Source: Rhizaria sp. SCN 62-66 (Eukaryota). From it: a stretch of DNA of 64,000 nt. The stretch spans positions 1 to 64,000 of the forward strand of contig MEDY01000036.1 of assembly GCA_001724265.1 (NCBI GenBank), in the 5' to 3' direction. The notes under the pieces are model-generated. The model saw nothing but the letters and a program-made list of their open reading frames with translations. It had not been told where the DNA came from and did no database searches. This document shows positions 1-64,000 of this stretch, piece after piece (the first letter of the stretch is position 1; each line of letters opens with the position of its first letter). Position numbers and translations under genes: made by a program.

Positions 1-1
1 G

Positions 2-133
2 CTCAAGGAGAAGCTCTCCAAGCTCGAGGGTGCCAAGAAGTCCCTCGGCAAGTCCATCGATGGCCTCAAGTCTGTCGCCACCGGCAAGGAGGTCCCCGCC
101 TCGTTCATCGCCGAGGTCGAGAGCATGATCTAA
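2..133 (+). CDS. 3' end of an unidentified gene, truncated by the window edge (LKEKLSKLEGAKKSLGKSIDGLKSVATGKEVPASFIAEVESMI*)
   Basis: Open frame from position 2 with strong C/G-ending codon bias, TAA at 131-133, then increasingly AT-rich 3' sequence. Confidence 0.75.
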   Translation, partial: LKEKLSKLEGAKKSLGKSIDGLKSVATGKEVPASFIAEVESMI

Positions 134-572
134 GTCAGCCAGTGGTCCCGTGACGACGACGACGATGACGGCGGCGAGTGATAACAGCTTGCAGTGGAGA
201 GAGATGGGGCAGGAGGAGTGTTGGTGGAGAATAACGACGAAGCCAGCCTTTCAACCTGAGATAGGCTTCGTTGACAGTGTGATGTTTTTGTTATTGCAAG
301 ATGATGAATACAAAACATATGATGTTGCATCTACGAATACGCTTGATTGTACTTAACGTAGTTGATTCATCGCTTTAAAACAAGAAAGGAATTCGTCACT
401 TGTATTGTGTGTTTGTCATATTTGGGCTTAGTTGTAAGATGGTTTGCTAAATAACGCATTTTGACAATATAGTCAGAGACAGCTTGAGCTAAAACAGTAT
501 GTTGCATTCCGCGCATCTCACGATGTGTTTATTCGACCTGGTTGCTCGGTGCGGCGTAGGTTTAGGACTTGC

Positions 573-1286
573 TTAGTACTTGTAGCGGGTCGAGTAGTCC
601 TTGGGAGACTCGACGAGACCACGGCCACGAACAGCGCCACTGTGGTGGTTGATCGTTGGCAGTCGTCAGAAACAACCCCGTTGAGCATCAATTGATTGTT
701 TGGTGGTGGGTAGAAAGTTGGGTGCAGTAGCCGTTTGGAGATGAAGAATGAAGGCCCATGATTCGTGAACAAAGCGTTGGAGAGTTGGAGAGAAAAAACA
801 AATAGAGAACACATGACACAATAACACACGTGAGCTGAAGCTGGCAGCGGTTGCGTTTGATTTGATAGTGTGAGACTGAAGGAAACATGAATGTGGGAAA
901 AGCTGGGACTAGTGGGCGACGTACCGGAAGACGACTTCGATGATATCAATAAGCTCCTGTGTGTCGTCCATGGGCCAGGTGATCTTGTTGTTGTCACCGG
1001 TGCCAAGGTCAATCATGATGTGCTTGTTGTTATAGAAAAACATTAGACTGAGGTTGTCCCAGAGCTCGTACATGTTATTGAAGTCGGGAACATCGGTGAT
1101 GTCGACGAGGTAGATGACGGCAAAGTTCTTCACTTGCTCGGAGATCTTGTACAGAGTCTCGTCCATAAGCATGCAGTCGGTGTCGTGGTCATGACCGAAG
1201 CGGATGACGACGACGCGCTCTTGCTCCGTCACGATGGCTTGGTCGACGGCCCAGCCCGACTCGAGGTGCGGCAGCATGTACGACAT
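573..1286 (-). CDS. DIM1: U5 snRNP thioredoxin-like protein Dim1/TXNL4A, 142 aa, 2 exons (1286-925, 639-573)
   Basis: MSYMLPHL..GWAVDQAI..E.ERVVVIRFGHD and KHIMIDLGTGDNNKI are typical of Dim1. A GTACGT...CAG intron (924-640, phase 2) restores the C-terminus RGAVRGRGLVESPKDYSTRYKY-TAA. Confidence 0.97.
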
Positions 1287-1746
1287 CGTGGAGTGTGGAT
1301 TTAGCTAGCAAGTGGCTGTTGCAGACGCAATAAAAAGAAGTTCAAGCTCCTAAAAAAGGATAAAAGCGCGGGGTAGCGTGGTGTATCCGTAGACGGACGG
1401 GTTGGGACAGTAGGCAATCACATTATTCAACGGACGTCAACAGCTCTCTCGCGCTCCGTCCCGCGATTCTGTACCACCACTTGGCCTGTTCTTGAGCTTT
1501 CGTGAGTTGCAGAGCACTCTATATAGAGTATTCGAGATATGTTATTTATATATTCGACTGAAGTTGCGCGCGTATACCAATTAACTAAATCATATTTCTA
1601 TTTGACGATACATGTCGCTGGTCCCGAGCTCTTTCTTGCGTCCTCGTCGCTTTCGCGCCTATCTTCCTGCTCTACTTCTGACCTCGTTGACGCTTCACCA
1701 CTTTTGTATAATTACTACGACGCTGCACTAACTCGATTTTAGACAC

Positions 1747-4700
1747 ATGTCCGACGCGCCCGGCTTTGTTCGTGACGCTAGCGTGACGTCCCTGTCGCAC
1801 GCACCGCTACTCTATGACCCCGCTGTTGCAGCCTCAGTCGCAGCCGCTGCCCCTCCGCTCTCCGTCGTCGTCCCTGGCGCCACCCCAGCCTCGTACGTTG
1901 CCCTGCCGACTGCTGCAGATCACTCCGCAGCATTGGGCGCCCAATTTGGCTCTACCCCGTCTGTGATCACCTTTGGTTCCGCGCCGCCGTCGCATCTCGC
2001 AGCACACCACGCACACGCAGCCGCCGCCGCCGCCGCTGCCGCCGCCGCGCACGCGCACGCCCACGCTGCAGGGCGGCTAAACTCAGACTCCGCGGCCATG
2101 CTCGACCTTTTGCTTGCCCCCGTCAACACGAGCGCGGCGGGCAAGCCGATCGCCGGCATCACCCTGCCCAGCAACGTTGTTGTCACAGCTAACATCCCCA
2201 CTAGCAGCGGCAGCAGTAGCAGCAACAGCGCCGACGACGGTGCCGGTCGCTCCGGCGCCGCTGTTTCTTTTAGCACGGGCGCGGGCGCGTCCAGCTTTCT
2301 GCGCGTGTGGCGGTGCGCGCAGTGCGGGCACGCCTTCGCCTCCGAGGCGGCCTACGCCGCACACACGCCCGCAGGCACGGGCTGCCAGACGCGCAAGGTG
2401 CCGCGCGCGCGCCGCCGCACGGCGATGCAGGCGCACTTCCCCGACTCGGTGTACACGGCGCTGATGGAGCCCGACAGCGATGACGAGGCCCCCGCGCCCG
2501 CCTTCACCACCACCGCGCAGCACAACGCTGCCGCAACCGCCGCTGCGACCACCCCCGGCTCCGGCTGTGGCGCTGTCTCTGGCGCGAGCGCGGGCGCGGA
2601 CGCAGCGTCTGCGGCCAAGTCCGCCGCGATTGCCGCGACCGCCGCGCTGGAGGACGCCGCAGATTACGAGGACGAGTGCGACGGCGACGCGACCACGACT
2701 GCCACGACGCGCGTCAACGCGCGCGCCGCCATGGGCGTGCCCATCTTCACCGCGTTCCCGCAGTCGGCCGCCTCCGTGGGCCCGGGTGCCAGCGCGGGCT
2801 CCGGCTCGGGCTCGGGCGCGGGGTCGTCCTCGTCGTCCTCGCTGTCTGGCGCCGCCGCCGTGGCCGCAAGCGCGCTCGCGATCATGCCCTCGGTCGCGTC
2901 CGCGGCGCTGGCGGGCGCGGCCGCCGCGGGCAACGCCGTGTACACGCACGCCTTCGCGCCTCCCGCGGCGACGTTTGCGGCCGCGGCGGCTGCGGCCCCG
3001 CCCGCGCCGCTGCCATCGCTCGCGAGCCGCGCGGGCGTGACCGTGGGCGCTGTCACGGCGGCCAAGAGGGCCAAGTTCGCCGCCGAGCATGACAGCGCTG
3101 TGGCCGCGACACTCGCTGTCGACGCGCTCGTCGCGCTTGCGGTGCCGAACAATAGCCACAACAAGAGTGCGGGCACTAGCACAGGCTCTGCTGTGGGTGG
3201 CGTCACTGTCAATACTGGCATCAGTCCGAACACCGCGAACTCAAGTCACAAGAGCTTGTCGTCGTCGTCGTCATCGTCGCCGTTGGCGGGCGCGCATCCT
3301 GTGTTGGTGACCGTGAGCACCCCCGCTGTTCTAACTCAAGCCGCCACCGAGGCCCTCGCCCAGGCGCACTCATCGCTCGCTGCCGCGTCCGTGGCTTCCG
3401 CGTCCGTGGCTTCCGCCGCGCTGGCCGCCGCGGCGCCGGCCTCGGCCACGGCGTCCGCGGCGGCCGCGCTGGGCGGCGTGTCGGCGGCGGGCGCGGCGCA
3501 TGGTCAGGCGCTCGGGCTTGGGCTCGGCCACGGCGTCAACGGCGACGTGCTGACCGCGGGCGCGTTGCTCATGTCGCAGTACGGCTCCGTGGCCGCGGGC
3601 GGCGCCGGCGACGAGGAGGACGAGCTGTCGGAGCAGGAGGCTGAGCTCGCACAGGTACGTGTCCGGTTTTGAACAACAACAAACCAGAAAGCAACGTTTA
3701 ATTTATTGCACATTACCAATCCAATGGCGTAATTATCAGCGCACTTGTCTGTATTTCATTCGATTTCTTTAGTTATTTTGAATCTTACCATCACGCGTTA
3801 TGATCTTTCAAACATCTTTGCTACTCTTTGCAACCACAGGACCCATTTAGTGTCCCTGCCGCCAAGGCCATCCACCTCCGCTTCGTGTCCACCGAGGCCG
3901 ACATTACCGGCGCCAAGGCCGCTTTTGCGCCCACCTACACGCACCAGCTGTTCGAGAACGAGTACATCAGCGGCTTCCGCGGCGCCTCGGTAGACTTGTT
4001 CTTCACCGCGGGCTCGCTCGATGCCTTTTTCCAGCTCCGCTTCCGCGAGCCGCGCAACCCGGGGCTGATCAACAGCGGCGTCGTCGGCTGCGACGCCGTT
4101 GCCAGCGCGGCCGCGCTCGCCGCCGGCACCACCGCCAGCGAGCAGCAGCAGCAGCAGCTGTCGACGTACGTCCCGCTCTCGGTCACCGGCAACAGCGCCG
4201 TCAACAGCGCCCGGGCCGCGGCGCTCGCCGCCGCCGCCGCTGCGGGGCCAGACGGCCGCACTGTCGTCGTCGGCAAGAGCGCGAGCGACCCCGTCGGCGC
4301 CGCCGCGCTCGCCGCCGCCGCGACCGCCGCCTCTGCCGCCGCCGCCGCCCCTGCGACAAGCGCCAGCAGCAGCAACAGCAGCAGCAGCGGTGGCGGTGCG
4401 GGCGCGGGAGCGGGCTCCGGCAACGTGCGCGCAAGTCGTTCAGCCACAGTCGCCGCGAACAATAGCACCAACAGCAACGGCAGCTCTGGCGCTGACAGCG
4501 CGGCGGCGGAGAGCGGCGTCAGCGCGAGCGGCAGCGGCGCCGTGGCGGTCGACGTGTCGCGGGCGCTGACGACCGACGCGCACGGCCACGCGTCCCTGGC
4601 CGCGATCACCACCACCAAGGACCTGCTGCAAGCCACCGTTGCCGCCGCGGTTACGCCGGGGCTCACAGTCGCTGACGTGCCACTGCCCAGCGCCGCCGTG

Positions 4701-6347
4701 GCTCCCACGCCCACCAGCGCCTCCGCCGCCGCCGCTGCGGCCGCCGCGGCCGCAGCCGCGACCGCCGCGGCTGCCGCGTCTGTCGCCGCCAACACCACAA
4801 GCAGTGCTAGCGGCGGCGGCAGCAAGGCGAGTGCGACGCCGATTACGGCCGCGCCGACCGCGGCTGCGGCTGCAGCGGCGGCCGCGGCGGCTGCCGCCGG
4901 GCACGGACCCTCTGCCGCTGCTGCTGCCGCCAGCGCTGCCGCCATTGCTGCCGCCGCGGCCGGCGGCTACGTTGCGCCCCCGCCGCGCGTTGTTGACCTG
5001 ACTGCGGAGGAGGTGCTTGAGAAGTTCAGAGCGAAATTCCCCGCATCTGCGGTCGTGGACAGCATGGCCGAGTTCAAGCATAAGGTGGCCGAGACGCCGA
5101 CGACCTTCACCCCGCCCGGGACCATCATCCACTCGTACTCTGTCCCCTCTGTCGGTACGCACAACTTACTAAGCAATGACTTCAGTTTTTGTTGATGTTT
5201 CTTTCTGATCTGTTAGTCTTGAAAATTAATTGGTATCTTGAGGGTCTATTTTGTTACACCTGTTTTTGTCACATCACATGTCACTGTTCATATTTTTTTT
5301 TTTCCCGGTGCGTTTGCTATGCAGACCACATGCACAAGGGCCACCGCGTCGAGTATTCGTATCACGTTTTCCACGGCCGCTTTAACGATCCCGCGGTGCG
5401 TGACTACCACGAGCGACTGCAATTTTTCCTGCTCATGTTCATCGACCGCTCATCGTTCATCGACGCCGAAGACCTCGTTTGGGAAGTGCTGGTGACATTC
5501 GAGAAGGCGTACAACAGGGGCACACAGGAGGTATGTCTTCGTGCAGATTTCTCTATTTGCAATAATTCTTCTCTTATTTATGTACTTAAACGGAATGTGA
5601 TTCACTTTCTCATCTTGTGTATTACACATTTGTTTTATGGTATGTAGACCGTCTGGCGTGTCGTTGGTTACACCACGCTGTACACTTTCCTCAGCTACCC
5701 CCACGGCGAGAAGCTGCGTCTGTCACAGATCATCATTTTCCCCACGTTCCAGCGCCAGGGCCACGGCCAACAGCTACTCAACTGCGTTTACGCTGAGGCT
5801 GAGAAGAGGAACGTTGTGGAACTCAATATTGAGGATCCCGCCGTCGGTAAGTCAACTCCTCTCTGAACCTACGCTTGATGCCATAATTATCATTGCTCAA
5901 CTTATAATTCTACCGTTTTTAGCAATCAAATGGATCATCTAACATTCTTGATGTGTTTCTTCGTTTGATTGCTTGTCCATCATCTTAGGTTTCCAAGCGT
6001 TGCGCGACCTGACGGACGTGACCCGCGCCCGCGAGCGCGGCTACTTCATCACGCCCACCCCCTGGTCCGCCAAGCTGGGCGAGACGGTTCGCGCCGCGCT
6101 GCGCTGCACCATCGGGCAGGTGCGCCGCGTGCACGACATCTGCTCGCTGGCCACCATGGATCCGCGCAGCGAGAGCGACTACAAGGCCTTCCGCCTCGAC
6201 CTCAAGCGCCGGCTGCTCAAGAAGTACGAGGAGGAGCTCTCGGTGTACAGCGACGACCCGGAGGCGCGGAAGGCCGCGCTGCACGAGAAGTATCTCAAGG
6301 TCACCGCCGCGTACAGGGATGTGCTCCGCAAGGCGCGCTTGCGGTGA
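1747..6347 (+). CDS. HAT1: Histone acetyltransferase type B catalytic subunit (Hat1) with long N-terminal extension, ~1328 aa; exons 1747-3654, 3840-5154, 5325-5530, 5648-5846, 5989-6347
   Basis: Hat1_N motif FAPTYTHQLFENEYISGF, HERLQFFLLMFIDRSSFID, GNAT motif A LRLSQIIIFPTFQRQGHG and EDPAVGFQALRD. All four GT-AG introns are phase-compatible; TGA stop. Attachment of exon 1 is less certain than the Hat1 core. Confidence 0.88.
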
Positions 6348-7092
6348 AAAATGAAGGACGACAATTGTGCGATGCAGTGAGCGACAGAGCATGTCACAGT
6401 AGTGGACACAAATGCACGGCGTAATGATTTATTGAGTGCATTGGTGTCGATGTAGACATGGCCAACTGAGTCTACTTTCGTGAGTGTGCTGTTTACTGAG
6501 CTGTTCTGTGATCAATAAAGATAGCTTCTTAAGTTGCACTGGGTAAAAATAATGTTTTTATTCAACGTAGAACAGGTTCTGTCACTACTTATACACAGTC
6601 GGGTGCGTTAGGCGTTTGTATCAAAATGAGGTTAATCGACAATGAAAAAACAACAAAGTAAAGCAAAGCAAAAGCAAACTAGGTTATCATGAGCAAAAAG
6701 ATCCTTCATTGAGTCCATATTTAGACGAAACAAATAGAACGCTATCATACTAGGATGTTATCATTAGTTGCAAACAAAACAATGGACCTGGATGTTGTTC
6801 CAAACAGAAAAGTGAGTAGTAATCGGAGTTTGTAGTAGCGGTCGTCGTCGACTAACTGCTACGGAGAAATGTACATGAACGTCGATGTTTAAGAATCGCA
6901 CGTGCTTAAAATGTAAACAAAGTGGATGAAAAGACATAAGAAATAACTGTCAACGCGCAAACAACAGTAACAACAATTATAAGTAGAAGAGTCAAATTAT
7001 GTCTTACGAGTCACCTCTGAATTATATATAAAAAGGCCACCATACGCATCACTTTGTCAAGACGACCAGAATTCAACTTGTCGTTTAGTTCC

Positions 7093-10000
7093 TTAGTACG
7101 CGGCCTCCGAGTTCTCCAGCTGCTTGGCTACAAAGGCGGTCTGCGCGATGAGCTAGCGCTGCAGCTCGGGTTCAATGCGCCCGCGCCACTTCTGGATCTT
7201 GGCGTGTGTAAGGTAGCACGGCGCGGTGTGCGCCGTGGTCATGAGCGCGTCGCAGTCGATGGCGCGCGCCGGGAGCGCGGAGAGGAAGACGAAGACGTCC
7301 CCGGGCGTGGAGAGCGCGAGCACGTCGGGCGTGGCCAGGTGCAGCAGTGCTAGCGCGGTGCGGAAGAGCACGGCTGTGTTGCCCTCGGCCAGCATGACGT
7401 CCCAGACGCGGAAGGCCGACTCAGGGGGCAGGATGTCAACGTAGAGACACAGGAACCACGGCAGGCAGATGACGGCGATGTCGACGTTGAGCGCGCGGAG
7501 GTGATCCGCCAGCACCGGGAGCCGCTTGCCGACGTAGACCGAGAGCACGCGCATGTCGGTGCGCACGTCAAGCATCGACGGCGAGTAGTAGTCTGCAGGG
7601 ACGACCGTGGACAACAGCTGGTCAAGCATCCAGAAGGCGCGCTCCTCGGAGTAGAAGAGCAGCAGCGCGGCGGTGATGATGTTCATGCTCTGGCAGTAGC
7701 CGATGCGCGGGTGCTTAAACGAGAACACGGCCAGCACGTTGGTCAGCATCGCCATCCCGTGGTCGGAGCGGAACAGCGGTCGGTGCTGCATCGTGCGCTT
7801 GACGTCCTTCTCGATTTCCTTCTGCGACTTGGTGGGGTGAAACGTGAGCTGCCAGAGACACGTCTCGTAGTAGTCGCTGTGCTCCTGCCGCAGCACGGCC
7901 GCGTCGGCCAGCGCCTCCCACGCCAGCGGGCGCGCCGCGACGGGGATGCCGCGCTGCACGAGCCGCAGCCCCTTCGTGGAGCGCAGGCGGGCCGCGAAAG
8001 ACGCCAGCGCGCGCTCGTCGGGCTCGGAGTCGGAGTTTGCGGCCGCGGCGGGCACGCCGTGGAGCATCTGCCCGCGCGCACCCCAGTCCGCGGGCAACCC
8101 GCAGCCGGCGGCGAGGTCCGCCCACGCGGGCTGCACGGCCAGGCGCGACATGGCGTAGTCTTCGCGCCAGGTCGAGTACTGGATCGGCGATACGTCGCTG
8201 CCGAGCGAGGTCCGCGGCAGCGAGACGCTGCCGCGGCCGCCCAGCTCGGGCGGCATCGACAGCGAGCCCCCACTGGCGATGAGCGCCGTGCTGATGTTGG
8301 CCTCGCTCGCGCTGGCGTTGCCAGAGCTGGAGTGGGAGGGCGAGAGAGTGGTAGGACTCACGGCGGCCGGGGCTGACGACGGCGGCGGCGGCGGGCGCGA
8401 CGGCATCACCGAGTACGCCCGCTTCTGCTGCTGCTGCTGCTGACTGGTCTGAGGCGGCGGCGGCGGCGGTGTGACCGTGGACATGAGGCGCTGCGGGGGC
8501 GCAGACGGTGGCGGCGGCCGCTGCGGCGGGGGCTGCCGCGGCAACGCATTGTCACTTGCACCGGCGCTGGCACTGGCGTTGGCGTTGGCGGCGGCAGCGG
8601 CGGCGGCGATGGCTGCGGCCGACGGCGGCGGCGGGGGCAGGACCGACCCGCGGTGCTGCATTTGCTGCTGACTGGGGGAGGCCGCTACAGAGGGGCCAGT
8701 GCTCGCGGTGCCGTTGGCGCCAGTGAGGACAGACGGGGGGCGGTGCGCGGGCGGCGGGGGCCGGGGGGACACCGCGCCGCTGGCGCTGGCGTTGGTGGGG
8801 CTTAAGACGCTGCCGCGGGAGGCGAGGTGTGGCGGCGGCGGCGGCGGCGGCACGCTCGAGCCCGCACTGGCGCCCGCGCCGGCGCTGGGCGGGGGGAAGA
8901 AGGACGCGGCACCGCTGGCGCTGCTCGCGGCCGCGTTGGTGCTTGCGGCGGCGTTGTTCGAGGGCGAGACGTAGGAGGCCGGGGACAGGGCCATGTGGGG
9001 CGGTGGCGCCAGCGAGGCGTGCGCCGTGGGCAGCGCGGTCGGCGAGCCTGCGATGTTCGCAATGAAAATAAATGCAGAGAAATATGCTCAGTGAGATTGA
9101 TCCAAGATATCATTGAATGATACGAATGAAAAACAAATTAGAAAACATGAACAACAAAAACACACACACGGTAATTACAGGATGATGGCGACATTCACGT
9201 CTAAAAAGTAAGATGAAAGAATTATATGTTGTGTCGATATCGTACCTGGAGGGGACCAGTCGCGGCCGCCATAGTAGTCGTCGTCGTCGTCATCCTCGTC
9301 GTCGTCGTCGCTGCCGCCAGCGCCGTTGCCGCCTCTGCCGTCCTCGGCATCGCCGTTGACTGACGACGCGCGGGTGAAGGTATACGAAGCATCATAGGGC
9401 AGAAACGACTCCGGGAGACCGCCGTCGCCGTCGTCGTCGTCGAAGCCGCCGTCCTCGTCCTCGTCCTCCTCCTGCTCCGGCGCAGCGCCGGCGGCGTCGC
9501 CGCTGTCCGTCTGCTGCGACGAGCTCGCGGTGGCAGCGCTGGCGCCGGGCGGGGGCGCGAAGGGGGGCGGCGGGGGACGCGCGCTGGCGCCGCTGCTGCC
9601 GCCAGCCGAGGGAGCGGGGGGCGAGAAGGGCGGCGGGGGCAGGCCGAGCGTGGGGACCGTCACGCTGCCGCGAGGCACCGCGCTTGCGCTCACAGGCGCC
9701 GTCGCCGTCGCCGTCGTGCCCGCGCTTGCGTTGGCGTCGGTGGGGCTGGCGTCCTGGGCGGCGTCGTCAGCAAAGCGCACGACCTTCTTGCCTCTGCGGC
9801 TGCCGGTGCGGCCCGCGAGCGAGCCGAACACGCCCGTGCCTAACCGCGCGTACGGCGCCGCGGCGGGCTGCTGCTGTTGCTGCTGTTCCGACTGAGCATG
9901 TTGTGGCTGGGATTGGGCAGCTGATAAAGGGGGCGGCGCGGGAGCGCTCTTGCCTGCACCCACACTGGTACTGGTACTGGCACTGACGCTGCTCAAGCTC

Positions 10001-10755
10001 GACGCGGGCATGCCATACTTGGCCACCTGCGACTGCGACGCGGCTGCCGACGAAGAGGACGATGCAGAGGACGGGGAGGATGTTGCGAATCGCGTGATGA
10101 GCGCGGCGACGCACACGGAGCCCGGCACAGGGGGCCGGACGGGGGCGGGGGGCCGGGCGCTGCCGGGCGCGTACGCCGGCGTCGGCGGCGGCGGAATCGG
10201 CACCGCTGGCGCCACGGGCGGCCGCGGGCCCACTGAGCTCGCAGTCGTGAAGCTAGAGCTATAGCTAGAGTTGGCACTGGGACCCTTGGACAAACAGTTG
10301 TTACTGCTGCTGCTGCTGCCATTGCTGTTGGTGGCGAACGGGCGCGGAGCCGGCGCCGCGGGGGCCGCCGGCTGCGCGCCGTTGTAACTCACAGTGCTCG
10401 CGGCCGCAGCGCTGGAGCTCGCGGCAGCCGGGGACGGGGGCAGCGGCGCGGCGAGGCGCGGGGCCGCGCGCGCGGGCCCCGACGGCAGCGGCACCTGCGG
10501 CGGGTGACCCCGGCCGCTGCCCCCCGCGGCGGCCGCGGCGGCGGGCGCGTACGAGAGCCCGTAGTCGTAGTCGCTCACGGGGGCGCGCAGCAGCGTGCGG
10601 TGGCGCGCGGCCGAGGGCACGACGCGCCCGTTCACGGCGTTGGCGCCAGAGCTAGAGCTGGCGTTGACGCTGGCACCGGAGCTGGCGCCGGGAGGGAGGT
10701 TAGCACCGGCGCCGCTGCTGTTGGTGCTGAGCTGAGACCGGTTAACATTGTTGTT

Positions 10756-10786
<31 letters not shown>

Positions 10787-11682
10787 CCAGCCGCGGTGGA
10801 ATTAGTGCTGAGCGTCGAGCCCGCCCCCGCAGACGCAGAGCCGGCGCCTCGCTGCGACGCGGCGCTGGCGGCGGCGACGGTCTGCTGCTGCGAGGGCGTC
10901 CACGCCGTGCGCGCACCGGTTGTGAAATGCTTGAGACAGAGCCCCGCGGTGGCGGCGCGCAGCGCGCAGCCGACCGAGGCGCAGCGCTGCGCCGCCGCCG
11001 CGGGTGACGGAGCGGCCGAGGCGGGCGCGGGCAGCGGCGACCGCGGGGCAGTGCCCGCCGCGCCCGTGCGGAAGACCGCGTTGCCCCCGCTCCCGCTCGC
11101 GCTAGCACCCGCACTGGCGCTTGCGCTGCTCGAGGCGTTGGGGGTGACTGTGACGGTAACGGTGCCGCCGCTGCCGAAGCGCGAGGGCGCCGGCTTGGAC
11201 GGCGACGGCGGCGGCCCCGCGGCGGCGGACGCGCTCGTGCCAAAGTTCGAGTTCGCGGAGCCCGCGCCGGAGCCGGAGCCCGAGGCGGAGGCGGGGTTGG
11301 TGGGCAGGGCCGAGTCGGGGCGCGGGCGGCGCGGCGCCTCAGAGGCCGGGGGCTGGGCCTTGGCGCCAGCGCCGCCGCCTGCACCCGCGCCGACGGCCGT
11401 ACTGGGGTTCGCGTGCGTGGCAAAGGTGGACGAGTGGCCCGGCGCCGCGCTGGAGGGAGACGCCGCGTGCGCAGGGGACGCGGCCGAGGAGGCAGTGTTG
11501 TTGCGAGGGGAGAAGGCGTCTGTGTGGCGGAAGTTTGTGAACGTGGGGGACATGGTGGACTCCTGGCGACGAATGTCGCGGATGCGGAGGTTCCGGAGGT
11601 CCGAGAGAGGTTGGCCAGAATTCTTGGCGTTGGCAGCGGCGGCCGCAGCTTCGAAGATGTTAATGCGGGTGTGAAGGTCCAT
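7093..11682 (-). CDS. TBC-domain Rab GTPase-activating protein with long Pro/Ala/Ser-rich N-terminus; exons 11682-9246 and 9047-7093 (~1463 aa if the TAG at 7153-7155 is sense; ends at 7153 under the standard code)
   Basis: Catalytic motifs EIEKDVKRT (IxxDxxR) and GYCQSMN (YxQ), plus EERAFWML, WFLCLY and FRVWDVML. Phase-1 intron GTACGA...CAG at 9245-9048. Confidence 0.9.
7153..7155 (-). other. In-frame TAG, candidate sense (Gln) codon, near the C-terminus of the TBC gene
   Basis: Followed by 19 codons, 17 of them ending in G/C (LIAQTAFVAKQLENSEAAY), then TAA at 7095-7093. Confidence 0.6.
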
Positions 11683-13030
11683 CGTGGGGCGGGCGGACAC
11701 ACTCGCTTCAGCAAGCTAAGGCGCGACTAGGTAAGGCAAGCCAGTTATGATTAAAAAAGCTCAATGACGGGACTCAGCGTTGATGCAAGCGCAAGACCCG
11801 GCAGAGAGCGGGGGAAGCGCGGAAACAGCGGGCGCGGGCAAGGAGGTTGAAGAGGCGAGTCGTCAAGAGCGCTCTACGAGAAAACTGCGTGTTTTACAGG
11901 GCTAAAATCAATTTTAAGAAATGGCGGTAAGATGTTGCATTGAAAAACAAACGTAGTATACAAGTATCGTATCATATTCGTTATGGACGATCATGGAGAG
12001 GCTGCTGACGAGGCCGAGTTGCGCTCCCCAAAGTCGAAGTGTTTGGGGCTACGGCCGAATTTATGACACGGATACACAGTCTTTCCGAGATCTGAATGAT
12101 ATGCGACGGTAAAAGATAGGCAGAACTAACAACGGTTGTTCCTACATAGAATGCGCACCTCAAAACAACAACGCCAAGCAACCAAAATCACTTGATGAGG
12201 CAAGCGCAAGGTTTCCTCACCGAAAGATAGCATAACCCACGGTCGTAAGTCGGCTCAGCGCGTGCGAAGCGCTAGTACCAGCGTCCTATTACTTCAGAAG
12301 TTAGAAGCACAATGCAACCAGAAGGCATCCGCGTGAAACTGAACTACATGCGAATCCAAGTTGTTTTCTTTGTATTGGTGAGAATATATTTGCTGCTGAC
12401 CTTCGTGTCACACTGTCTATCACGGCCATCACTTGTTTACTTTTCGTGTTGGCCTGGCATTGCGGTACATTTCATAAACACGTACAGCTTTCGTTGAACA
12501 CATCGATCACAGTTCTGTCATTACACGTGAGTCTACATTACCAACCACAAATACGAGTCGCACATATCGTACTCGTAATAAATATTATTAGATCGCTTGC
12601 TTCTTAGAAAGAAAAGCTGCTGTCAAAATACACACACAGTGATTACCTTTGTCTCACGTGTTCTTCTTGAGTTGACAATGATACACACATCATCAAAACA
12701 GTAAAGTGCACGACGCGTAGTCATTGTCACTGGGCAACACTATCGTTTCGTTAATGTTCCTTGGGTACTACCTCATCGTTTTTCGAACACAACGTGAAAT
12801 GATATCAACAACAGATAAGGACCATTTTACCCCAATAAATATAAAGTTTCATCAAACCATCGTATCATATCACACCACCAACACATCATGTAACGTCTTT
12901 GCACTGATCCGTGCGCGTGTAGTATGCAATGAGCCCCATTCTCGCAGCTATGTCTACTGTTGACAGACACAGTATCTTGTAGACACAGAACAGACCTTGA
13001 CCGGTCACCGGTCAGCGGTCACTGCGGTCC

Positions 13031-14326
13031 TCAGTGCTTGCCGCCCTTGGCGGCGCTGGGGTCGGCGCCCATCATCTCGGCAAACTGCGCCATCATGTAC
13101 TGCGCGACGGTGAAGGAGAAGACGAGCTTGGGTCCGACGGTGAGGACCTTTGGCACGATGCCGCGCGCGAAAGCCGTCACGCCCTCGGTGCGCACGATGT
13201 CGCGCACAACCTGCAGCCCGGAGACCTTGTGCCCAAAGTCCTGGTTCTGCACGCGCGTCTTGATCACGTCCATCGGCGACGACACCATGAGCGAGAGGAT
13301 CGAGCCCGCCGCCGCGGCCGTGAACGTCTCGAGCAGCGTAGGCACGCGCTTCGCCCGGACCTCGGGGGCAGCGGCGAACGCGGTGCCAGTCGCTACGGCC
13401 GCGCCGCTCTTCTTGCTGTTGCTGTAGGACGCGTCGGGGAACATGTACTCGCGGACTGCGGCGCTGCCGCCGAAGAGCGCGAGGGAGCCGGGCACGTTGC
13501 GCGCGGCCGTCCAGGTCGCGCCAGCGTAGAGGTTGCGGCCCTCCTTGGCGATGATGCCCAGGAAGGAGCGGTTTGAGAGCGCGCCGGGGTTGGTCTGCGC
13601 CTTGATCTTCATCACGTCGAGCGGCAGCAGCATCACCTCGCCGAGCCCGACCATGACGCCCGCCGTTGCGTCAATCGCGATGCGGCCGTTGCGCTCGCCC
13701 AGAGTGCGGTCCAGCAGGGCGGCGTAGCGCGAGCCTTGCATGAGGTCGCGCGCGAGCGGCTGGCCGCCAAACTTGTACACGCGCTGCGCAATCTTGTACG
13801 AGACGGCGTACGACAGCCCCGGGTAGAGGGAGCTGACGCGCGCGGCCACGGTCGCCGTGGGCAGCGCAGCGGGGCCTGTGAAGATGATGCCAGCGACGTG
13901 GTGCGCCAGCTGCTGCGGGGTCGCGCCGCGCGGCATCACGGGCCCGTGGTGCGACATCAGGCGCTTGACGATCGTGTCGATGGGGTGGAAGAAGCAGATC
14001 TCGAGGATCGCGGCCGCGGTGGGACCCAGGATGCGGGACAGCGCAGTCACGGTTGCGGACGGGGGCTGCGTCACCGCGGCGGAGGGCTGCGATGCCGGCG
14101 CCTGCGACGCGGATGACTGCGCTGACAGTGACAACGAGGACGGAGAGGCCGGGGAGCGAGAGGACGAGGCCTGGACCATCGAGGCAGCGGGGGCGGCGGC
14201 GGAGTCTGTGGGGAGGAGGGGGCTGCTGCTCAGGAGGGCCGGGACTGGGGACGCGGTGTGGGGGCTCACCACGGGCCCGTGGATTTGTGAAACAAGGCTT
14301 CTAGATGAATCCGAAGGGGTGCTCAT
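13031..14326 (-). CDS. GGC1: Mitochondrial carrier family protein, GTP/GDP carrier Ggc1/Yhm1-like, 431 aa
   Basis: Three carrier signatures (HPIDTIVKR, LPLDVMKIK, SPMDVIKTR) and Ggc1-like segments YKIAQRVYKFGGQP, WTAARNVPGSLALFGG and PKVLTVGPKLVFSF; TGA stop. The 5' end is uncertain because an acceptor-like pyrimidine tract plus AG precedes the ATG. Confidence 0.9.
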   Translation of the reverse strand: MSTPSDSSRSLVSQIHGPVVSPHTASPVPALLSSSPLLPTDSAAAPAASMVQASSSRSPASPSSLSLSAQSSASQAPASQPSAAVTQPPSATVTALSRILGPTAAAILEICFFHPIDTIVKRLMSHHGPVMPRGATPQQLAHHVAGIIFTGPAALPTATVAARVSSLYPGLSYAVSYKIAQRVYKFGGQPLARDLMQGSRYAALLDRTLGERNGRIAIDATAGVMVGLGEVMLLPLDVMKIKAQTNPGALSNRSFLGIIAKEGRNLYAGATWTAARNVPGSLALFGGSAAVREYMFPDASYSNSKKSGAAVATGTAFAAAPEVRAKRVPTLLETFTAAAAGSILSLMVSSPMDVIKTRVQNQDFGHKVSGLQVVRDIVRTEGVTAFARGIVPKVLTVGPKLVFSFTVAQYMMAQFAEMMGADPSAAKGGKH

Positions 14327-15115
14327 CTATGGGTGTGAAAACAAATCGAAAAGACTCCAGTGGGCGGAGAGTGCGGTGAGAAATGCACAAGGGAACAGGG
14401 CTGGGCAGGACAAACTCCGAGGACGTGTGTAGCGAGACAAAACAGTGCGCAATAAACGCAAGAAAAGAATACATATGTAAAAGATGCATTTCTACCATAT
14501 ACTACAACGCTATTCTTCTAGCACGGACTCGGCACCGGGCGGTATGCGCTTTTCTATACCGCGCCGTCGCAGCAAAACTGGCGACGGTCGTCTGTGGTGG
14601 GTGTGGCGGCAGACGGTTCTCAAAAATGCGAGTATCGTTTTTGGCGCTCTGCTCGATCTTTGATGTAGCAGGCCAGCGGACCACTGTATTCGAAATTAAA
14701 CAAATGCTATCGTTTTGATTGAGAGATCTTCACTTTACTGTGGAACTATGCGCTCTGGGATTGCTGGGAACACGACCTTCGGGCGTGGCCATCGTTAATG
14801 AGCTGTCCCTCGCGCTCGATGAGAGCGTCGCATGAGCTACCCTTCTGCAAGCCCGTCGGGCGCTTGCTGCACTCCGTCTCTCAACAAGCGACTTTTTTAC
14901 TTGTGACATAACCTGCATTTCCCACCCAGATCGTATTTTGGTGTAGCTTCAACTCACCGTTATCGCTTTATATCCGCTCCACTTGTTTCTCCCCTCTCTT
15001 TCTGCAGTCCTTCACCTCCCTTGCTATTCACTTTAGCACTCTGTTGGTGTATCACAGCTCTTTTTTCGCTCTACTGCCGACTCTGCGCTCCTGCACCGCG
15101 CTATCACCGTTGACA

Positions 15116-18016
15116 ATGGATCCCGGTGGCATCTCTACAGCGTCCTACGCTGGCGCACACGGTGACAATACGCATAGCACAGATCCGAGCAGCATCGCAG
15201 CAGCGACCGCTGCGGCTGCTCGCGCGAAGCGTCCTGCCGACCCGGCGTGGACACAGCCGCCCGGCAGCGCTGGTGACGCCGCCGGTGACAACAGCGGGAC
15301 TGCGCTGGCCCACCCGGCCCCGCCCCAGCCCACCCCAACCCCTGCGACGACCACGACGACGACCGGGCGGCAGCCTCGCGTGGCGGGCGTGTGGCACATC
15401 GATCCCCTGCTGGGCATCCGCCGCCCCGCGACGTCGTTTGTGCAGTTCCAGTCCGAAAGCACGGAACGCATTAAGGCGCACGCCACGGCGACCGGCCAGC
15501 GCACCAGCGCGGCGGCTTCGGCGCTGTGGCGCGACATGCCCGAGGCCGAGAAGGCCAAGTTCACGGCGCGCACCGAGGCCGAGATGGCCGTGTACAACGC
15601 GCGCCTCACCGCGCTGGGCGTGCCCGTTACCGCCAAGGTCGTCTGGGTTGCGCCCGCCAACGGCGCGCCTGCTCTCTTTGTACCCGACACCACAGACCTC
15701 TCCACTGTGCCTTCCTCCTCCTCCTCCTCGTCCTCCTCCTCGTCCTCCTCCTCCTCCTTCGCCGCCGCCGCCGCCGCCGCCGCCGCGGGCGCGGGCGCAG
15801 GCGCGGGCAGCGGCGCGTCGACGTTGCTGGCGGACATGGTGGACGCACTAACGCACCCGCCGCAGCCGGGCGCGGTGATAGGCAAGCGCGCCGCCAAGCC
15901 CCAGTCGCGGCTGGCCGACACTGTTGCCGACCTGGAGGCGTCCCACGCAGCCACCGGCGGCGGCGGCGGCGGCGCCAAGTCCGGCGGCGCGCGCGCGTCC
16001 TTGTCATCCTCATCCTCGGGCGGCCTGACGTCTTCCAGCGGCGGCGGCGGCCTTCACTACGCCCTCGAGATCCCCGTCGCCCGCGCGCGCGCGCTCGCCG
16101 CGGCCCTGCCCGACGGCGGCGCGCTGACGACCGAGTCGGCCACGGTCCTCGCGCGCTGCGGCGAGCTCTTCCTGCTGTGGCTATGCCGCCGGCTGCACGA
16201 GTCGGCCTCGGAGGCGGGCCGCCGCACGCTCACGGCGTTGGACCTGCAGCGCACGGTCAAGACGCTGCCGCAGCTGACGTTTCTGCGCGCCGCACTGGGC
16301 GCCGTGCAGGGCCAGCACATCGTGCCCAACTTTGACACCACGGCCGAGGAGCTCGCGCAGAGCCGGCAGGCCGCGGCCGAGCACGAGGCCGAGGCCGCTG
16401 CGGAGGCTGCCGCCGCCGACGCCGCCGCGGGCAGCGGCAACGGCGGCGCGGGCGCGGCGGCGGGCGGCAAGACGCCCAAGCCCCGCGCGCCCCGCTCTAA
16501 GGCCCCCGCCGCCGCCGCTGCTGCCGCTGCTGCTGCCGCTGCCGTCGGTGCCGCCGGGTCGAGTGATGACGCCGGCGCTGCGGCCACTTCGCTCGGCGGC
16601 CTCGACGGCGACGCCGACGCCGCGGGCGCTGCTGCCGGCGCGGGCGCGACTCCTAAGAAGCCCCGCGGGCCGAGCAAGAAGGCTCTCGCGGCGGCCGCCG
16701 CCGCTGCGACTTCTGCTGCCGCTGCCGAGGCCGCCGCGGCCGCAGCTGCTGCGACAACTGCGGCCGGCGGCACCGAAGCTGAGGCCGCTGCCGCTGCCGC
16801 CGCAGCGATCGCCGCCGTGAATGCCGCTGCCGCTGCCAGCGCCGACGCTGCTGCGGCGGCGCCGAAGCCGCGCGTCTCGAAGAAGAAGGCCGCTGCCGAC
16901 GCCGTTGCCACGGACGACTCCACTGGCACCACGACCGCGGGTGCTGCGGCGAAGGCTGCGACGCCCGCCAAGCGCCAGCCCAAGGGCCGCGCCTCCGCCG
17001 GTGCCGCCGCTGGCGCTGGGGTTGGGGCTGCCATGGGCGGCCCGCTCGTGGATGAAGAGGGCAAGCCTGTTGACGTCAACGACCCCGTGGCGGTGGCGGC
17101 CGCGTCGCTGCTCCACGCCGTGCGTGCCACGACGGCCGCGGTCGCGGCGGCGCTCGCGGAGCGGCAGCGGCTGCAGGACGAGAAGCAGGCGGTGGCGTCG
17201 TTGCTGACCAACACGGTGGCGGCCATGACCGTGCGGCAGACGGAACACGCCGCAGCGGTTGCGGCGGCCCACGCGGCGACGAGCGCGCTCACGGCAGCCT
17301 CCACACAGGCCGGGTTCGGGGCGCTCGTGTCACCCGACATTGCGACGCTGCTGCGGGCGAACCCGGCGACGGCACTGGTGACGGCGCGCCACGACGCCGC
17401 GGCGGCCGCGCTGGACAAGAGCAAGACGGAGCTGGCGGGCCTCATGCAGCAGCTGCAGCGCACACAAGCGCGGCTGAACGCGGCCAACGCGGCGGAGCTC
17501 GCCGCGAACGCCGCGCTCGAGACGGCTGAGGCCGCGCAGAAGCGCGCCAAGGCGGCGTGGACCGCGCATCAGCGGGCGCGGAGCAAGGCCATCAAGGCCG
17601 AGGCCGAAGCCGACGCGGCCGCGGCGCGGGCGGCGACCGGGGACGCGGACGCCGGGGCGGACGCTGAGGCCGAGGCCGAGGCGGAGGCCGACACGCCGGC
17701 GGCGCTGGCAGCGCGAGCGGCGGCGCGCGCCGCGGCCGCTGCAGTGGTCGCGGCTACGGCGAGCGCGGGCGGCGCGGCGGGCAAGGGGCGGCAGCAGCAG
17801 GCTGCCACGGCGGCGCTGATGCAGAGCATTGTGACGACTGGACAGCAGCAACAACAGCTGATGCAGCAGCAGCAAGCACAACAGCTGCTTCAACAGCAGC
17901 AACAGCAACAGCAGGCAGGCGTGGTGACGCCGGAGGCGCAGTTGCTTTTTGCTCTCGTGCAACAACAGCAACAGCAGCAGCAACAGCAGCAACACTTCAT
18001 GAATGACAACATGTGA
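15116..18016 (+). CDS. HMG-box plus H2A-type histone-fold (NF-YC/POLE4/CHRAC-like) protein with Ala-rich, coiled-coil and poly-Q regions, 966 aa
   Basis: HMG box RRPATSFVQF...ASALWRDMPEAEKAKF...EMAVY (~15415-15610). Histone fold IPVARARALA...ESATVLARCGELFL..L...RRTLTALDLQRTV...LTFL (~16070-16290). ATG at 15116, TGA stop. Confidence 0.8.
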   Translation: MDPGGISTASYAGAHGDNTHSTDPSSIAAATAAAARAKRPADPAWTQPPGSAGDAAGDNSGTALAHPAPPQPTPTPATTTTTTGRQPRVAGVWHIDPLLGIRRPATSFVQFQSESTERIKAHATATGQRTSAAASALWRDMPEAEKAKFTARTEAEMAVYNARLTALGVPVTAKVVWVAPANGAPALFVPDTTDLSTVPSSSSSSSSSSSSSSSFAAAAAAAAAGAGAGAGSGASTLLADMVDALTHPPQPGAVIGKRAAKPQSRLADTVADLEASHAATGGGGGGAKSGGARASLSSSSSGGLTSSSGGGGLHYALEIPVARARALAAALPDGGALTTESATVLARCGELFLLWLCRRLHESASEAGRRTLTALDLQRTVKTLPQLTFLRAALGAVQGQHIVPNFDTTAEELAQSRQAAAEHEAEAAAEAAAADAAAGSGNGGAGAAAGGKTPKPRAPRSKAPAAAAAAAAAAAAVGAAGSSDDAGAAATSLGGLDGDADAAGAAAGAGATPKKPRGPSKKALAAAAAAATSAAAAEAAAAAAAATTAAGGTEAEAAAAAAAAIAAVNAAAAASADAAAAAPKPRVSKKKAAADAVATDDSTGTTTAGAAAKAATPAKRQPKGRASAGAAAGAGVGAAMGGPLVDEEGKPVDVNDPVAVAAASLLHAVRATTAAVAAALAERQRLQDEKQAVASLLTNTVAAMTVRQTEHAAAVAAAHAATSALTAASTQAGFGALVSPDIATLLRANPATALVTARHDAAAAALDKSKTELAGLMQQLQRTQARLNAANAAELAANAALETAEAAQKRAKAAWTAHQRARSKAIKAEAEADAAAARAATGDADAGADAEAEAEAEADTPAALAARAAARAAAAAVVAATASAGGAAGKGRQQQAATAALMQSIVTTGQQQQQLMQQQQAQQLLQQQQQQQQAGVVTPEAQLLFALVQQQQQQQQQQQHFMNDNM

Positions 18017-18501
18017 GCATGCTTATGCTCGCTAACGTCACCTTACAATTGAAATACCGATTGCTATCTATATATTCATTAATCGAGTCGAGCTACGCAC
18101 ACATTTACGTGACAGGCCGCAAATTTAGCTACATGAGCGTTGCGTCTTAGGGTCGTGTCGACTGTTATGTAAGTTTTTGAGTCATAAAACACTATGTACA
18201 AGTGTTAATACACAAATTCTCTATCACTTCCTAGAGTTGGCCATGAAAAGCTGTATATCCTCCTACAAACATGTGTTTGATGGAATTTAACCAGTGACGG
18301 GCTTAACACTATCAATCGCGCCCAGCGACTGCTATGATGGCCGGAATTTTCGCAGTAAATCCCGAACTCCCCAGTCGTTATTATAAAATGAATCTAGCTG
18401 CAAAGGAGAGAAATCTTTATATTTTGTATGCATTTCTTTTTATATTTCAAACCACGCTGAATGCCATTCTCTTTGGAATCTTTTGTTGCGTAGCTGCCAG
18501 C

Positions 18502-21500
18502 ATGGATCGCGGATCCTTCAATGGTCCTCCGCGACCAGGTCCTGCAGTGCCCCGGCTTTCCCTTTCCCCATCAGACTCTTCCCGCAGAGCTGCCACACCA
18601 GCTCACACCGTTGTGCCGAGCGTCTTTGCCCGTCCAGAAGACGATGCACTCGTTCAGCATCTCACTGCAGCATCAGTCGCCGACACCAGCAACTCTCGTC
18701 ACCCCTTGGCGAGTGCTGGCGTACCTTCGAGGACTCCAAATAGCGTCCCAGCTCCGCTCAGTGCTGTGACGCCCGCCCGACGTAACCCTGACCACGCGCC
18801 CCAGCTCCCGCGGCAGGCAGGACGTCACCCGCCGCGTCCCGCCGCGGTCCCCGCCTCTGCGAGCACGGTCAACGTCGACAGCCTCGGACTGCACTTGTCA
18901 CGCAATAACAGCGAGAGCTTCAGCGTGATCAACAACCACTCTGGTGCTTTTGCTGTTTGTGGTGAAGCCGGTGATGCTGCTGAGGACGATGTAACGCCAC
19001 AGCAACACAAGCGCCCGCGACTGGCAGCGCCACCGCTGCTGCAGCGGCTGCCGGCGCAGCACCCGCTACCTGCGCGCGCTCATGCACCGCAGGCGTCCAA
19101 TGTCCACGTGCAGACAACAACACTGTTGCCACAGCAGCAGCACAGGGCCGCAACGCCTGACTCAGCGGTGACGCCTGTGGCTGTCACGCCTGGCATCGTA
19201 AACACTCCCGTCGCACCATCTCGACTTGCGACGAGAGAGGCCACGCTTTTGCCTGTGCGAAAGTCTCGTGCAAGCCAGTTGGCGAGCGCGACAGGTAGCA
19301 GTGCGGCAGGCAACAGCTTGGGGGAGCCCGTTCAAGGTAGTACGAACAATATCTACAGCAGTCACTTTGACGATATCAGTGACGGCTACGATGGAGGTAT
19401 TGACTATGCGAGCATTGCTCTTGCTGCGTCCAATGTATCCAGCGCCCATACCAGCATTAGCACCCGCACCGAAAGCGCGAATATCAATCACATGAACAAT
19501 CGCCATATGTTTATGACCCCTGTTGACACTTCTTCAGGCACTACTGCTCCGCACAAGCAGCATGTTGCTAATCGTCACTCGACTGCTGTGAACGTAGTGG
19601 TGAGTGATATCGACGATGAGTATGAGTATTACGACTCGAATACTCATGCCGCCGGCGGCCGCAACAACATCACAGGCAAGAACGCGCAACACCAGAACGT
19701 ACGTGCATATGGTGGTGCTCGTGCTGCGCGCGCGCCGCCACCGATGCCGAGTATCTCTCCACTGCCGCCTAATGTGAACAACACCGGCGTGGGCATGAAC
19801 AACTCGAATACCCAGACGGAAAACGCGTATCTGCCGACGACCAATCCTGTCAACACTGGATCAAGTGTCAGTCAAGGTGTGCATGCTAGTGGCAGCGAGT
19901 ATTCGCCGTTCTATCAGACTCCATCAGCGCCAGTGCAACACCAGCACTACAACAAACTTCAGCCGCAGCGGAGACACATGCCACAACATGGTATTAACAA
20001 CAGCGACTCGACTAGCGATATGGCGACCCCTGGTAGCGCTACTTCTGGCTCCGTTGCTCGTTGTGCAAAGACTTCCACGCCAAGTGTTGGTAAGCACACA
20101 CATGCTTCTGTGCAGCATGGACACCTTCAACATCAACACCAGCCTCTTCAGCAGCAACAGCGCCGTAAGCCTCCAGTTGCCCCTGTTCCGGCTCTCTCTC
20201 CCGCACTGCCGGTTGCAAAACAGATTGGCCTAGTGAGTTCAAGTGCTGGTAGTGTAGGTGCCGATGCTGCTGGTGCGCTCGATGACCCTCTTACTATGGC
20301 GATGGCAGCAATCAAGAACTTTCCCGTTGCGGACTCTGGTGCTCGCGATGCCGCGCAAGCGCAGAACCGCAATCGGGCACCCAAGAGCAAGACTATGAAG
20401 CATGGCAACATTGCTAGCGAGTCCGACAACGCCTATGACCAGCATGCAGACAACCCTGACTTCAATGAGAATATTAACGACGTCGACGACGGCCATCTGC
20501 AGCAACAACACCAACAATACGATGCTCGTGCCAGTGATGCCGCTGCAACTAATTCCGACAACATTGGATGGGGAAACAACACTCTGACAGGTGTCAGTGA
20601 CGACGACGGGATCTCAGTGCTCTCGCTTCCGCGCCTGATGGCGTCCTTCTGTTCAGTCACCATGACGCCGTTGCTCCCACTAACGCACTCCATCACTGTC
20701 ACGGCGCGCAACAATATCGGCAACACCAGCAACCGTGATCCGAGTGCAGCCCTGGGCGCGAGCACAGCAATCAGCGACGCCGGGAGCTCTGCTGTGAGCG
20801 ATCGTGGGAATCTAGCGTCAACTGGTCGTGGCGGTCATGAGCATTTGCTGACTCTGAACAATGAAGATCTTGATTCTGCCGTGTTATCCTTTGCACCACC
20901 TTCTGGCCCTCAGATCCAACCCTACCGGCGCACAACATCCAAAACGAATACTTTTGCAACTGTATTTTCGAACGCCGTTGTTGGAGCAATTGCTGCAACC
21001 TGGGCTAACATGAGCACACGTGCTGATGACGCCGTTCCTGTTAGCTTGGCCGATCGTGCTCGTGCTGCTGCGAATGTTAGTATTCTTAATAATATGCTAT
21101 GCGAGTCTGTCACCCCAGTCCCCTTCATCTCCGCGCTGCCCCCTATCCCCAACGGCTTAACCTACCACGCGTCCCTCATGCCGACGGTAATCCCTCCTCC
21201 CGTTCCCGTCACTGCTATGAGGCGGCGCCACTTACGCGAGCCTGCACTAGTGCCCTTGCACTCGGACATGACTCGCGACGGCAGTGACATCGACAACAAT
21301 AGTGGCAGTGGTAGGGATACTGGTGTAGGTGCCTTGGCACTCGGAGGCCGACTGTGGGCATCGTCCGCCAATCCCATTCTGTTTCTCACCACCGCTATCA
21401 ACAATCACATGAATAACCATACTTTGTGGACCGAAATCGTCAACGGCCACAGTGCAGGCAGCCGGAACAACAACGGTGTGAAGCAGGCACGATTGATGCA

Positions 21501-24500
21501 GCATTTGGCGACTTGCGACAGGACGACACGATCGCAGGATTTAGCTGCTCTTGTAGTCGCGCTGCTATCGCCACTGACGTCACCGTCGCACGCGCACGTT
21601 CACGGCGGCAGTAACGGCACTGCTCGAAATTCGGACACCAATTCTGGTAGGCCAGAGACTTCCAGCGTCAGTACGCCGTGTCACACCGCTATTGTCGACT
21701 ATCTAAGTGGGCGGGCACGTCTTGTGCGGGCATCGGCATTGCTTGGCACGACGAAGGCTGTTACGTTCTACGCCAACTCGTTTTCGACGACAAATCCTAG
21801 CAATCATGCTGCCCAAGCTCCGGTGTTGCCGCTTTGTGGTGCCGATGCATACGGACTTGGCGTATTGTTGTCGAACTTATCTATTGCAACAACACATGGT
21901 GCACACAGCTCTAACTATGCTCGCGGCATGAAGACAAGGGTAACCCGTGTCCGTGATTATGCAGCTGCTGTCGCAACGGTCCACACTGCCCTCAGTGCGC
22001 ACGCAGCTCAAGCAGCAACAATGACTGTGCACCCCTCCAATGCGACACTTTCTGACGACTCTCAGGACGAGCTCGGATCACTGACTGTTGCTGCTCGCTG
22101 TGCGTCTCTCTCGGCTGCGCTGCCGCTCGGCTTGCCTTTTTACAGCCGCCTAGACGTAGTCCCTTGGCGAACTACCCGCGTCACTAACGCCCTGCATTTG
22201 CTCCCTGCGCTTGCCGTCACACAGACGAACACAAAGGCTTGTAATGACCACGATATTGTGACACGTACTAGTAATCGCACCCAAAAAAGCAATCATGACA
22301 ATGGAGCGACCTCAAGCGCTGTTTCCGATGCCCCCAGCTGTATGTCTACAGTCACTTTTGACCCCACCGTTGTGATTCCGACTTACGTTCGGCAAGATAT
22401 CCACCGCTATGCACACCTATACCCCTCAGTGCCGACTGCAAATCCACCGTTAGTCGTTTCCGCAGCTGCAGCCGCGGCACTTGCGTGCGGTGCGGGTGCC
22501 TCTCTTGCCACATCTATGGGCGCGAACGCATTCGGTTCAGGTGCAACTGGCACTTGGGGCACTGCCGGGAAAGGCGCTGTTGAAACACCTTCATCTTTGT
22601 ACAAGGCAGGGTCAGATCTACCTATCTCCGTTTGGGACTATGTCAGCGCGCACAGTGTTGAAAGCGAAACATGGGAATGGTGGGCACAAGCTGTGACCGC
22701 GAGGCTTGCTGATAGTCACGGCAACAAAGACTCAACTTTGTATGATGATCTAACGAGTGCGAGCGTGTATGATGAATACGATCGCCACAACGAGCGCAAA
22801 ATGGCCGACGACACTATCGGAGATGATCACAACATGTCGGTTGCGCGTGTAGCAGGTGCGGAAAAAACGAATGCTAACACAACACCGCAATCTACTGCTG
22901 ATGTTCTGCTGTCGGTCGACCCCCTGCTACGATTCGCTGATCTGTATCTCACCAGCGACAGCGTTATGCTTCATAACCACGAAGCAGAGATTCCCGCGCA
23001 GCAGCTGGGCAGTGACAGTGTTAGTGACGATGCTTTGTTGCTGTCTGTCTTGTCCGCCGTTCTGTCTTCCTCGGCAACTGCACATGGGTTTATGACGGCG
23101 CGTACTTCGATTACAAAGTCAGCCGCTACTGCATCCACGACCAATAACAACTCTTCATCCGGGACTGCGACGGGTAATGCCGGTGTTGCAATTAATCGCG
23201 GAAAGCAAAAGCAGCGCGTGGCAGGGCAGTTTGTTGATGCTGGAAACTGTGACGAGGTTGATGGTGCTATCAAGTCTGAAGCCAATGCCAAGCTCGGCAC
23301 TAAGACGAAGATGGGTGGTCGGAACTTGATCATGCCAGTTCCTGACTTCACCGCAATTGAGAACCACAATTTTAGCGCTCCTGCGGCTGTTGCTCCAAAT
23401 GCTCGCAATAATAATAACAAGAACTACAATACTAGCAACAGCAGGAATCAGGTAAGGTCAACTGTTCCTTTGTCTGCACAAGAGACGCCGTATACACCAC
23501 AATCACTGAGCACGCCCGGGGCAGCGCTCTCAGTCACGTCAGCAGTCCCAGTAGCGCATTCGAATGCCGCAGAAGGAGCTGCAACGGTGCACGCGGTCGC
23601 AACGGCAGCAACGCCCGCGACAACCGTAACTCCTACCACGGTTGTTGACAGTAACAACACTCGTGGACACGCACGCGCCACCGCTGCGGCTGCTGGTGCC
23701 CCGCCGCGTCCTCCGCGCGATTCAAGCATTGCTAACAATGCTAGCAACATCTCTACGATTGTACAGTTCAGCACTGCAACTAATGCCAGTCGTGGTCTCG
23801 CATCACAAATTGGCGTTACGAGTAGCGCTGCAACACCGCTTTCTGGCAGTGATCTGAGGACACCTGCGAACCCTATCACAACGAAAAGTGCAGCACCTAT
23901 CGCGCGGAAGCGGGCTCTTGAATCAGACCACGACGGCGATCGTGGCAACCATGATGGTAACGGTCAAAACTCGAGAATTCAGTTTGCCCCTGCTCACAAA
24001 ACTAACCATCCACATGCTGCAACAGCAGATATGTCCGCACATGCTCTTGCGAACACCCATAGAAACGCGCATTCCGACTATGGTGTGGATGCACACATTC
24101 ATTTTGCAGCTGGACCCGACGCTGGTATCGATGGATACGGATATGGGGCTGAAGCTAATGACGACGACGAGGGTGATGACGAGGATGACGAAGTAGTCAG
24201 CGAGATCAAGTGGAAAAATCACTCTCGCCTACGTCGCCATTGCCGTGAATGTGCCACGATGTATGTTGCACGACAGCTCCAGCAGACCGCGGACGATAGC
24301 GACTCGGTTGCTGTTGACAAGTCGTCAGCGCTGTACGCAGCTGCTCGCGATCACGCTTCTTTGGTGCCGCTGTACCGCGCGCTGTTCTATCAAGCCAAGG
24401 CGTTGCTGTTCCCTGAAACCGGCCGGTTTAGCGGACGTGTGTTGCTGTCGACGAACGCAGTTGCGAGGGCCGTGGCAGCTGCCTTTGCATTAATTGCCCC

Positions 24501-24996
24501 GATCAACAGCAACAACCACGGGGCCAATAACCCGAATGTCAATAACAGTCAGGACTCGAGTGTGAACATGATTGATAACAACACCCCATGCACTCAACCT
24601 CAAGGCCCGCGTGTACTTGCTGTACCGGCTGCACCAAAGCCCTATAACAACCGTAGCAATATCATTCAGAGCACAAGTGAGAGCTCTCTTATTAACCACA
24701 ACAACTCACGCACTCGTTCAAGTGTGCACTCATCGGTGCACTCGAACGCGCAGTCGTTTGTGCACGTCCAGTCAAGGTTGCAAATGCAACCATCCCAGCT
24801 CCAATTTCAACAGCAACAACATCCACGAGCTGGACAGCAACAACCAGGTCAAGGTTTGAGTCGGTCCTACAGTCAGAGCGAACCTACTCCTGTCACACCA
24901 CCGAACCAACCCCTGCGTACGCGTGACGCTCACGGCCGTTTGGTCGTCGGTGACCAGCAGCAACCACAACATCGTCGAGATGAGCAGAAACAGTAA
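18502..24996 (+). CDS. Large intronless hypothetical protein, ~2164 aa, mostly low-complexity/disordered
   Basis: 6.5 kb uninterrupted ORF flanked by AT-rich DNA; likely ATG at 18502 (upstream in-frame ATGs from 18334 lie in AT-rich sequence); TAA stop. No family recognised. Confidence 0.75.
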   Translation: MDRGSFNGPPRPGPAVPRLSLSPSDSSRRAATPAHTVVPSVFARPEDDALVQHLTAASVADTSNSRHPLASAGVPSRTPNSVPAPLSAVTPARRNPDHAPQLPRQAGRHPPRPAAVPASASTVNVDSLGLHLSRNNSESFSVINNHSGAFAVCGEAGDAAEDDVTPQQHKRPRLAAPPLLQRLPAQHPLPARAHAPQASNVHVQTTTLLPQQQHRAATPDSAVTPVAVTPGIVNTPVAPSRLATREATLLPVRKSRASQLASATGSSAAGNSLGEPVQGSTNNIYSSHFDDISDGYDGGIDYASIALAASNVSSAHTSISTRTESANINHMNNRHMFMTPVDTSSGTTAPHKQHVANRHSTAVNVVVSDIDDEYEYYDSNTHAAGGRNNITGKNAQHQNVRAYGGARAARAPPPMPSISPLPPNVNNTGVGMNNSNTQTENAYLPTTNPVNTGSSVSQGVHASGSEYSPFYQTPSAPVQHQHYNKLQPQRRHMPQHGINNSDSTSDMATPGSATSGSVARCAKTSTPSVGKHTHASVQHGHLQHQHQPLQQQQRRKPPVAPVPALSPALPVAKQIGLVSSSAGSVGADAAGALDDPLTMAMAAIKNFPVADSGARDAAQAQNRNRAPKSKTMKHGNIASESDNAYDQHADNPDFNENINDVDDGHLQQQHQQYDARASDAAATNSDNIGWGNNTLTGVSDDDGISVLSLPRLMASFCSVTMTPLLPLTHSITVTARNNIGNTSNRDPSAALGASTAISDAGSSAVSDRGNLASTGRGGHEHLLTLNNEDLDSAVLSFAPPSGPQIQPYRRTTSKTNTFATVFSNAVVGAIAATWANMSTRADDAVPVSLADRARAAANVSILNNMLCESVTPVPFISALPPIPNGLTYHASLMPTVIPPPVPVTAMRRRHLREPALVPLHSDMTRDGSDIDNNSGSGRDTGVGALALGGRLWASSANPILFLTTAINNHMNNHTLWTEIVNGHSAGSRNNNGVKQARLMQHLATCDRTTRSQDLAALVVALLSPLTSPSHAHVHGGSNGTARNSDTNSGRPETSSVSTPCHTAIVDYLSGRARLVRASALLGTTKAVTFYANSFSTTNPSNHAAQAPVLPLCGADAYGLGVLLSNLSIATTHGAHSSNYARGMKTRVTRVRDYAAAVATVHTALSAHAAQAATMTVHPSNATLSDDSQDELGSLTVAARCASLSAALPLGLPFYSRLDVVPWRTTRVTNALHLLPALAVTQTNTKACNDHDIVTRTSNRTQKSNHDNGATSSAVSDAPSCMSTVTFDPTVVIPTYVRQDIHRYAHLYPSVPTANPPLVVSAAAAAALACGAGASLATSMGANAFGSGATGTWGTAGKGAVETPSSLYKAGSDLPISVWDYVSAHSVESETWEWWAQAVTARLADSHGNKDSTLYDDLTSASVYDEYDRHNERKMADDTIGDDHNMSVARVAGAEKTNANTTPQSTADVLLSVDPLLRFADLYLTSDSVMLHNHEAEIPAQQLGSDSVSDDALLLSVLSAVLSSSATAHGFMTARTSITKSAATASTTNNNSSSGTATGNAGVAINRGKQKQRVAGQFVDAGNCDEVDGAIKSEANAKLGTKTKMGGRNLIMPVPDFTAIENHNFSAPAAVAPNARNNNNKNYNTSNSRNQVRSTVPLSAQETPYTPQSLSTPGAALSVTSAVPVAHSNAAEGAATVHAVATAATPATTVTPTTVVDSNNTRGHARATAAAAGAPPRPPRDSSIANNASNISTIVQFSTATNASRGLASQIGVTSSAATPLSGSDLRTPANPITTKSAAPIARKRALESDHDGDRGNHDGNGQNSRIQFAPAHKTNHPHAATADMSAHALANTHRNAHSDYGVDAHIHFAAGPDAGIDGYGYGAEANDDDEGDDEDDEVVSEIKWKNHSRLRRHCRECATMYVARQLQQTADDSDSVAVDKSSALYAAARDHASLVPLYRALFYQAKALLFPETGRFSGRVLLSTNAVARAVAAAFALIAPINSNNHGANNPNVNNSQDSSVNMIDNNTPCTQPQGPRVLAVPAAPKPYNNRSNIIQSTSESSLINHNNSRTRSSVHSSVHSNAQSFVHVQSRLQMQPSQLQFQQQQHPRAGQQQPGQGLSRSYSQSEPTPVTPPNQPLRTRDAHGRLVVGDQQQPQHRRDEQKQ

Positions 24997-25830
24997 AAAC
25001 ATGTCTTGACTGCACCATTCTTTGCCGAAGACCACCTGCTAATTGCGGTTTGTCTCCGTGTCACACTTTACACTCCATAAACGTACTTCCCAATTGGGGC
25101 TTCATATTCAGATTTTAGACTTTTACAATAGTAAATAATCAATACATCTTGCGATCACCAGATTTAGCTCACTTCTTGCAAAACACATCGTTATTTGTAC
25201 CAGTTTCGTTCCGGTACTAGTATGTAATTGTAGACAATAATGAATGAGGCTCTGCACAAAAGATTCACGTATCAATCATAATCAGCCTTGACGGGAGTGT
25301 CGATTCAAGCGACAAACCAGGTTGCGGCTCTACCAGATCACAATCGAAAGCTACGACGATCCCCGAAGTCAGTCCGCAAGGCTGGCTTCGAACACATGAC
25401 GATCATGATGTCAAAGGTCAATGAGCCATTCAATGTACGTGAAGTTATTTTTCGCATTCTGGGTGAAAACTTGACACTCCGCGATTCATTCCCTGCCCGC
25501 GCTCTGTAATTTTGCGGATTCTAATCAGTCGCCGTGCAGTCTTCATAACTTGGCAAATAATAAAACTTGGTGGTAAAACGCGGGCGTTTACCAGCACTTG
25601 GCTAGTATGTGGGCTTAGAATGATGTTATGCTGGCAGATTGAAAAGACCGCATAGCTATGTATTCAATGACTGATGTAAGACGTCTCAAAACATCAGTGG
25701 TGGAAACAAAGACGAAGAATACAAGAATACAATATTTGTCACAAGTGGAGATGCACATATAACATCTGATGGTCATATCGGGATCATACAACACAACATT
25801 CGGTGATGAGTTGAACGGTGATGATCATAC

Positions 25831-25878
25831 GGAACTGCATACGCACACGATTCCGGAACTGCATACGCACACGATTCC
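25831..25878. repeat. Perfect 24-bp tandem duplication (GGAACTGCATACGCACACGATTCC x2)
   Basis: Copies at 25831-25854 and 25855-25878, directly adjacent with no spacer. Confidence 0.9.
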
Positions 25879-26115
25879 AAAGCAGTGAATATGACTGGAA
25901 CAGAGGGAAGAACTAGAGAACGGAAGAGGCAGAGAAAAAAACATGTACAGAAAACATAGCGAAAACGCAAAGATAAGGGTGTGCGTTGGCAATCACATTC
26001 ACACAAGACAATCTGAACCGTAAGCAATATCGAAAGGCAGCGTCTTAAATCGCTGTGCAAAAGGATATTAGCAAAATATCCTTAAGTTGCTGGAGGCGAG
26101 AAAAGAAAAAGCCAT

Positions 26116-27208
26116 TTACCGGAAGAAGAGAAGCGAACATAGTTTCTTAAGAATTGCCACGACCACAATCAGCAGTCCCATTAACCTGAGTACAAAAAGA
26201 CACATCGTAAAATAAAACAAAGTAAGTACAGTAGTCATTTATGAGAAACATCCATGGACATTAACATGGCAATTAGAAAACAATATGATTCAATCCAGCA
26301 AGTGCACATTAAAAAATCACGTTTAATGTTGGTATATTTCACTTCACAAGTGAAACTTGGGGACGTGGGGACGTGGGGACGTACTTGAGAATGAACATCG
26401 AGTTGTCGTGGAGCTTAAACTCGAGCTTCTTGGTCTTATCGTTGTACACCTCGGGGTCCTTCTTGACCCACCGTGGGTAGCACTGCACGCACAGGTCAAC
26501 GTCGGCCACCGTGCTCGGGCCCACCACGCCCGCCAGCGCCGCAGTCGCCGCGGCGGGCGGGGCTGTGGCGTTGGCCGCGCCCGGGGCGGAGCCGGCCTTG
26601 GTGTTCTTGTAGTAGTTGTACAGATTCTGTTTGCCACATGCGTCGCACTGGTGCGCGCCTGCGCGCCGCGCAAGCAGCGGCAGCAGCGCCTCCATGCTGG
26701 CCGTGACGAACTCGCCGAACTTGCGGCCGACGCTGCCGCCCTGCTCGGAAACGCGCGTGACGGTCGCGTCCGAGGGCTTGTGTAGCGCCACGGCGGCGAC
26801 GGAGCCCGTGACCAAGAGCGCGGTCGCCTCAGACACGTCCGCGATGGCCTCGCGCGTGTTGGCAATGAACTAGTCCGCCGCGGCGAGCGTCGACGGCATC
26901 ACGCTCTTGGCCAGCGCGGGCGCGGGCTCGCGGGAGACACGGGGGTGGTCGTCGTCGTCAGCGATCACAGGCAGGTCAAGCGGCGGGAGGCTCGTTGTGT
27001 TGTCTTCGGGGGCGTCGGCGACCATGTCGTAGTCGGCGTCGTCCTTGTCGAGGTGGGTCGAGCTTGACAGCGCGGGCATGGACGGGGGCGCCAGCGTTGC
27101 AGTCTCAGAAGCAGCATCAGCAGCAGAGTTGGAGTCGGCGGTGCTGTGCGTGCTGTCAGTGGGGGAGACGCACTCAGGATCGGCGTACAAAGCGGCGGAA
27201 TCACTCAT
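26116..27208 (-). CDS. Hypothetical protein with a degenerate ZZ-type zinc-finger-like motif; exon 27208-26385 (contains an in-frame TAG) and a tentative last exon 26185-26116
   Basis: ORFs 26870..27208 and 26339..26836 share one frame, separated only by a TAG. HQCDACG...YY...DVDLCVQCY motif; GTACGT donor at 26384. The last exon (hydrophobic tail, TAA) is speculative. Confidence 0.65.
26870..26872 (-). other. In-frame TAG, candidate sense (Gln) codon
   Basis: GCG GCG GAC TAG TTC ATT GCC AAC ACG CGC GAG: coding-like codon bias on both sides and no intron signals. Confidence 0.7.
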
Positions 27209-27851
27209 TTCGGTGAGAGATAAGCGCTAAGAAAGATTGGTTATGGTTGGAGGACAGGAGTGTCGGTTAGCAGGCGATAGTTGGGTAGGAGCAAGAGGAT
27301 GCAGTCAGCAGTCAGCAGCGCATCTTTTGAGACGTGAAATAACAGCAAAGACCTATGCATTCTGGGTGTTATGATTTGAGACAAGATATGTGCATATCTA
27401 TTTCTATCGAAAAGATGTGAAAATTCCCACTCTGTCGATCAAATTGCGTTATTTCAGCTGTTTCTGAAATCCGCCACACCACTCCTTCAATCCAACCACA
27501 AATCGGTTTTGCGTCACCATGGTCACAAGTCACCGTCTGGTCAGTCGCGACTAGGATCTCCCGCCCGCGTGCCGCTCCGACAAGAACGCGTGAGGTCGGT
27601 GTTGTGAATATCTTTTGCGCATCGCGGTTAGTTCTTTTACAACATCTTGCTTTTAAATGTTGGATGATCACGTGACTATTAACATACAAGAAGATAAGTC
27701 GTCGTCTTTGCCAGTTTTTGCCACACGCTGATGTGCTCCGCAAACGCCGCACTTCGCGCCCACTGATTCGTGTCAAGAGAACTCACTAGTACTCTTACCC
27801 TTACCATTAAATTTTATTTCACCCTTTTCATTCTACATACAGGTGACTGCG

Positions 27852-28886
27852 ATGTCATCGAACCACAACATCGCTAAGATCAACCGCGGCCCCAGGTTCC
27901 TGGAAGTTGAGGGACAGGAAGGCTCTTCGGTCTCAGCTTCGGCAGCTGTCGCACCAACAACGGAGCGCTCAAAGGAAGCCGTTTTCTTCAGGATCGGTAG
28001 CCATAGCAAAAAAAACCGCAACGACAATGATGTTGAAAACAAGGAAATCGCTGCTGTTGATGGTCCTGCTGTGGCTGCTACTTATACTCCGATTTCGGCT
28101 CACCGGAGTTCCGCAGTCGCTGGGCCCTCTGCCATCATGGCAGCACACATTAAGCCGTACGGTCCTACTGTAGCAGCTGCCAGGCAATCTGTTATTGTCG
28201 CCGAACGCGAGCTCAGCTGGAAGTCCAAAGCGCTGAGCATAATCGTCCCGAAGAGGCTGTCACTCGCCGATATTGCGACGCAGGCTGACTGTGCTGTGGC
28301 CGAGGCGAAGTTTAACAGGGCAACTGCTGAGCTCAAACGCGCAAAGACCGAGGCTAAGCTACGGATGGCGCATGAAAGCGTGACTACTGCTCATACTGCT
28401 GTCGCTAACGGAGTTTCTGGAGCATACACTGATCTGGCGGCGACCGAGGCAAATCTCAAAAAGGTTCAAGTTGCGCTTGAGACGGCGACTACAAAGCTTG
28501 AAGTCGCTGATGGGAAGCTACGTACAGCCAACTTCAAGTTAGACATTGCATGTGCTAAGCGTGACTCCGATGACGCGCGTAGCACCGCGAGCGACGCTAG
28601 TTGCGATGTCACGAACTATACCAAACTGTTTGACTTAATATACAACGACGTGATGAAGATTTTCAATCAAAAGAGGAGGCGTGAGGTCAGTGAGAGGGAT
28701 TACCGCAGGGATGGCCTCGCGATGATTCTGCGTGGGCCGGCTGGCACATTTTGTAACACGCGACAAGAGTTCCCCGCTGCGGAGTACTTTGATTATCATC
28801 TGAAAGCAACAACAATCATAACACGATATTTGTCATCATATACGTATACGTACGAGTATTTACTCATATGTATTTATCAACACTAA
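27852..28886 (+). CDS. Hypothetical protein, ~344 aa, with a central Ala/Lys/Glu-rich coiled-coil-like segment
   Basis: 1 kb ORF with weak GC3 bias; heptad-like stretch AEAKFNRATAELKRAK...LKKVQVALETATTKLEVA; TAA stop. The AT-rich 3' tail may be intronic or degenerate. Confidence 0.55.
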   Translation: MSSNHNIAKINRGPRFLEVEGQEGSSVSASAAVAPTTERSKEAVFFRIGSHSKKNRNDNDVENKEIAAVDGPAVAATYTPISAHRSSAVAGPSAIMAAHIKPYGPTVAAARQSVIVAERELSWKSKALSIIVPKRLSLADIATQADCAVAEAKFNRATAELKRAKTEAKLRMAHESVTTAHTAVANGVSGAYTDLAATEANLKKVQVALETATTKLEVADGKLRTANFKLDIACAKRDSDDARSTASDASCDVTNYTKLFDLIYNDVMKIFNQKRRREVSERDYRRDGLAMILRGPAGTFCNTRQEFPAAEYFDYHLKATTIITRYLSSYTYTYEYLLICIYQH

Positions 28887-29075
28887 TCATCCACAGTTGC
28901 AGCCAAAAGCAACAATCATGACACAAATTAATACTTTATTTTCTATTCTTCTGCACTTTTTTTCTGTGCAAATACTCAAACTAGAAACACATACTTTATA
29001 CACATGCTTCCTTCCAACAACAAACCCTGACACCGTCGTCGAAGTATCTAAGTAGCCATAATCTTACTTTCCCCA

Positions 29076-29099
29076 GTGCGTGCGTGCGTGCGTGCGTGC
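29076..29099. repeat. (GTGC)6 microsatellite
   Basis: Seen directly, downstream of the aquaporin stop codon. Confidence 0.9.
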
Positions 29100-29203
29100 A
29101 CATCAATCTCTCGTTCACACCAACCTCATGAGGCCCTCGCGAGTGACTCGCAACGGTTACTCGTAAGTAACACGCGAGGTTGACACTGGCAAGCTTTAAG
29201 AGC

Positions 29204-29935
29204 TTACTCGCGCCACTTCTTGACCCAAAGCAGGAAGCAGAGCGCGCCGATCGTGGCGCCCAGGAAGGACCCGGCAAAGTCGATCCACACGTAGGTCCAT
29301 TCGCCGGCGATGACGGCGTGCGCGAGCGCGCGCGCGCAGTTGAGTGTGCCGTTGTAGGCCAGGAAGGCGAGCAGGCGGACGGCGATGAAGGCGAAGCAAA
29401 GGATGATCGAGGACATGCGGCCCTCGTTATTGCGCACGGCGAGGATGGTGAAGGTCAAGAACGTGCCCATCACGGCCGACAGCCCGAACGCGGAGAGCGC
29501 CGACACGCCGATGTTGAGCTTAGCGACGGCGGCGTCGGTGGGCAGCACGCCAGACACGGCCAGGACGCCAAGCAGCGCGCCGCCGACCTGGACGACCCAG
29601 AAGGCGAGCGTGCGGCCGATGTGCCAGAGCGACCAGTTGGAGTAGAGATTGGCGATGCAAATGCCGAAGGAAAAGGCCGGGTTGAGGTAGCCCGAGGTCT
29701 GGAACGAGAGCTTCATCGTCAGATACACCAGTGCGTAGTACATGAAGCCGTCGAGCATGGCCACCGTGAGAGCGTTGGCGAGCTTGAGCCCGCCGCGCGA
29801 GGCGGTGAGGGACGTCACGGTAATGCAGCCAGCGATAAAGGAGTAGAGCAGCGTGCCGATGAACTCGGGTGGCAGCGAGAGGAGCACGGAGCGGCCGATT
29901 TGGCGCTTCCACTTCGGGTTGTTAATCGGAGACAT
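29204..29935 (-). CDS. Aquaporin / major intrinsic protein, 243 aa, NPA/NCA motifs
   Basis: EFIGTLLY in helix 1, SGYLNPA, QVGGALLG, GTLNCARALA and WIDFAGSFLGATIGA; about six hydrophobic helices; TAA stop. Confidence 0.92.
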   Translation of the reverse strand: MSPINNPKWKRQIGRSVLLSLPPEFIGTLLYSFIAGCITVTSLTASRGGLKLANALTVAMLDGFMYYALVYLTMKLSFQTSGYLNPAFSFGICIANLYSNWSLWHIGRTLAFWVVQVGGALLGVLAVSGVLPTDAAVAKLNIGVSALSAFGLSAVMGTFLTFTILAVRNNEGRMSSIILCFAFIAVRLLAFLAYNGTLNCARALAHAVIAGEWTYVWIDFAGSFLGATIGALCFLLWVKKWRE

Positions 29936-31674
29936 CGCTGCTTAGGGACAGGAGCAAATGTGCGGGGCGGCCTTATCCTCTAGAGTCGTACTCAACTTTG
30001 TTTTTTCAATAATTAGTGGCGAGTTGGTTGATCTAGAGCGGTTGTAGAGGCAGGACAGCGGACAAGGAGGGAGAAAAGTGACGGCAAACGTGAGCGGGGA
30101 AAAGGAGAAAAAATATACGACCGATAGAGCGGTCTAATGAAGGTTTCATCAGCTTGTATAACATGAACAAATAGAAAACACCCGGTTTACTCCACAGTTC
30201 CTATAGCTAACCCACTTGCGGTGAATGCGTGTTGCTTGAGTGCTGCTTGTTTCGCTTGCTGATTCGCCCCTTGTCTCCACCACCAAAACGAGGCAACCTA
30301 CTGGGAGCAGCGCAAAAACAAGCATATTCAGAACGGATATCTTACGAAAATTTTGATTTATGAAGATGTTCCGTGATATGACACATGGATACATGCTTCC
30401 TGTAGCATATTAAGTTAGATTTGACATTTAACTTCGTTTACACTGTATTATTCGATGTTTTTGGAGAATGCGTCTGGATCTACTCACTGAAGTACGACAC
30501 AGAAAGCACGTTCAAAGATTTGTTTGCAAAAAATAAACGAGCGCACGCCGCAGGTTATCACATAAGCAATAATACATCATGGCGTTATTACCAGCAACAC
30601 GCGTTAAAGCTGTTGGTGAGCAGGATTTAGGAATCTTTGTGAACTCGTCACAGTTGGATGCATGCTATCCGCCACAACTTATCGGCCCCAGAGTGCGATG
30701 CCCAGTGCTAAAAACCAGCCCACAAGATCAAATACGCCTGTCAGTCCAAGATCCCGCGATCAAGTCAGTCACCGTGCCCAGAGTGTGCGGCGGTACGCGA
30801 GCGCGCGACCGAGCGCGGCAGCGAGCCGTTGTTGCACTTGGCCAGCAGCGCAAGTAGCACGCTGTAACGAGGGCAAGCACGGGAGAACTGCGACAGCAAA
30901 CAACATCACCGCAGACTAAAAGCTTCACGGGACGGCGCCGGGCAACAGCGCCGCTGCGAGTAAGGATACGACACTAGAGACCAGAATGCAACGCTTTGGG
31001 CGATGTCCACGCGAACTCATGAAGGAGTGCAGGTACGGTAGTTGTAACCCAATGAATTTCAAGAGCGATAAGTATATTCCTACCAAAACCCACTGGGATA
31101 TCACAATTCGCACCCTATATTATCCTTGGTTGCCTGGTATACCATGCTGATTGCTTCTTGAACGAACTGGCAGAGTTGGACAGCCGCACACTGTGACCGC
31201 GAGCTTTGAGGGCAGGCTAGCCGATTGACGGAACAGAGTGTATCTTACTAAGAACCCTAATTCAGCTGGTGCACTTGATTTATTATTTACTATTTGGCAT
31301 GTTGTATCTCTGGTCGTTATTGCAATTGCGTTTGACGATGTACATATGTCTGACGAAGCTGTCGGAATCACTCCAAACCAAGATTTACCCGCCCGACCTT
31401 GTTTCACCTCTCACTTAGGATATCTCTACTTTAGTAAAAAGGTTACAAAGTGCTAGGCGTATATCTCGTTATTTTGCGATTGTATGTTTGGTAACACAAC
31501 TCGACCTTATCTAGAAACTCTTTCTTGCCTCGTATTCCTGGTTTCTGGCCACACCCTCCCCTAACCCTTTGTACCCTGCCAGACTCCTTATTCTTCTCCC
31601 AAGCGCCACTCTACTCTTCTAAAGCCACAACCCCTGCGCCTTTTAACAGTCTCTACTCTGTCTTCTTACGCGCG

Positions 31675-32759
31675 ATGTGGAAGAGTCTGTTCGGCAACAA
31701 GAGTGCGACGCCCAAGGCCGGCGGCTCCGGCGGCCCCTTCTCCAGCCCCAAAGGTGGCAAGCCCGCGGCGCCGACCTTCACGCTCACGACGCTGAAGCTT
31801 AAGTACGCGCGCCTGGAGCAGTACGCTGTGATTACGGCGGCGAACCGCGACGAAGTGGTGGAGCTGATCCGCCTCATCGCCGAGCTCGTCATCTGGGGCG
31901 ACCAAAACGACCCCAGCTTTTTCGACTACTTCGCAGAGTGCCGCGCCATCGCGCATATCACGAAGCTCGTGTCGAGCGACAATTGCCCACATCAGGTTCA
32001 GGGCCAGATCATCCAGACTATCTCGATGCTAATCCAGAACACCAACTCCCCCATCGCCGTCTTCTACCTGCTCTCGAACAACTACATCAACGACCTCATC
32101 ACACACCCCTTCAAGTTCGACCAGCACGAAGACTTGCTCGCGGCCTACATCTCCTTCCTCAAGGCGCTCTCGCTGCGCTTCAACTCGCAGACGATCCACT
32201 TCTTCTTCAACGCCAAGTCGGGCGACTTCCCGCTCTACGTCGAAGCCCTGCGCTTGTGCCGGCACCGGGACCCGATGGTGAAGAACTTCGTGCGCACCAT
32301 CTCGCTCGTCGTGTTCCAGCTCGCGCGCTCGGAGCCCGCGCTGCTGGCGTTTGTGCACGCACAGACGGCGCTGCCGTACTTCGCCAACGTTGCCTGGGGT
32401 CTGCGCGAGCAGACTCTGCAGCTGGACTGGGCGCTCAGCGCGGCCGCAGATCCCTTCCTGCAGCTGCAGCACACTGTTTCAGACGGTAACGCCGCTGCGG
32501 CGGGCGCGGGCGCGTCTGCGAGCGCGGGCGTGAGCGGGAGTCGTGCGGTGACGGTGACGCCCGCGGCGACGGCGGCGGGGGCCGTCAACTCGAGCGGCAA
32601 CGTCAACATGCTCGTCCTGAAGCGGCGCGAGGCGGCCACGCGGCTCGGCCAGGCCGCGGCTACGGCGGTCGACTCGATCGAGGCCAGCACACACCTCGCC
32701 TGCACCAGCGTCGCCGTTGCCGGCAGCGCGGGGGCGCAGCCGCTCGCCACCGCGGCCAC

Positions 32760-32792
<33 letters not shown>

Positions 32793-35700
32793 GGTCGCCG
32801 CGGCAGCCGCTGCGACTGCGGCCTCCCCGGCCCCGGCCTCCGACGCCAACACCTCGGCCGCTCCCGTTTTGGCGTCGGGCGAGGTGATCGTGGCGAGCAA
32901 CGCGGACGTACGCGTGACGGCGAGCGGCGTGAGCAGCATTACGACAGGCCGCATGGTGCAGGAGTTCACCACCACGCTCACCACGGCGCTCGCCGCGCTC
33001 CCCGCGCTCAGCTCCCAGTACCTCGCGCCGCTCCCCCTCGCGCACAGCAGCAGCAGCGGCAGCAATGCTGCCGCGATTAGTGCCAGCGGAAACAGCAACA
33101 GCAGCGGCAGCGGCGGCGGCGCGCTGCTGGCGATCGGGTGCTCGATGTCGTCGCCGCAGCTGCAGTCCTCGCTGGAGGACCTCCGCGACGTGCTTTTCTA
33201 CGTTAACGACGTGTTCAACGTCGGCGTGCCCTCGCTGTCGGCCTGCCTCGCGGACCAGCTGCTCGCGCACTGGGTGCTACCCTGCCTCGCCGCCGGCGCC
33301 GCCGCCACCACGCACTGCGGCCACAGCAACAGCCGCACCAGCCGTCCCAGCAGTAACCACGCGGGCGGGTATAGAGTCGTGACGCGGAGCAGGAGCGGCA
33401 GCAGCAACAACACCACGCGCAGCCGCAGCGGCAGCGCTCGCAGCAGCGCCGAGGGCGGCGCGAGCGCGGGTGCTAAGGGCGATACCGCGGCCGCCGTCGT
33501 TGCTGCCGGCGACAGCGGCCACAACGGACGCGGAGACATGTACCGGCTGCTGCCGCACGCGCCGCCGCTGCCGTGCCTGCCATCGCGGCGGCTTAGCACG
33601 CACCTGCTGCACCAAACGCTCGCGCTCGTGGCCTACGCGCCGCTGCGGCTGTCCGTGCTGGCGGTGTTGCTGTCGCCCACGACGGCGCTTATGACCGCTG
33701 CTGTGACACTGGCGCCGCCGCAGCACCCCGCGACGGCCGCGCTGCCGCTCGCGGCCGTGGCCACGGGCGCGACTCTGGTCCCGCTGCCCCTCGCCACCGC
33801 CGCCGCCGCCGCTGTGCTAACAGCAGACGCGAGCGCTGCGCAGGATGGCAGTACTGCTCCTTCTGAGACGACTACGACTACGAGTGCGAGTACGCTGACG
33901 GCCGCTTTTGCGCGCCGCGACTGGCTGCGACGCGCGCTCTACTGCTGCACGCTGGCGACCTGGACAGCGGCCTTCGCCACCGCTCGGAGGGCCAGCGCCA
34001 CCGCGGGCAGGCTGTCTTTCAAGGCGGCCATTGCCACCACCACTGCTACTCCGCAACAGAAGAGCAGTACTGCGACGTCGGCTGCAAAGACGGAGGTTGC
34101 GCCTGCCATTGAGCGTGCGGCGAGCGTCGCGACTGAGACTAAGCCCGAAACTAAGACTGACGCGAAGGTTGATACCAATGAGCAGCAGCAGGCTGACGAG
34201 GTTGCCGCCGTCCTTGCTGCAATCAACCCCGATGACACCACAGCTGCCACCAGCAGCCGCAGTAACACCAGAGTCGGCGCCAACGATGACACAAACACCC
34301 AGGCGCCCACTGTGACTGCAGGGAATGCAACTGAGGCTGAGAGCTCGACCAAGACTAGCATCGAGGCCGAGGCCGAGGCAGAGGCTGAGGCTGAAACTGA
34401 AACCGACAAGGCTAAGGCAAAGGATGAGCCTGAGACGCCCGCTTCCCCGTCTTTCCCCCAGGACGACCCCCTTGGCGTCCTCAGCGGCGCCTCCAGCCCC
34501 ATTGATAGCGCGAGCAGCAGCAAGACCGCGGCGGCGGTGACTGCTGCGAACAATACTCCTCCCAGTAGCACCAGCACGAGCGCGGCTGCGAGCAGTGCTC
34601 CGCCGCCGCTGCCCATGTCCCCTCCGCCCCCGGCCAACCGCGCCCTCTCTCTCTCTTCCGCCAGCGCAACGGCGAGTACTGGGGTTGCCATTCCTGACCC
34701 TGCCGCGCTGGCCGCCGCTGCCGCCGCCGCTGAGGCCGCGGCGGCCGCCGCCGCGGGCGTGGGCTCCCCTATGCCGCAGACGCCCAAGCCCGCCGAGGTG
34801 ATCGTCGACCTCAACGACTCGACTGTGCGCTCGCGGCTCTCGGACATGTCGCTAACGAGCAATCTCTCGCTCGCGCTCGCGCTCAGCGCCGACACCGGCA
34901 TCTCGGTCGGTCCCGCGCGCGCGCTCGCGATCGCCGCCGCCGCCGCCGCCGCCGCTGCCACGGCCACCGTGTCCAGCGCCAGCGCGTGCCGCTGCGCCGG
35001 CGATGAGGCCAAGTGCTCTGCCAGCGGCAGTGGCTGCGCAGATGCCGCGACGAAGCGCCTCGCGGAGATGGTGGGGCTGCCCGCGGCATCCCTCGCGGCC
35101 GTCCTCCCGCTGCCCAGCGCACTCGAGACGCTGTCGCCGTTCCCGGCGCTGTCGGTCGAGGCCGAGGCGGCGCGTCTGCTCGCTGACATTGCTGCGGCCG
35201 CGTCAGGCTCGAACGACGCCTCGGCGGGCGCCGGCTCGAGTGCGAGTTCTAGCGCCGCAAGCGCGGGCGCCGAGGAGGAGTCTAAGTACCCCGTCATGGA
35301 GTCTAAGCGCAAGCCACCCTCTCAGTGCGGCAGCAAGTTCGTCGCCGCGAAGTCTAAGCGCTCTGCCGACGAGGAGTGCAAGTGCGACGTCGCCGCCCGC
35401 GTCACCGCCGTGGCTTCTGCCGTGCACGGCATCCCGCCCACGACGACCGCGCGTCTGCCGTATAATCCGCTCCGCACCGGGCTCTTCGCTGTGCTCGCGC
35501 CGCACACCGCGCCCTTCGTTGTCCAGGCACAGTCGCAGTCGGACAAGGCGCTGGCGCATGAGTCTCTCGGCGACTCCGGCTTCGATGCGAGCAACGACGC
35601 TGACTCTGATGGCGCAGTCACCGCTGCCACGACTGCGACGGCGCTAACCGCTGTCTACCCCAGCTACGGCCACGGCTACGGCTACAGCCACGGCCACAAT

Positions 35701-38700
35701 GGCGACGATGGCGGCGTGAGCGGCGTGGCCGCGGGCGAGAGAGCGCCCCCCGCCCTGCTGTTATGGCTCGTGCTCAGCGCCGTCAGCAGCGGCGCCGGCG
35801 AGGCCGCGCGCGCGCTGCGCCGCTCGCTCCTGGCCCTCGCCGCGCACCGCGCTGCCGCCCTCATGCCCACCAAGCGCGCACGCTTCAATAACAACACTGA
35901 CGCTGTGGTGGACTCGAACATGACCGTCCCTGCTGCCTCCACTGTGGCGGACTCTGCTGTGATCAATGAGGTCGACAGGAGTACTTACTTGACTAAGTAC
36001 CCCACGCACCTGCGCATCCTCGCGAGCGCCGGGCTGCTGCCGCCCTCGCTGCTACTACGGCTCGTGCTTGCGGCCACGCTGCCGCTGCAGTCAAACAGTG
36101 CGAAGACCGGCAACGATGCTCACGCGCACAGCGCAACCACCACTGCGCTTGCTACAATGCGCCGCTCGCCGCTGGCTGCCGCGACCACGAACGCTCTCAT
36201 TGCGCACATCTGCAACAACCCTGTGTCTGCCCCCCTCGCGCGCTTGCTCTCTGACAGAACTTACATTGATAACAGCAGCGGCTGCGCCAACTCCACCGGC
36301 GCTGGCGCCGCGTCCTCGGCGTCATCACTGCTATCGATGCGGCTGGCGTCGGCCGCGTTGCTCGACACAGTCTACCTCGGGCCCCCGGTTGAACCCGCTT
36401 TTGCTCTCGCTGCTGCCAACAGTAGTGACAATGCGCAGAGCCTGGCGAACGTGCTGTACCCTCCGTCCAGCATCATCACCACGAGCAGTAGTACGGAGTC
36501 CGAGCTCAACAAGTGGGTTTCTTCCGCCGTCACCAACGCCGCCACCCGCGCCAGCGCCGCGAACAGCGATATAACCGCCGCCAGCGACGCCCTCGTCGCC
36601 GCCGCGGGCCGCGCGCTGCCGCCGCTGCTGACCGCGCCCGCGCTCGCTGCCGCGGAGACCGGCGCCGTGCGGTCGGCGCTGGCGCTCGCGGTGGCCGCCG
36701 CGGCGCCGCTGCTCACAGTCGCCTCACCCGCCACGATCAGCGAGGCGCTAGTGCTACCAGATATCGCCACATTGCACCACAGCAAGGCTAACAGTGCTGA
36801 CGACAAGGGCAAGGCGAGCGAGAAAGCGCAAGATGGCAGCGAGGACGAGAACGCCAATGATGACGCGGAGGAAGAGGAAGAGGAGGAGGAGGCGTCTTTC
36901 TCGCTGCCGCTGCTGCCTTCGCTGTTCCTGGACCTGCTGTCCGAGGCGCGCTGGCGCCTGGGCGACTCGGTGTTCGCGTGCCCCACCACGGCCGCTGCCG
37001 CGCCCGCAGGCATGCCCGCCTCGGGCGGCTGCGGCGGCGCGGCGGCCGGTGGCAGCGAGTTCATCCGCTGCGGCGACGCGGCTTGGGAGGAGCGCGCCGC
37101 CCTCAAGGCCGCCTGCCGCCGCAAGCACGCCGCCTCAGTCCTCGCTACTGCTGAAGCTGCAGTTGGCGGCGTGGCTGTCGACGACAGCGACCACGCGTCG
37201 GCATGCGAGCACTGCGGGCTCACTGAGGCCCAGCTCACCGCGCTGCTCTGCTCCTGCGGCCGCGGGCCCGCTGCCGCGGCGCTGGCGCCCCCGCGCGCCG
37301 CCACGGCCGCCGCGGCCGCCGAGGACGGCGCGCCGGTCAACTACTCTGACCTGACCGCAGTGTCGCCGTACCGGCGAGGCGTGGACGAGGACGCCGCGCG
37401 CGCGTCCGTGCCCGCGCCACTGCCCGCGCCCGCGCACCACGGCTGCAAGCCTACCTCCGCTGATTGCAATGGTAGCAGCAGCGCCGCGAACTCTCAGGGC
37501 CACGCTGCGTGGTGTCTGGCGGGCGAGGCGGCGGCGCGCGCGGCCGCGGCGGCGCGCGTGCGGCGGCTGGTGGCGCGCGAGCGCGAGTGGGGCCGCGGCT
37601 GCGCGGTTGGCGCCGCGGCGGGCGAGTGGGTCGACTCTGAGGACGACGACGACGACGATGACGACGACGACGAAGATGACGAGGACGACGAAGATGACGA
37701 GGAGGAGCAGGAGGACGAGGATGACGATGAAGATGACGAGCGGGAAACGAGCAACGGCACTCAGGCTGCCGCAGCTGCTGCGCCTGAGTCCGAGTCCAAG
37801 CCTGAGGCCGAGACTGCGACGGCACCTGCAACTGAGGGCGAGAGCAACCAGACCAAAGTTGCTGTGGTTGCTGTCAGCAGCGATGGTACCAAGGCGGAGA
37901 CTGAGGCTCCTGCTGCTGACCCTGAAGCAGACACGAGTAATAAGGACACCAACACTGAGCCCGAGATCGCGGATGCGACAAAGAACACAAAGAAGAACGA
38001 CGCCGTCGCCTCTGACCCTGTCGCCGCTACCGATGTCGACAGCGCCGAGACGGTCGAGACGGTGGTCAATCCGTTCAAGAAGACCAAGGCCGTCAAGCCG
38101 AAGCCGGCGCGCGCGCCGTCCGCGGCCAAGGTTGCCATCGCGCGCGCGCGCGCCTCGCGTTACATGCGCTCGCTGGCCAGCTCGCAAGCGCACGCCGCGC
38201 TGGGCGCGCCCCTCTGCGGCCAGCTGCCCGGCCTCGGCTGGGCCGGCACGCTCCCCCGCACTGTGCGCAACAACACAGTGCACGATAACGCCGTGCTTGA
38301 CAACACAGTGCGTGGCGCAGTGTCGGCGATGGGCAGCGCCGTCGGCGGCAACGGCTGGGTGCGGGTGTACGAAGACGACGCCGACTTTGGTGGTGGTGAC
38401 TGTGACATGAACTCAGCGAGCTGTGGCAGTGTCAGTGTTGCTCAGGCCCTTAGTGGCGTTGCATGCACGCCCACTTACATCGGCTCCAACAAACTCACTC
38501 TTAACAGCAAAGACTTTGCGACCACTGCACCCGATGCTGCTCCTGCGACGTCGAGTGCTTATGATCTTGGCTCCGTCAGCCTCCGCGGCGCCGCGCAGTC
38601 GTTCCTGCCCCGCCTCGTGGCGCCCCTCGTGCTGGCGGGGCTGCTCGCCCCGCTGCCGCAGGGCGCTGCCGCGCACAGCCGCGTCCCGGCGCTGTCGGCG

Positions 38701-41700
38701 TGGCCCTACCACCCCACGCTGACGCAGTACAAGCTGCCCGCGCCGCGCCCCGCAGCCGGCGCTAACGTGATTGCCGCGCAGCAGCAGCAACAGCAACAGC
38801 AGCAGCAGATGCCGACGTCGGTGCTGGGCATCGCCACGGGCACCTTCGGGCTTACGCCAACTCTCATCACCACCCCGGCGACGCAGCCGCTGACGGCCGC
38901 CGCCGCCGCCGCCTCTGCGGCCACTGCGGCGGCGAGCGCGAGCCAGGGCGCGCTGGGCGCGGTGCTGAGCCCGGCTTCGCACCTGCTGCTGGCGCCGCCC
39001 GTCGGCCCCGGCGCGCACGCGCAGACGCACACCGCGCCGCTCCCCTTGGACGTCGCTGCTGACACCGGCGACGAGACTGCTGGCGCTGTCAATGCGGAGA
39101 ACGAAGACGAAGACGTTTTGGGGTCGCCCTGGACAGTGACACCGACGGTCGGCACTGCGATGCTCAGGGGTCTGCTGCAGGCGACCACGGCCGATATCAG
39201 CAACACACTTCACGGTCTTGCAATGTTTAATAGCAGCACTAGCAGTGCGACGGCAGCAGGCGAAATGCTGGTCAGCTTGTACTCGATCAACGGGCTCCCG
39301 ACCAGCTGCTCAGCGGCCGCTTCTGATTCTACCGCGAGTGCGAGTGCGACTGTGGGGTTCACGATTAGCGGTCTGTCTAGTGTAGCCGTGGCGCCCGACG
39401 ACGTTGAGGCTTCGCTCGCGAAGGCGATGGGCAGCGCATCGCAGATCATGCAGCTGGTGGGCCACGTCTACGAGCAGGCTATGCCCGCGTCCGCGCTCCT
39501 CGCCGCTGTTAGCGACCGCATCAACAACACTAAGGTCAACGCTGGCGCTGGTAAGACCAGTGCGAAGAGTAGTAGCGCTGAGAACCAGGACAGCAGCAAG
39601 GACAACGAACAGCAAAACGAGGACGAAGACGAGGACATCGAGGAAGACGAGGAGGACTTCAGCGCTGCCTCTGCGACGCTGTCGTACACGGTCACGCTCA
39701 CGCTGCCGCTGCGCCCGCCGCCGGTGATTGTGGCCACGGCGCCCGCGCTCGCGCTTGCTTCGCTCGCCCTCTTCGTCAACCGGCTCACCGCGCGCTACAG
39801 CGCCAGCGCTGGCTCCGGCTCTAGCGGCGAGAGCACGAGCGCGCTGCAGATGCTGCTGCCGCACACGTTCGCCGTCGCTCTATCGTCCGCGCTCGCGGTC
39901 GTCTCCGCGGGCGCCAGCCTCGCCGCCGCGCCCGCCGACGCGCGCACAGTTGCCTTCCCACCGCTCGCGGGCGGCGCGACGGCTGCGGGCGGCGCGGGCC
40001 AGTGCCAGTGGCGCCAGGCGCTGCGCTCCGTCAAGACCCTCGTGACGCAGTGCGCGGGCGCCAAGGCGGCCGCGGGCGTCGGGCTTTGGCTCGCTGCCGT
40101 CGCCGCCATGACCGGCGTCACTGACCTCGTCACCACCGCCACCGCCGCCCCGGCCAGCGCCCGCTGCGCTTCCGCCAGCTCTAGCTCTCGCTCCGGCTCC
40201 GTCAGCGGCGCTGCGACTGCCATGGCCACTGCTGCGACTGCTACCACTGCTGGTGGTGCTGCTGCCGCTGCGGTGCCCAGCGCGGCGTCGCTGGCGGCCA
40301 CGGGCGAGTGGTGCGGCGCGCTGGCCACCACACTCACGCTGCTCTGGGGCACGCACCGCGCGCTCCGCCGTGACGGGCCTCTTACACAGCCGTCTATGTG
40401 CCTCGGCGCCGGCGCCGAGCGGCCGCTGCCCGTGATGCCCGTGCTCGACGCGCCGCCGCCGCCGCCCGCGGGCAGCGTTATCTCGCTCTGGCCCGTCCCG
40501 CGCCAGGCGCTCGCAGTCACGGTCACCGCCGCGAACAGTCACAGTAGTGGCGACGTGCTGACTGTGAGTGCGACCGAGAGCGCCGCTGTCGCCGCCGCCA
40601 TCGCCGCGCTGCCTGTGCCGACGTACAAGGCCAGCGTGTACGCGCGCTGCGGCATTGCCCCGCCGCCCCACACGCCCGCGGTCGCTAGCAACAGCGCGAA
40701 CGGTGCCAGCACGGTTGCGGCTGCGAACGCGGAGGCGGCCGCCGCTGCCGCGGGCTCGCCGTGGCCCGCGAATGTGTACGCCGCTGCCGCAGCGACGTCC
40801 GTCGGCCTTGCGTCTGCTGGCGACTTAGATTCAGACATTGGCCTGCCTTTGATTGCAGTGGCAGATGTGAACGACTCGTACATGTTCGTGCTGCAGCCTG
40901 TGACGGACGACGACGTGTTCGTCTACGAGAGCACTGTGAGCATTGATGAGAACAGCAGCAACATGAGCGTGAATGACGACAAACCGATCGTTGTCAAGAG
41001 TGGCAAGAAGAAGGCGAATACTACCAACAAGCCTGACAGCTCCGCGAATTCCAGTGCTAGTGCAGAGGTGACTGTTACCATTCGTTGGCCGCGCCGCTAC
41101 ATCGTTGTCGCCACAACCCCTCTGTTCGAAACCACGCCTCAGTCCGTCGCCCGCATCGCGCTCCCCACTCTCCCCTTCGGCGCGCAGCAGCTCAAGCCGC
41201 CGACTGCGACTGCGGCCGCGATTGCCGGCGCACCCGTGACGGCCTCGGGGTCCGCGGTGCCCGCGTACGTGGCGGCGCGGCCCAGCTTCGTGCGCTCGCG
41301 CGGCGCGGCGCTGACGCTGCTGACGCGCGCGCCCGTGGCGCCGCACCACTGGGCGCTGCCGCTCGCGCCGGGCGCGGCCGCGGTGGCGCTCACGGTCACT
41401 GCGGAGCCGGCGCCGCGCGAGCGGGAGTACTTTCCTGTCGACGCCGGCGCGCTGCCCACGGTCGCCAAGAGCAGTGGCAGCGCGAAAGAGGACGACGCTG
41501 CCGACGCTGACGGGTTTAGAGTGTGGGCTGCGGCCGGGATGCTCAAGGAGACTGTGCGCATTAGCGTTGAGGACGACGAGGACGATAACAACAACAATAA
41601 CTCCGATAACGACGACAGCGGCGCTACTACTGAGTCAAGTGCTGCTGCTGTTTCTGTCGATGGCGATGGTGGCACATCGTCGCCTGTTGATAAAGATAAC

Positions 41701-43005
41701 CTCGACGTCATGAGTGTCAATAGCGATGCTGCGATTGACCTTGAGTCGTTCACTGCGCCTTCCGCGGCCGTTTCCCCCAACAGCGAGAATGTCAACTCTC
41801 AGACCAACACCCTCAGTAATGACAAGGCTGCGAACGCTGTCAAGACGGTTCCTTCAGAGCTTGTCACCGACGCCATCGTCGACTACAAACACTCTGATGC
41901 GCACGCTGACTGCACGAGCAACGTTGCCCCCGCCGACTCCGCGTCGGTCGACTCCGCCGCCGCTCTGGTGTGCTCGCCGCTTACGACGGCCGCGCTGGCG
42001 CAGTCGATCATGTGCCGGCCCATCGCTACCGTTACACCGCTGCCCGAGGCTGCGAGCGTCGCCGCGTCCTACGCCGCCGCCGCCGTGGCCGCCGCCGAGA
42101 CCGCGGCTACGGACATGACGGCCCTGCTCGCCGCTACTGCCACGGCGACCGCCGCGCGCGTTACCGGCATCAAGAGCGATAGCTCCAGCGCGGGTGTGAG
42201 CGCGAGTGAGATTGCTGCTGCGGCTGCGGCTGCGGCTGCAAAGGCCATCTACCCCGCGTTCTACGGCGGCGTGCCCCGCTCTCTCCCGCGCCCTGTCCCC
42301 GCCAGCGGGAATGACCACAACGGCGGCGACAGCGACCGCGACGGCGACGGCGCGGGCTTGCTGCCGCCGTCGCTGCCCGCGGCCGCGTGGCGCCCCGACC
42401 TCGCGGGCACGCACGCGCGCTGGGAGGCGGCGCTCCCGCATCCTTACACTGCGTACGACAGCGTTCTCAGCACAAATACTCCCGCTGCTGTGAGCAGCGA
42501 TGCGGGCGCTTCTGTTTCTGCTGTTGCTGTTGTTGCGATGCCCCCAAGCATGGCTGACCTGAGCACTCGTCTCAGCGCCCTCACATCGGGCACTTACCCG
42601 CCCACGCGCGCCGCAGGTGTCGCCGCCTCGGTGGCGACGGCGACGGCGGCCACGGCGCTGCCCCGGTGGAAGCTGCGGCTGTGCTTCGGCACTGTGGGCG
42701 AGGCGGCCGCGGTCGCCGAAGCCGTGGCGGCGGCGCGGGTGCGCGTGCGCACGCAGTCGATGAACGCGCTGCGCAACGTTATGAACACTCTCACGAACAC
42801 GAACATGAACATGAACGCGAGCGCGTTGATTAACAAGGATAGTGATGCGAGCGCTGAGACCGCGACTGGGGTTGCGACCACGACTGCAACGGAGCCAGCA
42901 AAGGCAAGTGCTGCTCTGGAAGCTGAGAGTGCGAGTGAGGCTGTGGTGGAAAACGACAAAGTTGTTCCGGTGATCAAGGCGAACAAGAAGAAGAACCGCA
43001 AGTAA
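31675..43005 (+). CDS. CLEC16A: CLEC16A/TT9/GOP-1 family (FPL domain) protein, greatly expanded, ~3776 aa, apparently intronless
   Basis: IAELVIWGDQNDPSFFDYF, QIIQTISMLIQN, FYLLSNNYINDLI, YISFLKALSLRFN..TIHFFFN and DFPLYVEAL...DPMV...VRTISL. Later family-like blocks (DVLFYVNDVF...LADQLL; HLLHQTLALV.YAPL) are separated by inserts. ATG at 31675, TAA stop. Confidence 0.92.
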
Positions 43006-44121
43006 GCATTTCACTGGAGCGAGATGATACTTTCGGTGAATGAAGGATTGCAAAACATGTTATGACATTAAGCTGTTGCTGTTTTGTTTGCAACTGTTTG
43101 GTTGTCGCCTCAAGTTTGTCGTTGCAGTCCGAAATTATTATTGAAATTATGATTCATCATTATTAATACAAAGATTCACGGTGATAACTCAAAGTAAAGT
43201 AACATACGTTTTTAAGGCACATGCGCAGAGAAGCAAGATAGTGTTGCTGCCTATGCGCAGATAGGCGGAAACTGGCTCGATCATGGAGAAGAAGATGTGA
43301 ATTCAAGTTACAACATGTCCTATACTAGAAAAAGAAATAGATCTGGACACATGTCATCTTAACCCACAATTAATTACACGTGTTATAACTTTTAATGTGT
43401 TTTGTGACAACATATTTCAGATTTATGATCATCAAGCCCATATTGGCTTTGTAATCACCATGATCAAGCAATATTAATACAGTAAGCTTAACTATATAGT
43501 AACCAATGGTAAGCTTAAGCTTACATAACGATCTGACCACAACAAGGTCGACGCAACCTGCGGGTCCAGCTCCCAACAACAAAGATGACGACGGGACGAG
43601 ACTATGCGGATTTTGGATTCATAGTTGTCAAGTATGCACACACGCTTCAGTTGAGAACCCTGAAAGATTTGCTTTGAGTGTGCGGACGTTGATTTTCATG
43701 CTCCCACCGCAATCATGACTGGATACAATCACGACAATGATTGTGATGGAAACTAAAAAGACACACGTCTTCTTGTCAGAAACGTACTCGTATTTTCTAA
43801 AGAACACAACATGTTGTATCACTGCCTATTTATGACCAATACTCCTTTTTAACACGTTTGTTGACAGTTAATACGTACGGATATCGTGCAGCAAGCGGTG
43901 ACTATCAAAACTTGTTTATGTAATAACGGTGAACAATATATTATACGTGCGAATGTAAGTGTAGCATGACTCATAATCACACACGTAAGCAGTAATTCTC
44001 TCATCCTGGCCCTCACCAGACCACTAAAGAAGCAAAACCAAACAACAGCGAGCGGTCCACTCAGGTGAACGCTCCCCATTTGTTGGCTCTGTTTCTCTCT
44101 CTGTGCCGTGTCTTATAGCTC

Positions 44122-45228
44122 TCAGTTCGCGCCCTTGCTGCCGGCCTCCTTCATGAGAATGTTGAGCTTGCGGTCCATGCTAGCCGCCGAGCCCAGCGGT
44201 TTGCCGCCCGCCGCGCCGTACTTAGCCATGCTGCCGCCCTCGACCGTCGCGGCCGCGCCCCCCGCGCCCGCCACGCCGCGCTGCGTGCGGGAGCCGCGCA
44301 CGTTGCCAGTCCCCGCCGCACCCGCAGCGGTCGCAGTCGCGGAGCCGTCCGCAGCAGTAGCCGCGGCGCCCTCGGCGGCCTCGGCGGCCGCGAGTTCGGC
44401 CGCGGCCTGTGCGTGCGCCGACGCGGGCGCGGGCTTGCGGGGCGCCTTGGGCGCAACGGGGTACGAGATGCCGAAGTCGGCGGCGTCGTCGTCGTACTCG
44501 TAGCCGTCGTCGTCGTCGTCGCCGTCGCCGTGGCCGTTCTCGCCCGCCTCGGCCTTGGACACCACGCGGTAGTCGTGCCAGTCGAGCATGTTTCCTTTGT
44601 TGGCCTCGCGCAGCAGGTGCCCCGCGTCGCGGTTCGTCAGCAGCCCACGTTCCCAGTTGCGCGTGATCGTGTTGCGGAACGACAGAGACGCGGAGCACGT
44701 CTTAAGGAGGTTCTTGACCTCCTAAAAACGGATACCAAAAAGAAACACAAACATGATTGGAAAAATCACATCAAGAGGAGCGAATGAAGAGATGAGACAT
44801 ACAATTACAACAGTATACAGATTATATACACCAAAAAGACACAACTTAATATCCAGGCACTGATAAATATCGCGGTGTAAAAAGGAAGGACCGCGTACCT
44901 GGTCGGTGACAGGGGGCGGGCGCTTGGCGGCGTCGCAGGGCTTGAGGCACTTAGCGCACGCGCCACGGTCCTTGGAGCACTTGTCACAGATAATGTGGTA
45001 TGCGCGCTTGATCGACGGCTCGTGGCACGCGACGCAGCGGTTGACTTCGTTGAGCGGCTTGTACTTGCGGTACGTCTTCTTGTACTCGATCTGCTTCTCA
45101 CAACGTTCGCACAAGTTCGTGTGATGGATCGACATGATGCGGGCTGTGAGGCGCGAGTTGGGGTTGTGCTCGAACTTATAGACGTTCATGTGGGTCGGCT
45201 GACCCGGTTTGTTACCACGCTTGCTCAT
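44122..45228 (-). CDS. C9orf85/DUF2039-like Cys-rich protein, 309 aa; exons 45228-44899 and 44721-44122
   Basis: HMNVYKFEHN, CERCEKQIEYKKTYRKYKPL and CVAC...KRAYHIICDKC...CAKC. Phase-0 GTACGC...TAG intron; TGA stop. Confidence 0.88.
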
Positions 45229-45776
45229 GGCGCGCTGGGCAGCGGCGCGGTGCGGGGATGGGTGCGGGGAGACGGAGTAGAGGTGAGGGAAAGCAAAGAA
45301 GCCAGGTGCATGAGGTGAGGGACGGCTTCTGAGTGGAGCATGAAATTAAGAACTACTACAATAATGCATAAAAAGTCCACACATGACGCTATACCGCATT
45401 CTGACGACGAGAATATAAAGAAAAACTGATTTCCCGAACTTCCTCACCAAGTCCCGCACCACCAAGCCTCGGCTTTTTCGGAACCTGCAGACAGCCAACC
45501 ACCAACCAACGACTCGTTGACGCTTGAACGAAACTGACATAGCCCAACTTTGACCACGCGTAGAATGATACCTGTTCGATAAAGCGGCACGTAGCACTTT
45601 GTTCAGGAGTATAATTGCAATGATTTCTATTTGTGCGTAATTAAACCTCTCCAAAAAGCCATTATGACTCATAACAGCCTTCTTGTTTCACCCACCTTTC
45701 CCCGATTACAGCTTTCCACCAGCCTTCCCTCCTTGAAGCCCGAACCACGCACAACAGCAGCACTCGCAGCGTTAGC

Positions 45777-47730
45777 ATGGGCAAGGGTGGCGCCCAACTG
45801 GGCAAGCCCGTCAAGGGCAAGAGCAAGGAGCGTAAGAAGGACCGCAAGGCCAAGACGGGCGGCGACGCGGGGCTCGCGGACGACATCAAGCTGCTCGAAG
45901 AGTACGAGCGCCTCAACAAGCTCGCCGACGCGCAGCGCCTGCGCCTCAAGCGGCTACAACAGCAGGAGATGTACAACACGAAGATCAACCAGAACATTCT
46001 GCTCAACGTGCACCGTAAGGCTATGCGCGCGGAGAAGCTCGACTCGCTGCGCAAGGAGATCGAGATCCTCGCGCAGAACTTCGAGCGCGAGGTTGACCGC
46101 AAGGACGCGATCCTGCAGATGCTCACTAAGGACATTGCACAGGCCGAGGAACAGTACGACACTGCGCGCCGCACGCACCTTATCAAGGTCCAGCAGTTCA
46201 TCACGCTCCACGAGCAAAAGCTCCAGGTATGTTCAGATGTGAAGCAACAGAACAAGAGCATTTCAGCTGTACAGACGAGCGAAATGCATCAATGTTGCTG
46301 TCTTTTGTGTTATAATTTGTATTTCTTCACTTCACAAAATTGTTTATTAAAGAATAATGCGCTCGTCTTGCATAATTCTCAATCTATCATGGTTGCCCGT
46401 ATTCTCTCTTTTTCTTATCTCTCTCACTTGCTATGCTCTGCCATGTTTTGCTTTGTTTTGTTGTGCTTTCCAGGCCGTGAACGCGGACTTTGAGCGGTAC
46501 GTCAAGGCGCTCAAGACCGAGTTCCACGCCGAGCTGGAGGACCTCCGCACGCAGCACAACCGCGAGACACGCGAGCTGGCCTCGGTCATCGCGCAGGTCG
46601 AGGCGCTAGACAACGCGCAGACGTCTGCGACCAAGAGCGCGCAGGAGGCCGAGCGCGAGCGCGTGCGTAACGCGAACCTGGAGTCGATTAACGAGCTGCG
46701 CATCTCGCTGGAGAACCGCATCGAGGACCTGGAGAAGCAGTTCGACGACGCCCACAATATCTACACGGACCACACGTATCAGAAGCACCGGCTGTTCCGC
46801 GAGCTGCAGCGCTCGGATCGGCGGCTGACGTTGCGCGTGCAGGCGCGCCGGCGCCGGTTGGACCGCCTGCAGGACGAGCTGCAGGCGTGGCGGCGCAAGC
46901 TGGCTTTCTCCGAGGCCGAAAACGAGCGCACGCAGACGGACCTCGCCGCGCAGCGCGACCTGGTCAAGTCGCAGTGCGCGGCGCTCAAGGCGCGCACGCA
47001 GGCGATGCGCGCGGGCGAGGCGAAGCGGCTCACGGAGCTGTCGCTCATGTCGCGCGACGCCGCGAAGCTGAACAAGGAGAAGCTCGAGTTCGCTGAGAGT
47101 CTGCTGCAGCTGGCCGAGCTGGCGCGCAAGCTCGAGACGGAGAAGGAGAAGGTCATGCCCGTGGACCCGCACGCCACGGCCGGCGCGGCGGCGCTGCTGC
47201 AGGGCCGCACGACGGCTGAGGGTGTGCTCGAGGCGACGCTGCAGCAGCAGCAGCTGCAGGGCACCACGCTGCCCGCGCACATGACCGGCGTGTACCCAGG
47301 CAGCAACGCTGCCGCCAGCAACGCGGCCGCCGCGGCCGCGGGCGGCGACGAGGCCGGCGGCGCGGCGCGACTGAGTCTGGGCTACGGCGTGGGCGCGGGC
47401 GCGGACGCCGAGGGCGTGCGGCGGCTTATCGACGGCCAGGACTGGAGCTCGCTGGACGTCTTCTACGCCAAGTACAACAAGGTGATGCTGGACAAGCTCG
47501 CGATCGCGCAGGAGAAGGCGCGCCTGAAGCAGGAGAATGGCGACCTGCGCGCGATCCTGAAGCAGTACCTGGACGGCATCGCCGTCAACAGCGACACGGT
47601 CGGCGAGACGAACCCGCTGCTGATCGTCAACGGGCGCGTGAACCTCATGGGTGCCACGCAAAAGAGCACCAAGCGGCCCAACGTCGTCATTGAGAGCGGG
47701 CAGGTCATGCATCAGTACCAGCACACGTAA
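45777..47730 (+). CDS. DRC2: Dynein regulatory complex subunit 2 (CCDC65), 568 aa; exons 45777-46226 and 46474-47730
   Basis: LRKEIEILAQNFEREVDRKDAILQML.KDI..AEEQY and YNKVMLDKLAI..EK..L..EN..LR.ILKQYLDGIAV...NPLLIVN. Phase-0 GTATGT...CAG intron; TAA stop. Confidence 0.9.
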
Positions 47731-48025
47731 AGACACAGTTCGTGCGCTAGGCTTTGCTATCTCTTGTATTTTGTCTGTTTTGTTGTTGAATAGTTTGTAC
47801 CGTTTTTATATGCTACTTTAGGTCGAGAAATAGAATACAATTTTGAATATCTCCTCACGTTTGATTGAAAGAAGCTGTACGTTTTAGTCATGTGTTGATG
47901 CAAGATAGGAATCGGAGCGTTGTACTGCTTGGTTTAGATAGTCTTCATATAAAAATCACTAAAAAAAAGTATATAAAATAGGTTGGTTGTTTAATTCTTT
48001 AACTTGTTTATACTATATGACTTCC

Positions 48026-51000
48026 TCACTCATCAGCAGCGGCATTAGTGTCGTGGGTAACGTAAGCGTCGTTGCTCTCGGCCGCACCATCAAACACAGC
48101 GTCAGCCTCGACATCAGCCTCAGCCTCAGCCTCAGCCTCAGCGCCTGCGTCAGCGTCAGCCTCTGCGGCAGTGGCAGTCTCAGGTTCAGGCGCAGCCTCA
48201 ATCTCAGTCGCAACAGCAGAAGCAGCGGCAGCCTCGGGTTCAGTGCTCACCTCGGCAGCACCAGTGCTCTTGCCGGCAATGCACCGGTCCCCAGTGTTGC
48301 TATTACTGTCGTTCTCAGTGTTGGTGTCGGCGTCCGCGTCCGTGGCCGTGTCGGCCGGGATGCCGTTGAGCTCGTCGTCGTCGATCACGTTGCCGAACAC
48401 GTCATATACCTTGCCGTCCGCGCGGCGCAACTTGAAGAACTCCACCTCCTCCTGCTGCCTGATCGTCCGGGCCTCGGCGGTGACGTCGGCGCCGTTGGAA
48501 CCCGCGGCGGCGATCGCCGCGGGGCTGGGGTGGTGGACGCCCGCGGGGCAGCGCGCGATGTGGCGCCAGAAGAGCGTCTCGGCCTGCGCGGCCACGTCCG
48601 CGGCGTCGGCCTCCCACATCCACGGGTCCGGCACGCACACCAGGCCCTCGACCGGGACCGTGCGCAGAGACGACGACAACAGCGGCGACAACGACGAGAC
48701 CGCAAGGGCAGCCTTCGCATCAGCAGCCGCGGTCGCAGCGTCAGCGTCAGTGCAGGGGACGGTGAGGGCGGTTGCGAGCTCACCGGTGCTGCTCACGGTC
48801 ACGCGCTGGGTGAAAAAGGCCACATACGCGGCCTTGGGCTTCTCGCTCTTGCCCCCAGCCGCAGTCGCAGTGTTGGACTGGGAGAAGTGGGCAGGGGCGG
48901 TGACAGCGCTGGTGTCGAAGAGCCGACTAACGAGGGGGCCCAGCGCGTCCTCAGCACTGGGGGTAAAAACAGACACTGCATTAGCCACGGGATTCGCGGC
49001 TGCACTGTCACTCGCGGTGGCAGTGGTCGTGGTCGTCAGTAAAGGGAGACTAATGTTGGCGACGCGGAAGCCGGTGGGGCAGACACCGACGTTCGAGTCC
49101 AGGAAAAGAACGTGCGCGCTCGGCTTGAACTCGCTGTCGCTGACAGAGACGCTCTTGCGATCGCTGTTGCTGTCGCTGTCGGCGCTGTAAGTGAACGCGT
49201 CGGGGTGGACGACGAGGCGCGACAGCCCCGGGATTTGCGTGCTCCCGGAAGCACTTAGATCGTGTAAGGGGGTCGTCGCCTCAGCGATGACGATGGCGCG
49301 CGCGATAAGCGCGGTGCGCAAGGTGCAGGCGCCGCCGTCAGCCGCCGACTCAGACTCGGCCACGTCAGCAGCCGCACTCGCTCTCGCACTTGCGGCCACA
49401 GTCGCGGGCGCGGTCGCGGTCCCAGTCCCAGTCCCAGTCGTCACAGCACTCGCGCTCGCACTCGCACTTGAGCCGGACTCGTCCTGCTTTGCAGCAACAG
49501 CGCTTTCGCTGCCATGAGCATTTGCATCAGTGTTTGCGTCCGTATCAGTGCTATTGCAAGCAGCAGCGGCGGTGATGGCCGCGATGGCCGCGAGCGCCTG
49601 AGTGCGAGCCTCGGTCAGGCTGAGCGCGCGGGCGCTGTGGGGGACCGCCGCCAAGCCGCCGACAGCACCACACGTACCATCACGTGTACCCTCACGTGTA
49701 CCACAGGTGGTGCTAGGGAGGTGCATCTTGTCGACGTACACGCGCTTGGCGGTGATATACTGGCCTGCCGGGGTCAACACACCGGTGATAACGAGCCCAG
49801 GATTGTTCCCACTAGCAGCCGCAGCAGCAGAGGTGGTATTAGCGTCCGCGATGCTGTCAGTAAAGACAAAGCCGACTGGGGCGTGCTGGAGCATGCAGAT
49901 GGTGCCAAAAACGGACGTCAATCTAAGCATGTTATCAAACAAGAAGACAACACAAAAAAGAGTCACATGAGCAAGCAACATTATAAACCTGATGTAAAAT
50001 TTCCACCGAATAATAAAAATATAAAAAATTGAAATCTTGACGACACATAAACAAGCATGAACTGCACGAATTCAATCCAAAGGCGGACACTGTTGGTCGA
50101 TATAACGACGACGTACCGCGCGAACGCCTGCGCCAGTTCCGAGATGCCGTACGACGGGTACAGGTGCGCCCCTTTCTGGCCAAAGCGACCGAGCGAGGTC
50201 ATGATGCCCTTGGTGCGGCGCGCAGCGTCCTTGGTCAGCAGCTCACCCACAGACGCATCATTAGCAGCGGAAATCGCAGCAGCAGTTGCAGTCGCAGGAG
50301 ACTTGGAGGCCAGGAGGACGTTGGCGGCGGCAGCAGCGGCGGCAGCAACCGTGGGCTCGCCCATCCCGTGGCCCAGCGCGTAGGCAAACATAGCGCGCGC
50401 CAGCGCGGGGGCCTTGGCGTCGGCCAGCAGCGCGGACAGGGGGCGGGAGGCGAAGGCGGCGTACTGGGCCACGTGCGCCGCTGTCAGATTATCCAGGAAT
50501 AGAAACAAAGATAGCAAGAATATCGATGGAATAAGGTGAACCGATGAAATAATATAGAAAAATGAGTATCAAAAAAACGATAAGGTGTTTTGTTTCAACT
50601 AGGCATGAGATAGGACCTCAAAGTGCAATTTTAGTGTTTTGCAAAAGGATATTGAAGAAGGATTAGCGCAATGTGACGTACGCTTCGTCTGCGGGTTGCG
50701 CGGGTCGTGGTTCAGCACGTGCGCCAGCGTCGTCAGCGAGTGCTTCGCGATTAGCGACAGGCGCTTCTCGGCGAAGATGTCGCCCTTGGAGCACGGGGTG
50801 CGCCAGTAGAAAGCGTCCAATGCCACGCCCGTTGGCGTCGCAAACCTCACACTCCCACTCGCAGCGGCAGTCGTAATCGAGCTGGAGCTGATGTTGTTGG
50901 TGCTGTTATTATTGGCGGGGACGGGGGGCTGCTTGGCGTCGAGCGCGGCCTGCGAGAGCGCCATGTAAGTGTCCTCGACTCCCTTGAACTCCAAGTAACT

Positions 51001-51870
51001 GGCCGTGTCAGTGCGGACGAGGATGTCGACGAGTGCGCAGCGCGAAAGCACAAGCGCCGGAGACAGGTCAAGGCTAAAGCGGAACCGCTGCTTGAGCATG
51101 TCGGCGGACGGCGGAGGCAGCGACGACGCAGTTGTCACGGTCGCGGTCGTCGTCGCAGTCGCCGCAGTCGTCGCATCAGAATTAGAGCTTGAGCTGGAGC
51201 TTGAACCAGAGTTGTTATTGGCAAGCAGGTCAGCTGCAGAAACAGCAGGGGCATCCACAGCCGTGCTGTCACTACTTCTCGCAGTCACAGCGTCAGCAGG
51301 AGCAGCACCAGCAGCAGGAGCAGCAGCAGCAGCAGCAGTGACTGCTGGGACAGAGGGGGCCCAGACCGATGCGCCGGCGAAGGGGAACGCAGCGGCGTTG
51401 TCGGGGTCTGAGAGCAGCGCCCTAAGCGAAGTCGTGTACTCTGAGTCCAGCGGCGATTGCGACCCCGCGCCGCGGCCCCCGAGCCCACAGCTGCCACCGC
51501 TGGAGTCACCGGCGTCAGATGGGTCCGAAGCACTGAGGAAGGCGGAGTTGGCGAACGGGAAGACAGTGGCGCCCGCGGCAAATGCGGGGTCGCTGTGAGT
51601 CGCGCGCCACTTGGCCACGGCCGCGGAGAATGCCGCCGCGCCCGAGCCACCCGTGCTCGCAGTGTTTGTCGCAGCGTCCGCGGTGGCCGCGAGGAGGCCG
51701 TGCAGCTCGTGCAGCGGCAGGGAGGCCTGGGCGCCACCGTAGTTGGTCAAGGTGTCCATGATGACGACTTTGCGGCCGATGCGCGCAAGTGACGCCGCAA
51801 GCATCAGCTGCGGAAGGCTTGTGCCGATGAAGATGGCGTCGTAGTCCGTCGAGTCGAGCGTGTACGACAT
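48026..51870 (-). CDS. CHM: Rab escort protein (REP/CHM, GDI superfamily), ~1149 aa; exons 51870-50682, 50480-50117, 49922-48026
   Basis: YDAIFIGTSLPQLMLAASLARIGRKVV..D...YGG, RFSLDLSP..VLSR..LVDILV...SYLEFK, PCSKGDIF and LGRFG...LYPSYGISELAQAFARLTSVFG. Both introns are phase-compatible; TGA stop. Confidence 0.88.
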
Positions 51871-52274
51871 CGCGGGCGACTGGGCCGAGAGTGCGAGGAT
51901 GCGTTTGTGGTCAGCGGGAGTAGGGCGCGGATATGACGGGGAAGATGTTGAGATACAGGCAAAAATAATATAATATAATAGCAAATGCAACATATAAATG
52001 TTGAATACAGCACTTAAACTCCAACCTGACGACGGGAATGCAGTTTGCCTATAGATTTTTAGAAGCGACGTGGACCTTCTGTCCAACGTCGTTGCCAAGA
52101 CCTGTGGCGGCCGAAGGGAGCGACGTGATTTTTCGGTGACAGCATCAGTCTCGTGGCCGGTCTCACACTCGTTGCAGCGCTCTGTAACTCTTCACACAGG
52201 TAGTGTGCTTTAATTTCTGCTTATTCGTTTATTACGCGCGCACCCACGTGTAATCTCGTCTCTCTGCGACCACC

Positions 52275-53243
52275 ATGTCGATCAACGAACAGCCCCTTCT
52301 GTTCCTCCTCAACGCCAAGGGCAAGGAGACCGTGAATGACATCTTCGTCACTGCCTTCCGCTTCCGCCGTGACACCATTCCCGAGCGTGTACGTTCTATT
52401 AACTTCTGCACTCATTCCTGCCATATTACACTCATATCTCCGCTCTCTGCATCCCGCGCACTCGACACTCCCGCAAATCTCACCCACTCACTTCACTTCA
52501 TTTATCTTGCGCTGTCTCTCGCCCTACCTAACTCATCCCTCTTACGCACACGCACAGAAGCTTGCCGAGTGGTCCACTGAGCTGGAGGTCTCGGTCGCGG
52601 ACGCCGCCGTGCTGGCCGGCAGCGTGCAGGCGCTGGTTCGCTCCTGTCTCTACTCCAGCTCGCTGCCATCGCAGGTCCTCTCGGAGGGCTTCCACCCGCA
52701 GCTCGCCGCGCTCATGAACAAGGTCCTCAAGGCGCACGCCGAGGAGTGGCGCATGGCCGTCACCATGAACAAGGTATCGCCACCGCAGTTGCTCGAGTTC
52801 AACTACCGCATCGACACCAAGGCCAGCTCGGACGCGCTCGCCAAGATGTCGTCCTCGTCGCTGCTGCTCGCGCTTAAGATCCAGGTACGCCGCCATATGG
52901 TCTCTGCACAGCTCTGCCGCAGGATATCTATTTGCCATAGCTTAACACTGTCATATAGGTATATAATTGCATCTAGTCCTACGATGTTCTTGCTTCGTGC
53001 TGTTCCAGTCTACTTCAAACTTACATCTGAATCATCTTTTTTGTCATCGATTGCTTGCTCCCGCCTTTCTGTGGCTCTGGGTCGTCGCCGTCGCTGGTGC
53101 TGTGCACACTATAGGACCAGCCGACGCAGGTGGGAGTGATGCCGGGCGTTAAGGACGTGCAGCTGGAGCTCAGCACGCAGGAGCTGGCCACCATGCTCGA
53201 CGGACTGGGCAAGATCAAGGACCAGCTCGAGTCCATCAAGTAA
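52275..53243 (+). CDS. COMMD9: COMM domain-containing protein 9, 189 aa; exons 52275-52388, 52558-52884, 53115-53243
   Basis: FHPQLAALM.KVL, PQLLEFNYRIDTKASSDALAKM and the C-terminus LELSTQELATMLDGLGKIKDQLESIK. Two phase-0 GTACG introns; TAA stop. Confidence 0.9.
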
Positions 53244-53708
53244 GGCGGACCAACGCGAGCTAGCGTTGCGAGAGTAACGCTCTACAAAGCAACGAAAACT
53301 ACAGACAAAGTCGCCGACAAAAAGTCTCTGTATGGAAGAGCACTTTTTGGGAGGATATGTTTCACTGTACACTCCAGACTGAAGAGAATTGACAAACAAT
53401 TTGCGTGTCTTCTCAATTTAATACAAAACAATTATCATAGTATTTCAAAAATGGTTACATCTCACAAGAACTGAAAAGTTGCTTGGTCGTCTCAACAACT
53501 GTCGACTCACGGTGATGTCATTAAAAATTTTTAGTGTACACGTAAGAATGTAAAAAATTGTGTTTTAAACAAAACCCATAGAAAAAGAGGAGAAATGCAA
53601 AGATTTATTGTATAAACATAGATAAATAACACATAACTCACTATATAACTCATAGCGTTCCGAGAAGTCAATTTGTAACTTTCGACAAGTCTCTCACACA
53701 GTTTAAAC

Positions 53709-56700
53709 TCAATCGACGGGGAAAAAGCTCTCGTCAAGCGGCGCCCCTGCCCTGATTGACTCCACCAACCAGTTGAAATTGACGACATGAATCCCGTGTT
53801 TCCGCGCGAATGCCACTTTATCGCCCTCGCCCGTCATAGCGATGACGTGTGTGACGTCCGTGGTCAGTGTGTCGCTGTACGCGGCTCGGCGCAGGCTGTT
53901 AGCCATCACCACGAGCTCGTAGATGGCGGCCTTGACGTCCTGCGTGTGCTGAGTCGCGCAGACCACAATGCCCTTGGGCCGCGTCACCACGGGTGCAAAC
54001 GGCACGAAGACGTTGTCGTGCAGCGCGTACACGTCGATGACTGCGGCGGCGGACTCACGGTCGCGGCGCGCTTGCTCCTGCTGTTGATGCTGCAGTGACA
54101 GCGCCCCTGGCTCAGTCTCAGTCGCAGCCACACCCGCTGTCTCCGCGGCAGTGTTGGCTGCTGATACTGCCGTTCCAGTTTGCGCTCGTACTGCAGAGGC
54201 AAGCACGGCGACGGGAACCTTAACGACCGCGGCGGCAGCGTGGGCCGTCGCGCTCGCGTTGTGCGGCTCCAGCATGCAGAACCGCTGGGCCACGTGCAGC
54301 GGCGAAAACGACGCGAGCACGCACCGCTCCCGCGTCTCCGGCTGCAGGTCAGGCAGGGTGATGTTGTTGACTTGCGGTGAAGAAGAGCCCGATCCCGCGA
54401 GTGCCCATATATTCTCCGCGGACGCAGCACCAGTGTTCGCACTCGCGGTTGTGGTGGCTGCAGCTGCTGCTGCAGCAGCAGCGGCCGCGCGGGCGGCTGC
54501 GCGGGGCGCAAGGACGCCGCCGGCGGCGGCAACGGCAGCTGCGGTCGGTAAGGCAACTGCAGCAGGCGCGGCCATCATCGTCGCCTTCACGGTAGTGCTG
54601 CCGTTGTCAGTATTGGCGCTGCTGTTGTCAGCGTAAGGGGCAGCGCGTGCGCGCAAACGCGGCGAATGTGCCCTTTGTTGTTGTTGCTGTTGTTGTTGTG
54701 ACTGCGTCTGTGACTGCTGGGACAGCGCGTTGTTGCTGTTGGCCGCCGGCGTCGCCGACGGCGCCAGAGTGTCGCCGCCCTGCGACTGCGACAGCGGGGT
54801 CGGCAGCGACGTGATCAGGTGCGCCTGCATCAGTCCGCGCATGTGCGCGCGCAGAGGGCCCGGCGTGGGCAGCGGAGGCGCCAGGAACACGCTGTGGCTG
54901 CCTTGGCTGATGCTGTAGCGCCACCGCGTCGGGTCAGTCGGCGACGGCTGCAGCGAGCGCAGGTAGCGAGTCAGAGAGACAGGCGGCTGCGAGCGCTCGC
55001 CTGCACGGCCCGACTTGCCCCCGCTCTTGCCCTTCGCAGATGTAGCCGCAGCTGAGCTTGAACTCGAGTCCGCGCTATGTTGCTGCTGCTGTTCATTTTG
55101 GCTTTGTAGTTGTTGTTGCTTGAGAAGAGCGTTGTACCTCGCGACCACAAACGCGTTCGGCGCGACCGTGCCGATCGAGGTGGGCTGCGATAAGTAAAGC
55201 CGCCGGGGGTCGATGAGCTCGCCCGCCGCGAGACAGGCGGTGACCCAGCGAGGGCGCACCAAGCACAGCGGCCACGTGGGGAACGAACGGAGGTCGATCG
55301 GCGTGTAACTTGCCATCGTTGCAGCGGCAGCAATGTCACTGCTGTCACTCATATTCTTGGAACTGTTGTTGCTGCTGCTGCTCCGAGTGCCGTTGCTGTT
55401 GTCAGGATGAAACGTAACGAGTGGGTCGTACCACAGTGAGTCGTCATTCGCATCTTCAAGAACGACGAACTGACCGTGAGCAGGAGAGGCGGGGTGACCA
55501 CGGCCAAAGCCAGACTGTGCACCTCCAACAGCACCCATGACATGGGTGATCTTCGCGTTCGTGCCGTCGCTGTCGCTGCCACTGCTCAAAGCCGCCGGAG
55601 CAGGGATACGGCCAATGTTGTTGCGATTCGCAGCAACGTCACTGCCCCACATCGTTTGCACCGACGGTCCAGTTTTGGTTCCGCCGGTTCTCTTCGCCCC
55701 CGAAGCAACACTAATGCCGGCAGCACTGATCGCGTCCGCAGCTGTAGCAACAGCAGCGTTCCGGGCCGCAATGTTCGCATCAGCAGCAACCGCCGCGGCA
55801 GCAGCCGCCGCCGCAGCAGCGCTACTGCCTCGCTTACTGCTACTAGAGGCCTTGCTCGAGCTTGAGTTAGCGCTGGTGCTCGCGTTGGCCAGCGGGGGCA
55901 CCGTGTTGGCGCCGGCGCCAGCCCACGCTGCGCGCGCGCCCCAGCCGCCGCCCTCCGGCGGCGCGATGGCGGCGAAGGGCAGTGCGTCGCCGTCGAGCGC
56001 GTGCGTGATTACAAAGTGCACGCCGCTCCGCATCACCGACGGATGCGTGTACACGCTATACGAGGCGGGCACTGTAGTCAACCCAGTGTCTTTTGCCGTA
56101 GCCTTTGCACTTGCACTTGAGCTAGGGCTCGAGCTAGAGCTGGAGTTTGAGCCTGATTTCTCGTCATCATTGTTAGACGACTTGTCACGCTTTGAGCTTG
56201 AACTATCACTCTGACGGCTAGACTTTGATTTGTTGCTCGCCTTTGATGCAGTTGCAGCAGCCGCAGCAGCTTTCTTGGTGGCTGTCGCAGCCATCCTGTG
56301 GTCAATGCCGACCGCGACCGCGGTTTTGACCTGGCCCTGTTGCAGCTGCGGCACCGCGTCGCTGCCGAGTAGAGCAGTGCCGCCGTGCTCCGTGATGAGC
56401 TGCAGCATAGCGACGCTCTCAGCAAAGTCGAGGCAGATGACAAACACGACGCCGTGGAACAGAGTCGATTTGAGAGCAGGCTGGCCGCCAGTGCTGTTTC
56501 GCGCGTTCGTGCTGTTGCGGTTCGCTCCAGTGCGGACAGGGATTGCGGTCATCAGGCCCGTCCCAGCGTCCTCCTGCTGCCGCAACGGCCCTTTGCCGGC
56601 ATCAACATCGGTGGTGGTTAGGGCGGCCTTGGCCTTAAGAAGGAGGGAGCCGTAGGTCGTGGCAGGCAGCGTCGGCGCGGCCGCCGCCACGGACGATACG

Positions 56701-59700
56701 ATGAGCACTGTTGGCGGTTCACTGGTGCTGCGAGAGTCCTTATTCTGGTGATTAAGCTGCTGAGAGTTCTGAGTGAACGACTGTGCGTTGACATTGCGGG
56801 CAAACTTGTCCGTGTTGGGGCTTGTGCTGGTGCCAGCGGAGGACGAGGACGAGATGGTGATTGCCGATTGAGAGCGAGGCAGTCCGAAGCTGTTCGCGTT
56901 GTCGTTGATGTTGTTGTTTTTTGTCGCACCGTTGTTGCCAAAGATGGCGTCGTATTCATCTTCGATTCCGTCATTCATAGCCATGTTGGAGCGAACAGTG
57001 TTTGTCTTCGACTCGTCGATTGAGTTTTTGCTGCCACCACCATCACCTTGCTATTGCTGTATGGTCGCGGTTTGCGTCTCTCCATTGGCCAACGGAGCTT
57101 GCCTTGTTCCATCAAAGCCATGCGTATGCTCCAGAGCGTGACTGTGACCGTGAGCGGACGAGATGTGACTGCTTGAATGACTCTGCGCAGTGCTAAAACT
57201 GTTAGATTCAAGACTGGCGTGACTATGCAAGCTCGACCCACCCTCGTAACCACCATAGATCACACTACCAGCCGCGCTCCCAGCACTGTTGCCTGTAGGC
57301 ACACCGTTACGACTGGCTTGGCTATTGCCAGCGTTGTTGTGAGGACTCACGTTGGCGGAGACAGTGACGATGCTGCTGCTGGGGGAGAAGGCACCGCTGA
57401 GGTCGCCTTGCGTCGGAGTCACCATCGGCGCTGGCAGCGATACGAGGCCTGTCGGCGCAAAGTCGGACACGAGAGGCTTTAAGGCGGGCTCCCATCCAGT
57501 GCCAACACTCACAGTGCTGCTCCGAATCCCAGAGTTACTGGGATTCCGGCCAAAAGACTGACTCTGCCCCTGCCCCTGACATTGATCGGCAGCAATAGAG
57601 CTTGCACTTGTGTTCATGCGAATTGCGGGATTTGACTTGTTGAAGTCGGCAGTTGCAGATTGATTGTCGTCCTTCAATGATTCGTAATCGTCTGTATCTT
57701 GCATACTCGCAACCTTGCTCTCCACACCTGCGTGAGAAGTGGACACGGGCCGTTCATGTTCTTGTTTGACTTCCTGTTGCAACTGTTGTTGTTGCTGCGC
57801 GTGACTTGCCAGCCGCTGGCGCAGCGGCAGAGTGTCGAGATCAACATCATCGAAGTTAATGCTACCGCTGCCATTTACATTGACGTCGCCAGCACTTTGA
57901 ACGGCAGCAGCAGTAGCCACTGCAGGAGTCTTACTGGAGGTCAACACAGCCTCGCTATCACGTGCACCCCGAGTGATAGCGGCGGCGCCCGCCATCGCCG
58001 TCACCGCCTGCGTCCGCAGCTTCTCATTGGCAAGGAACGGGTCCGTGGGGGGCCTCCCGCCCAGCGCCAGCGCCGCCCACAGCCAGCCCACGGTCACCAC
58101 GGGCACGCGCGCACACAGCGCGTGCGCTACGGCGGCCGCGGTCGTCGTACGGACCACGACCGAGGGCGCGGGCGGCGCCGCGGCGGTCGCGACGGTGGTG
58201 TGGGTGTGTTTAGCAAGCAAGCCAAAATACGGGATTGGACGGTCACCAAGTGACGCCGCCGCACTGCTCGCATTCGCGTTATTGCTGCTGTTGATCGCGT
58301 TGCGCGTGTTGATGTTCGCGTTTGCAGCAGTGCTCGCGTGGACGCTGGCGGCGCCGCCGCTGTCACCCGCCGCCGTGGCCGCAGCGACGAGCCCAGCGAT
58401 GGACGGGTCGTCCGCCAGCAGCAGCCGCTCCAGCCACGCCAGCAGCGCGGCGTAGTCGGGCACGATAAAAACCGACGAGTGCGGCGGCAGTGTGAGCTGC
58501 GTCTGGTGAAACACGCCCGCCTGGCGCAGCAGAGTGACGATCTGCGTCGTGACAAGCGGGGAGAAGCCGGGACCGAGCACCGGCAGCAGAGGTCCGTCCG
58601 CCGCAGCGGCAGCAGCGGAGGCCGGCAGTAAAGCGGTGAACAGAGTCAGACCGCGGCGGGTGAGGGGGCGCGCCTCGGTCAGAAGCTCCGTGGTGAGCGT
58701 GGCGGGGAGAGACAGCTTTGGCAGTGGGAGCGCCGATGCTGCGGAGCTCCCTATAACCGCGTCGCCAGAGTGAGAAGACGAGCTCGTGTAGCCGCTGTTA
58801 TTCGTGCTAATATTATTCGTAAAAAATAAGATGCAGAGCTCATGCGAGATGATCGTTTGCGCCAAGAGTGACAGCAACGAAGTTGTGCAGTGGGCTGTCA
58901 CGAGCGCAGACTCAGTATCCTTATTGCTATTCAGGCTTGCAGACACGCAATTAGTGTCGCCGCGAGTTCCGGTAGTGCGAGCATGCGTTCGCAGACTTGC
59001 GACACTTGAGGCCAACACAGGGGCGAGAAATGCGGTGGCGTCGCGCGAGACGGACAGCGGCCGCAGTGAGGCAGTCAGGGGTGCAGCGGCGGCGGCGGCG
59101 AGTGCGCTTGTGGCGAGGATGCGCTTCAGCTCGGCCGGCATAGATGGCGGCGGGAAAAAGCGACTCGTGACAGTGAGCAGTGGGGCGTTCGCAGCAGCGC
59201 TAGCAGTAGAGCTATAGCTGGAGTTGGTTGAACCGTAGCTGTTGGCGTTGGAGCCCAAACTTGCAGCGTTGCCATATGATCTAGGGCTCGAGCTCCTGCT
59301 GCGTGAGAAAACGCTGTAGACGGTTGCACATGTATACGTGTACGATGTCAGCACCTTGACAGCAGACGCGCGCGCGCTCTCAACAAGAGAGTAAACACGG
59401 TTTAGCCTCTCACTAGCGCTAAGTTCACTTTCACACTTCAACTTGTTCCGTGTGTTCTTCGAGCTCGAGGTAGACGTATTAAGGGCAGTGATTGTGGTGG
59501 TTACAGCAGCCCAGAGACTGTGTGTGTACGCGCGCACAACATCCCCTGCATCAATCACACTGGCGCTGGCACTTGCAGCCGACAAAGCAGTGCGGCGCGA
59601 TGCAAGATCCCCCGCCAGAGCGAGCAAACTGCGCACAGCCTCGGTTTCCTCGCCGGCCAGCTGCGCGCCGCCGATCGCGGTCACGCTCGCGACGCTTGCG

Positions 59701-62700
59701 TTGTTGCTGTTAGAGACCATGGACGCGGCTTGGTTCAGTACAGACCGGAACACAATCGGCCACCAGTGCACGGGGCACACTGCGACAGCACCGTGGTTGG
59801 ATGAATTGTTGCCCAACGCACTTGCGGCGGCAAAGCTCGCAGTCACCCCCGCTCCCACCGTGGCCGCTGCTGCAGACGCCGTGGATGCTGCTGCAAGCAA
59901 ACAGATGCCGCAGGAGTGTGCGCCGACACCGAAGGAACGCAGCACTGGGACCGCGAGCGCGGCGGCGACGAGGCGCGCGGGGGCCAGCACAGAGCGGAAG
60001 CTCCGGAGATGCGTGGACCCAACGCCACCGCCATACACACCGCCATCACTACTGGCAGCAACTGCAACGGACATAACAGCAGCGGAGACATTGTCCGAGC
60101 TATCGTTGTTGCTGCTACTGTTCGCATCGTAAGTGAGTGCATGGGTAAGAGCACGTGCATCGCGCTTCGCGTTATAGCGCATGCCAGCAGCCACAACAGA
60201 GTCGGATGTGACCGTGGGCGCGGCCATCGTAAAGCCAAGACTTGCCGCAGTAACTGTGTCAGCGGCAAATCCAGTGCCACCACGGATCTTTGCGACCAAC
60301 GGTTGTTTTGCGCTGTTCGAACTACTCATGAGAGTAGCCTGTGTGTCGTTGTCTGACATTGCATACAAAGCATTCTTATTGATAACATGCACCGTCGTCA
60401 CATTCGTGGTAGTGGTGCAGATGGGGGCTGCCACAAGCAGCGCGTCTTGCGCCCACGTCCACTCAGGCCATAGCGATGACGATGACGGCGCGACAGCAGC
60501 AACGCCTCTGGGGCGTGCGCATAAGCTCGAGCCGCTATTCGCTGCGTTTTGCGGCTGTGCAGAGTCCTGCTGCACAATGAAGTAGCCGCCGCGGGCGTCA
60601 ATATTCGCCCAATCATCGCCACTATGACCAGGAGTAATCGCACCAGCTTTCGCGCCACTCTCAACCACAGACTTGCTTGGGCTGCTGCTGTCAGCGCCCA
60701 GATCAAGCGCGGACAGCGCCGCGGCCGCCGACGCATCGACAGTGGCGATGGCCCTGGCGACGGAGGAGAGCACGGCGACGTCAGCCCGCACGCCCCAGCG
60801 GCCTGGATCGCTGTCGTAGCCGCGCTCGGCGTCCCACCGGCTGCCGGGGTGCGCCGTGGCCAGCGAGCCCGCGGTGCGGCCGGCGCCCTCGCGCGCGGCT
60901 GTGGCGAACGATAGCAGGGCCGACGCGTTGGGGGCAGAGCTGGGGGCCGGGAGCAGGGAACGCGCGAGGGCGGCAGGACGGTAGTGCTCAGTGTCGATAA
61001 CAAGGGGAGCGCGGGAGCCGAATGCGGCGGGGCGCGAGCGTTTCTTGGCATGGCCACTCTTTTGCCCGGTAGCATCGAAAGAACTAGCATTTGCAGGGCT
61101 GTCGTTCGCGGTAGTATTAGATAAACGTGAATTTGTCTTATCATCATCAGCAGCAACCGTACTAAGAGCACGATCATCGTCATCACTCGCGTCATTATCA
61201 TCATCGTCATCGAAGTACAAGCTCTTGTTGTTATTCTGAATGAACTCACCGTCCCGTGCGGCCATATCATCGCCATCTCCGTCGTCATCGTCGTCGGTGA
61301 AATGGCTGCTATTATCACCACTGGCAGTGTGGCCCAGTTCACTGTCGCCGTCGTTGTCGCTGTCGCCGTAGAACGCGCGCGCCAGTCCCGCGTCGTGCAT
61401 GTCACGGCCGAGATTGTCGCGCTTCCAGCCCTCGTCGTCCTCCTCAACCTCGTCGTTCTCACTCTCAATCGCCATTTCATCACCGGCAATTGCGGCGGCG
61501 TCTGCGTTGTTGGAATTAGAGTTAGCGGCAGCGGTAACTGCGGCGGCACGCACAGTGGCCTTGCGCTGCCGCTTCTGCGCTGCAACCAGGACGGCGTCGG
61601 CGCGCCGCTTCTGCTGCTGCCGTGCAAAGGCCCGCAGCGAGCCGTTGCGTGCGCTGCGCATCACGCGCCAGTGGTTCCGAAAAAAGTTCATTTCGAACGC
61701 CTTGAACGGGATCGCAGGAACGGCGACTGGGGGACCGAGAGAGGGCGCGTATACAGTGGCGTTCGGAGCGTTGTTCGAGCTATTGGCGTTTGCATCCGAG
61801 TTAAGGATCGTCGTTGCGGCAGTGAATGCGCGGTAGTACTCGCGCTGCGAGGTTGCAGCGATTGAAAGCAGGGCTGACTCGGCAGATGTTGTGGGGATAC
61901 TTAAAGCTTCTGAGAGGGCGTTGAGATTGGCGTTCGTGGTCGCAGATAGAGGAAACATGAAGCCGGCAACATTCGTCCATTCACAGTCCTCATCCTGCAG
62001 CTCGGACTCGAGCGCGCTCTCATTGCCATAGCCAACATCACAACCCTCAGTGCGATTGTAAATGCCATTCCGACTGCTGGCATCCTGCGCTTGCACACCT
62101 GCACTCGCACCACCCGCGTCAACAGCAGAAGCGATGGTACCATTGTTGATGTTAGCATTGTTGCCGTTGGTGGTGTTACCTGTGATAGGCGCATCGAACC
62201 TGCGAATCAGCGACGGGTTTGCGCTGGCATACTCGACCGCGCTCTCGGGCTGCTCAGGCGCAAACACGCCAAATGGCACAAACTCAGTGGTATTTCCTGT
62301 CTTCCCGCTTGCGTTTGCATTTGCACCGACCGCGCTTGTCGGGGGCGCTGGGAAGCGAGGTAAAGCGGCAATGGCAGCGCGCGCAGCAGCGGCGGACGCA
62401 GCGGAGGCTGCCTCGGCGCGCGCTGCCTTACTTAGTTTCCGGCCAGTTCCAGTTCCACTCGCAGTCGCAGTCAAGGCGGTGTCCGTTGCAGTGGCATTTA
62501 AGGGATCGGCCACGGCAGGATTTTCACTATTGTTGTTGTTGCTTTTGTTGTTGGTCGTGTTGAGATCTTGTTTGCTTGATTCGCCCTTGGATCTCTTTGC
62601 AGTGCTTGTGTTGTCGCCTGCACTTGCATTGTTGTTGTCAGCATGAGCGCCGCTATCATCCGTGGTCGCGCTAACCGGCTTGTTAGCGAGCGTAAGCTTC

Positions 62701-63998
62701 TTCTTCCATTTGTTAATAAAGTCGATGTTATTATTGATCTTGACTAAGTATGCGTTCATGTAGGGAGGCCAGGACACCCTGCCATGCGTCAGTGTAAGCG
62801 CCCACAGCCACTCGGCGCGCACAACATACACGGAGGAGCTCGTATTAGCTCCAGCAGCAGCTGCGGGGGCACGATCCGCGGTCGAGACTGCAGCTGGTGA
62901 GGCTGGAGAGTTGATGTTCGCGTTGTTGTTAAAAGCTGCAGCCGCTTCAACGGCAGGTGCGGCGGCCGCAGTGACGTATAAAGGACCAGGCAACATCAAC
63001 GGGGCAGCGTCACTGCTGCTGTCATTCATGTTCCCGCTGTCTCCGTCAGCATCTGACATCGCTATAGCGCTCGCGCTCGCGCTCGCGCCGAGACTATTGG
63101 TAGCCGAGGCTGTTGGAGCAAAATTAGCGGAAGGCACGCCATGGTACGTTGAGTCGACGATCAGGTACTTACATTCTGGGGTAAGGACCTCGCTTACAGT
63201 GCCGCCAAGCTCGCGGATACGCTTGGACACAGCAGCGCGCATTCGGCGTTCGTGCGCTTCAGAGAACGTGTTCCTGTTTATGTCGCTATTGCTCAGAGGA
63301 GGAGGCGCAAGACCCGCGATGCAGACGGTTTGTCCTTGCAAGTAAACCGAGAACAAACCGACTTTCACACTGTCACACACACTCGCGAGCGTCGTGCAAT
63401 CACTGCTAGCGCTGGTGCGTAAACTCCGGCGCACTATAGGGACTCGAAGCCCGCAGTCGTGGCCGTACGCATCGTAGATCGCGCTCACAGTTGCAGAGCT
63501 GCTGACAACCGCGCTGGAGCCCACGATAGCCTTTGTGCTGGAATTCACGCCTGCGCTCGCGCCGTGAGCCATCGCCACAGCCGCCACGGCCAGGGACCCA
63601 TAACGCAGCGCAAAGGCGAGGAAGTCATGCGACACGACGGTCATTCCGTCGTTGTTAACGGCGAACTGGTACTTTTTCGACCCGGGCGCGACCGCGACGA
63701 CGTGCGTGCACACGTTGGGCATCAGCGCGTCCGTGACCGCGGCGCCGCACAGCGTGGCCAGGAGCTCGAGCTGGCCGGACCGCAGCAGGAGGGCGCCGCC
63801 GGTGACTGTGAACACGGCGGTGCCAAGGCAGCGCGCGCGCGCGAGGAGGAAGGCGTTTAGACACGCAAGGAAGAGAGTCGGCGAGCGCAAGACGGGGGCA
63901 GCGGCGGGGATTGTGAACGCGGGCGCAGTAGCAGAACTGCCACTCGCACTGAACATGGGCGATGCTTGGACAGTGCTGTTGGAGTGACTAGCGGCGGA
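53709..63998 (-). CDS. Multi-BRCT protein, TopBP1/Dpb11/Rad4-like, >3400 aa, 5'-truncated by the window, with one in-frame TAG at 57051-57053
   Basis: About five BRCT-like repeats, e.g. CTHVVA...SKKYQFA...VVSHDFL; GQTVCIAGL...ELGG...VVRAEWL; VPVVTVGWLWAA; LFHGVVF...EHGG...LVRPRWVTACL; VTHVIA...GDKVAFARKHGIHVVNFNWLVESI. ORFs 57051..63956 and 53709..56984 share a frame, which stays open to the window end. TGA stop. Confidence 0.8.
57051..57053 (-). other. In-frame TAG inside a glutamine run, candidate Gln codon
   Basis: ATA CAG CAA TAG CAA GGT GAT GGT on the minus strand. Confidence 0.75.
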
Positions 63999-64000
63999 GG

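Follow-up and report, generated by a model that had tools for sequence, protein, structure and literature searches.

In a stretch of DNA of 64,000 nucleotides (hereafter, the window), the codon UAG is probably decoded as sense, at least at the three sites described below, and UAA and UGA terminate translation. The DNA comes from an uncultured, intron-bearing and GC3-rich eukaryote present in bioreactor and wastewater metagenomes. Within the 64-kb window, 16 gene models were built, comprising approximately 16,900 codons and 13 introns. After splicing, the exonic frames contained three TAG codons, no TAA and no TGA, and none of the models needed a frameshift. These results confirmed a first-pass annotation of this DNA, which had reported three in-frame TAGs on the minus strand (7155-7153, 26872-26870 and 57053-57051; here sites 1, 2 and 3, respectively) and no in-frame TAA, TGA or frameshift in any gene. 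Four further TAGs present in raw open reading frames (911-909, 5645-5647, 44724-44722 and 50601-50599) were rejected as evidence, as they lie inside AT-rich introns, two of them being the acceptor TAG itself.

That all three stops are TAG is weak evidence, since TAG would in any case be the outcome of around 63% of random single-base changes that turn these codons into stops, and three out of three would be TAG with a probability of ~0.25. The strong evidence is the location of the TAGs, not their all being TAG.

Site 2 (26870-26872, minus strand) is codon 113 of a gene of 297 codons, here called gene B (26116-27208, minus strand), which consists of an exon at 27208-26385, an intron at 26384-26186 and a second exon at 26185-26116 that ends in TAA. 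Gene B matched no Pfam family; an exhaustive protein search yielded 16 homologues, and it carries a conserved MPSTxAAA motif, a GAHQCDxCG...DLCxxC cysteine motif and a hydrophobic C-terminal tail. In an alignment that took in 11 of the 16 homologues, the sequences were colinear across the TAG, and all 11 had a residue, ungapped, in the TAG column. This column is flanked by the invariant residues M104 and A111 (9 and 2 codons upstream, respectively) and, downstream, by the G184/A185/C188/D189/C191 motif. Three homologues begin at M104, which indicates that the conserved core of gene B starts before the TAG, and the next ATG past the TAG is 57 codons downstream. Further, a transcript-derived database protein (P0159) bears the predicted exon-exon junction, from which it follows that gene B is transcribed and spliced, and its C-terminal tail matches that of the homologue P0022. 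This protein begins at a GTG after the TAG and does not run on upstream, a start that is consistent with, and no proof of, the presence of TAG in the RNA. Judged from the alignment, site 2 is the strongest of the three sites, lying within a conserved protein.

Site 1 (7153-7155, minus strand) is codon 1444 of a TBC/RabGAP gene of 1,463 codons (7093-11682, minus strand), in which an exon at 11682-9246 is joined in frame, across an intron at 9245-9048, to a second exon at 9047-7093 that encodes the TBC domain (Pfam PF00566, E 6.7e-47). The TAG is the sole internal stop of this gene and is followed by a tail of 19 codons and a TAA at 7095-7093 (tail and TAA, 7093-7152, minus strand), right after which the DNA becomes AT-rich. 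The 19 codons showed a GC3 of 0.89 and a codon log-odds score of +13.0, above all the control values obtained for the 19 in-frame codons past 14 other stops (-39.5 to +7.9). A BLASTP alignment to a database protein (P0003) extends, weakly, through this tail, and the residue facing the TAG is E, in one aligned homologue only.

Site 3 (57051-57053, minus strand) is codon 2316 in the frame of gene C (53709-63998, minus strand), which runs off the end of the window and has at least 3,429 codons. Gene C encodes BRCT domains near the N-terminus and at the C-terminus and ends in TGA (53711-53709), and the TAG is the single stop in its 3,429-codon frame. The first-pass annotation had described a CAG-CAA-TAG-CAA context, which is correct at 57053-57051; the TAG is surrounded by a run of Q codons. 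When scored with a codon model of gene C, from which 200 codons on either side of the site had been excluded, the 100 codons upstream and downstream scored +28.5 and +58.4 in frame, respectively, and from -28 to -75 out of frame, and the 22 codons up to the next ATG scored +10.0. Sites 1 and 3 both lie in non-conserved regions, and the support that they bring is solely that of codon statistics.

The 13 annotated introns were 117-285 nt long, with a GC content of 0.31-0.50, and all of them (13/13) had a GTA[ACT]G donor; by this genome style, introns of such length together with GC3-rich exons, we take the organism not to be a ciliate. These features bear on whether the gene models themselves could be at fault, either because the TAGs fall in unrecognized in-frame introns or because a gene ends at the TAG and a second gene follows directly in the same frame. 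The genome does contain an in-frame intron of 177 nt whose acceptor TAG is its sole stop (44898-44722), TAG is the acceptor in five of the 13 introns, and looser donors of the GTGAGT type, which would preserve the frame, occur 297 and 459 nt upstream of site 3. However, unlike introns, the sequence on both sides of site 3 received coding scores in frame (the 13 introns average -0.32 per codon under the site-3 codon model). No GTA[ACT]G donor was found within 700 nt upstream of site 1, and the single strict donors upstream of sites 2 and 3 were rejected, as they would define out-of-frame 'introns' with a GC content of 0.55-0.68. Taken together, the would-be introns have a GC content of 0.53-0.68 versus 0.31-0.50 in the real ones, the looser candidates lack the GTA[ACT]G donor, and, by reading of the sequence, no pyrimidine tract precedes the would-be acceptor at site 3. 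As regards a second gene, the homologues are colinear across the site-2 TAG, and the 'spacer' at site 3 would be stop-free and 66 nt long, compared with 318 nt for the shortest tandem gap measured, which separates the HMG-box gene from the following gene on that strand; other spacers are AT-rich. Faulty gene models are therefore a very improbable source of the in-frame TAGs.

Sense decoding of UAG is also in line with how genes end in the window. Among 14 securely placed terminators, eight were TAA, six TGA and none TAG, which bore out the first-pass annotation, where TAG closed no other gene; a 15th, at 28884-28886, is probably TAA. In this small sample, the absence of TAG would have a probability of 0.02-0.10 at a TAG share of 15-25% among stops. 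Likewise, the earlier proposal that UAA and UGA still act as stops is supported by three gene ends. The TAA of DIM1 (573-575, minus strand), which serves as a control for TAA as a stop, follows a conserved C-terminus: the spliced model gives a protein of 142 amino acids, most of the homologues listed likewise have 142, and DIM1 of a relative (locus L002) ends with TAA at the same ...YKY. The TAA of gene B follows a C-terminus identical in position to those of P0022 and P0159, and the TGA of gene C is located 14 codons past the C-terminal BRCT domain.

Fragments in protein databases that end exactly at the TAGs were found for site 1 (P0160, of 613 amino acids, on three contigs, and P0001, on one) and for site 2 (P0158, of 112 amino acids, on four contigs, and P0023, on two), i.e., on four and six contigs, respectively, from ENA and Logan assemblies. 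The longest contigs bearing such fragments have 122,175, 122,306 and 187,150 bases. At sites 1 and 2, these fragments are indirect evidence that TAG is present in the DNA. For site 3, a contig from an independent study (X3) covers 56525-58719 with no differences from the window, the TAG included, and no RNA contig covered this site. These data speak against a sequence-level artefact, in which an assembly or sequencing error, or U-to-C editing of the mRNA, would mean that TAG is not translated as such. The site-3 TAG recurs in the contig of the independent study, the TAG-ended fragments of sites 1 and 2 are on several contigs of different assemblies, and the GTG start of P0159 agrees with TAG being in the RNA, which it does not prove. 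We consider such an artefact scarcely credible. Assembly error and splicing-out, both named as alternatives in the first-pass annotation, are thus largely excluded by the X3 contig, the multi-contig fragments, the donor and GC scan and the codon scores.

The same comparisons showed how similar the sampled populations are. X3 differed from the window at one position in 20 kb, and a second run (X4) at seven in ~9 kb of clean contig sequence. With populations this close to identical, the recurrence of the TAGs across samples is no proof of their age. One rival explanation is a standard code in which the TAGs are real nonsense mutations, either recent, strain-specific or heterozygous loss-of-function alleles or marks of decaying genes, with truncated products that are non-functional or tolerated. 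Such an explanation would account for the extreme rarity of TAG, the 63% share of TAG among random nonsense changes is what it would predict, and in almost clonal populations a handful of new mutations would be shared by every sample. In addition, among the differences listed between the window and X4, gene C had six non-synonymous and two synonymous ones, and hence no sign of purifying selection. On the other hand, nonsense mutations would have to have struck two to three of 16 neighboring genes, yet no frameshift, TAA or TGA interrupts ~16,900 codons. Gene B, moreover, is transcribed and spliced and keeps its entire conserved architecture, and neither the coding-like 19 codons past site 1 nor the absence of TAG from 14 terminators would be explained. 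Heterozygosity visible in contigs is very low (one difference in 20 kb for X3), a soft argument since contigs can drop minor alleles. Overall, we regard nonsense mutation as unlikely.

The base following the in-frame TAGs was C, T and C at sites 1, 2 and 3, respectively. A pyrimidine thus follows three of three in-frame TAGs, and a purine follows 15 of 16 terminators (P ~0.04, against the first-position codon composition). As a pyrimidine in this position is a weak termination context, this split would suit a standard code in which certain UAGs undergo suppression or readthrough, either leaky or programmed; elsewhere UAG would end most genes, and at these sites Gln, Tyr or Lys would be inserted by near-cognate tRNAs. 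Site 1 also resembles a classical short C-terminal extension. Sites 2 and 3, however, fall in the middle of their genes, at codon 113 of 297 (site 2) and codon 2316 of at least 3,429 (site 3), where partial readthrough would waste most of the product. RNA structure in the 103-nt stretches starting at each TAG was unremarkable relative to shuffled sequences (z = +1.47, -0.09 and +0.90), and no downstream motif common to the three TAGs was found (CTC ATC, TTC ATT and CAA GGT follow), the +4 pyrimidine alone being shared. Finally, TAG terminates no gene in the window. Readthrough under a standard code is accordingly quite unlikely in our assessment. The support for sense decoding comes from three sites only, and may be compatible both with a genome-wide reassignment and with suppression at a few sites.

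The first-pass annotation had proposed that UAG specifies an amino acid, likely Gln. The first part most likely holds, given the colinearity at site 2 and the coding-like codons past site 1 and on both sides of site 3, whereas the second is not borne out by the site-2 column, in which the 11 homologues have K, E, A, R, R, N, V, T, K, T and K. From these residues, the column would fit a polar residue, without pointing to Gln; by a BLOSUM-style reading, it presumably disfavors Leu, Trp and Tyr and speaks neither for nor against Ser. As judged from the aligned sequences and contexts, the site-2 column, the E at site 1 and the Q run at site 3 all appear compatible with Gln without singling it out, and as a guess Gln would be the most economical.

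Several lineages are already known to have UAG-only codes, and the code proposed here would add a member to this known type. Stop-to-Gln nuclear codes of this kind are described for Iotanema spirale (Fornicata), Protocruzia tuzeti and some phyllopharyngean ciliates (Panek et al. 2017 BMC Biol PMC5304391; McGowan et al. 2024 PLoS Genet PMC11687900), and the corresponding TAG=Gln table is named 'genetic code 15' (PMC9523058). According to the account of Iotanema in PMC5304391, UAG makes up ~8% of its Gln codons; 126 genes contain 204 such sites, and Gln occupies 22 of 28 hyperconserved columns. The window resembles Iotanema in having in-frame UAGs in conserved genes and, as that account describes, none at bona fide gene ends (104 UAA and 15 UGA there, eight TAA and six TGA here). 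The two differ in that UAG amounts here to 0.5% of CAG, CAA and TAG codons (three sites) compared with ~8% of Gln codons, and no column here names the amino acid. None of our results supports a fornicate origin. The same source assigns UAG to Leu in the rhizarian exLh (Sainouroidea), where 71 genes carry 384 in-frame UAGs, most of them at conserved Leu positions, and UAG is given as Ser in Scotinosphaera (PMC11687900). As in the window, UAG alone is reassigned in exLh, where the terminators reported are 56 UAA and 15 UGA (PMC5304391); unlike its UAGs at conserved Leu, the sole informative column here has K, E, A, R, N, V and T.

In the codes in which both UAR codons specify Gln, described for many ciliates, hexamitin diplomonads, Streblomastix, ulvophytes and Amoeboaphelidium protococcarum (PMC11687900, PMC5304391), UAG has changed from stop to sense, as it probably has here, plausibly also to Gln. 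In contrast to those codes, TAA is clearly a terminator in the window, with DIM1 and gene B closed by TAA at precisely the point where their homologues end. DIM1 of A. protococcarum showed 73% identity and was no nearer than DIM1 of other named eukaryotes. A further comparison concerns the ambiguous, context-dependent stop/sense codes of Condylostoma, Parduczia, karyorelictids and Blastocrithidia, in which, as they are described, the codons of dual meaning are common within coding sequence and occur at gene ends as well. Such a code would suit the data if UAG is still in competition with termination, and it would account for the pyrimidine/purine split at +4, but in-frame UAGs are very scarce here, and none of the genes in the window terminates with one.

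By analogy with other UAG-only codes (Panek et al. 2017), a tRNA with anticodon CUA, which would pair with UAG and not with UAA, would decode UAG; it would most simply derive from tRNA-Gln(CUG), and eRF1 may also recognize UAG more weakly. The window contains no tRNA genes and no eRF1 gene. Within its genes, TAG accounts for three of 550 CAG, CAA and TAG codons (0.5%). Earlier, this rarity had been ascribed to a preference for CAG at high GC3, which does not fit, as TAG also ends in G and the synonymous first-position pair TTG/CTG has 18% T, compared with the 0.5% for TAG. Since TAG is so rare (three in ~16,900 codons), we read the change as young or inefficient: UAG would have been lost as a stop, and few sense UAGs would have accumulated.

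Tentatively, and as a possibility we hold to be doubtful, the organism may represent a very early or inefficient UAG reassignment, in a lineage without a sequenced close relative, in which UAG has gone as a terminator, makes up about one in 180 Gln-type codons and is tolerated as sense only when followed by a pyrimidine at +4. If this early-stage reassignment is true, it would offer a view, in a natural organism, of the codon-capture or ambiguous-intermediate step postulated by models of code change.

The window consisted of nuclear DNA of an uncultured eukaryote, with long, GC3-rich reading frames interleaved with AT-rich spacers. On the basis of Pfam matches and sequence inspection, 16 gene models with 13 introns (~16,900 codons) were built. 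The introns were 117-285 nt long, with a GC content of 0.31-0.50, GTA[ACT]G donors and YAG acceptors (TAG in 5 of 13), and the exons joined in frame in all eight multi-exon models. ORF 1747-3672 proved to be spliced to the HAT1 exons, giving a single gene of 1,328 codons (1747-6347) in which they are joined to an exon of 636 codons. Similarly, ORF 9175-11682 and the RabGAP ORF formed one spliced gene of 1,463 codons (7093-11682), in which a low-complexity, N-terminal first exon of 812 codons is joined to the TBC/RabGAP exon. Two codon-usage classes were found side by side: GC3 was 0.8-0.9 in most genes, and 0.53 in the 2,220-codon gene (18334-24996) and the coiled-coil-like gene (27852-28886); in gene C (53709-63998) it was ~0.7 on the 3' side of the in-frame TAG. 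The coiled-coil-like gene and the aquaporin gene are convergent, with a (GTGC)n microsatellite (29078-29108) between them.

Three TAGs, all on the minus strand, were the sole exonic in-frame stops in the modelled codons: site 1 (7155-7153) in the TBC/RabGAP gene, site 2 (26872-26870) in gene B (26116-27208) and site 3 (57053-57051) in gene C. Neither an in-frame TAA or TGA nor a frameshift was detected, in line with the first-pass annotation. In-frame TAG made up 3 of the 550 CAG, CAA and TAG codons (0.5%), and the first-position synonymous pair TTG/CTG carried 18% T in the same models. TAG is not generally scarce in the window: among stop-type triplets, its share was 24% in the spacers and, within coding sequence, 16% in the off-frames. 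Four other TAGs (911-909, 5645-5647, 44724-44722 and 50601-50599) would extend raw ORFs if TAG were sense, and were dropped as evidence because all four are intronic. One of them, 44724-44722, serves as acceptor for an in-frame intron of 177 nt in the DUF2039 gene (44722-44898, minus strand) and is the only stop within that intron. Since this intron mimics an in-frame TAG by accident, the intron explanation was tested explicitly at sites 1-3. ARAGORN identified no tRNA genes in the window.

The same annotation had stated that no other gene ends in TAG, and this also held: none of the 14 securely placed gene ends was TAG. Eight were TAA (the partial gene at 1-133, DIM1, the 2,220-codon gene, gene B, and the aquaporin, FPL-domain, DRC2 and COMM genes) and six were TGA (HAT1, mitochondrial carrier, HMG-box gene, DUF2039, REP/GDI and gene C); a 15th end, at 28884-28886, is probably TAA. 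TAA and TGA were validated as stops at conserved C-termini. DIM1 ended in YKY, as in the metagenome locus of a relative (L002), gene B had the same C-terminus as the database proteins P0022 and P0159, and the TGA of gene C lay 14 codons beyond its last BRCT domain. The base following the in-frame TAGs (7152, 26869 and 57050) was C, T and C, respectively, that is, a pyrimidine in all three cases (P ~0.04 compared to the codon first-position composition, with 35% pyrimidine), and that following 16 terminators was G in 11, A in four and T in one, the latter at the uncertain end. If this bias at the +4 position is real, termination would still compete at UAG.

Site 2 is the strongest of the three sites. 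Gene B matched no Pfam family. When 1.84 billion representative proteins were searched exhaustively, 16 homologues were retrieved, and the TAG column was ungapped in all 11 of these that were aligned. Two invariant residues of an MPSTxAAA motif, M104 and A111, preceded the TAG by 9 and 2 codons, and G184, A185, C188, D189 and C191, likewise invariant, lay downstream of it. Three homologues start at M104, so the conserved core begins upstream of the TAG; as the next ATG lies 57 codons downstream, a restart there would cost conserved sequence. The last exon of gene B, initially missed, was revealed by the homologues: the frame does not stop at the TGA at 26339, since an intron (26384-26186) leads to a 23-codon hydrophobic tail followed by TAA. 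P0159 (173 aa, from a Logan contig of 1,315 bases) has exactly this exon junction and tail, and therefore gene B is transcribed and spliced as predicted. In all respects but the TAG, gene B is intact. Together with P0022-P0036, it belongs to an unnamed family (16 members found) characterized by the motif MPSTMAAA at the N-terminus, a cysteine motif (GAHQCDxCG...DLCxxC) that may be ZZ-like, and a hydrophobic anchor at the C-terminus. In the spacer 3' of gene B, ~24 nt were duplicated in tandem (~25830-25880).

The TAG at site 3 was the sole stop in the frame of gene C, which spans at least 3,429 codons and encodes BRCT domains near the N-terminus and at the C-terminus. With a codon model trained on gene C, excluding 200 codons on either side of site 3, the 100 codons upstream and downstream of the TAG scored +28.5 and +58.4 in frame (gene-wide windows: mean 35.4, sd 12.6) and -28 to -75 out of frame, and the 22 codons between the TAG and the next ATG scored +10.0. 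Under this model, the mean per-codon score of the 13 introns was -0.32, and the highest was -0.02. The flank scores thus place the TAG within continuous coding sequence, neither intronic nor intergenic. Further, a 2,195-base contig from an independent study (run X3) spanned 56525-58719 without differences, confirming the TAG. It came from a comparison of 44000-63999 with runs X3-X6 at a likeness of 85, a low setting that admitted much noise from GC-rich low-complexity matches, for which reason long pieces with 0-2 differences were used exclusively. No piece from X4 bridged site 3 among the matches listed, and depth in X6, a poly-A RNA run, was next to nil over it (0.18 in bin 56673-57339). Elsewhere, an X6 contig (50020-50334) extended ~95 nt unspliced into the second REP/GDI intron, and hence this library also contains unspliced RNA or DNA.

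At site 1, the TAG is followed by 19 codons and a TAA, immediately after which AT-rich sequence begins. For these 19 codons, GC3 was 0.89, and their codon log-odds, +13.0, exceeded those of all the controls, namely the 19 in-frame codons after 14 other stops (-39.5 to +7.9). The BLASTP alignment with the best homologue, P0003 (39% identity), continued through this tail, in a region that is poorly conserved. Taken alone, site 1 could be an ordinary TAG stop.

Splicing offered no account of the TAGs. The 700 nt preceding site 1 contained no GTA[ACT]G[TC] donor. Sites 2 and 3 each had one strict upstream match, and the resulting introns would be out of frame, with a GC content of 0.55-0.68, and at site 2 would remove the conserved motif. 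Looser GTGAGT donors preceding site 3 by 297 and 459 nt, both in frame, were ruled out by the coding scores. RNA folding 3' of each TAG was no better than that of shuffled sequence (z = +1.47, -0.09 and +0.90).

Standard-code protein fragments ending exactly at the TAGs were recovered from ENA and Logan assemblies, whose samples may overlap and whose longest contigs measured 122,175, 122,306 and 187,150 bases: for site 1, P0160 (613 aa) on three contigs and P0001 on one; for site 2, P0158 (112 aa) on four and P0023 on two. An exact 48-mer spanning site 2 had no match in genome_contigs or in viral_contigs. In public databases, standard-code calling has split gene B into P0158, P0023 and P0021, and the RabGAP gene into P0001 and P0160.

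The best explanation, and a probable one, is that UAG is decoded as an amino acid and that UAA and UGA terminate translation. This part of the first-pass proposal is retained, and Gln is one possible assignment of UAG. The residues in the site-2 column of the 11 homologues were K, E, A, R, R, N, V, T, K, T and K, a pattern pointing to a polar and variable position at the protein surface. Judged by substitution scores, Leu, Trp and Tyr are disfavoured in this column, and Gln, Lys and Glu are not distinguished from one another. The residue opposite the site-1 TAG was E, in one homologue. The CAG-CAA-TAG-CAA context of site 3 suggests an ancestral CAG, and a nonsense mutation would give the same pattern.

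That the TAGs are nonsense mutations would fit their small number (three), the very low TAG usage (0.5% vs. 18% T in TTG/CTG) and the expectation that a random nonsense mutation in these codons yields TAG in ~63% of cases. Moreover, the sampled populations were near-identical to one another, and the differences listed between the window and X4 in gene C comprised six non-synonymous and two synonymous changes; therefore, neither purifying selection on gene C nor an old age of the TAGs is demonstrable. However, such mutations would have to have struck two to three of 16 adjacent genes without any other lesion, including one, gene B, that is conserved, expressed and correctly spliced, and they leave the site-1 tail and the absence of TAG terminators without explanation.

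With regard to the host, window DNA was detected in bioreactor, wastewater, activated-sludge and microbial-fuel-cell metagenome runs (11 rows from six studies, of which four, from three studies, contained half or more of the words sampled). DIM1 showed 85-86% identity to unnamed metagenomic relatives, and mostly 69-75% to named eukaryotes, including Amoeboaphelidium, among the matches listed. A metagenome scan with DIM1 returned four short loci, among them L001, from the same organism and within the window, and L002, from an 85% relative, and added no genes beyond the window. The HAT1 exon gave no matches as a taxonomic query, and the DRC2 search confirmed family membership and nothing further.

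UAA and UAG are nearly always reassigned jointly and are split in few known nuclear lineages (PMC5304391, PMC11687900). Where UAG alone has changed, its meaning is Gln (Iotanema, Protocruzia, phyllopharyngean ciliates), Leu (the rhizarian exLh, a ciliate) or Ser (Scotinosphaera). As described in these papers, such codes show the pattern observed here on a much smaller sample, i.e., in-frame UAG in conserved genes and orthologue-defined ends that are UAA or UGA only. In Iotanema, however, UAG represents ~8% of Gln codons (PMC5304391), compared to 0.5% of CAG+CAA+TAG here. Literature outside subscription journals and supplements yielded no description of a UAG-only code in a eukaryote from wastewater or activated sludge. 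The window organism would add to the known UAG-only codes one from an unplaced lineage in which UAG is used unusually rarely. In practical terms, standard-code gene calling already fragments TAG-bearing genes in public databases. Another independent split would be a further data point on how the coupling of UAA and UAG breaks, here in a free-living, GC-rich and intron-bearing wastewater eukaryote, and with UAG so rarely used, this organism would be unusually informative on the first steps of reassignment.

Follow-up and report, generated by a model that had tools for sequence, protein, structure and literature searches.

An in-frame TAG in a ZZ-like gene points to UAG as a sense codon, probably for glutamate, in the nuclear genome of a putative cercozoan

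Introduction

A ZZ-like gene on the minus strand of the window (the whole 64,000-nucleotide stretch of DNA analysed here, with which contig C36 of assembly G000 begins) carries a TAG triplet at codon 113, raising the question of whether UAG stops translation in this nuclear genome or is read as an amino acid and, in the latter case, as which one. To our knowledge, reassignments of UAA and UAG in nuclear codes almost always go together. A sequence-only reading of the window had proposed that the gene is a single coding sequence read through UAG, and that it adds a further, independent site in support of reassignment. Here, this proposal is followed up in the assembly itself (eukaryotic, 34.9 Mb in 714 contigs, with GC3-rich and intron-poor genes), in public sequencing runs and in the literature.

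Structure and transcript of the ZZ-like gene

The in-frame TAG was found in the context STLAAAD-TAG-FIANTREAIADVSEATALL, exactly as the sequence-only reading had given it, within a minus-strand frame opening at an ATG at position 27208. The gene comprises the following features:

26870..26872, minus strand: in-frame TAG (codon 113 of the gene), aligned to Lys (AAG) in the homologue P0003 (locus L138)
26385..27208, minus strand: coding exon 1, from the ATG at 27208, with 274 codons and 2 bases
26186..26384, minus strand: GT..AG intron of 199 bases, with donor and acceptor read and a joint skipping 199 bases in one contig of run X2
26116..26185, minus strand: coding exon 2, encoding a hydrophobic C-terminal tail up to the TAA at 26116-26118, the C-terminus of the homologue being similar
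25758..27230, minus strand: spliced transcript contig of run X2, UTRs included, whose ends are contig ends and not transcript ends
26825..26929, minus strand: stretch of residues 94-128, flanking the TAG on either side, that is conserved in the homologue, from the alignment
26480..26653, minus strand: degenerate ZZ-type zinc-finger-like segment (residues 186-243), with a Pfam ZZ match below cut-off

Because the X2 contig skips the 199-base intron, which is invisible to plain ORF reading, the gene model was corrected to include exon 2 and a product of 297 residues. A gene end at the TGA at 26339 was thereby ruled out in favour of the true end at TAA 26116-26118. The same skipped GT..AG intron indicates that the X2 contig is cDNA despite its automatic label as DNA. 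Running from 27230 to 25758, it spans the TAG, which lies inside exon 1, 485 bases upstream of the exon junction, and carries it unedited (contigs drop rare variants), so that the RNA continuity that had been suggested as a check is present. A short tandem repeat with an 8-base unit, each copy holding a GT, lies at the 5′ end of the intron beside the true donor (26356-26380), and a 23-base direct repeat is found in the 3′ UTR in the vicinity of 25829-25879.

Codon use agreed with the earlier description of GC3-rich codons on both sides of the TAG, with a GC3 of 0.84 for the frame and coding scores of 11.6 and 10.3 for the two flanks under a codon model trained on the organism's own genome. The claim that the downstream part lacks a nearby ATG was also borne out, the next methionine being residue 172; its distance is 59 codons rather than the approximately 55 first estimated. 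The gene is single-copy in the assembly, and a CAG-bearing paralogue, named beforehand as a finding that would speak against read-through, was searched for in G000 and not found.

Part of the locus is contained in 16 public runs, labelled, where a label was given, as bioreactor, wastewater, sludge or digester. Comparison at the TAG of four runs (X2, X4, X7 and X8), from three studies other than the possible source study, revealed the codon unchanged in each of them, with no other letter and with at least 60 bases on each side, which removes the earlier concern over the base call; the X8 contig carrying the TAG stems from a poly(A) library. No strain polymorphism able to reveal a synonymous partner codon was seen at the TAG in these four runs. 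At 26601-26695, the zinc-finger part is matched, with 11-13 differences, by contigs from X4 and X8, which represent the homologue of a related species in the same samples.

Homology search with the joined protein yielded a single full-length homologue, P0003, which is 47% identical over residues 22-277, is encoded by one unbroken ORF ending at TAA and has a similar hydrophobic tail; the residue aligned with the TAG, which the sequence-only reading had wished to see, is lysine. A metagenome scan for further homologues returned locus L138 only. The homology on both sides of the TAG to this uninterrupted protein, together with the spliced mRNA containing the TAG, supports the view that the ZZ-like gene is one coding sequence read through UAG.

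The ZZ-like motif placed downstream of the TAG proved to be degenerate, and the ZZ label is a loose one. Compared with the ZZ-type zinc finger (PF00569), the protein shares the outer (first and last) CxxC pairs and a DLCxxCY motif, but it lacks the middle cysteine pair, contains a low-complexity insert, carries a hydrophobic C-terminal tail and scores below the curated cut-off (E=0.003-0.017, 15.4-17.8 bits versus 21.4). The read-through protein gave no match to Pfam at E<=0.01. The nearest Atlas cluster is ZZ (score 0.75, a lead only), and an AlphaFold2 model built from a two-sequence alignment, with a pLDDT of 41, was set aside. Judging from its sequence, the product may be a tail-anchored membrane protein with a small zinc-binding domain.

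Stop codons across the genome

Stop codon usage was surveyed in 1,010,702 bases (the window and fetched loci, partly overlapping, with sites de-duplicated), a non-random sample of about 3% of the genome. A strict scan for stops with coding sequence on both sides revealed nine TAG, no TAA and no TGA; a looser scan revealed 20 TAG, three TAA and one TGA, the last four of which resemble true gene ends. At gene ends, as called by the codon model and not by homology, stricter limits gave 25 TAA, 24 TGA and no TAG, while looser limits gave 32 TGA, 25 TAA and two TAG (n=59; local null 21% TAG, P=1.2e-4). Both flagged TAG ends were rejected, one being in the wrong frame and the other continuing to a TGA. 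As a codon, TAG occurred 18 times in 193,332 codons (about 1 in 10,700), with one of the 18 probably an intron acceptor, and in the same set CAG was counted 6538 times, GAG 7651, CAA 1120 and TTA 270. Extrapolated to the whole assembly, with roughly half of it taken as coding, this frequency would give some 600 exonic TAGs. Such a rare and disfavoured codon is as expected for a young or inefficient reassignment.

Exonic TAG codons were found in the genes for eRF1, UBE2J1, six kinases, a USP5-like protein and the ZZ-like protein. The kinases comprised 142 matches, nine of them interrupted by TAG only, with six exonic sites and three probable intron acceptors, and the 26 UCH matches contained one exonic TAG site, which is uninformative on the residue. 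No exonic TAG was seen in 10 dynein heavy chain loci, where in-frame TAGs lay at intron edges. Kinesin (54 matches), DEAD (42) and Ras (36) showed one TAG each, all intron acceptors; ABC (19), WD40 (147), AAA (21) and AMP-binding (17) matches showed none, and in SNF2 (22 matches) TAG was present only alongside other stops. Kept outside the counts were TAG-only matches on contigs C18, C208, C505 and C291, one TAA-only kinase match and one TAA-only kinesin match.

Next to the TAG of the ZZ-like gene, the window contains:

57051..57053, minus strand: second exonic TAG, in the context Gln-Gln-TAG-Gln, at codon 2302 out of 3415 in a multi-BRCT (TopBP1-like) frame
7153..7155, minus strand: third TAG, codon 614 of a RabGAP-TBC gene, with 19 further coding-like codons before the TAA at 7093-7095

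The TAG of the RabGAP-TBC gene is likely read as sense. Window TAGs in DUF2039, DIM1 and HAT1 frames are intronic in appearance and were left out of the counts.

Several unusually long frames were noted along the way. The multi-BRCT frame (53709-63956, minus strand) is intronless and swollen by Ala/Asn/Ser low-complexity inserts, and the standard code splits it at its one TAG. Two long plus-strand frames in the window (18334-24996 and 27852-28886) have a GC3 of 0.53, versus 0.8-0.9 in most neighbours, and no Pfam match. On another contig (G000:C34, approximately 14184-16400, minus strand), WD40 repeats lie within an open frame of 10,115 codons.

A tRNA with a CUA anticodon

A CTA anticodon-loop pattern gave eight matches, one of which is a full tRNA (G000:C84:76008-76080, minus strand) with a complete cloverleaf, a 4-base variable loop and an Rfam score of 58 bits. 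The gene is single-copy, is followed by a T run and lies on a contig with host-like genes. Among the tRNAs recovered (63 of 506 candidates scored), its nearest relative is the tRNA-Glu(CTC) of the same genome (47/73 identical), followed by Glu(TTC) with 40, Lys with 39 and the Gln tRNAs with 33 and 29. Its T stem and first five acceptor pairs are those of tRNA-Glu(CTC), and it shares the U1-A72/C2-G71/C3-G70 stem and A46 with both Glu tRNAs. Its anticodon loop reads A36-A37-A38, in place of the C36 and C38 of both Glu tRNAs; this triple A is the usual site of A37 isopentenylation, which would help the reading of UAG. The 'Pyl' tag that ARAGORN attached to this tRNA derives from the anticodon; the tRNA has a standard cloverleaf and is matched in Rfam by the generic tRNA model, and tRNA-Pyl has G1-C72 (PMC9976931) where the CUA tRNA has U1-A72.

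The identity elements are mixed. The CUA tRNA retains U11-A24 and U13-G22:A46 and is without base 47, all of which are Glu determinants in E. coli (PMC9976931). C36, which contributes strongly to Glu identity, is gone, and in amber suppressors of E. coli the U35, G73 and U1-A72 found in this tRNA promote charging with Gln (PMC9976931); these determinants are known from E. coli, and eukaryotic rules may differ. GluRS and GlnRS are encoded by one gene each, without duplication. No tRNA with a UUA anticodon was present among 27 matches to a pattern that is blind to intron-containing or long-arm tRNAs. Because a CUA tRNA cannot pair with UAA, the two codons would be uncoupled in this genome. Elsewhere in the assembly, loci L094 (G000:C647) and L091 (G000:C675) hold mirrored, inverted tRNA clusters (Gly-Asp-Glu ... 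Glu-Asp-Gly) and five Val(AAC) copies.

The release factor eRF1

The only eRF1-type match among three PF03463 matches is a gene on contig C63 that ends at TAA and has an in-frame TAG of its own at residue 107 in human numbering (L032:1594-1596, minus strand; G000:C63:103463-103465). Residue 32, which is Thr in 117/117 homologues, is Ser in this protein. The T32S, G57S and L124M changes are unique to it among these homologues, and T58K and M34V are shared only with P0009, a JGI protein that is the closest eRF1 relative (84%) and has Thr32 intact and Val at 107. The residues E55, NIKS, S70 and YxCxxxF are kept.

The third-position G of UAG lies opposite Thr32, which is replaced by Gly in Iotanema and intact in its standard-code relatives (PMC5304391, PMC9161772), from which we infer that T32S may reduce the recognition of UAG. 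The T32S change retains the hydroxyl, and the case for a side-chain effect is weaker because a simulation study places the contact of Thr32 with the third-position G on the backbone (PMC5681627). T58K is found in ciliates with the standard code as well (PMC5304391 supplement 6). Since P0009 has Val at 107, this column appears relaxed in the lineage, and P0009 is a candidate sister lineage from before or during the code change. The TAG in the eRF1 gene might be an autoregulatory site and could equally be neutral; autoregulation of plant eRF1 by readthrough has been reported, apparently with a different design (PMC5397192).

The residue inserted at UAG

The sequence-only reading had not specified an amino acid for UAG. 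Alignment columns at the best-sampled TAG sites point to acidic residues. Position 107 of eRF1 is Glu in 106, Asp in 10 and Val in one of 117 homologues, with no Gln or Lys. The UBE2J1 column (150 matches, three of which were excluded for nearby gaps) contains 91 Asp, 21 Glu, 12 Asn, 11 Ser, five Thr, five His, one Cys, one Gln and no Lys (n=147), with a small bias from the Glu that the query had at the site. In kinase L085, the two nearest paralogues have Asp at the TAG site. Conversely, the organism's own ubiquitins have Gln at the ubiquitin-fusion site, the TAG copy being divergent at several positions elsewhere too, human NEK1 has Gln at the NEK site, and solved relatives have Ala or Lys at the CAMK site; two further sites are neutral between Glu and Gln. 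No TAG was seen at an invariant catalytic residue among the sites read.

Pfam scores summed over six sites were 653.3 bits for Glu, 651.5 for Gln, 650.8 for Lys, 649.5 for Asp, 646.9 for Ser, 646.5 for Ala, 640.8 for Tyr, 638.5 for Leu and 636.9 for Trp. The margin of Glu is only 1.8 bits over Gln and 2.5 over Lys, while Leu, Tyr and Trp fall 12-16 bits short over these six sites and were rejected.

The neighbourhood of the TAGs gave a different picture. Around 22 exonic TAGs, the Q-minus-E score was +23, with a median of +26 for Gln sets and of -20 for Glu sets (97.5% limit -4.8), and an adjacent Gln was present at 27% of the 22 sites, versus 28% of Gln codons and 8% of Glu codons. This test is confounded, given that a transition converts CAG into TAG and that poly-Gln stretches tolerate a Gln-to-Glu change. 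Per source codon, Gln runs yielded TAG at a rate of 3/1217 and acidic runs at 1/834, which fits either residue. Taken with the body of the CUA tRNA, the acidic eRF1 and UBE2J1 columns make the residue lean towards Glu, which we regard as probable.

Lineage of the host

Axonemal dyneins and mitochondrial carriers are present in the assembly. Its ubiquitins begin with Met-Ser-Met-Gln, and a 91% identical match begins with Met-Ser-Gly-Met; insertions of residues ahead of the ubiquitin Met are characteristic of Rhizaria (PMC6133090). The eRF1 residues M34V, I38V and L126M are common to Guttulinopsis (PMC5304391 supplement 6). Together, the ubiquitin start and the eRF1 residues hint at Cercozoa as the host lineage, which is not fixed by the lists of eRF1 and ubiquitin homologues.

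Some ubiquitin and rRNA loci are unusual in their own right. Loci L066, L069 and L192-L195 encode a ubiquitin approximately 85% identical to the canonical one with a Met-Ser N-terminal extension, also on a probable ubiquitin-L40 fusion, and no true polyubiquitin junction was seen in the loci read. At L068:1495-2100 (G000:C681), ubiquitin is joined to Peptidase_S74 (endosialidase chaperone; Pfam E=4.5e-9) and a coiled coil, with the TAG in the ubiquitin part, and this fusion possibly originates from a mobile element or virus. The 18S rRNA gene (L065; G000:C706:4459-8903) is 4.4 kb long, AT-rich and divergent, with several large group I intron-like insertions, the first of which presumably encodes a His-Cys box homing endonuclease.

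Discussion

The internal stops that are TAG only, the gene ends without a credible TAG, the CUA tRNA and the altered eRF1 together bear out the proposal that the ZZ-like gene is a further site of reassignment, and UAG is very probably a sense codon in the nuclear genome of this uncultured wastewater protist. That no reassignment has taken place is accordingly hard to believe. The specific reading in which UAG alone is reassigned, UAA and UGA still serve as stops and the CUA tRNA most likely inserts glutamate is, in our judgement, probable. The ZZ-like gene would then encode one 297-residue protein with Glu at 113, because this is the residue proposed for UAG.

In the mechanism that we propose, UAG would first have become rare at gene ends, and a duplicated tRNA-Glu(CUC) would have mutated to CUA and then drifted, giving the present single-copy, tRNA-Glu-derived tRNA that decodes UAG, most likely by inserting glutamate. 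eRF1 would have loosened on UAG via changes in its third-base pocket (T32S, with G57S, T58K and L124M), and new UAGs would have arisen by point mutation and been kept where tolerated. The TAG in the eRF1 gene might in turn act as negative feedback, with a UAG-competent eRF1 cutting short its own synthesis. Somewhat better than even odds attach to the fuller picture of a probably cercozoan, non-ciliate flagellate at an early stage of a code in which UAG is Glu and UAA and UGA are stops, possibly with a feedback valve in eRF1.

Glutamine, as in the codes of Iotanema, Hartmannula and Trochilia, is an unlikely alternative for the residue: GlnRS might charge the Glu-bodied tRNA via U35, G73 and the weak U1-A72 pair, as E. 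coli amber suppressors are often glutaminylated (PMC9976931), or a tRNA-Gln(CUA) might have been missed, with five tRNA-Gln(CTG) genes available as seeds for a CUA anticodon and 63 of 506 tRNA candidates scored. The Gln-like neighbours of the TAGs, their poly-Gln contexts and the Gln at the ubiquitin and NEK sites fit with this, although the neighbour signal is confounded as described above, Gln occupies the TAG column in none of the 117 eRF1s and only one of the 147 UBE2J1s, and it is the Gln tRNAs that the single CUA tRNA found resembles least. Rather less likely again is an ambiguous UAG, in which a chimeric suppressor accepts Glu from GluRS and Gln from GlnRS and TAG persists where both residues are tolerated. 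Such ambiguity would suit the mixed columns (three acidic, two Gln, one Lys and the remainder neutral), the extreme rarity of TAG and its absence from invariant catalytic residues, and a CUA tRNA with determinants of both kinds (PMC9976931); slow decoding or a recent origin would explain the rarity equally well, however, and neither synthetase gene is duplicated.

It is very unlikely that the TAGs are fixed nonsense alleles or pseudogenes with at most leaky amber suppression, UAG remaining mainly a stop. The sites are few, many lie in low-complexity stretches of a metagenome-derived assembly, and eRF1 retains its conserved motifs. Moreover, UAG closes only 4% of genes in a relative of Iotanema that uses the standard code (PMC9161772), so that low use of UAG at gene ends is by itself no proof of reassignment. 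Nonsense decay, however, would also yield internal TAA and TGA, of which none were seen against nine TAG; eRF1 would itself stop at residue 106; there is no credible TAG in 59 gene ends; and the identical allele recurs in three other studies, also in spliced mRNA. An error in sequencing or assembly, editing of the TAG in the RNA, or a pair of distinct genes are exceedingly improbable: a gene caller did separate the downstream part as P0002, which is what the standard code leads one to expect, but the homologue is one ORF, and no other letter was found at the codon in 4/4 runs, RNA included.

Codon statistics, a putative suppressor tRNA and an altered eRF1 come together in one genome, with a close relative that keeps Thr32 in its eRF1. 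The order of events thereby becomes testable, that is, whether tRNA or release factor changed first, and whether by codon capture or by way of an ambiguous intermediate. For eukaryotic genetic code expansion, a natural UAG-blind eRF1 variant, if this is one, would be useful. In practice, standard gene callers cut short some genes of this organism, including that for eRF1.

Comparison with known codes

In the literature consulted, nuclear codes that recode UAG alone comprise Leu in the rhizarian exLh and Gln in Iotanema spirale (Panek et al. 2017, PMC5304391) and, among ciliates, Leu in three TARA MAGs and Gln for Hartmannula sinica as well as Trochilia petrani (McGowan et al. 2024, PMC11687900). 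UAG as Glu is combined with UAA as Lys in Oligohymenophorea sp. PL0344 (McGowan et al. 2023, PMC10553269), and both UAR codons are Glu in peritrich ciliates and Blastocrithidia (PMC10553269; PMC12153298). A combination of UAG as Glu with UAA and UGA as stops was not met in a literature search by title and abstract start, with thin coverage of subscription papers.

Like Iotanema and exLh, the present genome very probably reads UAG as sense and has UAA as stop, and a CUA tRNA was predicted for those organisms as well. The residue is probably Glu here, versus Gln or Leu there, and the CUA tRNA gene was found here and, according to PMC5304391, in neither of them; outside ciliates, the CUA tRNAs of UAG-only codes were not found in the literature consulted. 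Thr32 of the eRF1 GTS motif is altered in Iotanema too, although as T32G rather than T32S, and the N-domain as a whole matches neither the Iotanema nor the exLh row (PMC5304391 supplement 6). The mitochondrial carriers and axonemal dyneins are a further difference. A UAG=Leu code of the exLh type was rejected, with Leu 14.8 bits under Glu and a tRNA whose variable loop has four bases instead of a long arm.

The phyllopharyngean ciliates likewise recode UAG alone, and two of their genomes have CUA suppressors derived from canonical tRNAs (PMC11687900); unlike them, the present genome is GC-rich, ends its genes about equally with TAA and TGA, has a Glu-type tRNA body and uses UAG very rarely. 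PL0344 would resemble it in reading UAG as Glu through a tRNA-Sup(CUA), uncoupled from UAA (PMC10553269). In PL0344, however, UAA is sense as well, UGA is the sole stop and both codons occur in 95.9% of genes (PMC10553269), whereas here UAA is a main stop and no UUA tRNA was found. The change from stop to Glu is also seen in peritrichs and Blastocrithidia, where both UAA and UAG are recoded. Codes with UAR as Glu, or with UAA as Lys and UAG as Glu, were rejected for this genome, TAA ending 25/59 genes and never being internal in the strict scan. The present code is probably a new variant, with UAG as Glu; if the residue is Gln, it would still be an independent new origin of a rare code.

Follow-up and report, generated by a model that had tools for sequence, protein, structure and literature searches.

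In-frame TAG codons in a TopBP1-like gene and other nuclear genes of a wastewater protist, and the possible use of UAG as a glutamine codon

The minus strand of the window (the whole stretch of DNA analyzed here, 64,000 nt in length) contains, at 53709-63998, a single frame whose sole internal stop is the TAG at 57051-57053, with the peptide context Q-Q-TAG-Q-G-D-G, and this frame most likely represents one TopBP1-like gene of more than 3400 codons. Two further in-frame TAG codons, one in a ZZ-finger gene and the other near the end of a TBC gene (Table 1), were found by reading the genes and by scanning the stop triplets of the window for coding-like flanks; the same window-wide scan detected no in-frame TAA or TGA with coding-like flanks inside genes. 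We propose that UAG is a sense codon in the nuclear genes of this organism, most likely read as Gln, and that UAA and UGA remain stops, a proposal to which we assign an even chance of being correct. It is highly probable that the TopBP1-like gene yields a single protein read through its TAG, be it by full reassignment of the codon or by leaky decoding.

Table 1. In-frame TAG codons of the window and the associated features
Feature	Position	Strand	Description
TopBP1-like gene, upstream part of the frame	57054..63998	-	2315 codons, open at the window edge
TopBP1-like gene, in-frame TAG	57051..57053	-	codon context CAG CAA TAG CAA GGT
TopBP1-like gene, TAG-to-ATG stretch	56985..57050	-	22 codons; coding-like score 0.13, higher than 43% of equal windows in the gene
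TopBP1-like gene, downstream part of the frame	53709..57050	-	1113 codons; first ATG 56982-56984; ends in TGA 53709-53711
First BRCT repeat	63621..63773	-	weak match (E 0.05) to human TopBP1 around residues 200-255, the best among solved structures
Second BRCT stretch	63147..63233	-	partial Pfam match (E 4e-4)
C-terminal BRCT repeat	53712..53978	-	best match Rad4 (E 1e-12), then TopBP1 and microcephalin
ZZ-finger gene, second in-frame TAG	26870..26872	-	codon 113 of the gene 26117-27208, which has one intron and ends in TAA
TBC (RabGAP) gene, third in-frame TAG	7153..7155	-	closes the TBC domain region near the gene's end; 19 coding-like codons lie between it and TAA 7093-7095

The TopBP1-like gene

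A preliminary description of this locus, made from the sequence alone, had placed a TAG within a Gln run of a TopBP1-like gene, and the intact frame that continues past this codon to the TGA bears it out. The upstream open reading frame, given there as 2301 amino acids long, is in frame as claimed, but the true frame has 2315 codons and is open at the edge, the smaller number being counted from the first Met inside the window; the start of the gene probably lies outside the window. The distance of 66 nt from the TAG to the next ATG, which was correctly measured in that description, compares with 295 to 1739 nt in all 15 intergenic gaps, including the two that separate genes on the same strand (317 and 1348 nt). 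The GC content of this short stretch is 0.50, so that it is not AT-rich, as had been stated; its use to tell coding from intergenic DNA or introns does not hold, however, because intergenic GC ranges from 0.33 to 0.51, the three GC-richest of the 13 introns have 0.47-0.50, and the minimum GC around the TAG is 0.47. Given this overlap, GC alone cannot classify the stretch, whereas its length and the absence of a donor do. In the 400 nt upstream of the TAG, no splice donor scores higher than 1.3, compared with leave-one-out scores of 1.7-14.0 (median 9.0) for the donors of the 13 introns mapped by eye, and the fraction of T in the 20 nt ending at the TAG is 0.10, compared with at least 0.25 in 11 of 13 acceptors; the reported lack of a nearby donor and of a pyrimidine tract is thus confirmed. 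An intron removing the TAG had been named as an observation that would overturn the reading, and the search for one turned up no usable donor upstream. With no donor, no T-rich tract and a gap of 66 nt, an intron and a pair of separate genes both fit poorly.

Four (X3-X6) of 12 listed sequencing runs were mapped onto the TopBP1 stretch, the other two TAG sites lying outside it. Run X3, from another study and another year than the likely source, yielded a 2195-nt contig over 56525-58719 that is identical to the window, with no differing letters and no gaps, and accordingly reads TAG; CAG in raw reads had been named as a further refutation. In the poly(A) run X6, depth is 0 across 57015-57348, leaving the junction uncovered; X5 likewise has no cover there, and X4 has a depth of 4.17 in the junction bin, with no spanning piece among those listed (32 of 1075 pieces, along with 40 of 91 variant rows). 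The lack of RNA cover at the junction, together with the overlap between the minimum GC around the TAG and that of the three GC-richest introns, is what would favor an assembly error, a cryptic intron or RNA editing as the source of the apparent TAG; against the identical X3 contig, the missing donor, the T-poor stretch before the TAG and the ZZ homologs, which exclude an intron at their own site, we regard such an artifact or removal as extremely improbable.

BRCT repeats lie on both sides of the TAG, as originally described, with Pfam PTCB-BRCT matches upstream (E 2.7e-7) and downstream (E 6.2e-10). The Pfam-matched stretches are only three, two upstream and the terminal one, and the repeats nearest the TAG are visible by eye or weakly matched (E 0.12); three inner BRCT pieces gave no significant match against the PDB. 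The C-terminal repeat, described as looking intact, is a good BRCT repeat with a strong match to Rad4. The gene resembles the TopBP1/Rad4/Dpb11 scaffolds in having several BRCT repeats in one frame, the first (weakly) and the last of which match TopBP1/Rad4 best among solved structures, but differs from them in its length of more than 3400 residues, its long Ala/Ser/Asn inserts within and between the repeats, and an N-terminus that extends beyond the window. On these sequence comparisons, TopBP1-like is a reasonable label for it.

The ZZ-finger and TBC genes

The best evidence that TAG is read at all comes from the ZZ-finger gene and not from the TopBP1-like gene, where the codon lies in a low-complexity linker without an aligned ortholog and the poly(A) run gives no cover; of the three sites, the TopBP1 one is nevertheless the best for Gln as the residue, the point for which the preliminary description had put it forward. 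A profile search with the ZZ protein produced 21 matches. The protein of a relative, P0013, is 47% identical to it over 258 columns, unbroken across the TAG, and this closest ortholog has the Lys codon AAG at the TAG site and a gene that ends in TAA. In a 15-row alignment, 13 full-length foreign homologs all have a residue in the TAG column (K, E, R, A, N, V, K, R, K, T, R, R and E), Gln being absent from them, and since the homologs are continuous here, there is no room for an intron. The structure model places the site inside a 37-residue helix (20-56) with pLDDT in the high 80s, after a conserved motif. P0014, a spliced product of the ZZ gene, has its start called at a GTG shortly downstream of the TAG, an indication that the TAG may be retained in the mRNA. 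A metagenome scan with the ZZ gene found at least one locus, L001, an intronless contig of a relative, among the 594 stretches listed; none of 261 candidate stretches in viral contigs agreed with the ZZ alignment.

In the eukaryotic family to which this protein belongs (26117-27208, minus strand; P0013 and P0019-P0037), a conserved M-P-x-T-M motif precedes two long helices; the members also have a ZZ-type zinc finger and, at the C-terminus, a hydrophobic segment. The finger is recognized by Pfam (E 0.003 and 0.0002), and its fold matches include the ZZ domains of p62 and PRT1, none under E 0.5. No informative names are on record for those family members that were looked up.

In the TBC gene, the 19 codons that follow the TAG have a coding-like score of 0.35, compared with negative scores after 13 of 15 true stops. 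Of the eight matches of the TBC protein, the nearest foreign one, at 32-38% identity, is too distant to align the extension, and because no homolog aligns across it, this TAG may be a true stop.

Gene ends, TAG usage and the standard code

Counting the TBC gene as read through, the 15 mapped gene ends comprise 9 TAA, 6 TGA and no TAG; if the TBC TAG is the true end, TAG accounts for 1 of 15. The open reading frame at 27732-28886, the end of which is unclear, was excluded from this tally; its frame ends in TAA. The contrast between internal and terminal TAG is associated with a Fisher p of 0.0015, which rises to 0.022 when the TBC gene is taken to end at its TAG, both values being post hoc. In a standard-code fornicate, UAG ends as few as 4.12% of genes (PMC9161772), and at this share the probability of no TAG among 14 ends would be about 0.55, so that the tally is too small to exclude a UAG stop share of about 4%. 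The window contains 3 TAG as against 372 CAG and 123 CAA; TAG thus makes up 0.6% of the codons proposed for Gln and occurs in 3 of the 16 genes. About 89 TAG would be expected at the TTG/CTG ratio of the window, approximately 30-fold more than observed. This deficit would have one of three causes: a recent change, poor decoding that confines UAG to tolerant sites, or a stop that leaks. The rarity of TAG suggests a young change or decoding that is still inefficient; the code change may, accordingly, be young or incomplete. No tRNA genes or Rfam families were found within the 64-kb window.

Under the standard code, the TAG codons would be nonsense alleles fixed under weak selection, or the genes would be split and restart at the next ATG, with the TBC TAG as a real stop. 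TAG is the most reachable nonsense codon, being the product of 63% of the single-step nonsense changes in the open reading frames of the window, and three random nonsense alleles would all be TAG in about 1 case in 4; the argument that three internal stops, all TAG, cannot be nonsense alleles was therefore dropped (P 0.25). Proteins swollen by low-complexity sequence would be in keeping with weak selection, and an ATG follows 22 codons past the TopBP1 TAG. An N-terminal fragment of TopBP1 supports replication in Xenopus extracts. This bears on the argument, advanced in the preliminary description, that TopBP1/Dpb11 proteins are needed as single chains for replication initiation: according to 10.1101/2023.03.31.535063, the TopBP1 pair BRCT4/5 is dispensable for replication in Xenopus extracts and the equivalent pair of Dpb11 is essential, so that the argument is weaker than it was made to appear. 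Set against the standard code, the 14 long exon stretches examined (about 14,900 codons) are free of frameshifts and of internal TAA or TGA; the TopBP1 frame stays open for 1113 codons past its TAG and retains a good BRCT repeat at its end; and the ZZ gene, which is spliced, is undamaged to either side of its TAG, with the next ATG 57 codons on, past most of the conserved helices. The TopBP1 allele is shared with the sample of another study and year. Both the otherwise intact frames around the TAG codons and the presence of the allele in separate studies speak against plain decay, and we consider the standard code an unlikely explanation.

The decoded residue

Among the 53 QQxQ contexts in the open reading frames of the window, x is Gln in 42, Leu in 4, Glu in 1 and Lys in none; relative to background, Gln is enriched 20-fold, compared with 0.33 for Lys, 0.76 for Glu and 0.97 for Leu. 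In the ZZ column, Lys and Arg score best, followed by Glu and Gln, and Leu scores -1.85. Gln is the only residue acceptable at both sites, and it has arisen repeatedly in the UAG-only codes that have been published. A conserved Gln column is found at none of the three TAG codons; on the two sites scored, the Q-run context favors Gln and the ZZ column lacks it. Moreover, the Q-run may partly mirror an origin of the TAG from CAG and not the decoded residue, for which reason Gln is graded as likely only. Of the earlier claim of one protein with TAG read as Gln, the single read-through protein thus stands as most likely, whereas the residue is likely only, given the Lys of the ZZ ortholog.

The alternative that UAG is fully sense but specifies another residue, Lys or Glu or, with lower likelihood, Leu (the residue in the rhizarian exLh), draws on the preference of the ZZ column for Lys and Arg over Glu and Gln, on the AAG of the closest ortholog, and on the published reading of UAG as Leu in a rhizarian and in ciliates. 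It appears quite improbable to us in view of the QQxQ contexts, where Lys, Glu and Leu are at or below background, and of the poor fit of Leu to the ZZ column; placement of the exLh type, at Leu positions, was seen at neither of the two sites scored.

Leaky termination and known variant codes

A further possibility is that UAG is a leaky stop at which near-cognate tRNAs supply the full-length protein, either in an ambiguous state or by local readthrough of the type known from tobacco mosaic virus (TMV). The nine bases CAA-UAG-CAA at the TopBP1 TAG are identical to those of the TMV site, as given in PMC13517186; C follows two of the three TAG codons, and the 30-fold deficit of TAG relative to free synonymous use points in the same direction. 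The type I motif UAG CAR YYA of the same source is, however, incomplete here, the second codon after the TopBP1 TAG being GGU in place of YYA, and the other two contexts, UAG CUC AUC and UAG UUC AUU, differ from it and have no common motif. Moreover, no stable 3' structure is predicted at the three TAG codons (z -0.22, -1.24 and +1.37), termination in the ZZ gene would cost the protein its finger and membrane anchor, and no mapped gene is clearly terminated by TAG. We therefore rate a leaky stop as rather unlikely.

Nuclear codes in which UAG has changed and UAA is kept are rare, the cases named in PMC11687900 being a rhizarian, Iotanema, Scotinosphaera and a few ciliates. The code of Iotanema spirale (UAG=Gln, UAA and UGA as stops; PMC5304391) is similar to the one proposed here in that UAG is the sole in-frame stop triplet and Gln is the likely residue, and its gene ends are UAA or UGA, as are those clearly mapped here; a tRNA-Gln(CUA) has been predicted in Iotanema (PMC5304391). 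In the present case, UAG occurs inside homologous coding sequence at the ZZ site, the one of the three sites at which this could be assessed, and UAA and UGA end genes and were not found inside them. The scale differs: 204 UAG in 126 genes are reported for Iotanema, with 22 of 28 hyperconserved sites at Gln (PMC5304391), whereas the 16 genes of the window contain 3 TAG, none of them at a conserved Gln column. Because the sites give no clear placement at conserved Gln and usage is far below that of the described cases, we liken the window to the Iotanema code but stop short of counting it as an established example. In the ciliates Hartmannula sinica and Trochilia petrani, and in Protocruzia tuzeti as cited in the same article, UAG alone has changed to Gln (PMC11687900), which is the change proposed here. 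For the first two, UAG is reported to account for 18.5% and 31.8% of Gln codons and to occur in 78-84% of genes, with UAA-dominated stops (PMC11687900), whereas in the window the share is 0.6%, TGA closes 6 of the 15 mapped genes, exons are GC-rich and introns measure 117-285 nt. The rhizarian exLh (Sainouroidea) shares with the window a change of UAG only in a non-ciliate protist, but there UAG specifies Leu, with 384 UAG in 71 genes at Leu columns (PMC5304391). Listings of the open-access literature showed no altered code in any wastewater protist and, among cercozoans, none besides that of exLh; as this search had no taxon name to go by, the result does not imply absence from print.

A possible route to UAG as a sense codon

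If UAG is a Gln codon in this organism, it would first have been lost as a stop. A tRNA-Gln with a CUA anticodon, one change away from tRNA-Gln(CUG), would then read UAG and would be unable to read UAA, and an eRF1 that recognizes UAG poorly would assist; UAG would return to genes wherever a tolerant site lets CAG or AAG mutate to it in one step. The decoding properties assumed here follow PMC5304391 (section 9), where a tRNA(CUA) is described as decoding UAG and not UAA, as being a single step away from tRNA-Gln(CUG), and as being aided by an eRF1 that binds UAG less well. One tentative possibility is an early stage of code change in a lineage without a described variant code, in which UAG would be gone from gene ends, the new CUA tRNA would insert Gln, and roughly 1 in 170 Gln positions would have been entered, a share some 30-fold below that of the UAG=Gln ciliates described to date. 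Should this prove true, a single living genome would allow tests of the codon-capture and ambiguous-intermediate models, as the organism recurs in wastewater metagenomes from several studies and part of it is present in a poly(A) metatranscriptome. The very low usage of UAG would expose the intermediate step that models of reassignment predict and that finished codes hide, and an additional, independent UAG-only case outside the known groups would raise their count. A practical consequence is that gene callers truncate the proteins of this organism at TAG, the public collection holding the pieces P0003, P0012, P0017 and P0038 and not the whole proteins.

Genomic context and source organism

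The window, a piece of eukaryotic nuclear DNA, carries 16 genes and GT-AG introns, of which 13 were mapped by eye, and encodes proteins swollen by runs of Ala, Ser, Asn and Gln. Several studies of bioreactors, wastewater and sludge have runs that contain its sequence. In a Dim1 tree (a quick search with 119 rows and 142 columns), the window joins environmental sequences with SH-aLRT values of 95 and 91; the wider group with Spongospora has an SH-aLRT of only 80 and includes a row labeled 'Rmarinus', and for these two reasons placement in Rhizaria is a guess. Searches for the TopBP1 junction pattern in viral contigs gave no matches, and those for Dim1 in prokaryote genome contigs gave none of 15; the poly-Gln codon pattern occurred at 79 loci in prokaryote genome contigs, none of which resembles the window (best tetranucleotide correlation 0.67, compared with 0.85-0.91 within the window). 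In run X4, contigs at 51736-51835 and 53147-53204 show many differences from the window in the REP/GDI and COMMD exons, a sign that the sludge sample also contained a related organism, which would be of use in dating the code change.

Several other genes of the window have unusual architectures. The first exon (about 635 codons) of the HAT1-like gene at 1747-6348 (plus strand) is a low-complexity extension with a C2H2-like motif, separated by an intron (3656-3839) from the Hat1_N exon. The CLEC16A/FPL-family gene at 31675-43005 (plus strand) is an intronless frame of about 3780 codons with Ala/Ser/Thr inserts, and the REP/GDI, TBC and TopBP1-like genes are swollen in a similar manner. The protein encoded at 15116-18016 (plus strand) combines an HMG box with a histone fold of the CBF/NF-Y type and has a poly-Gln tail. 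The open reading frame at 27732-28886 (plus strand) is an intronless coiled-coil protein of no clear family, with a lower GC bias than its neighbors and an AT-rich end, and may be foreign or degenerate. A DRC2/CCDC65-type gene with NYD-SP28 domains (45777-47730, plus strand) suggests a present or past motile flagellum. Neighboring genes alternate in strand in 13 of the 15 pairs.
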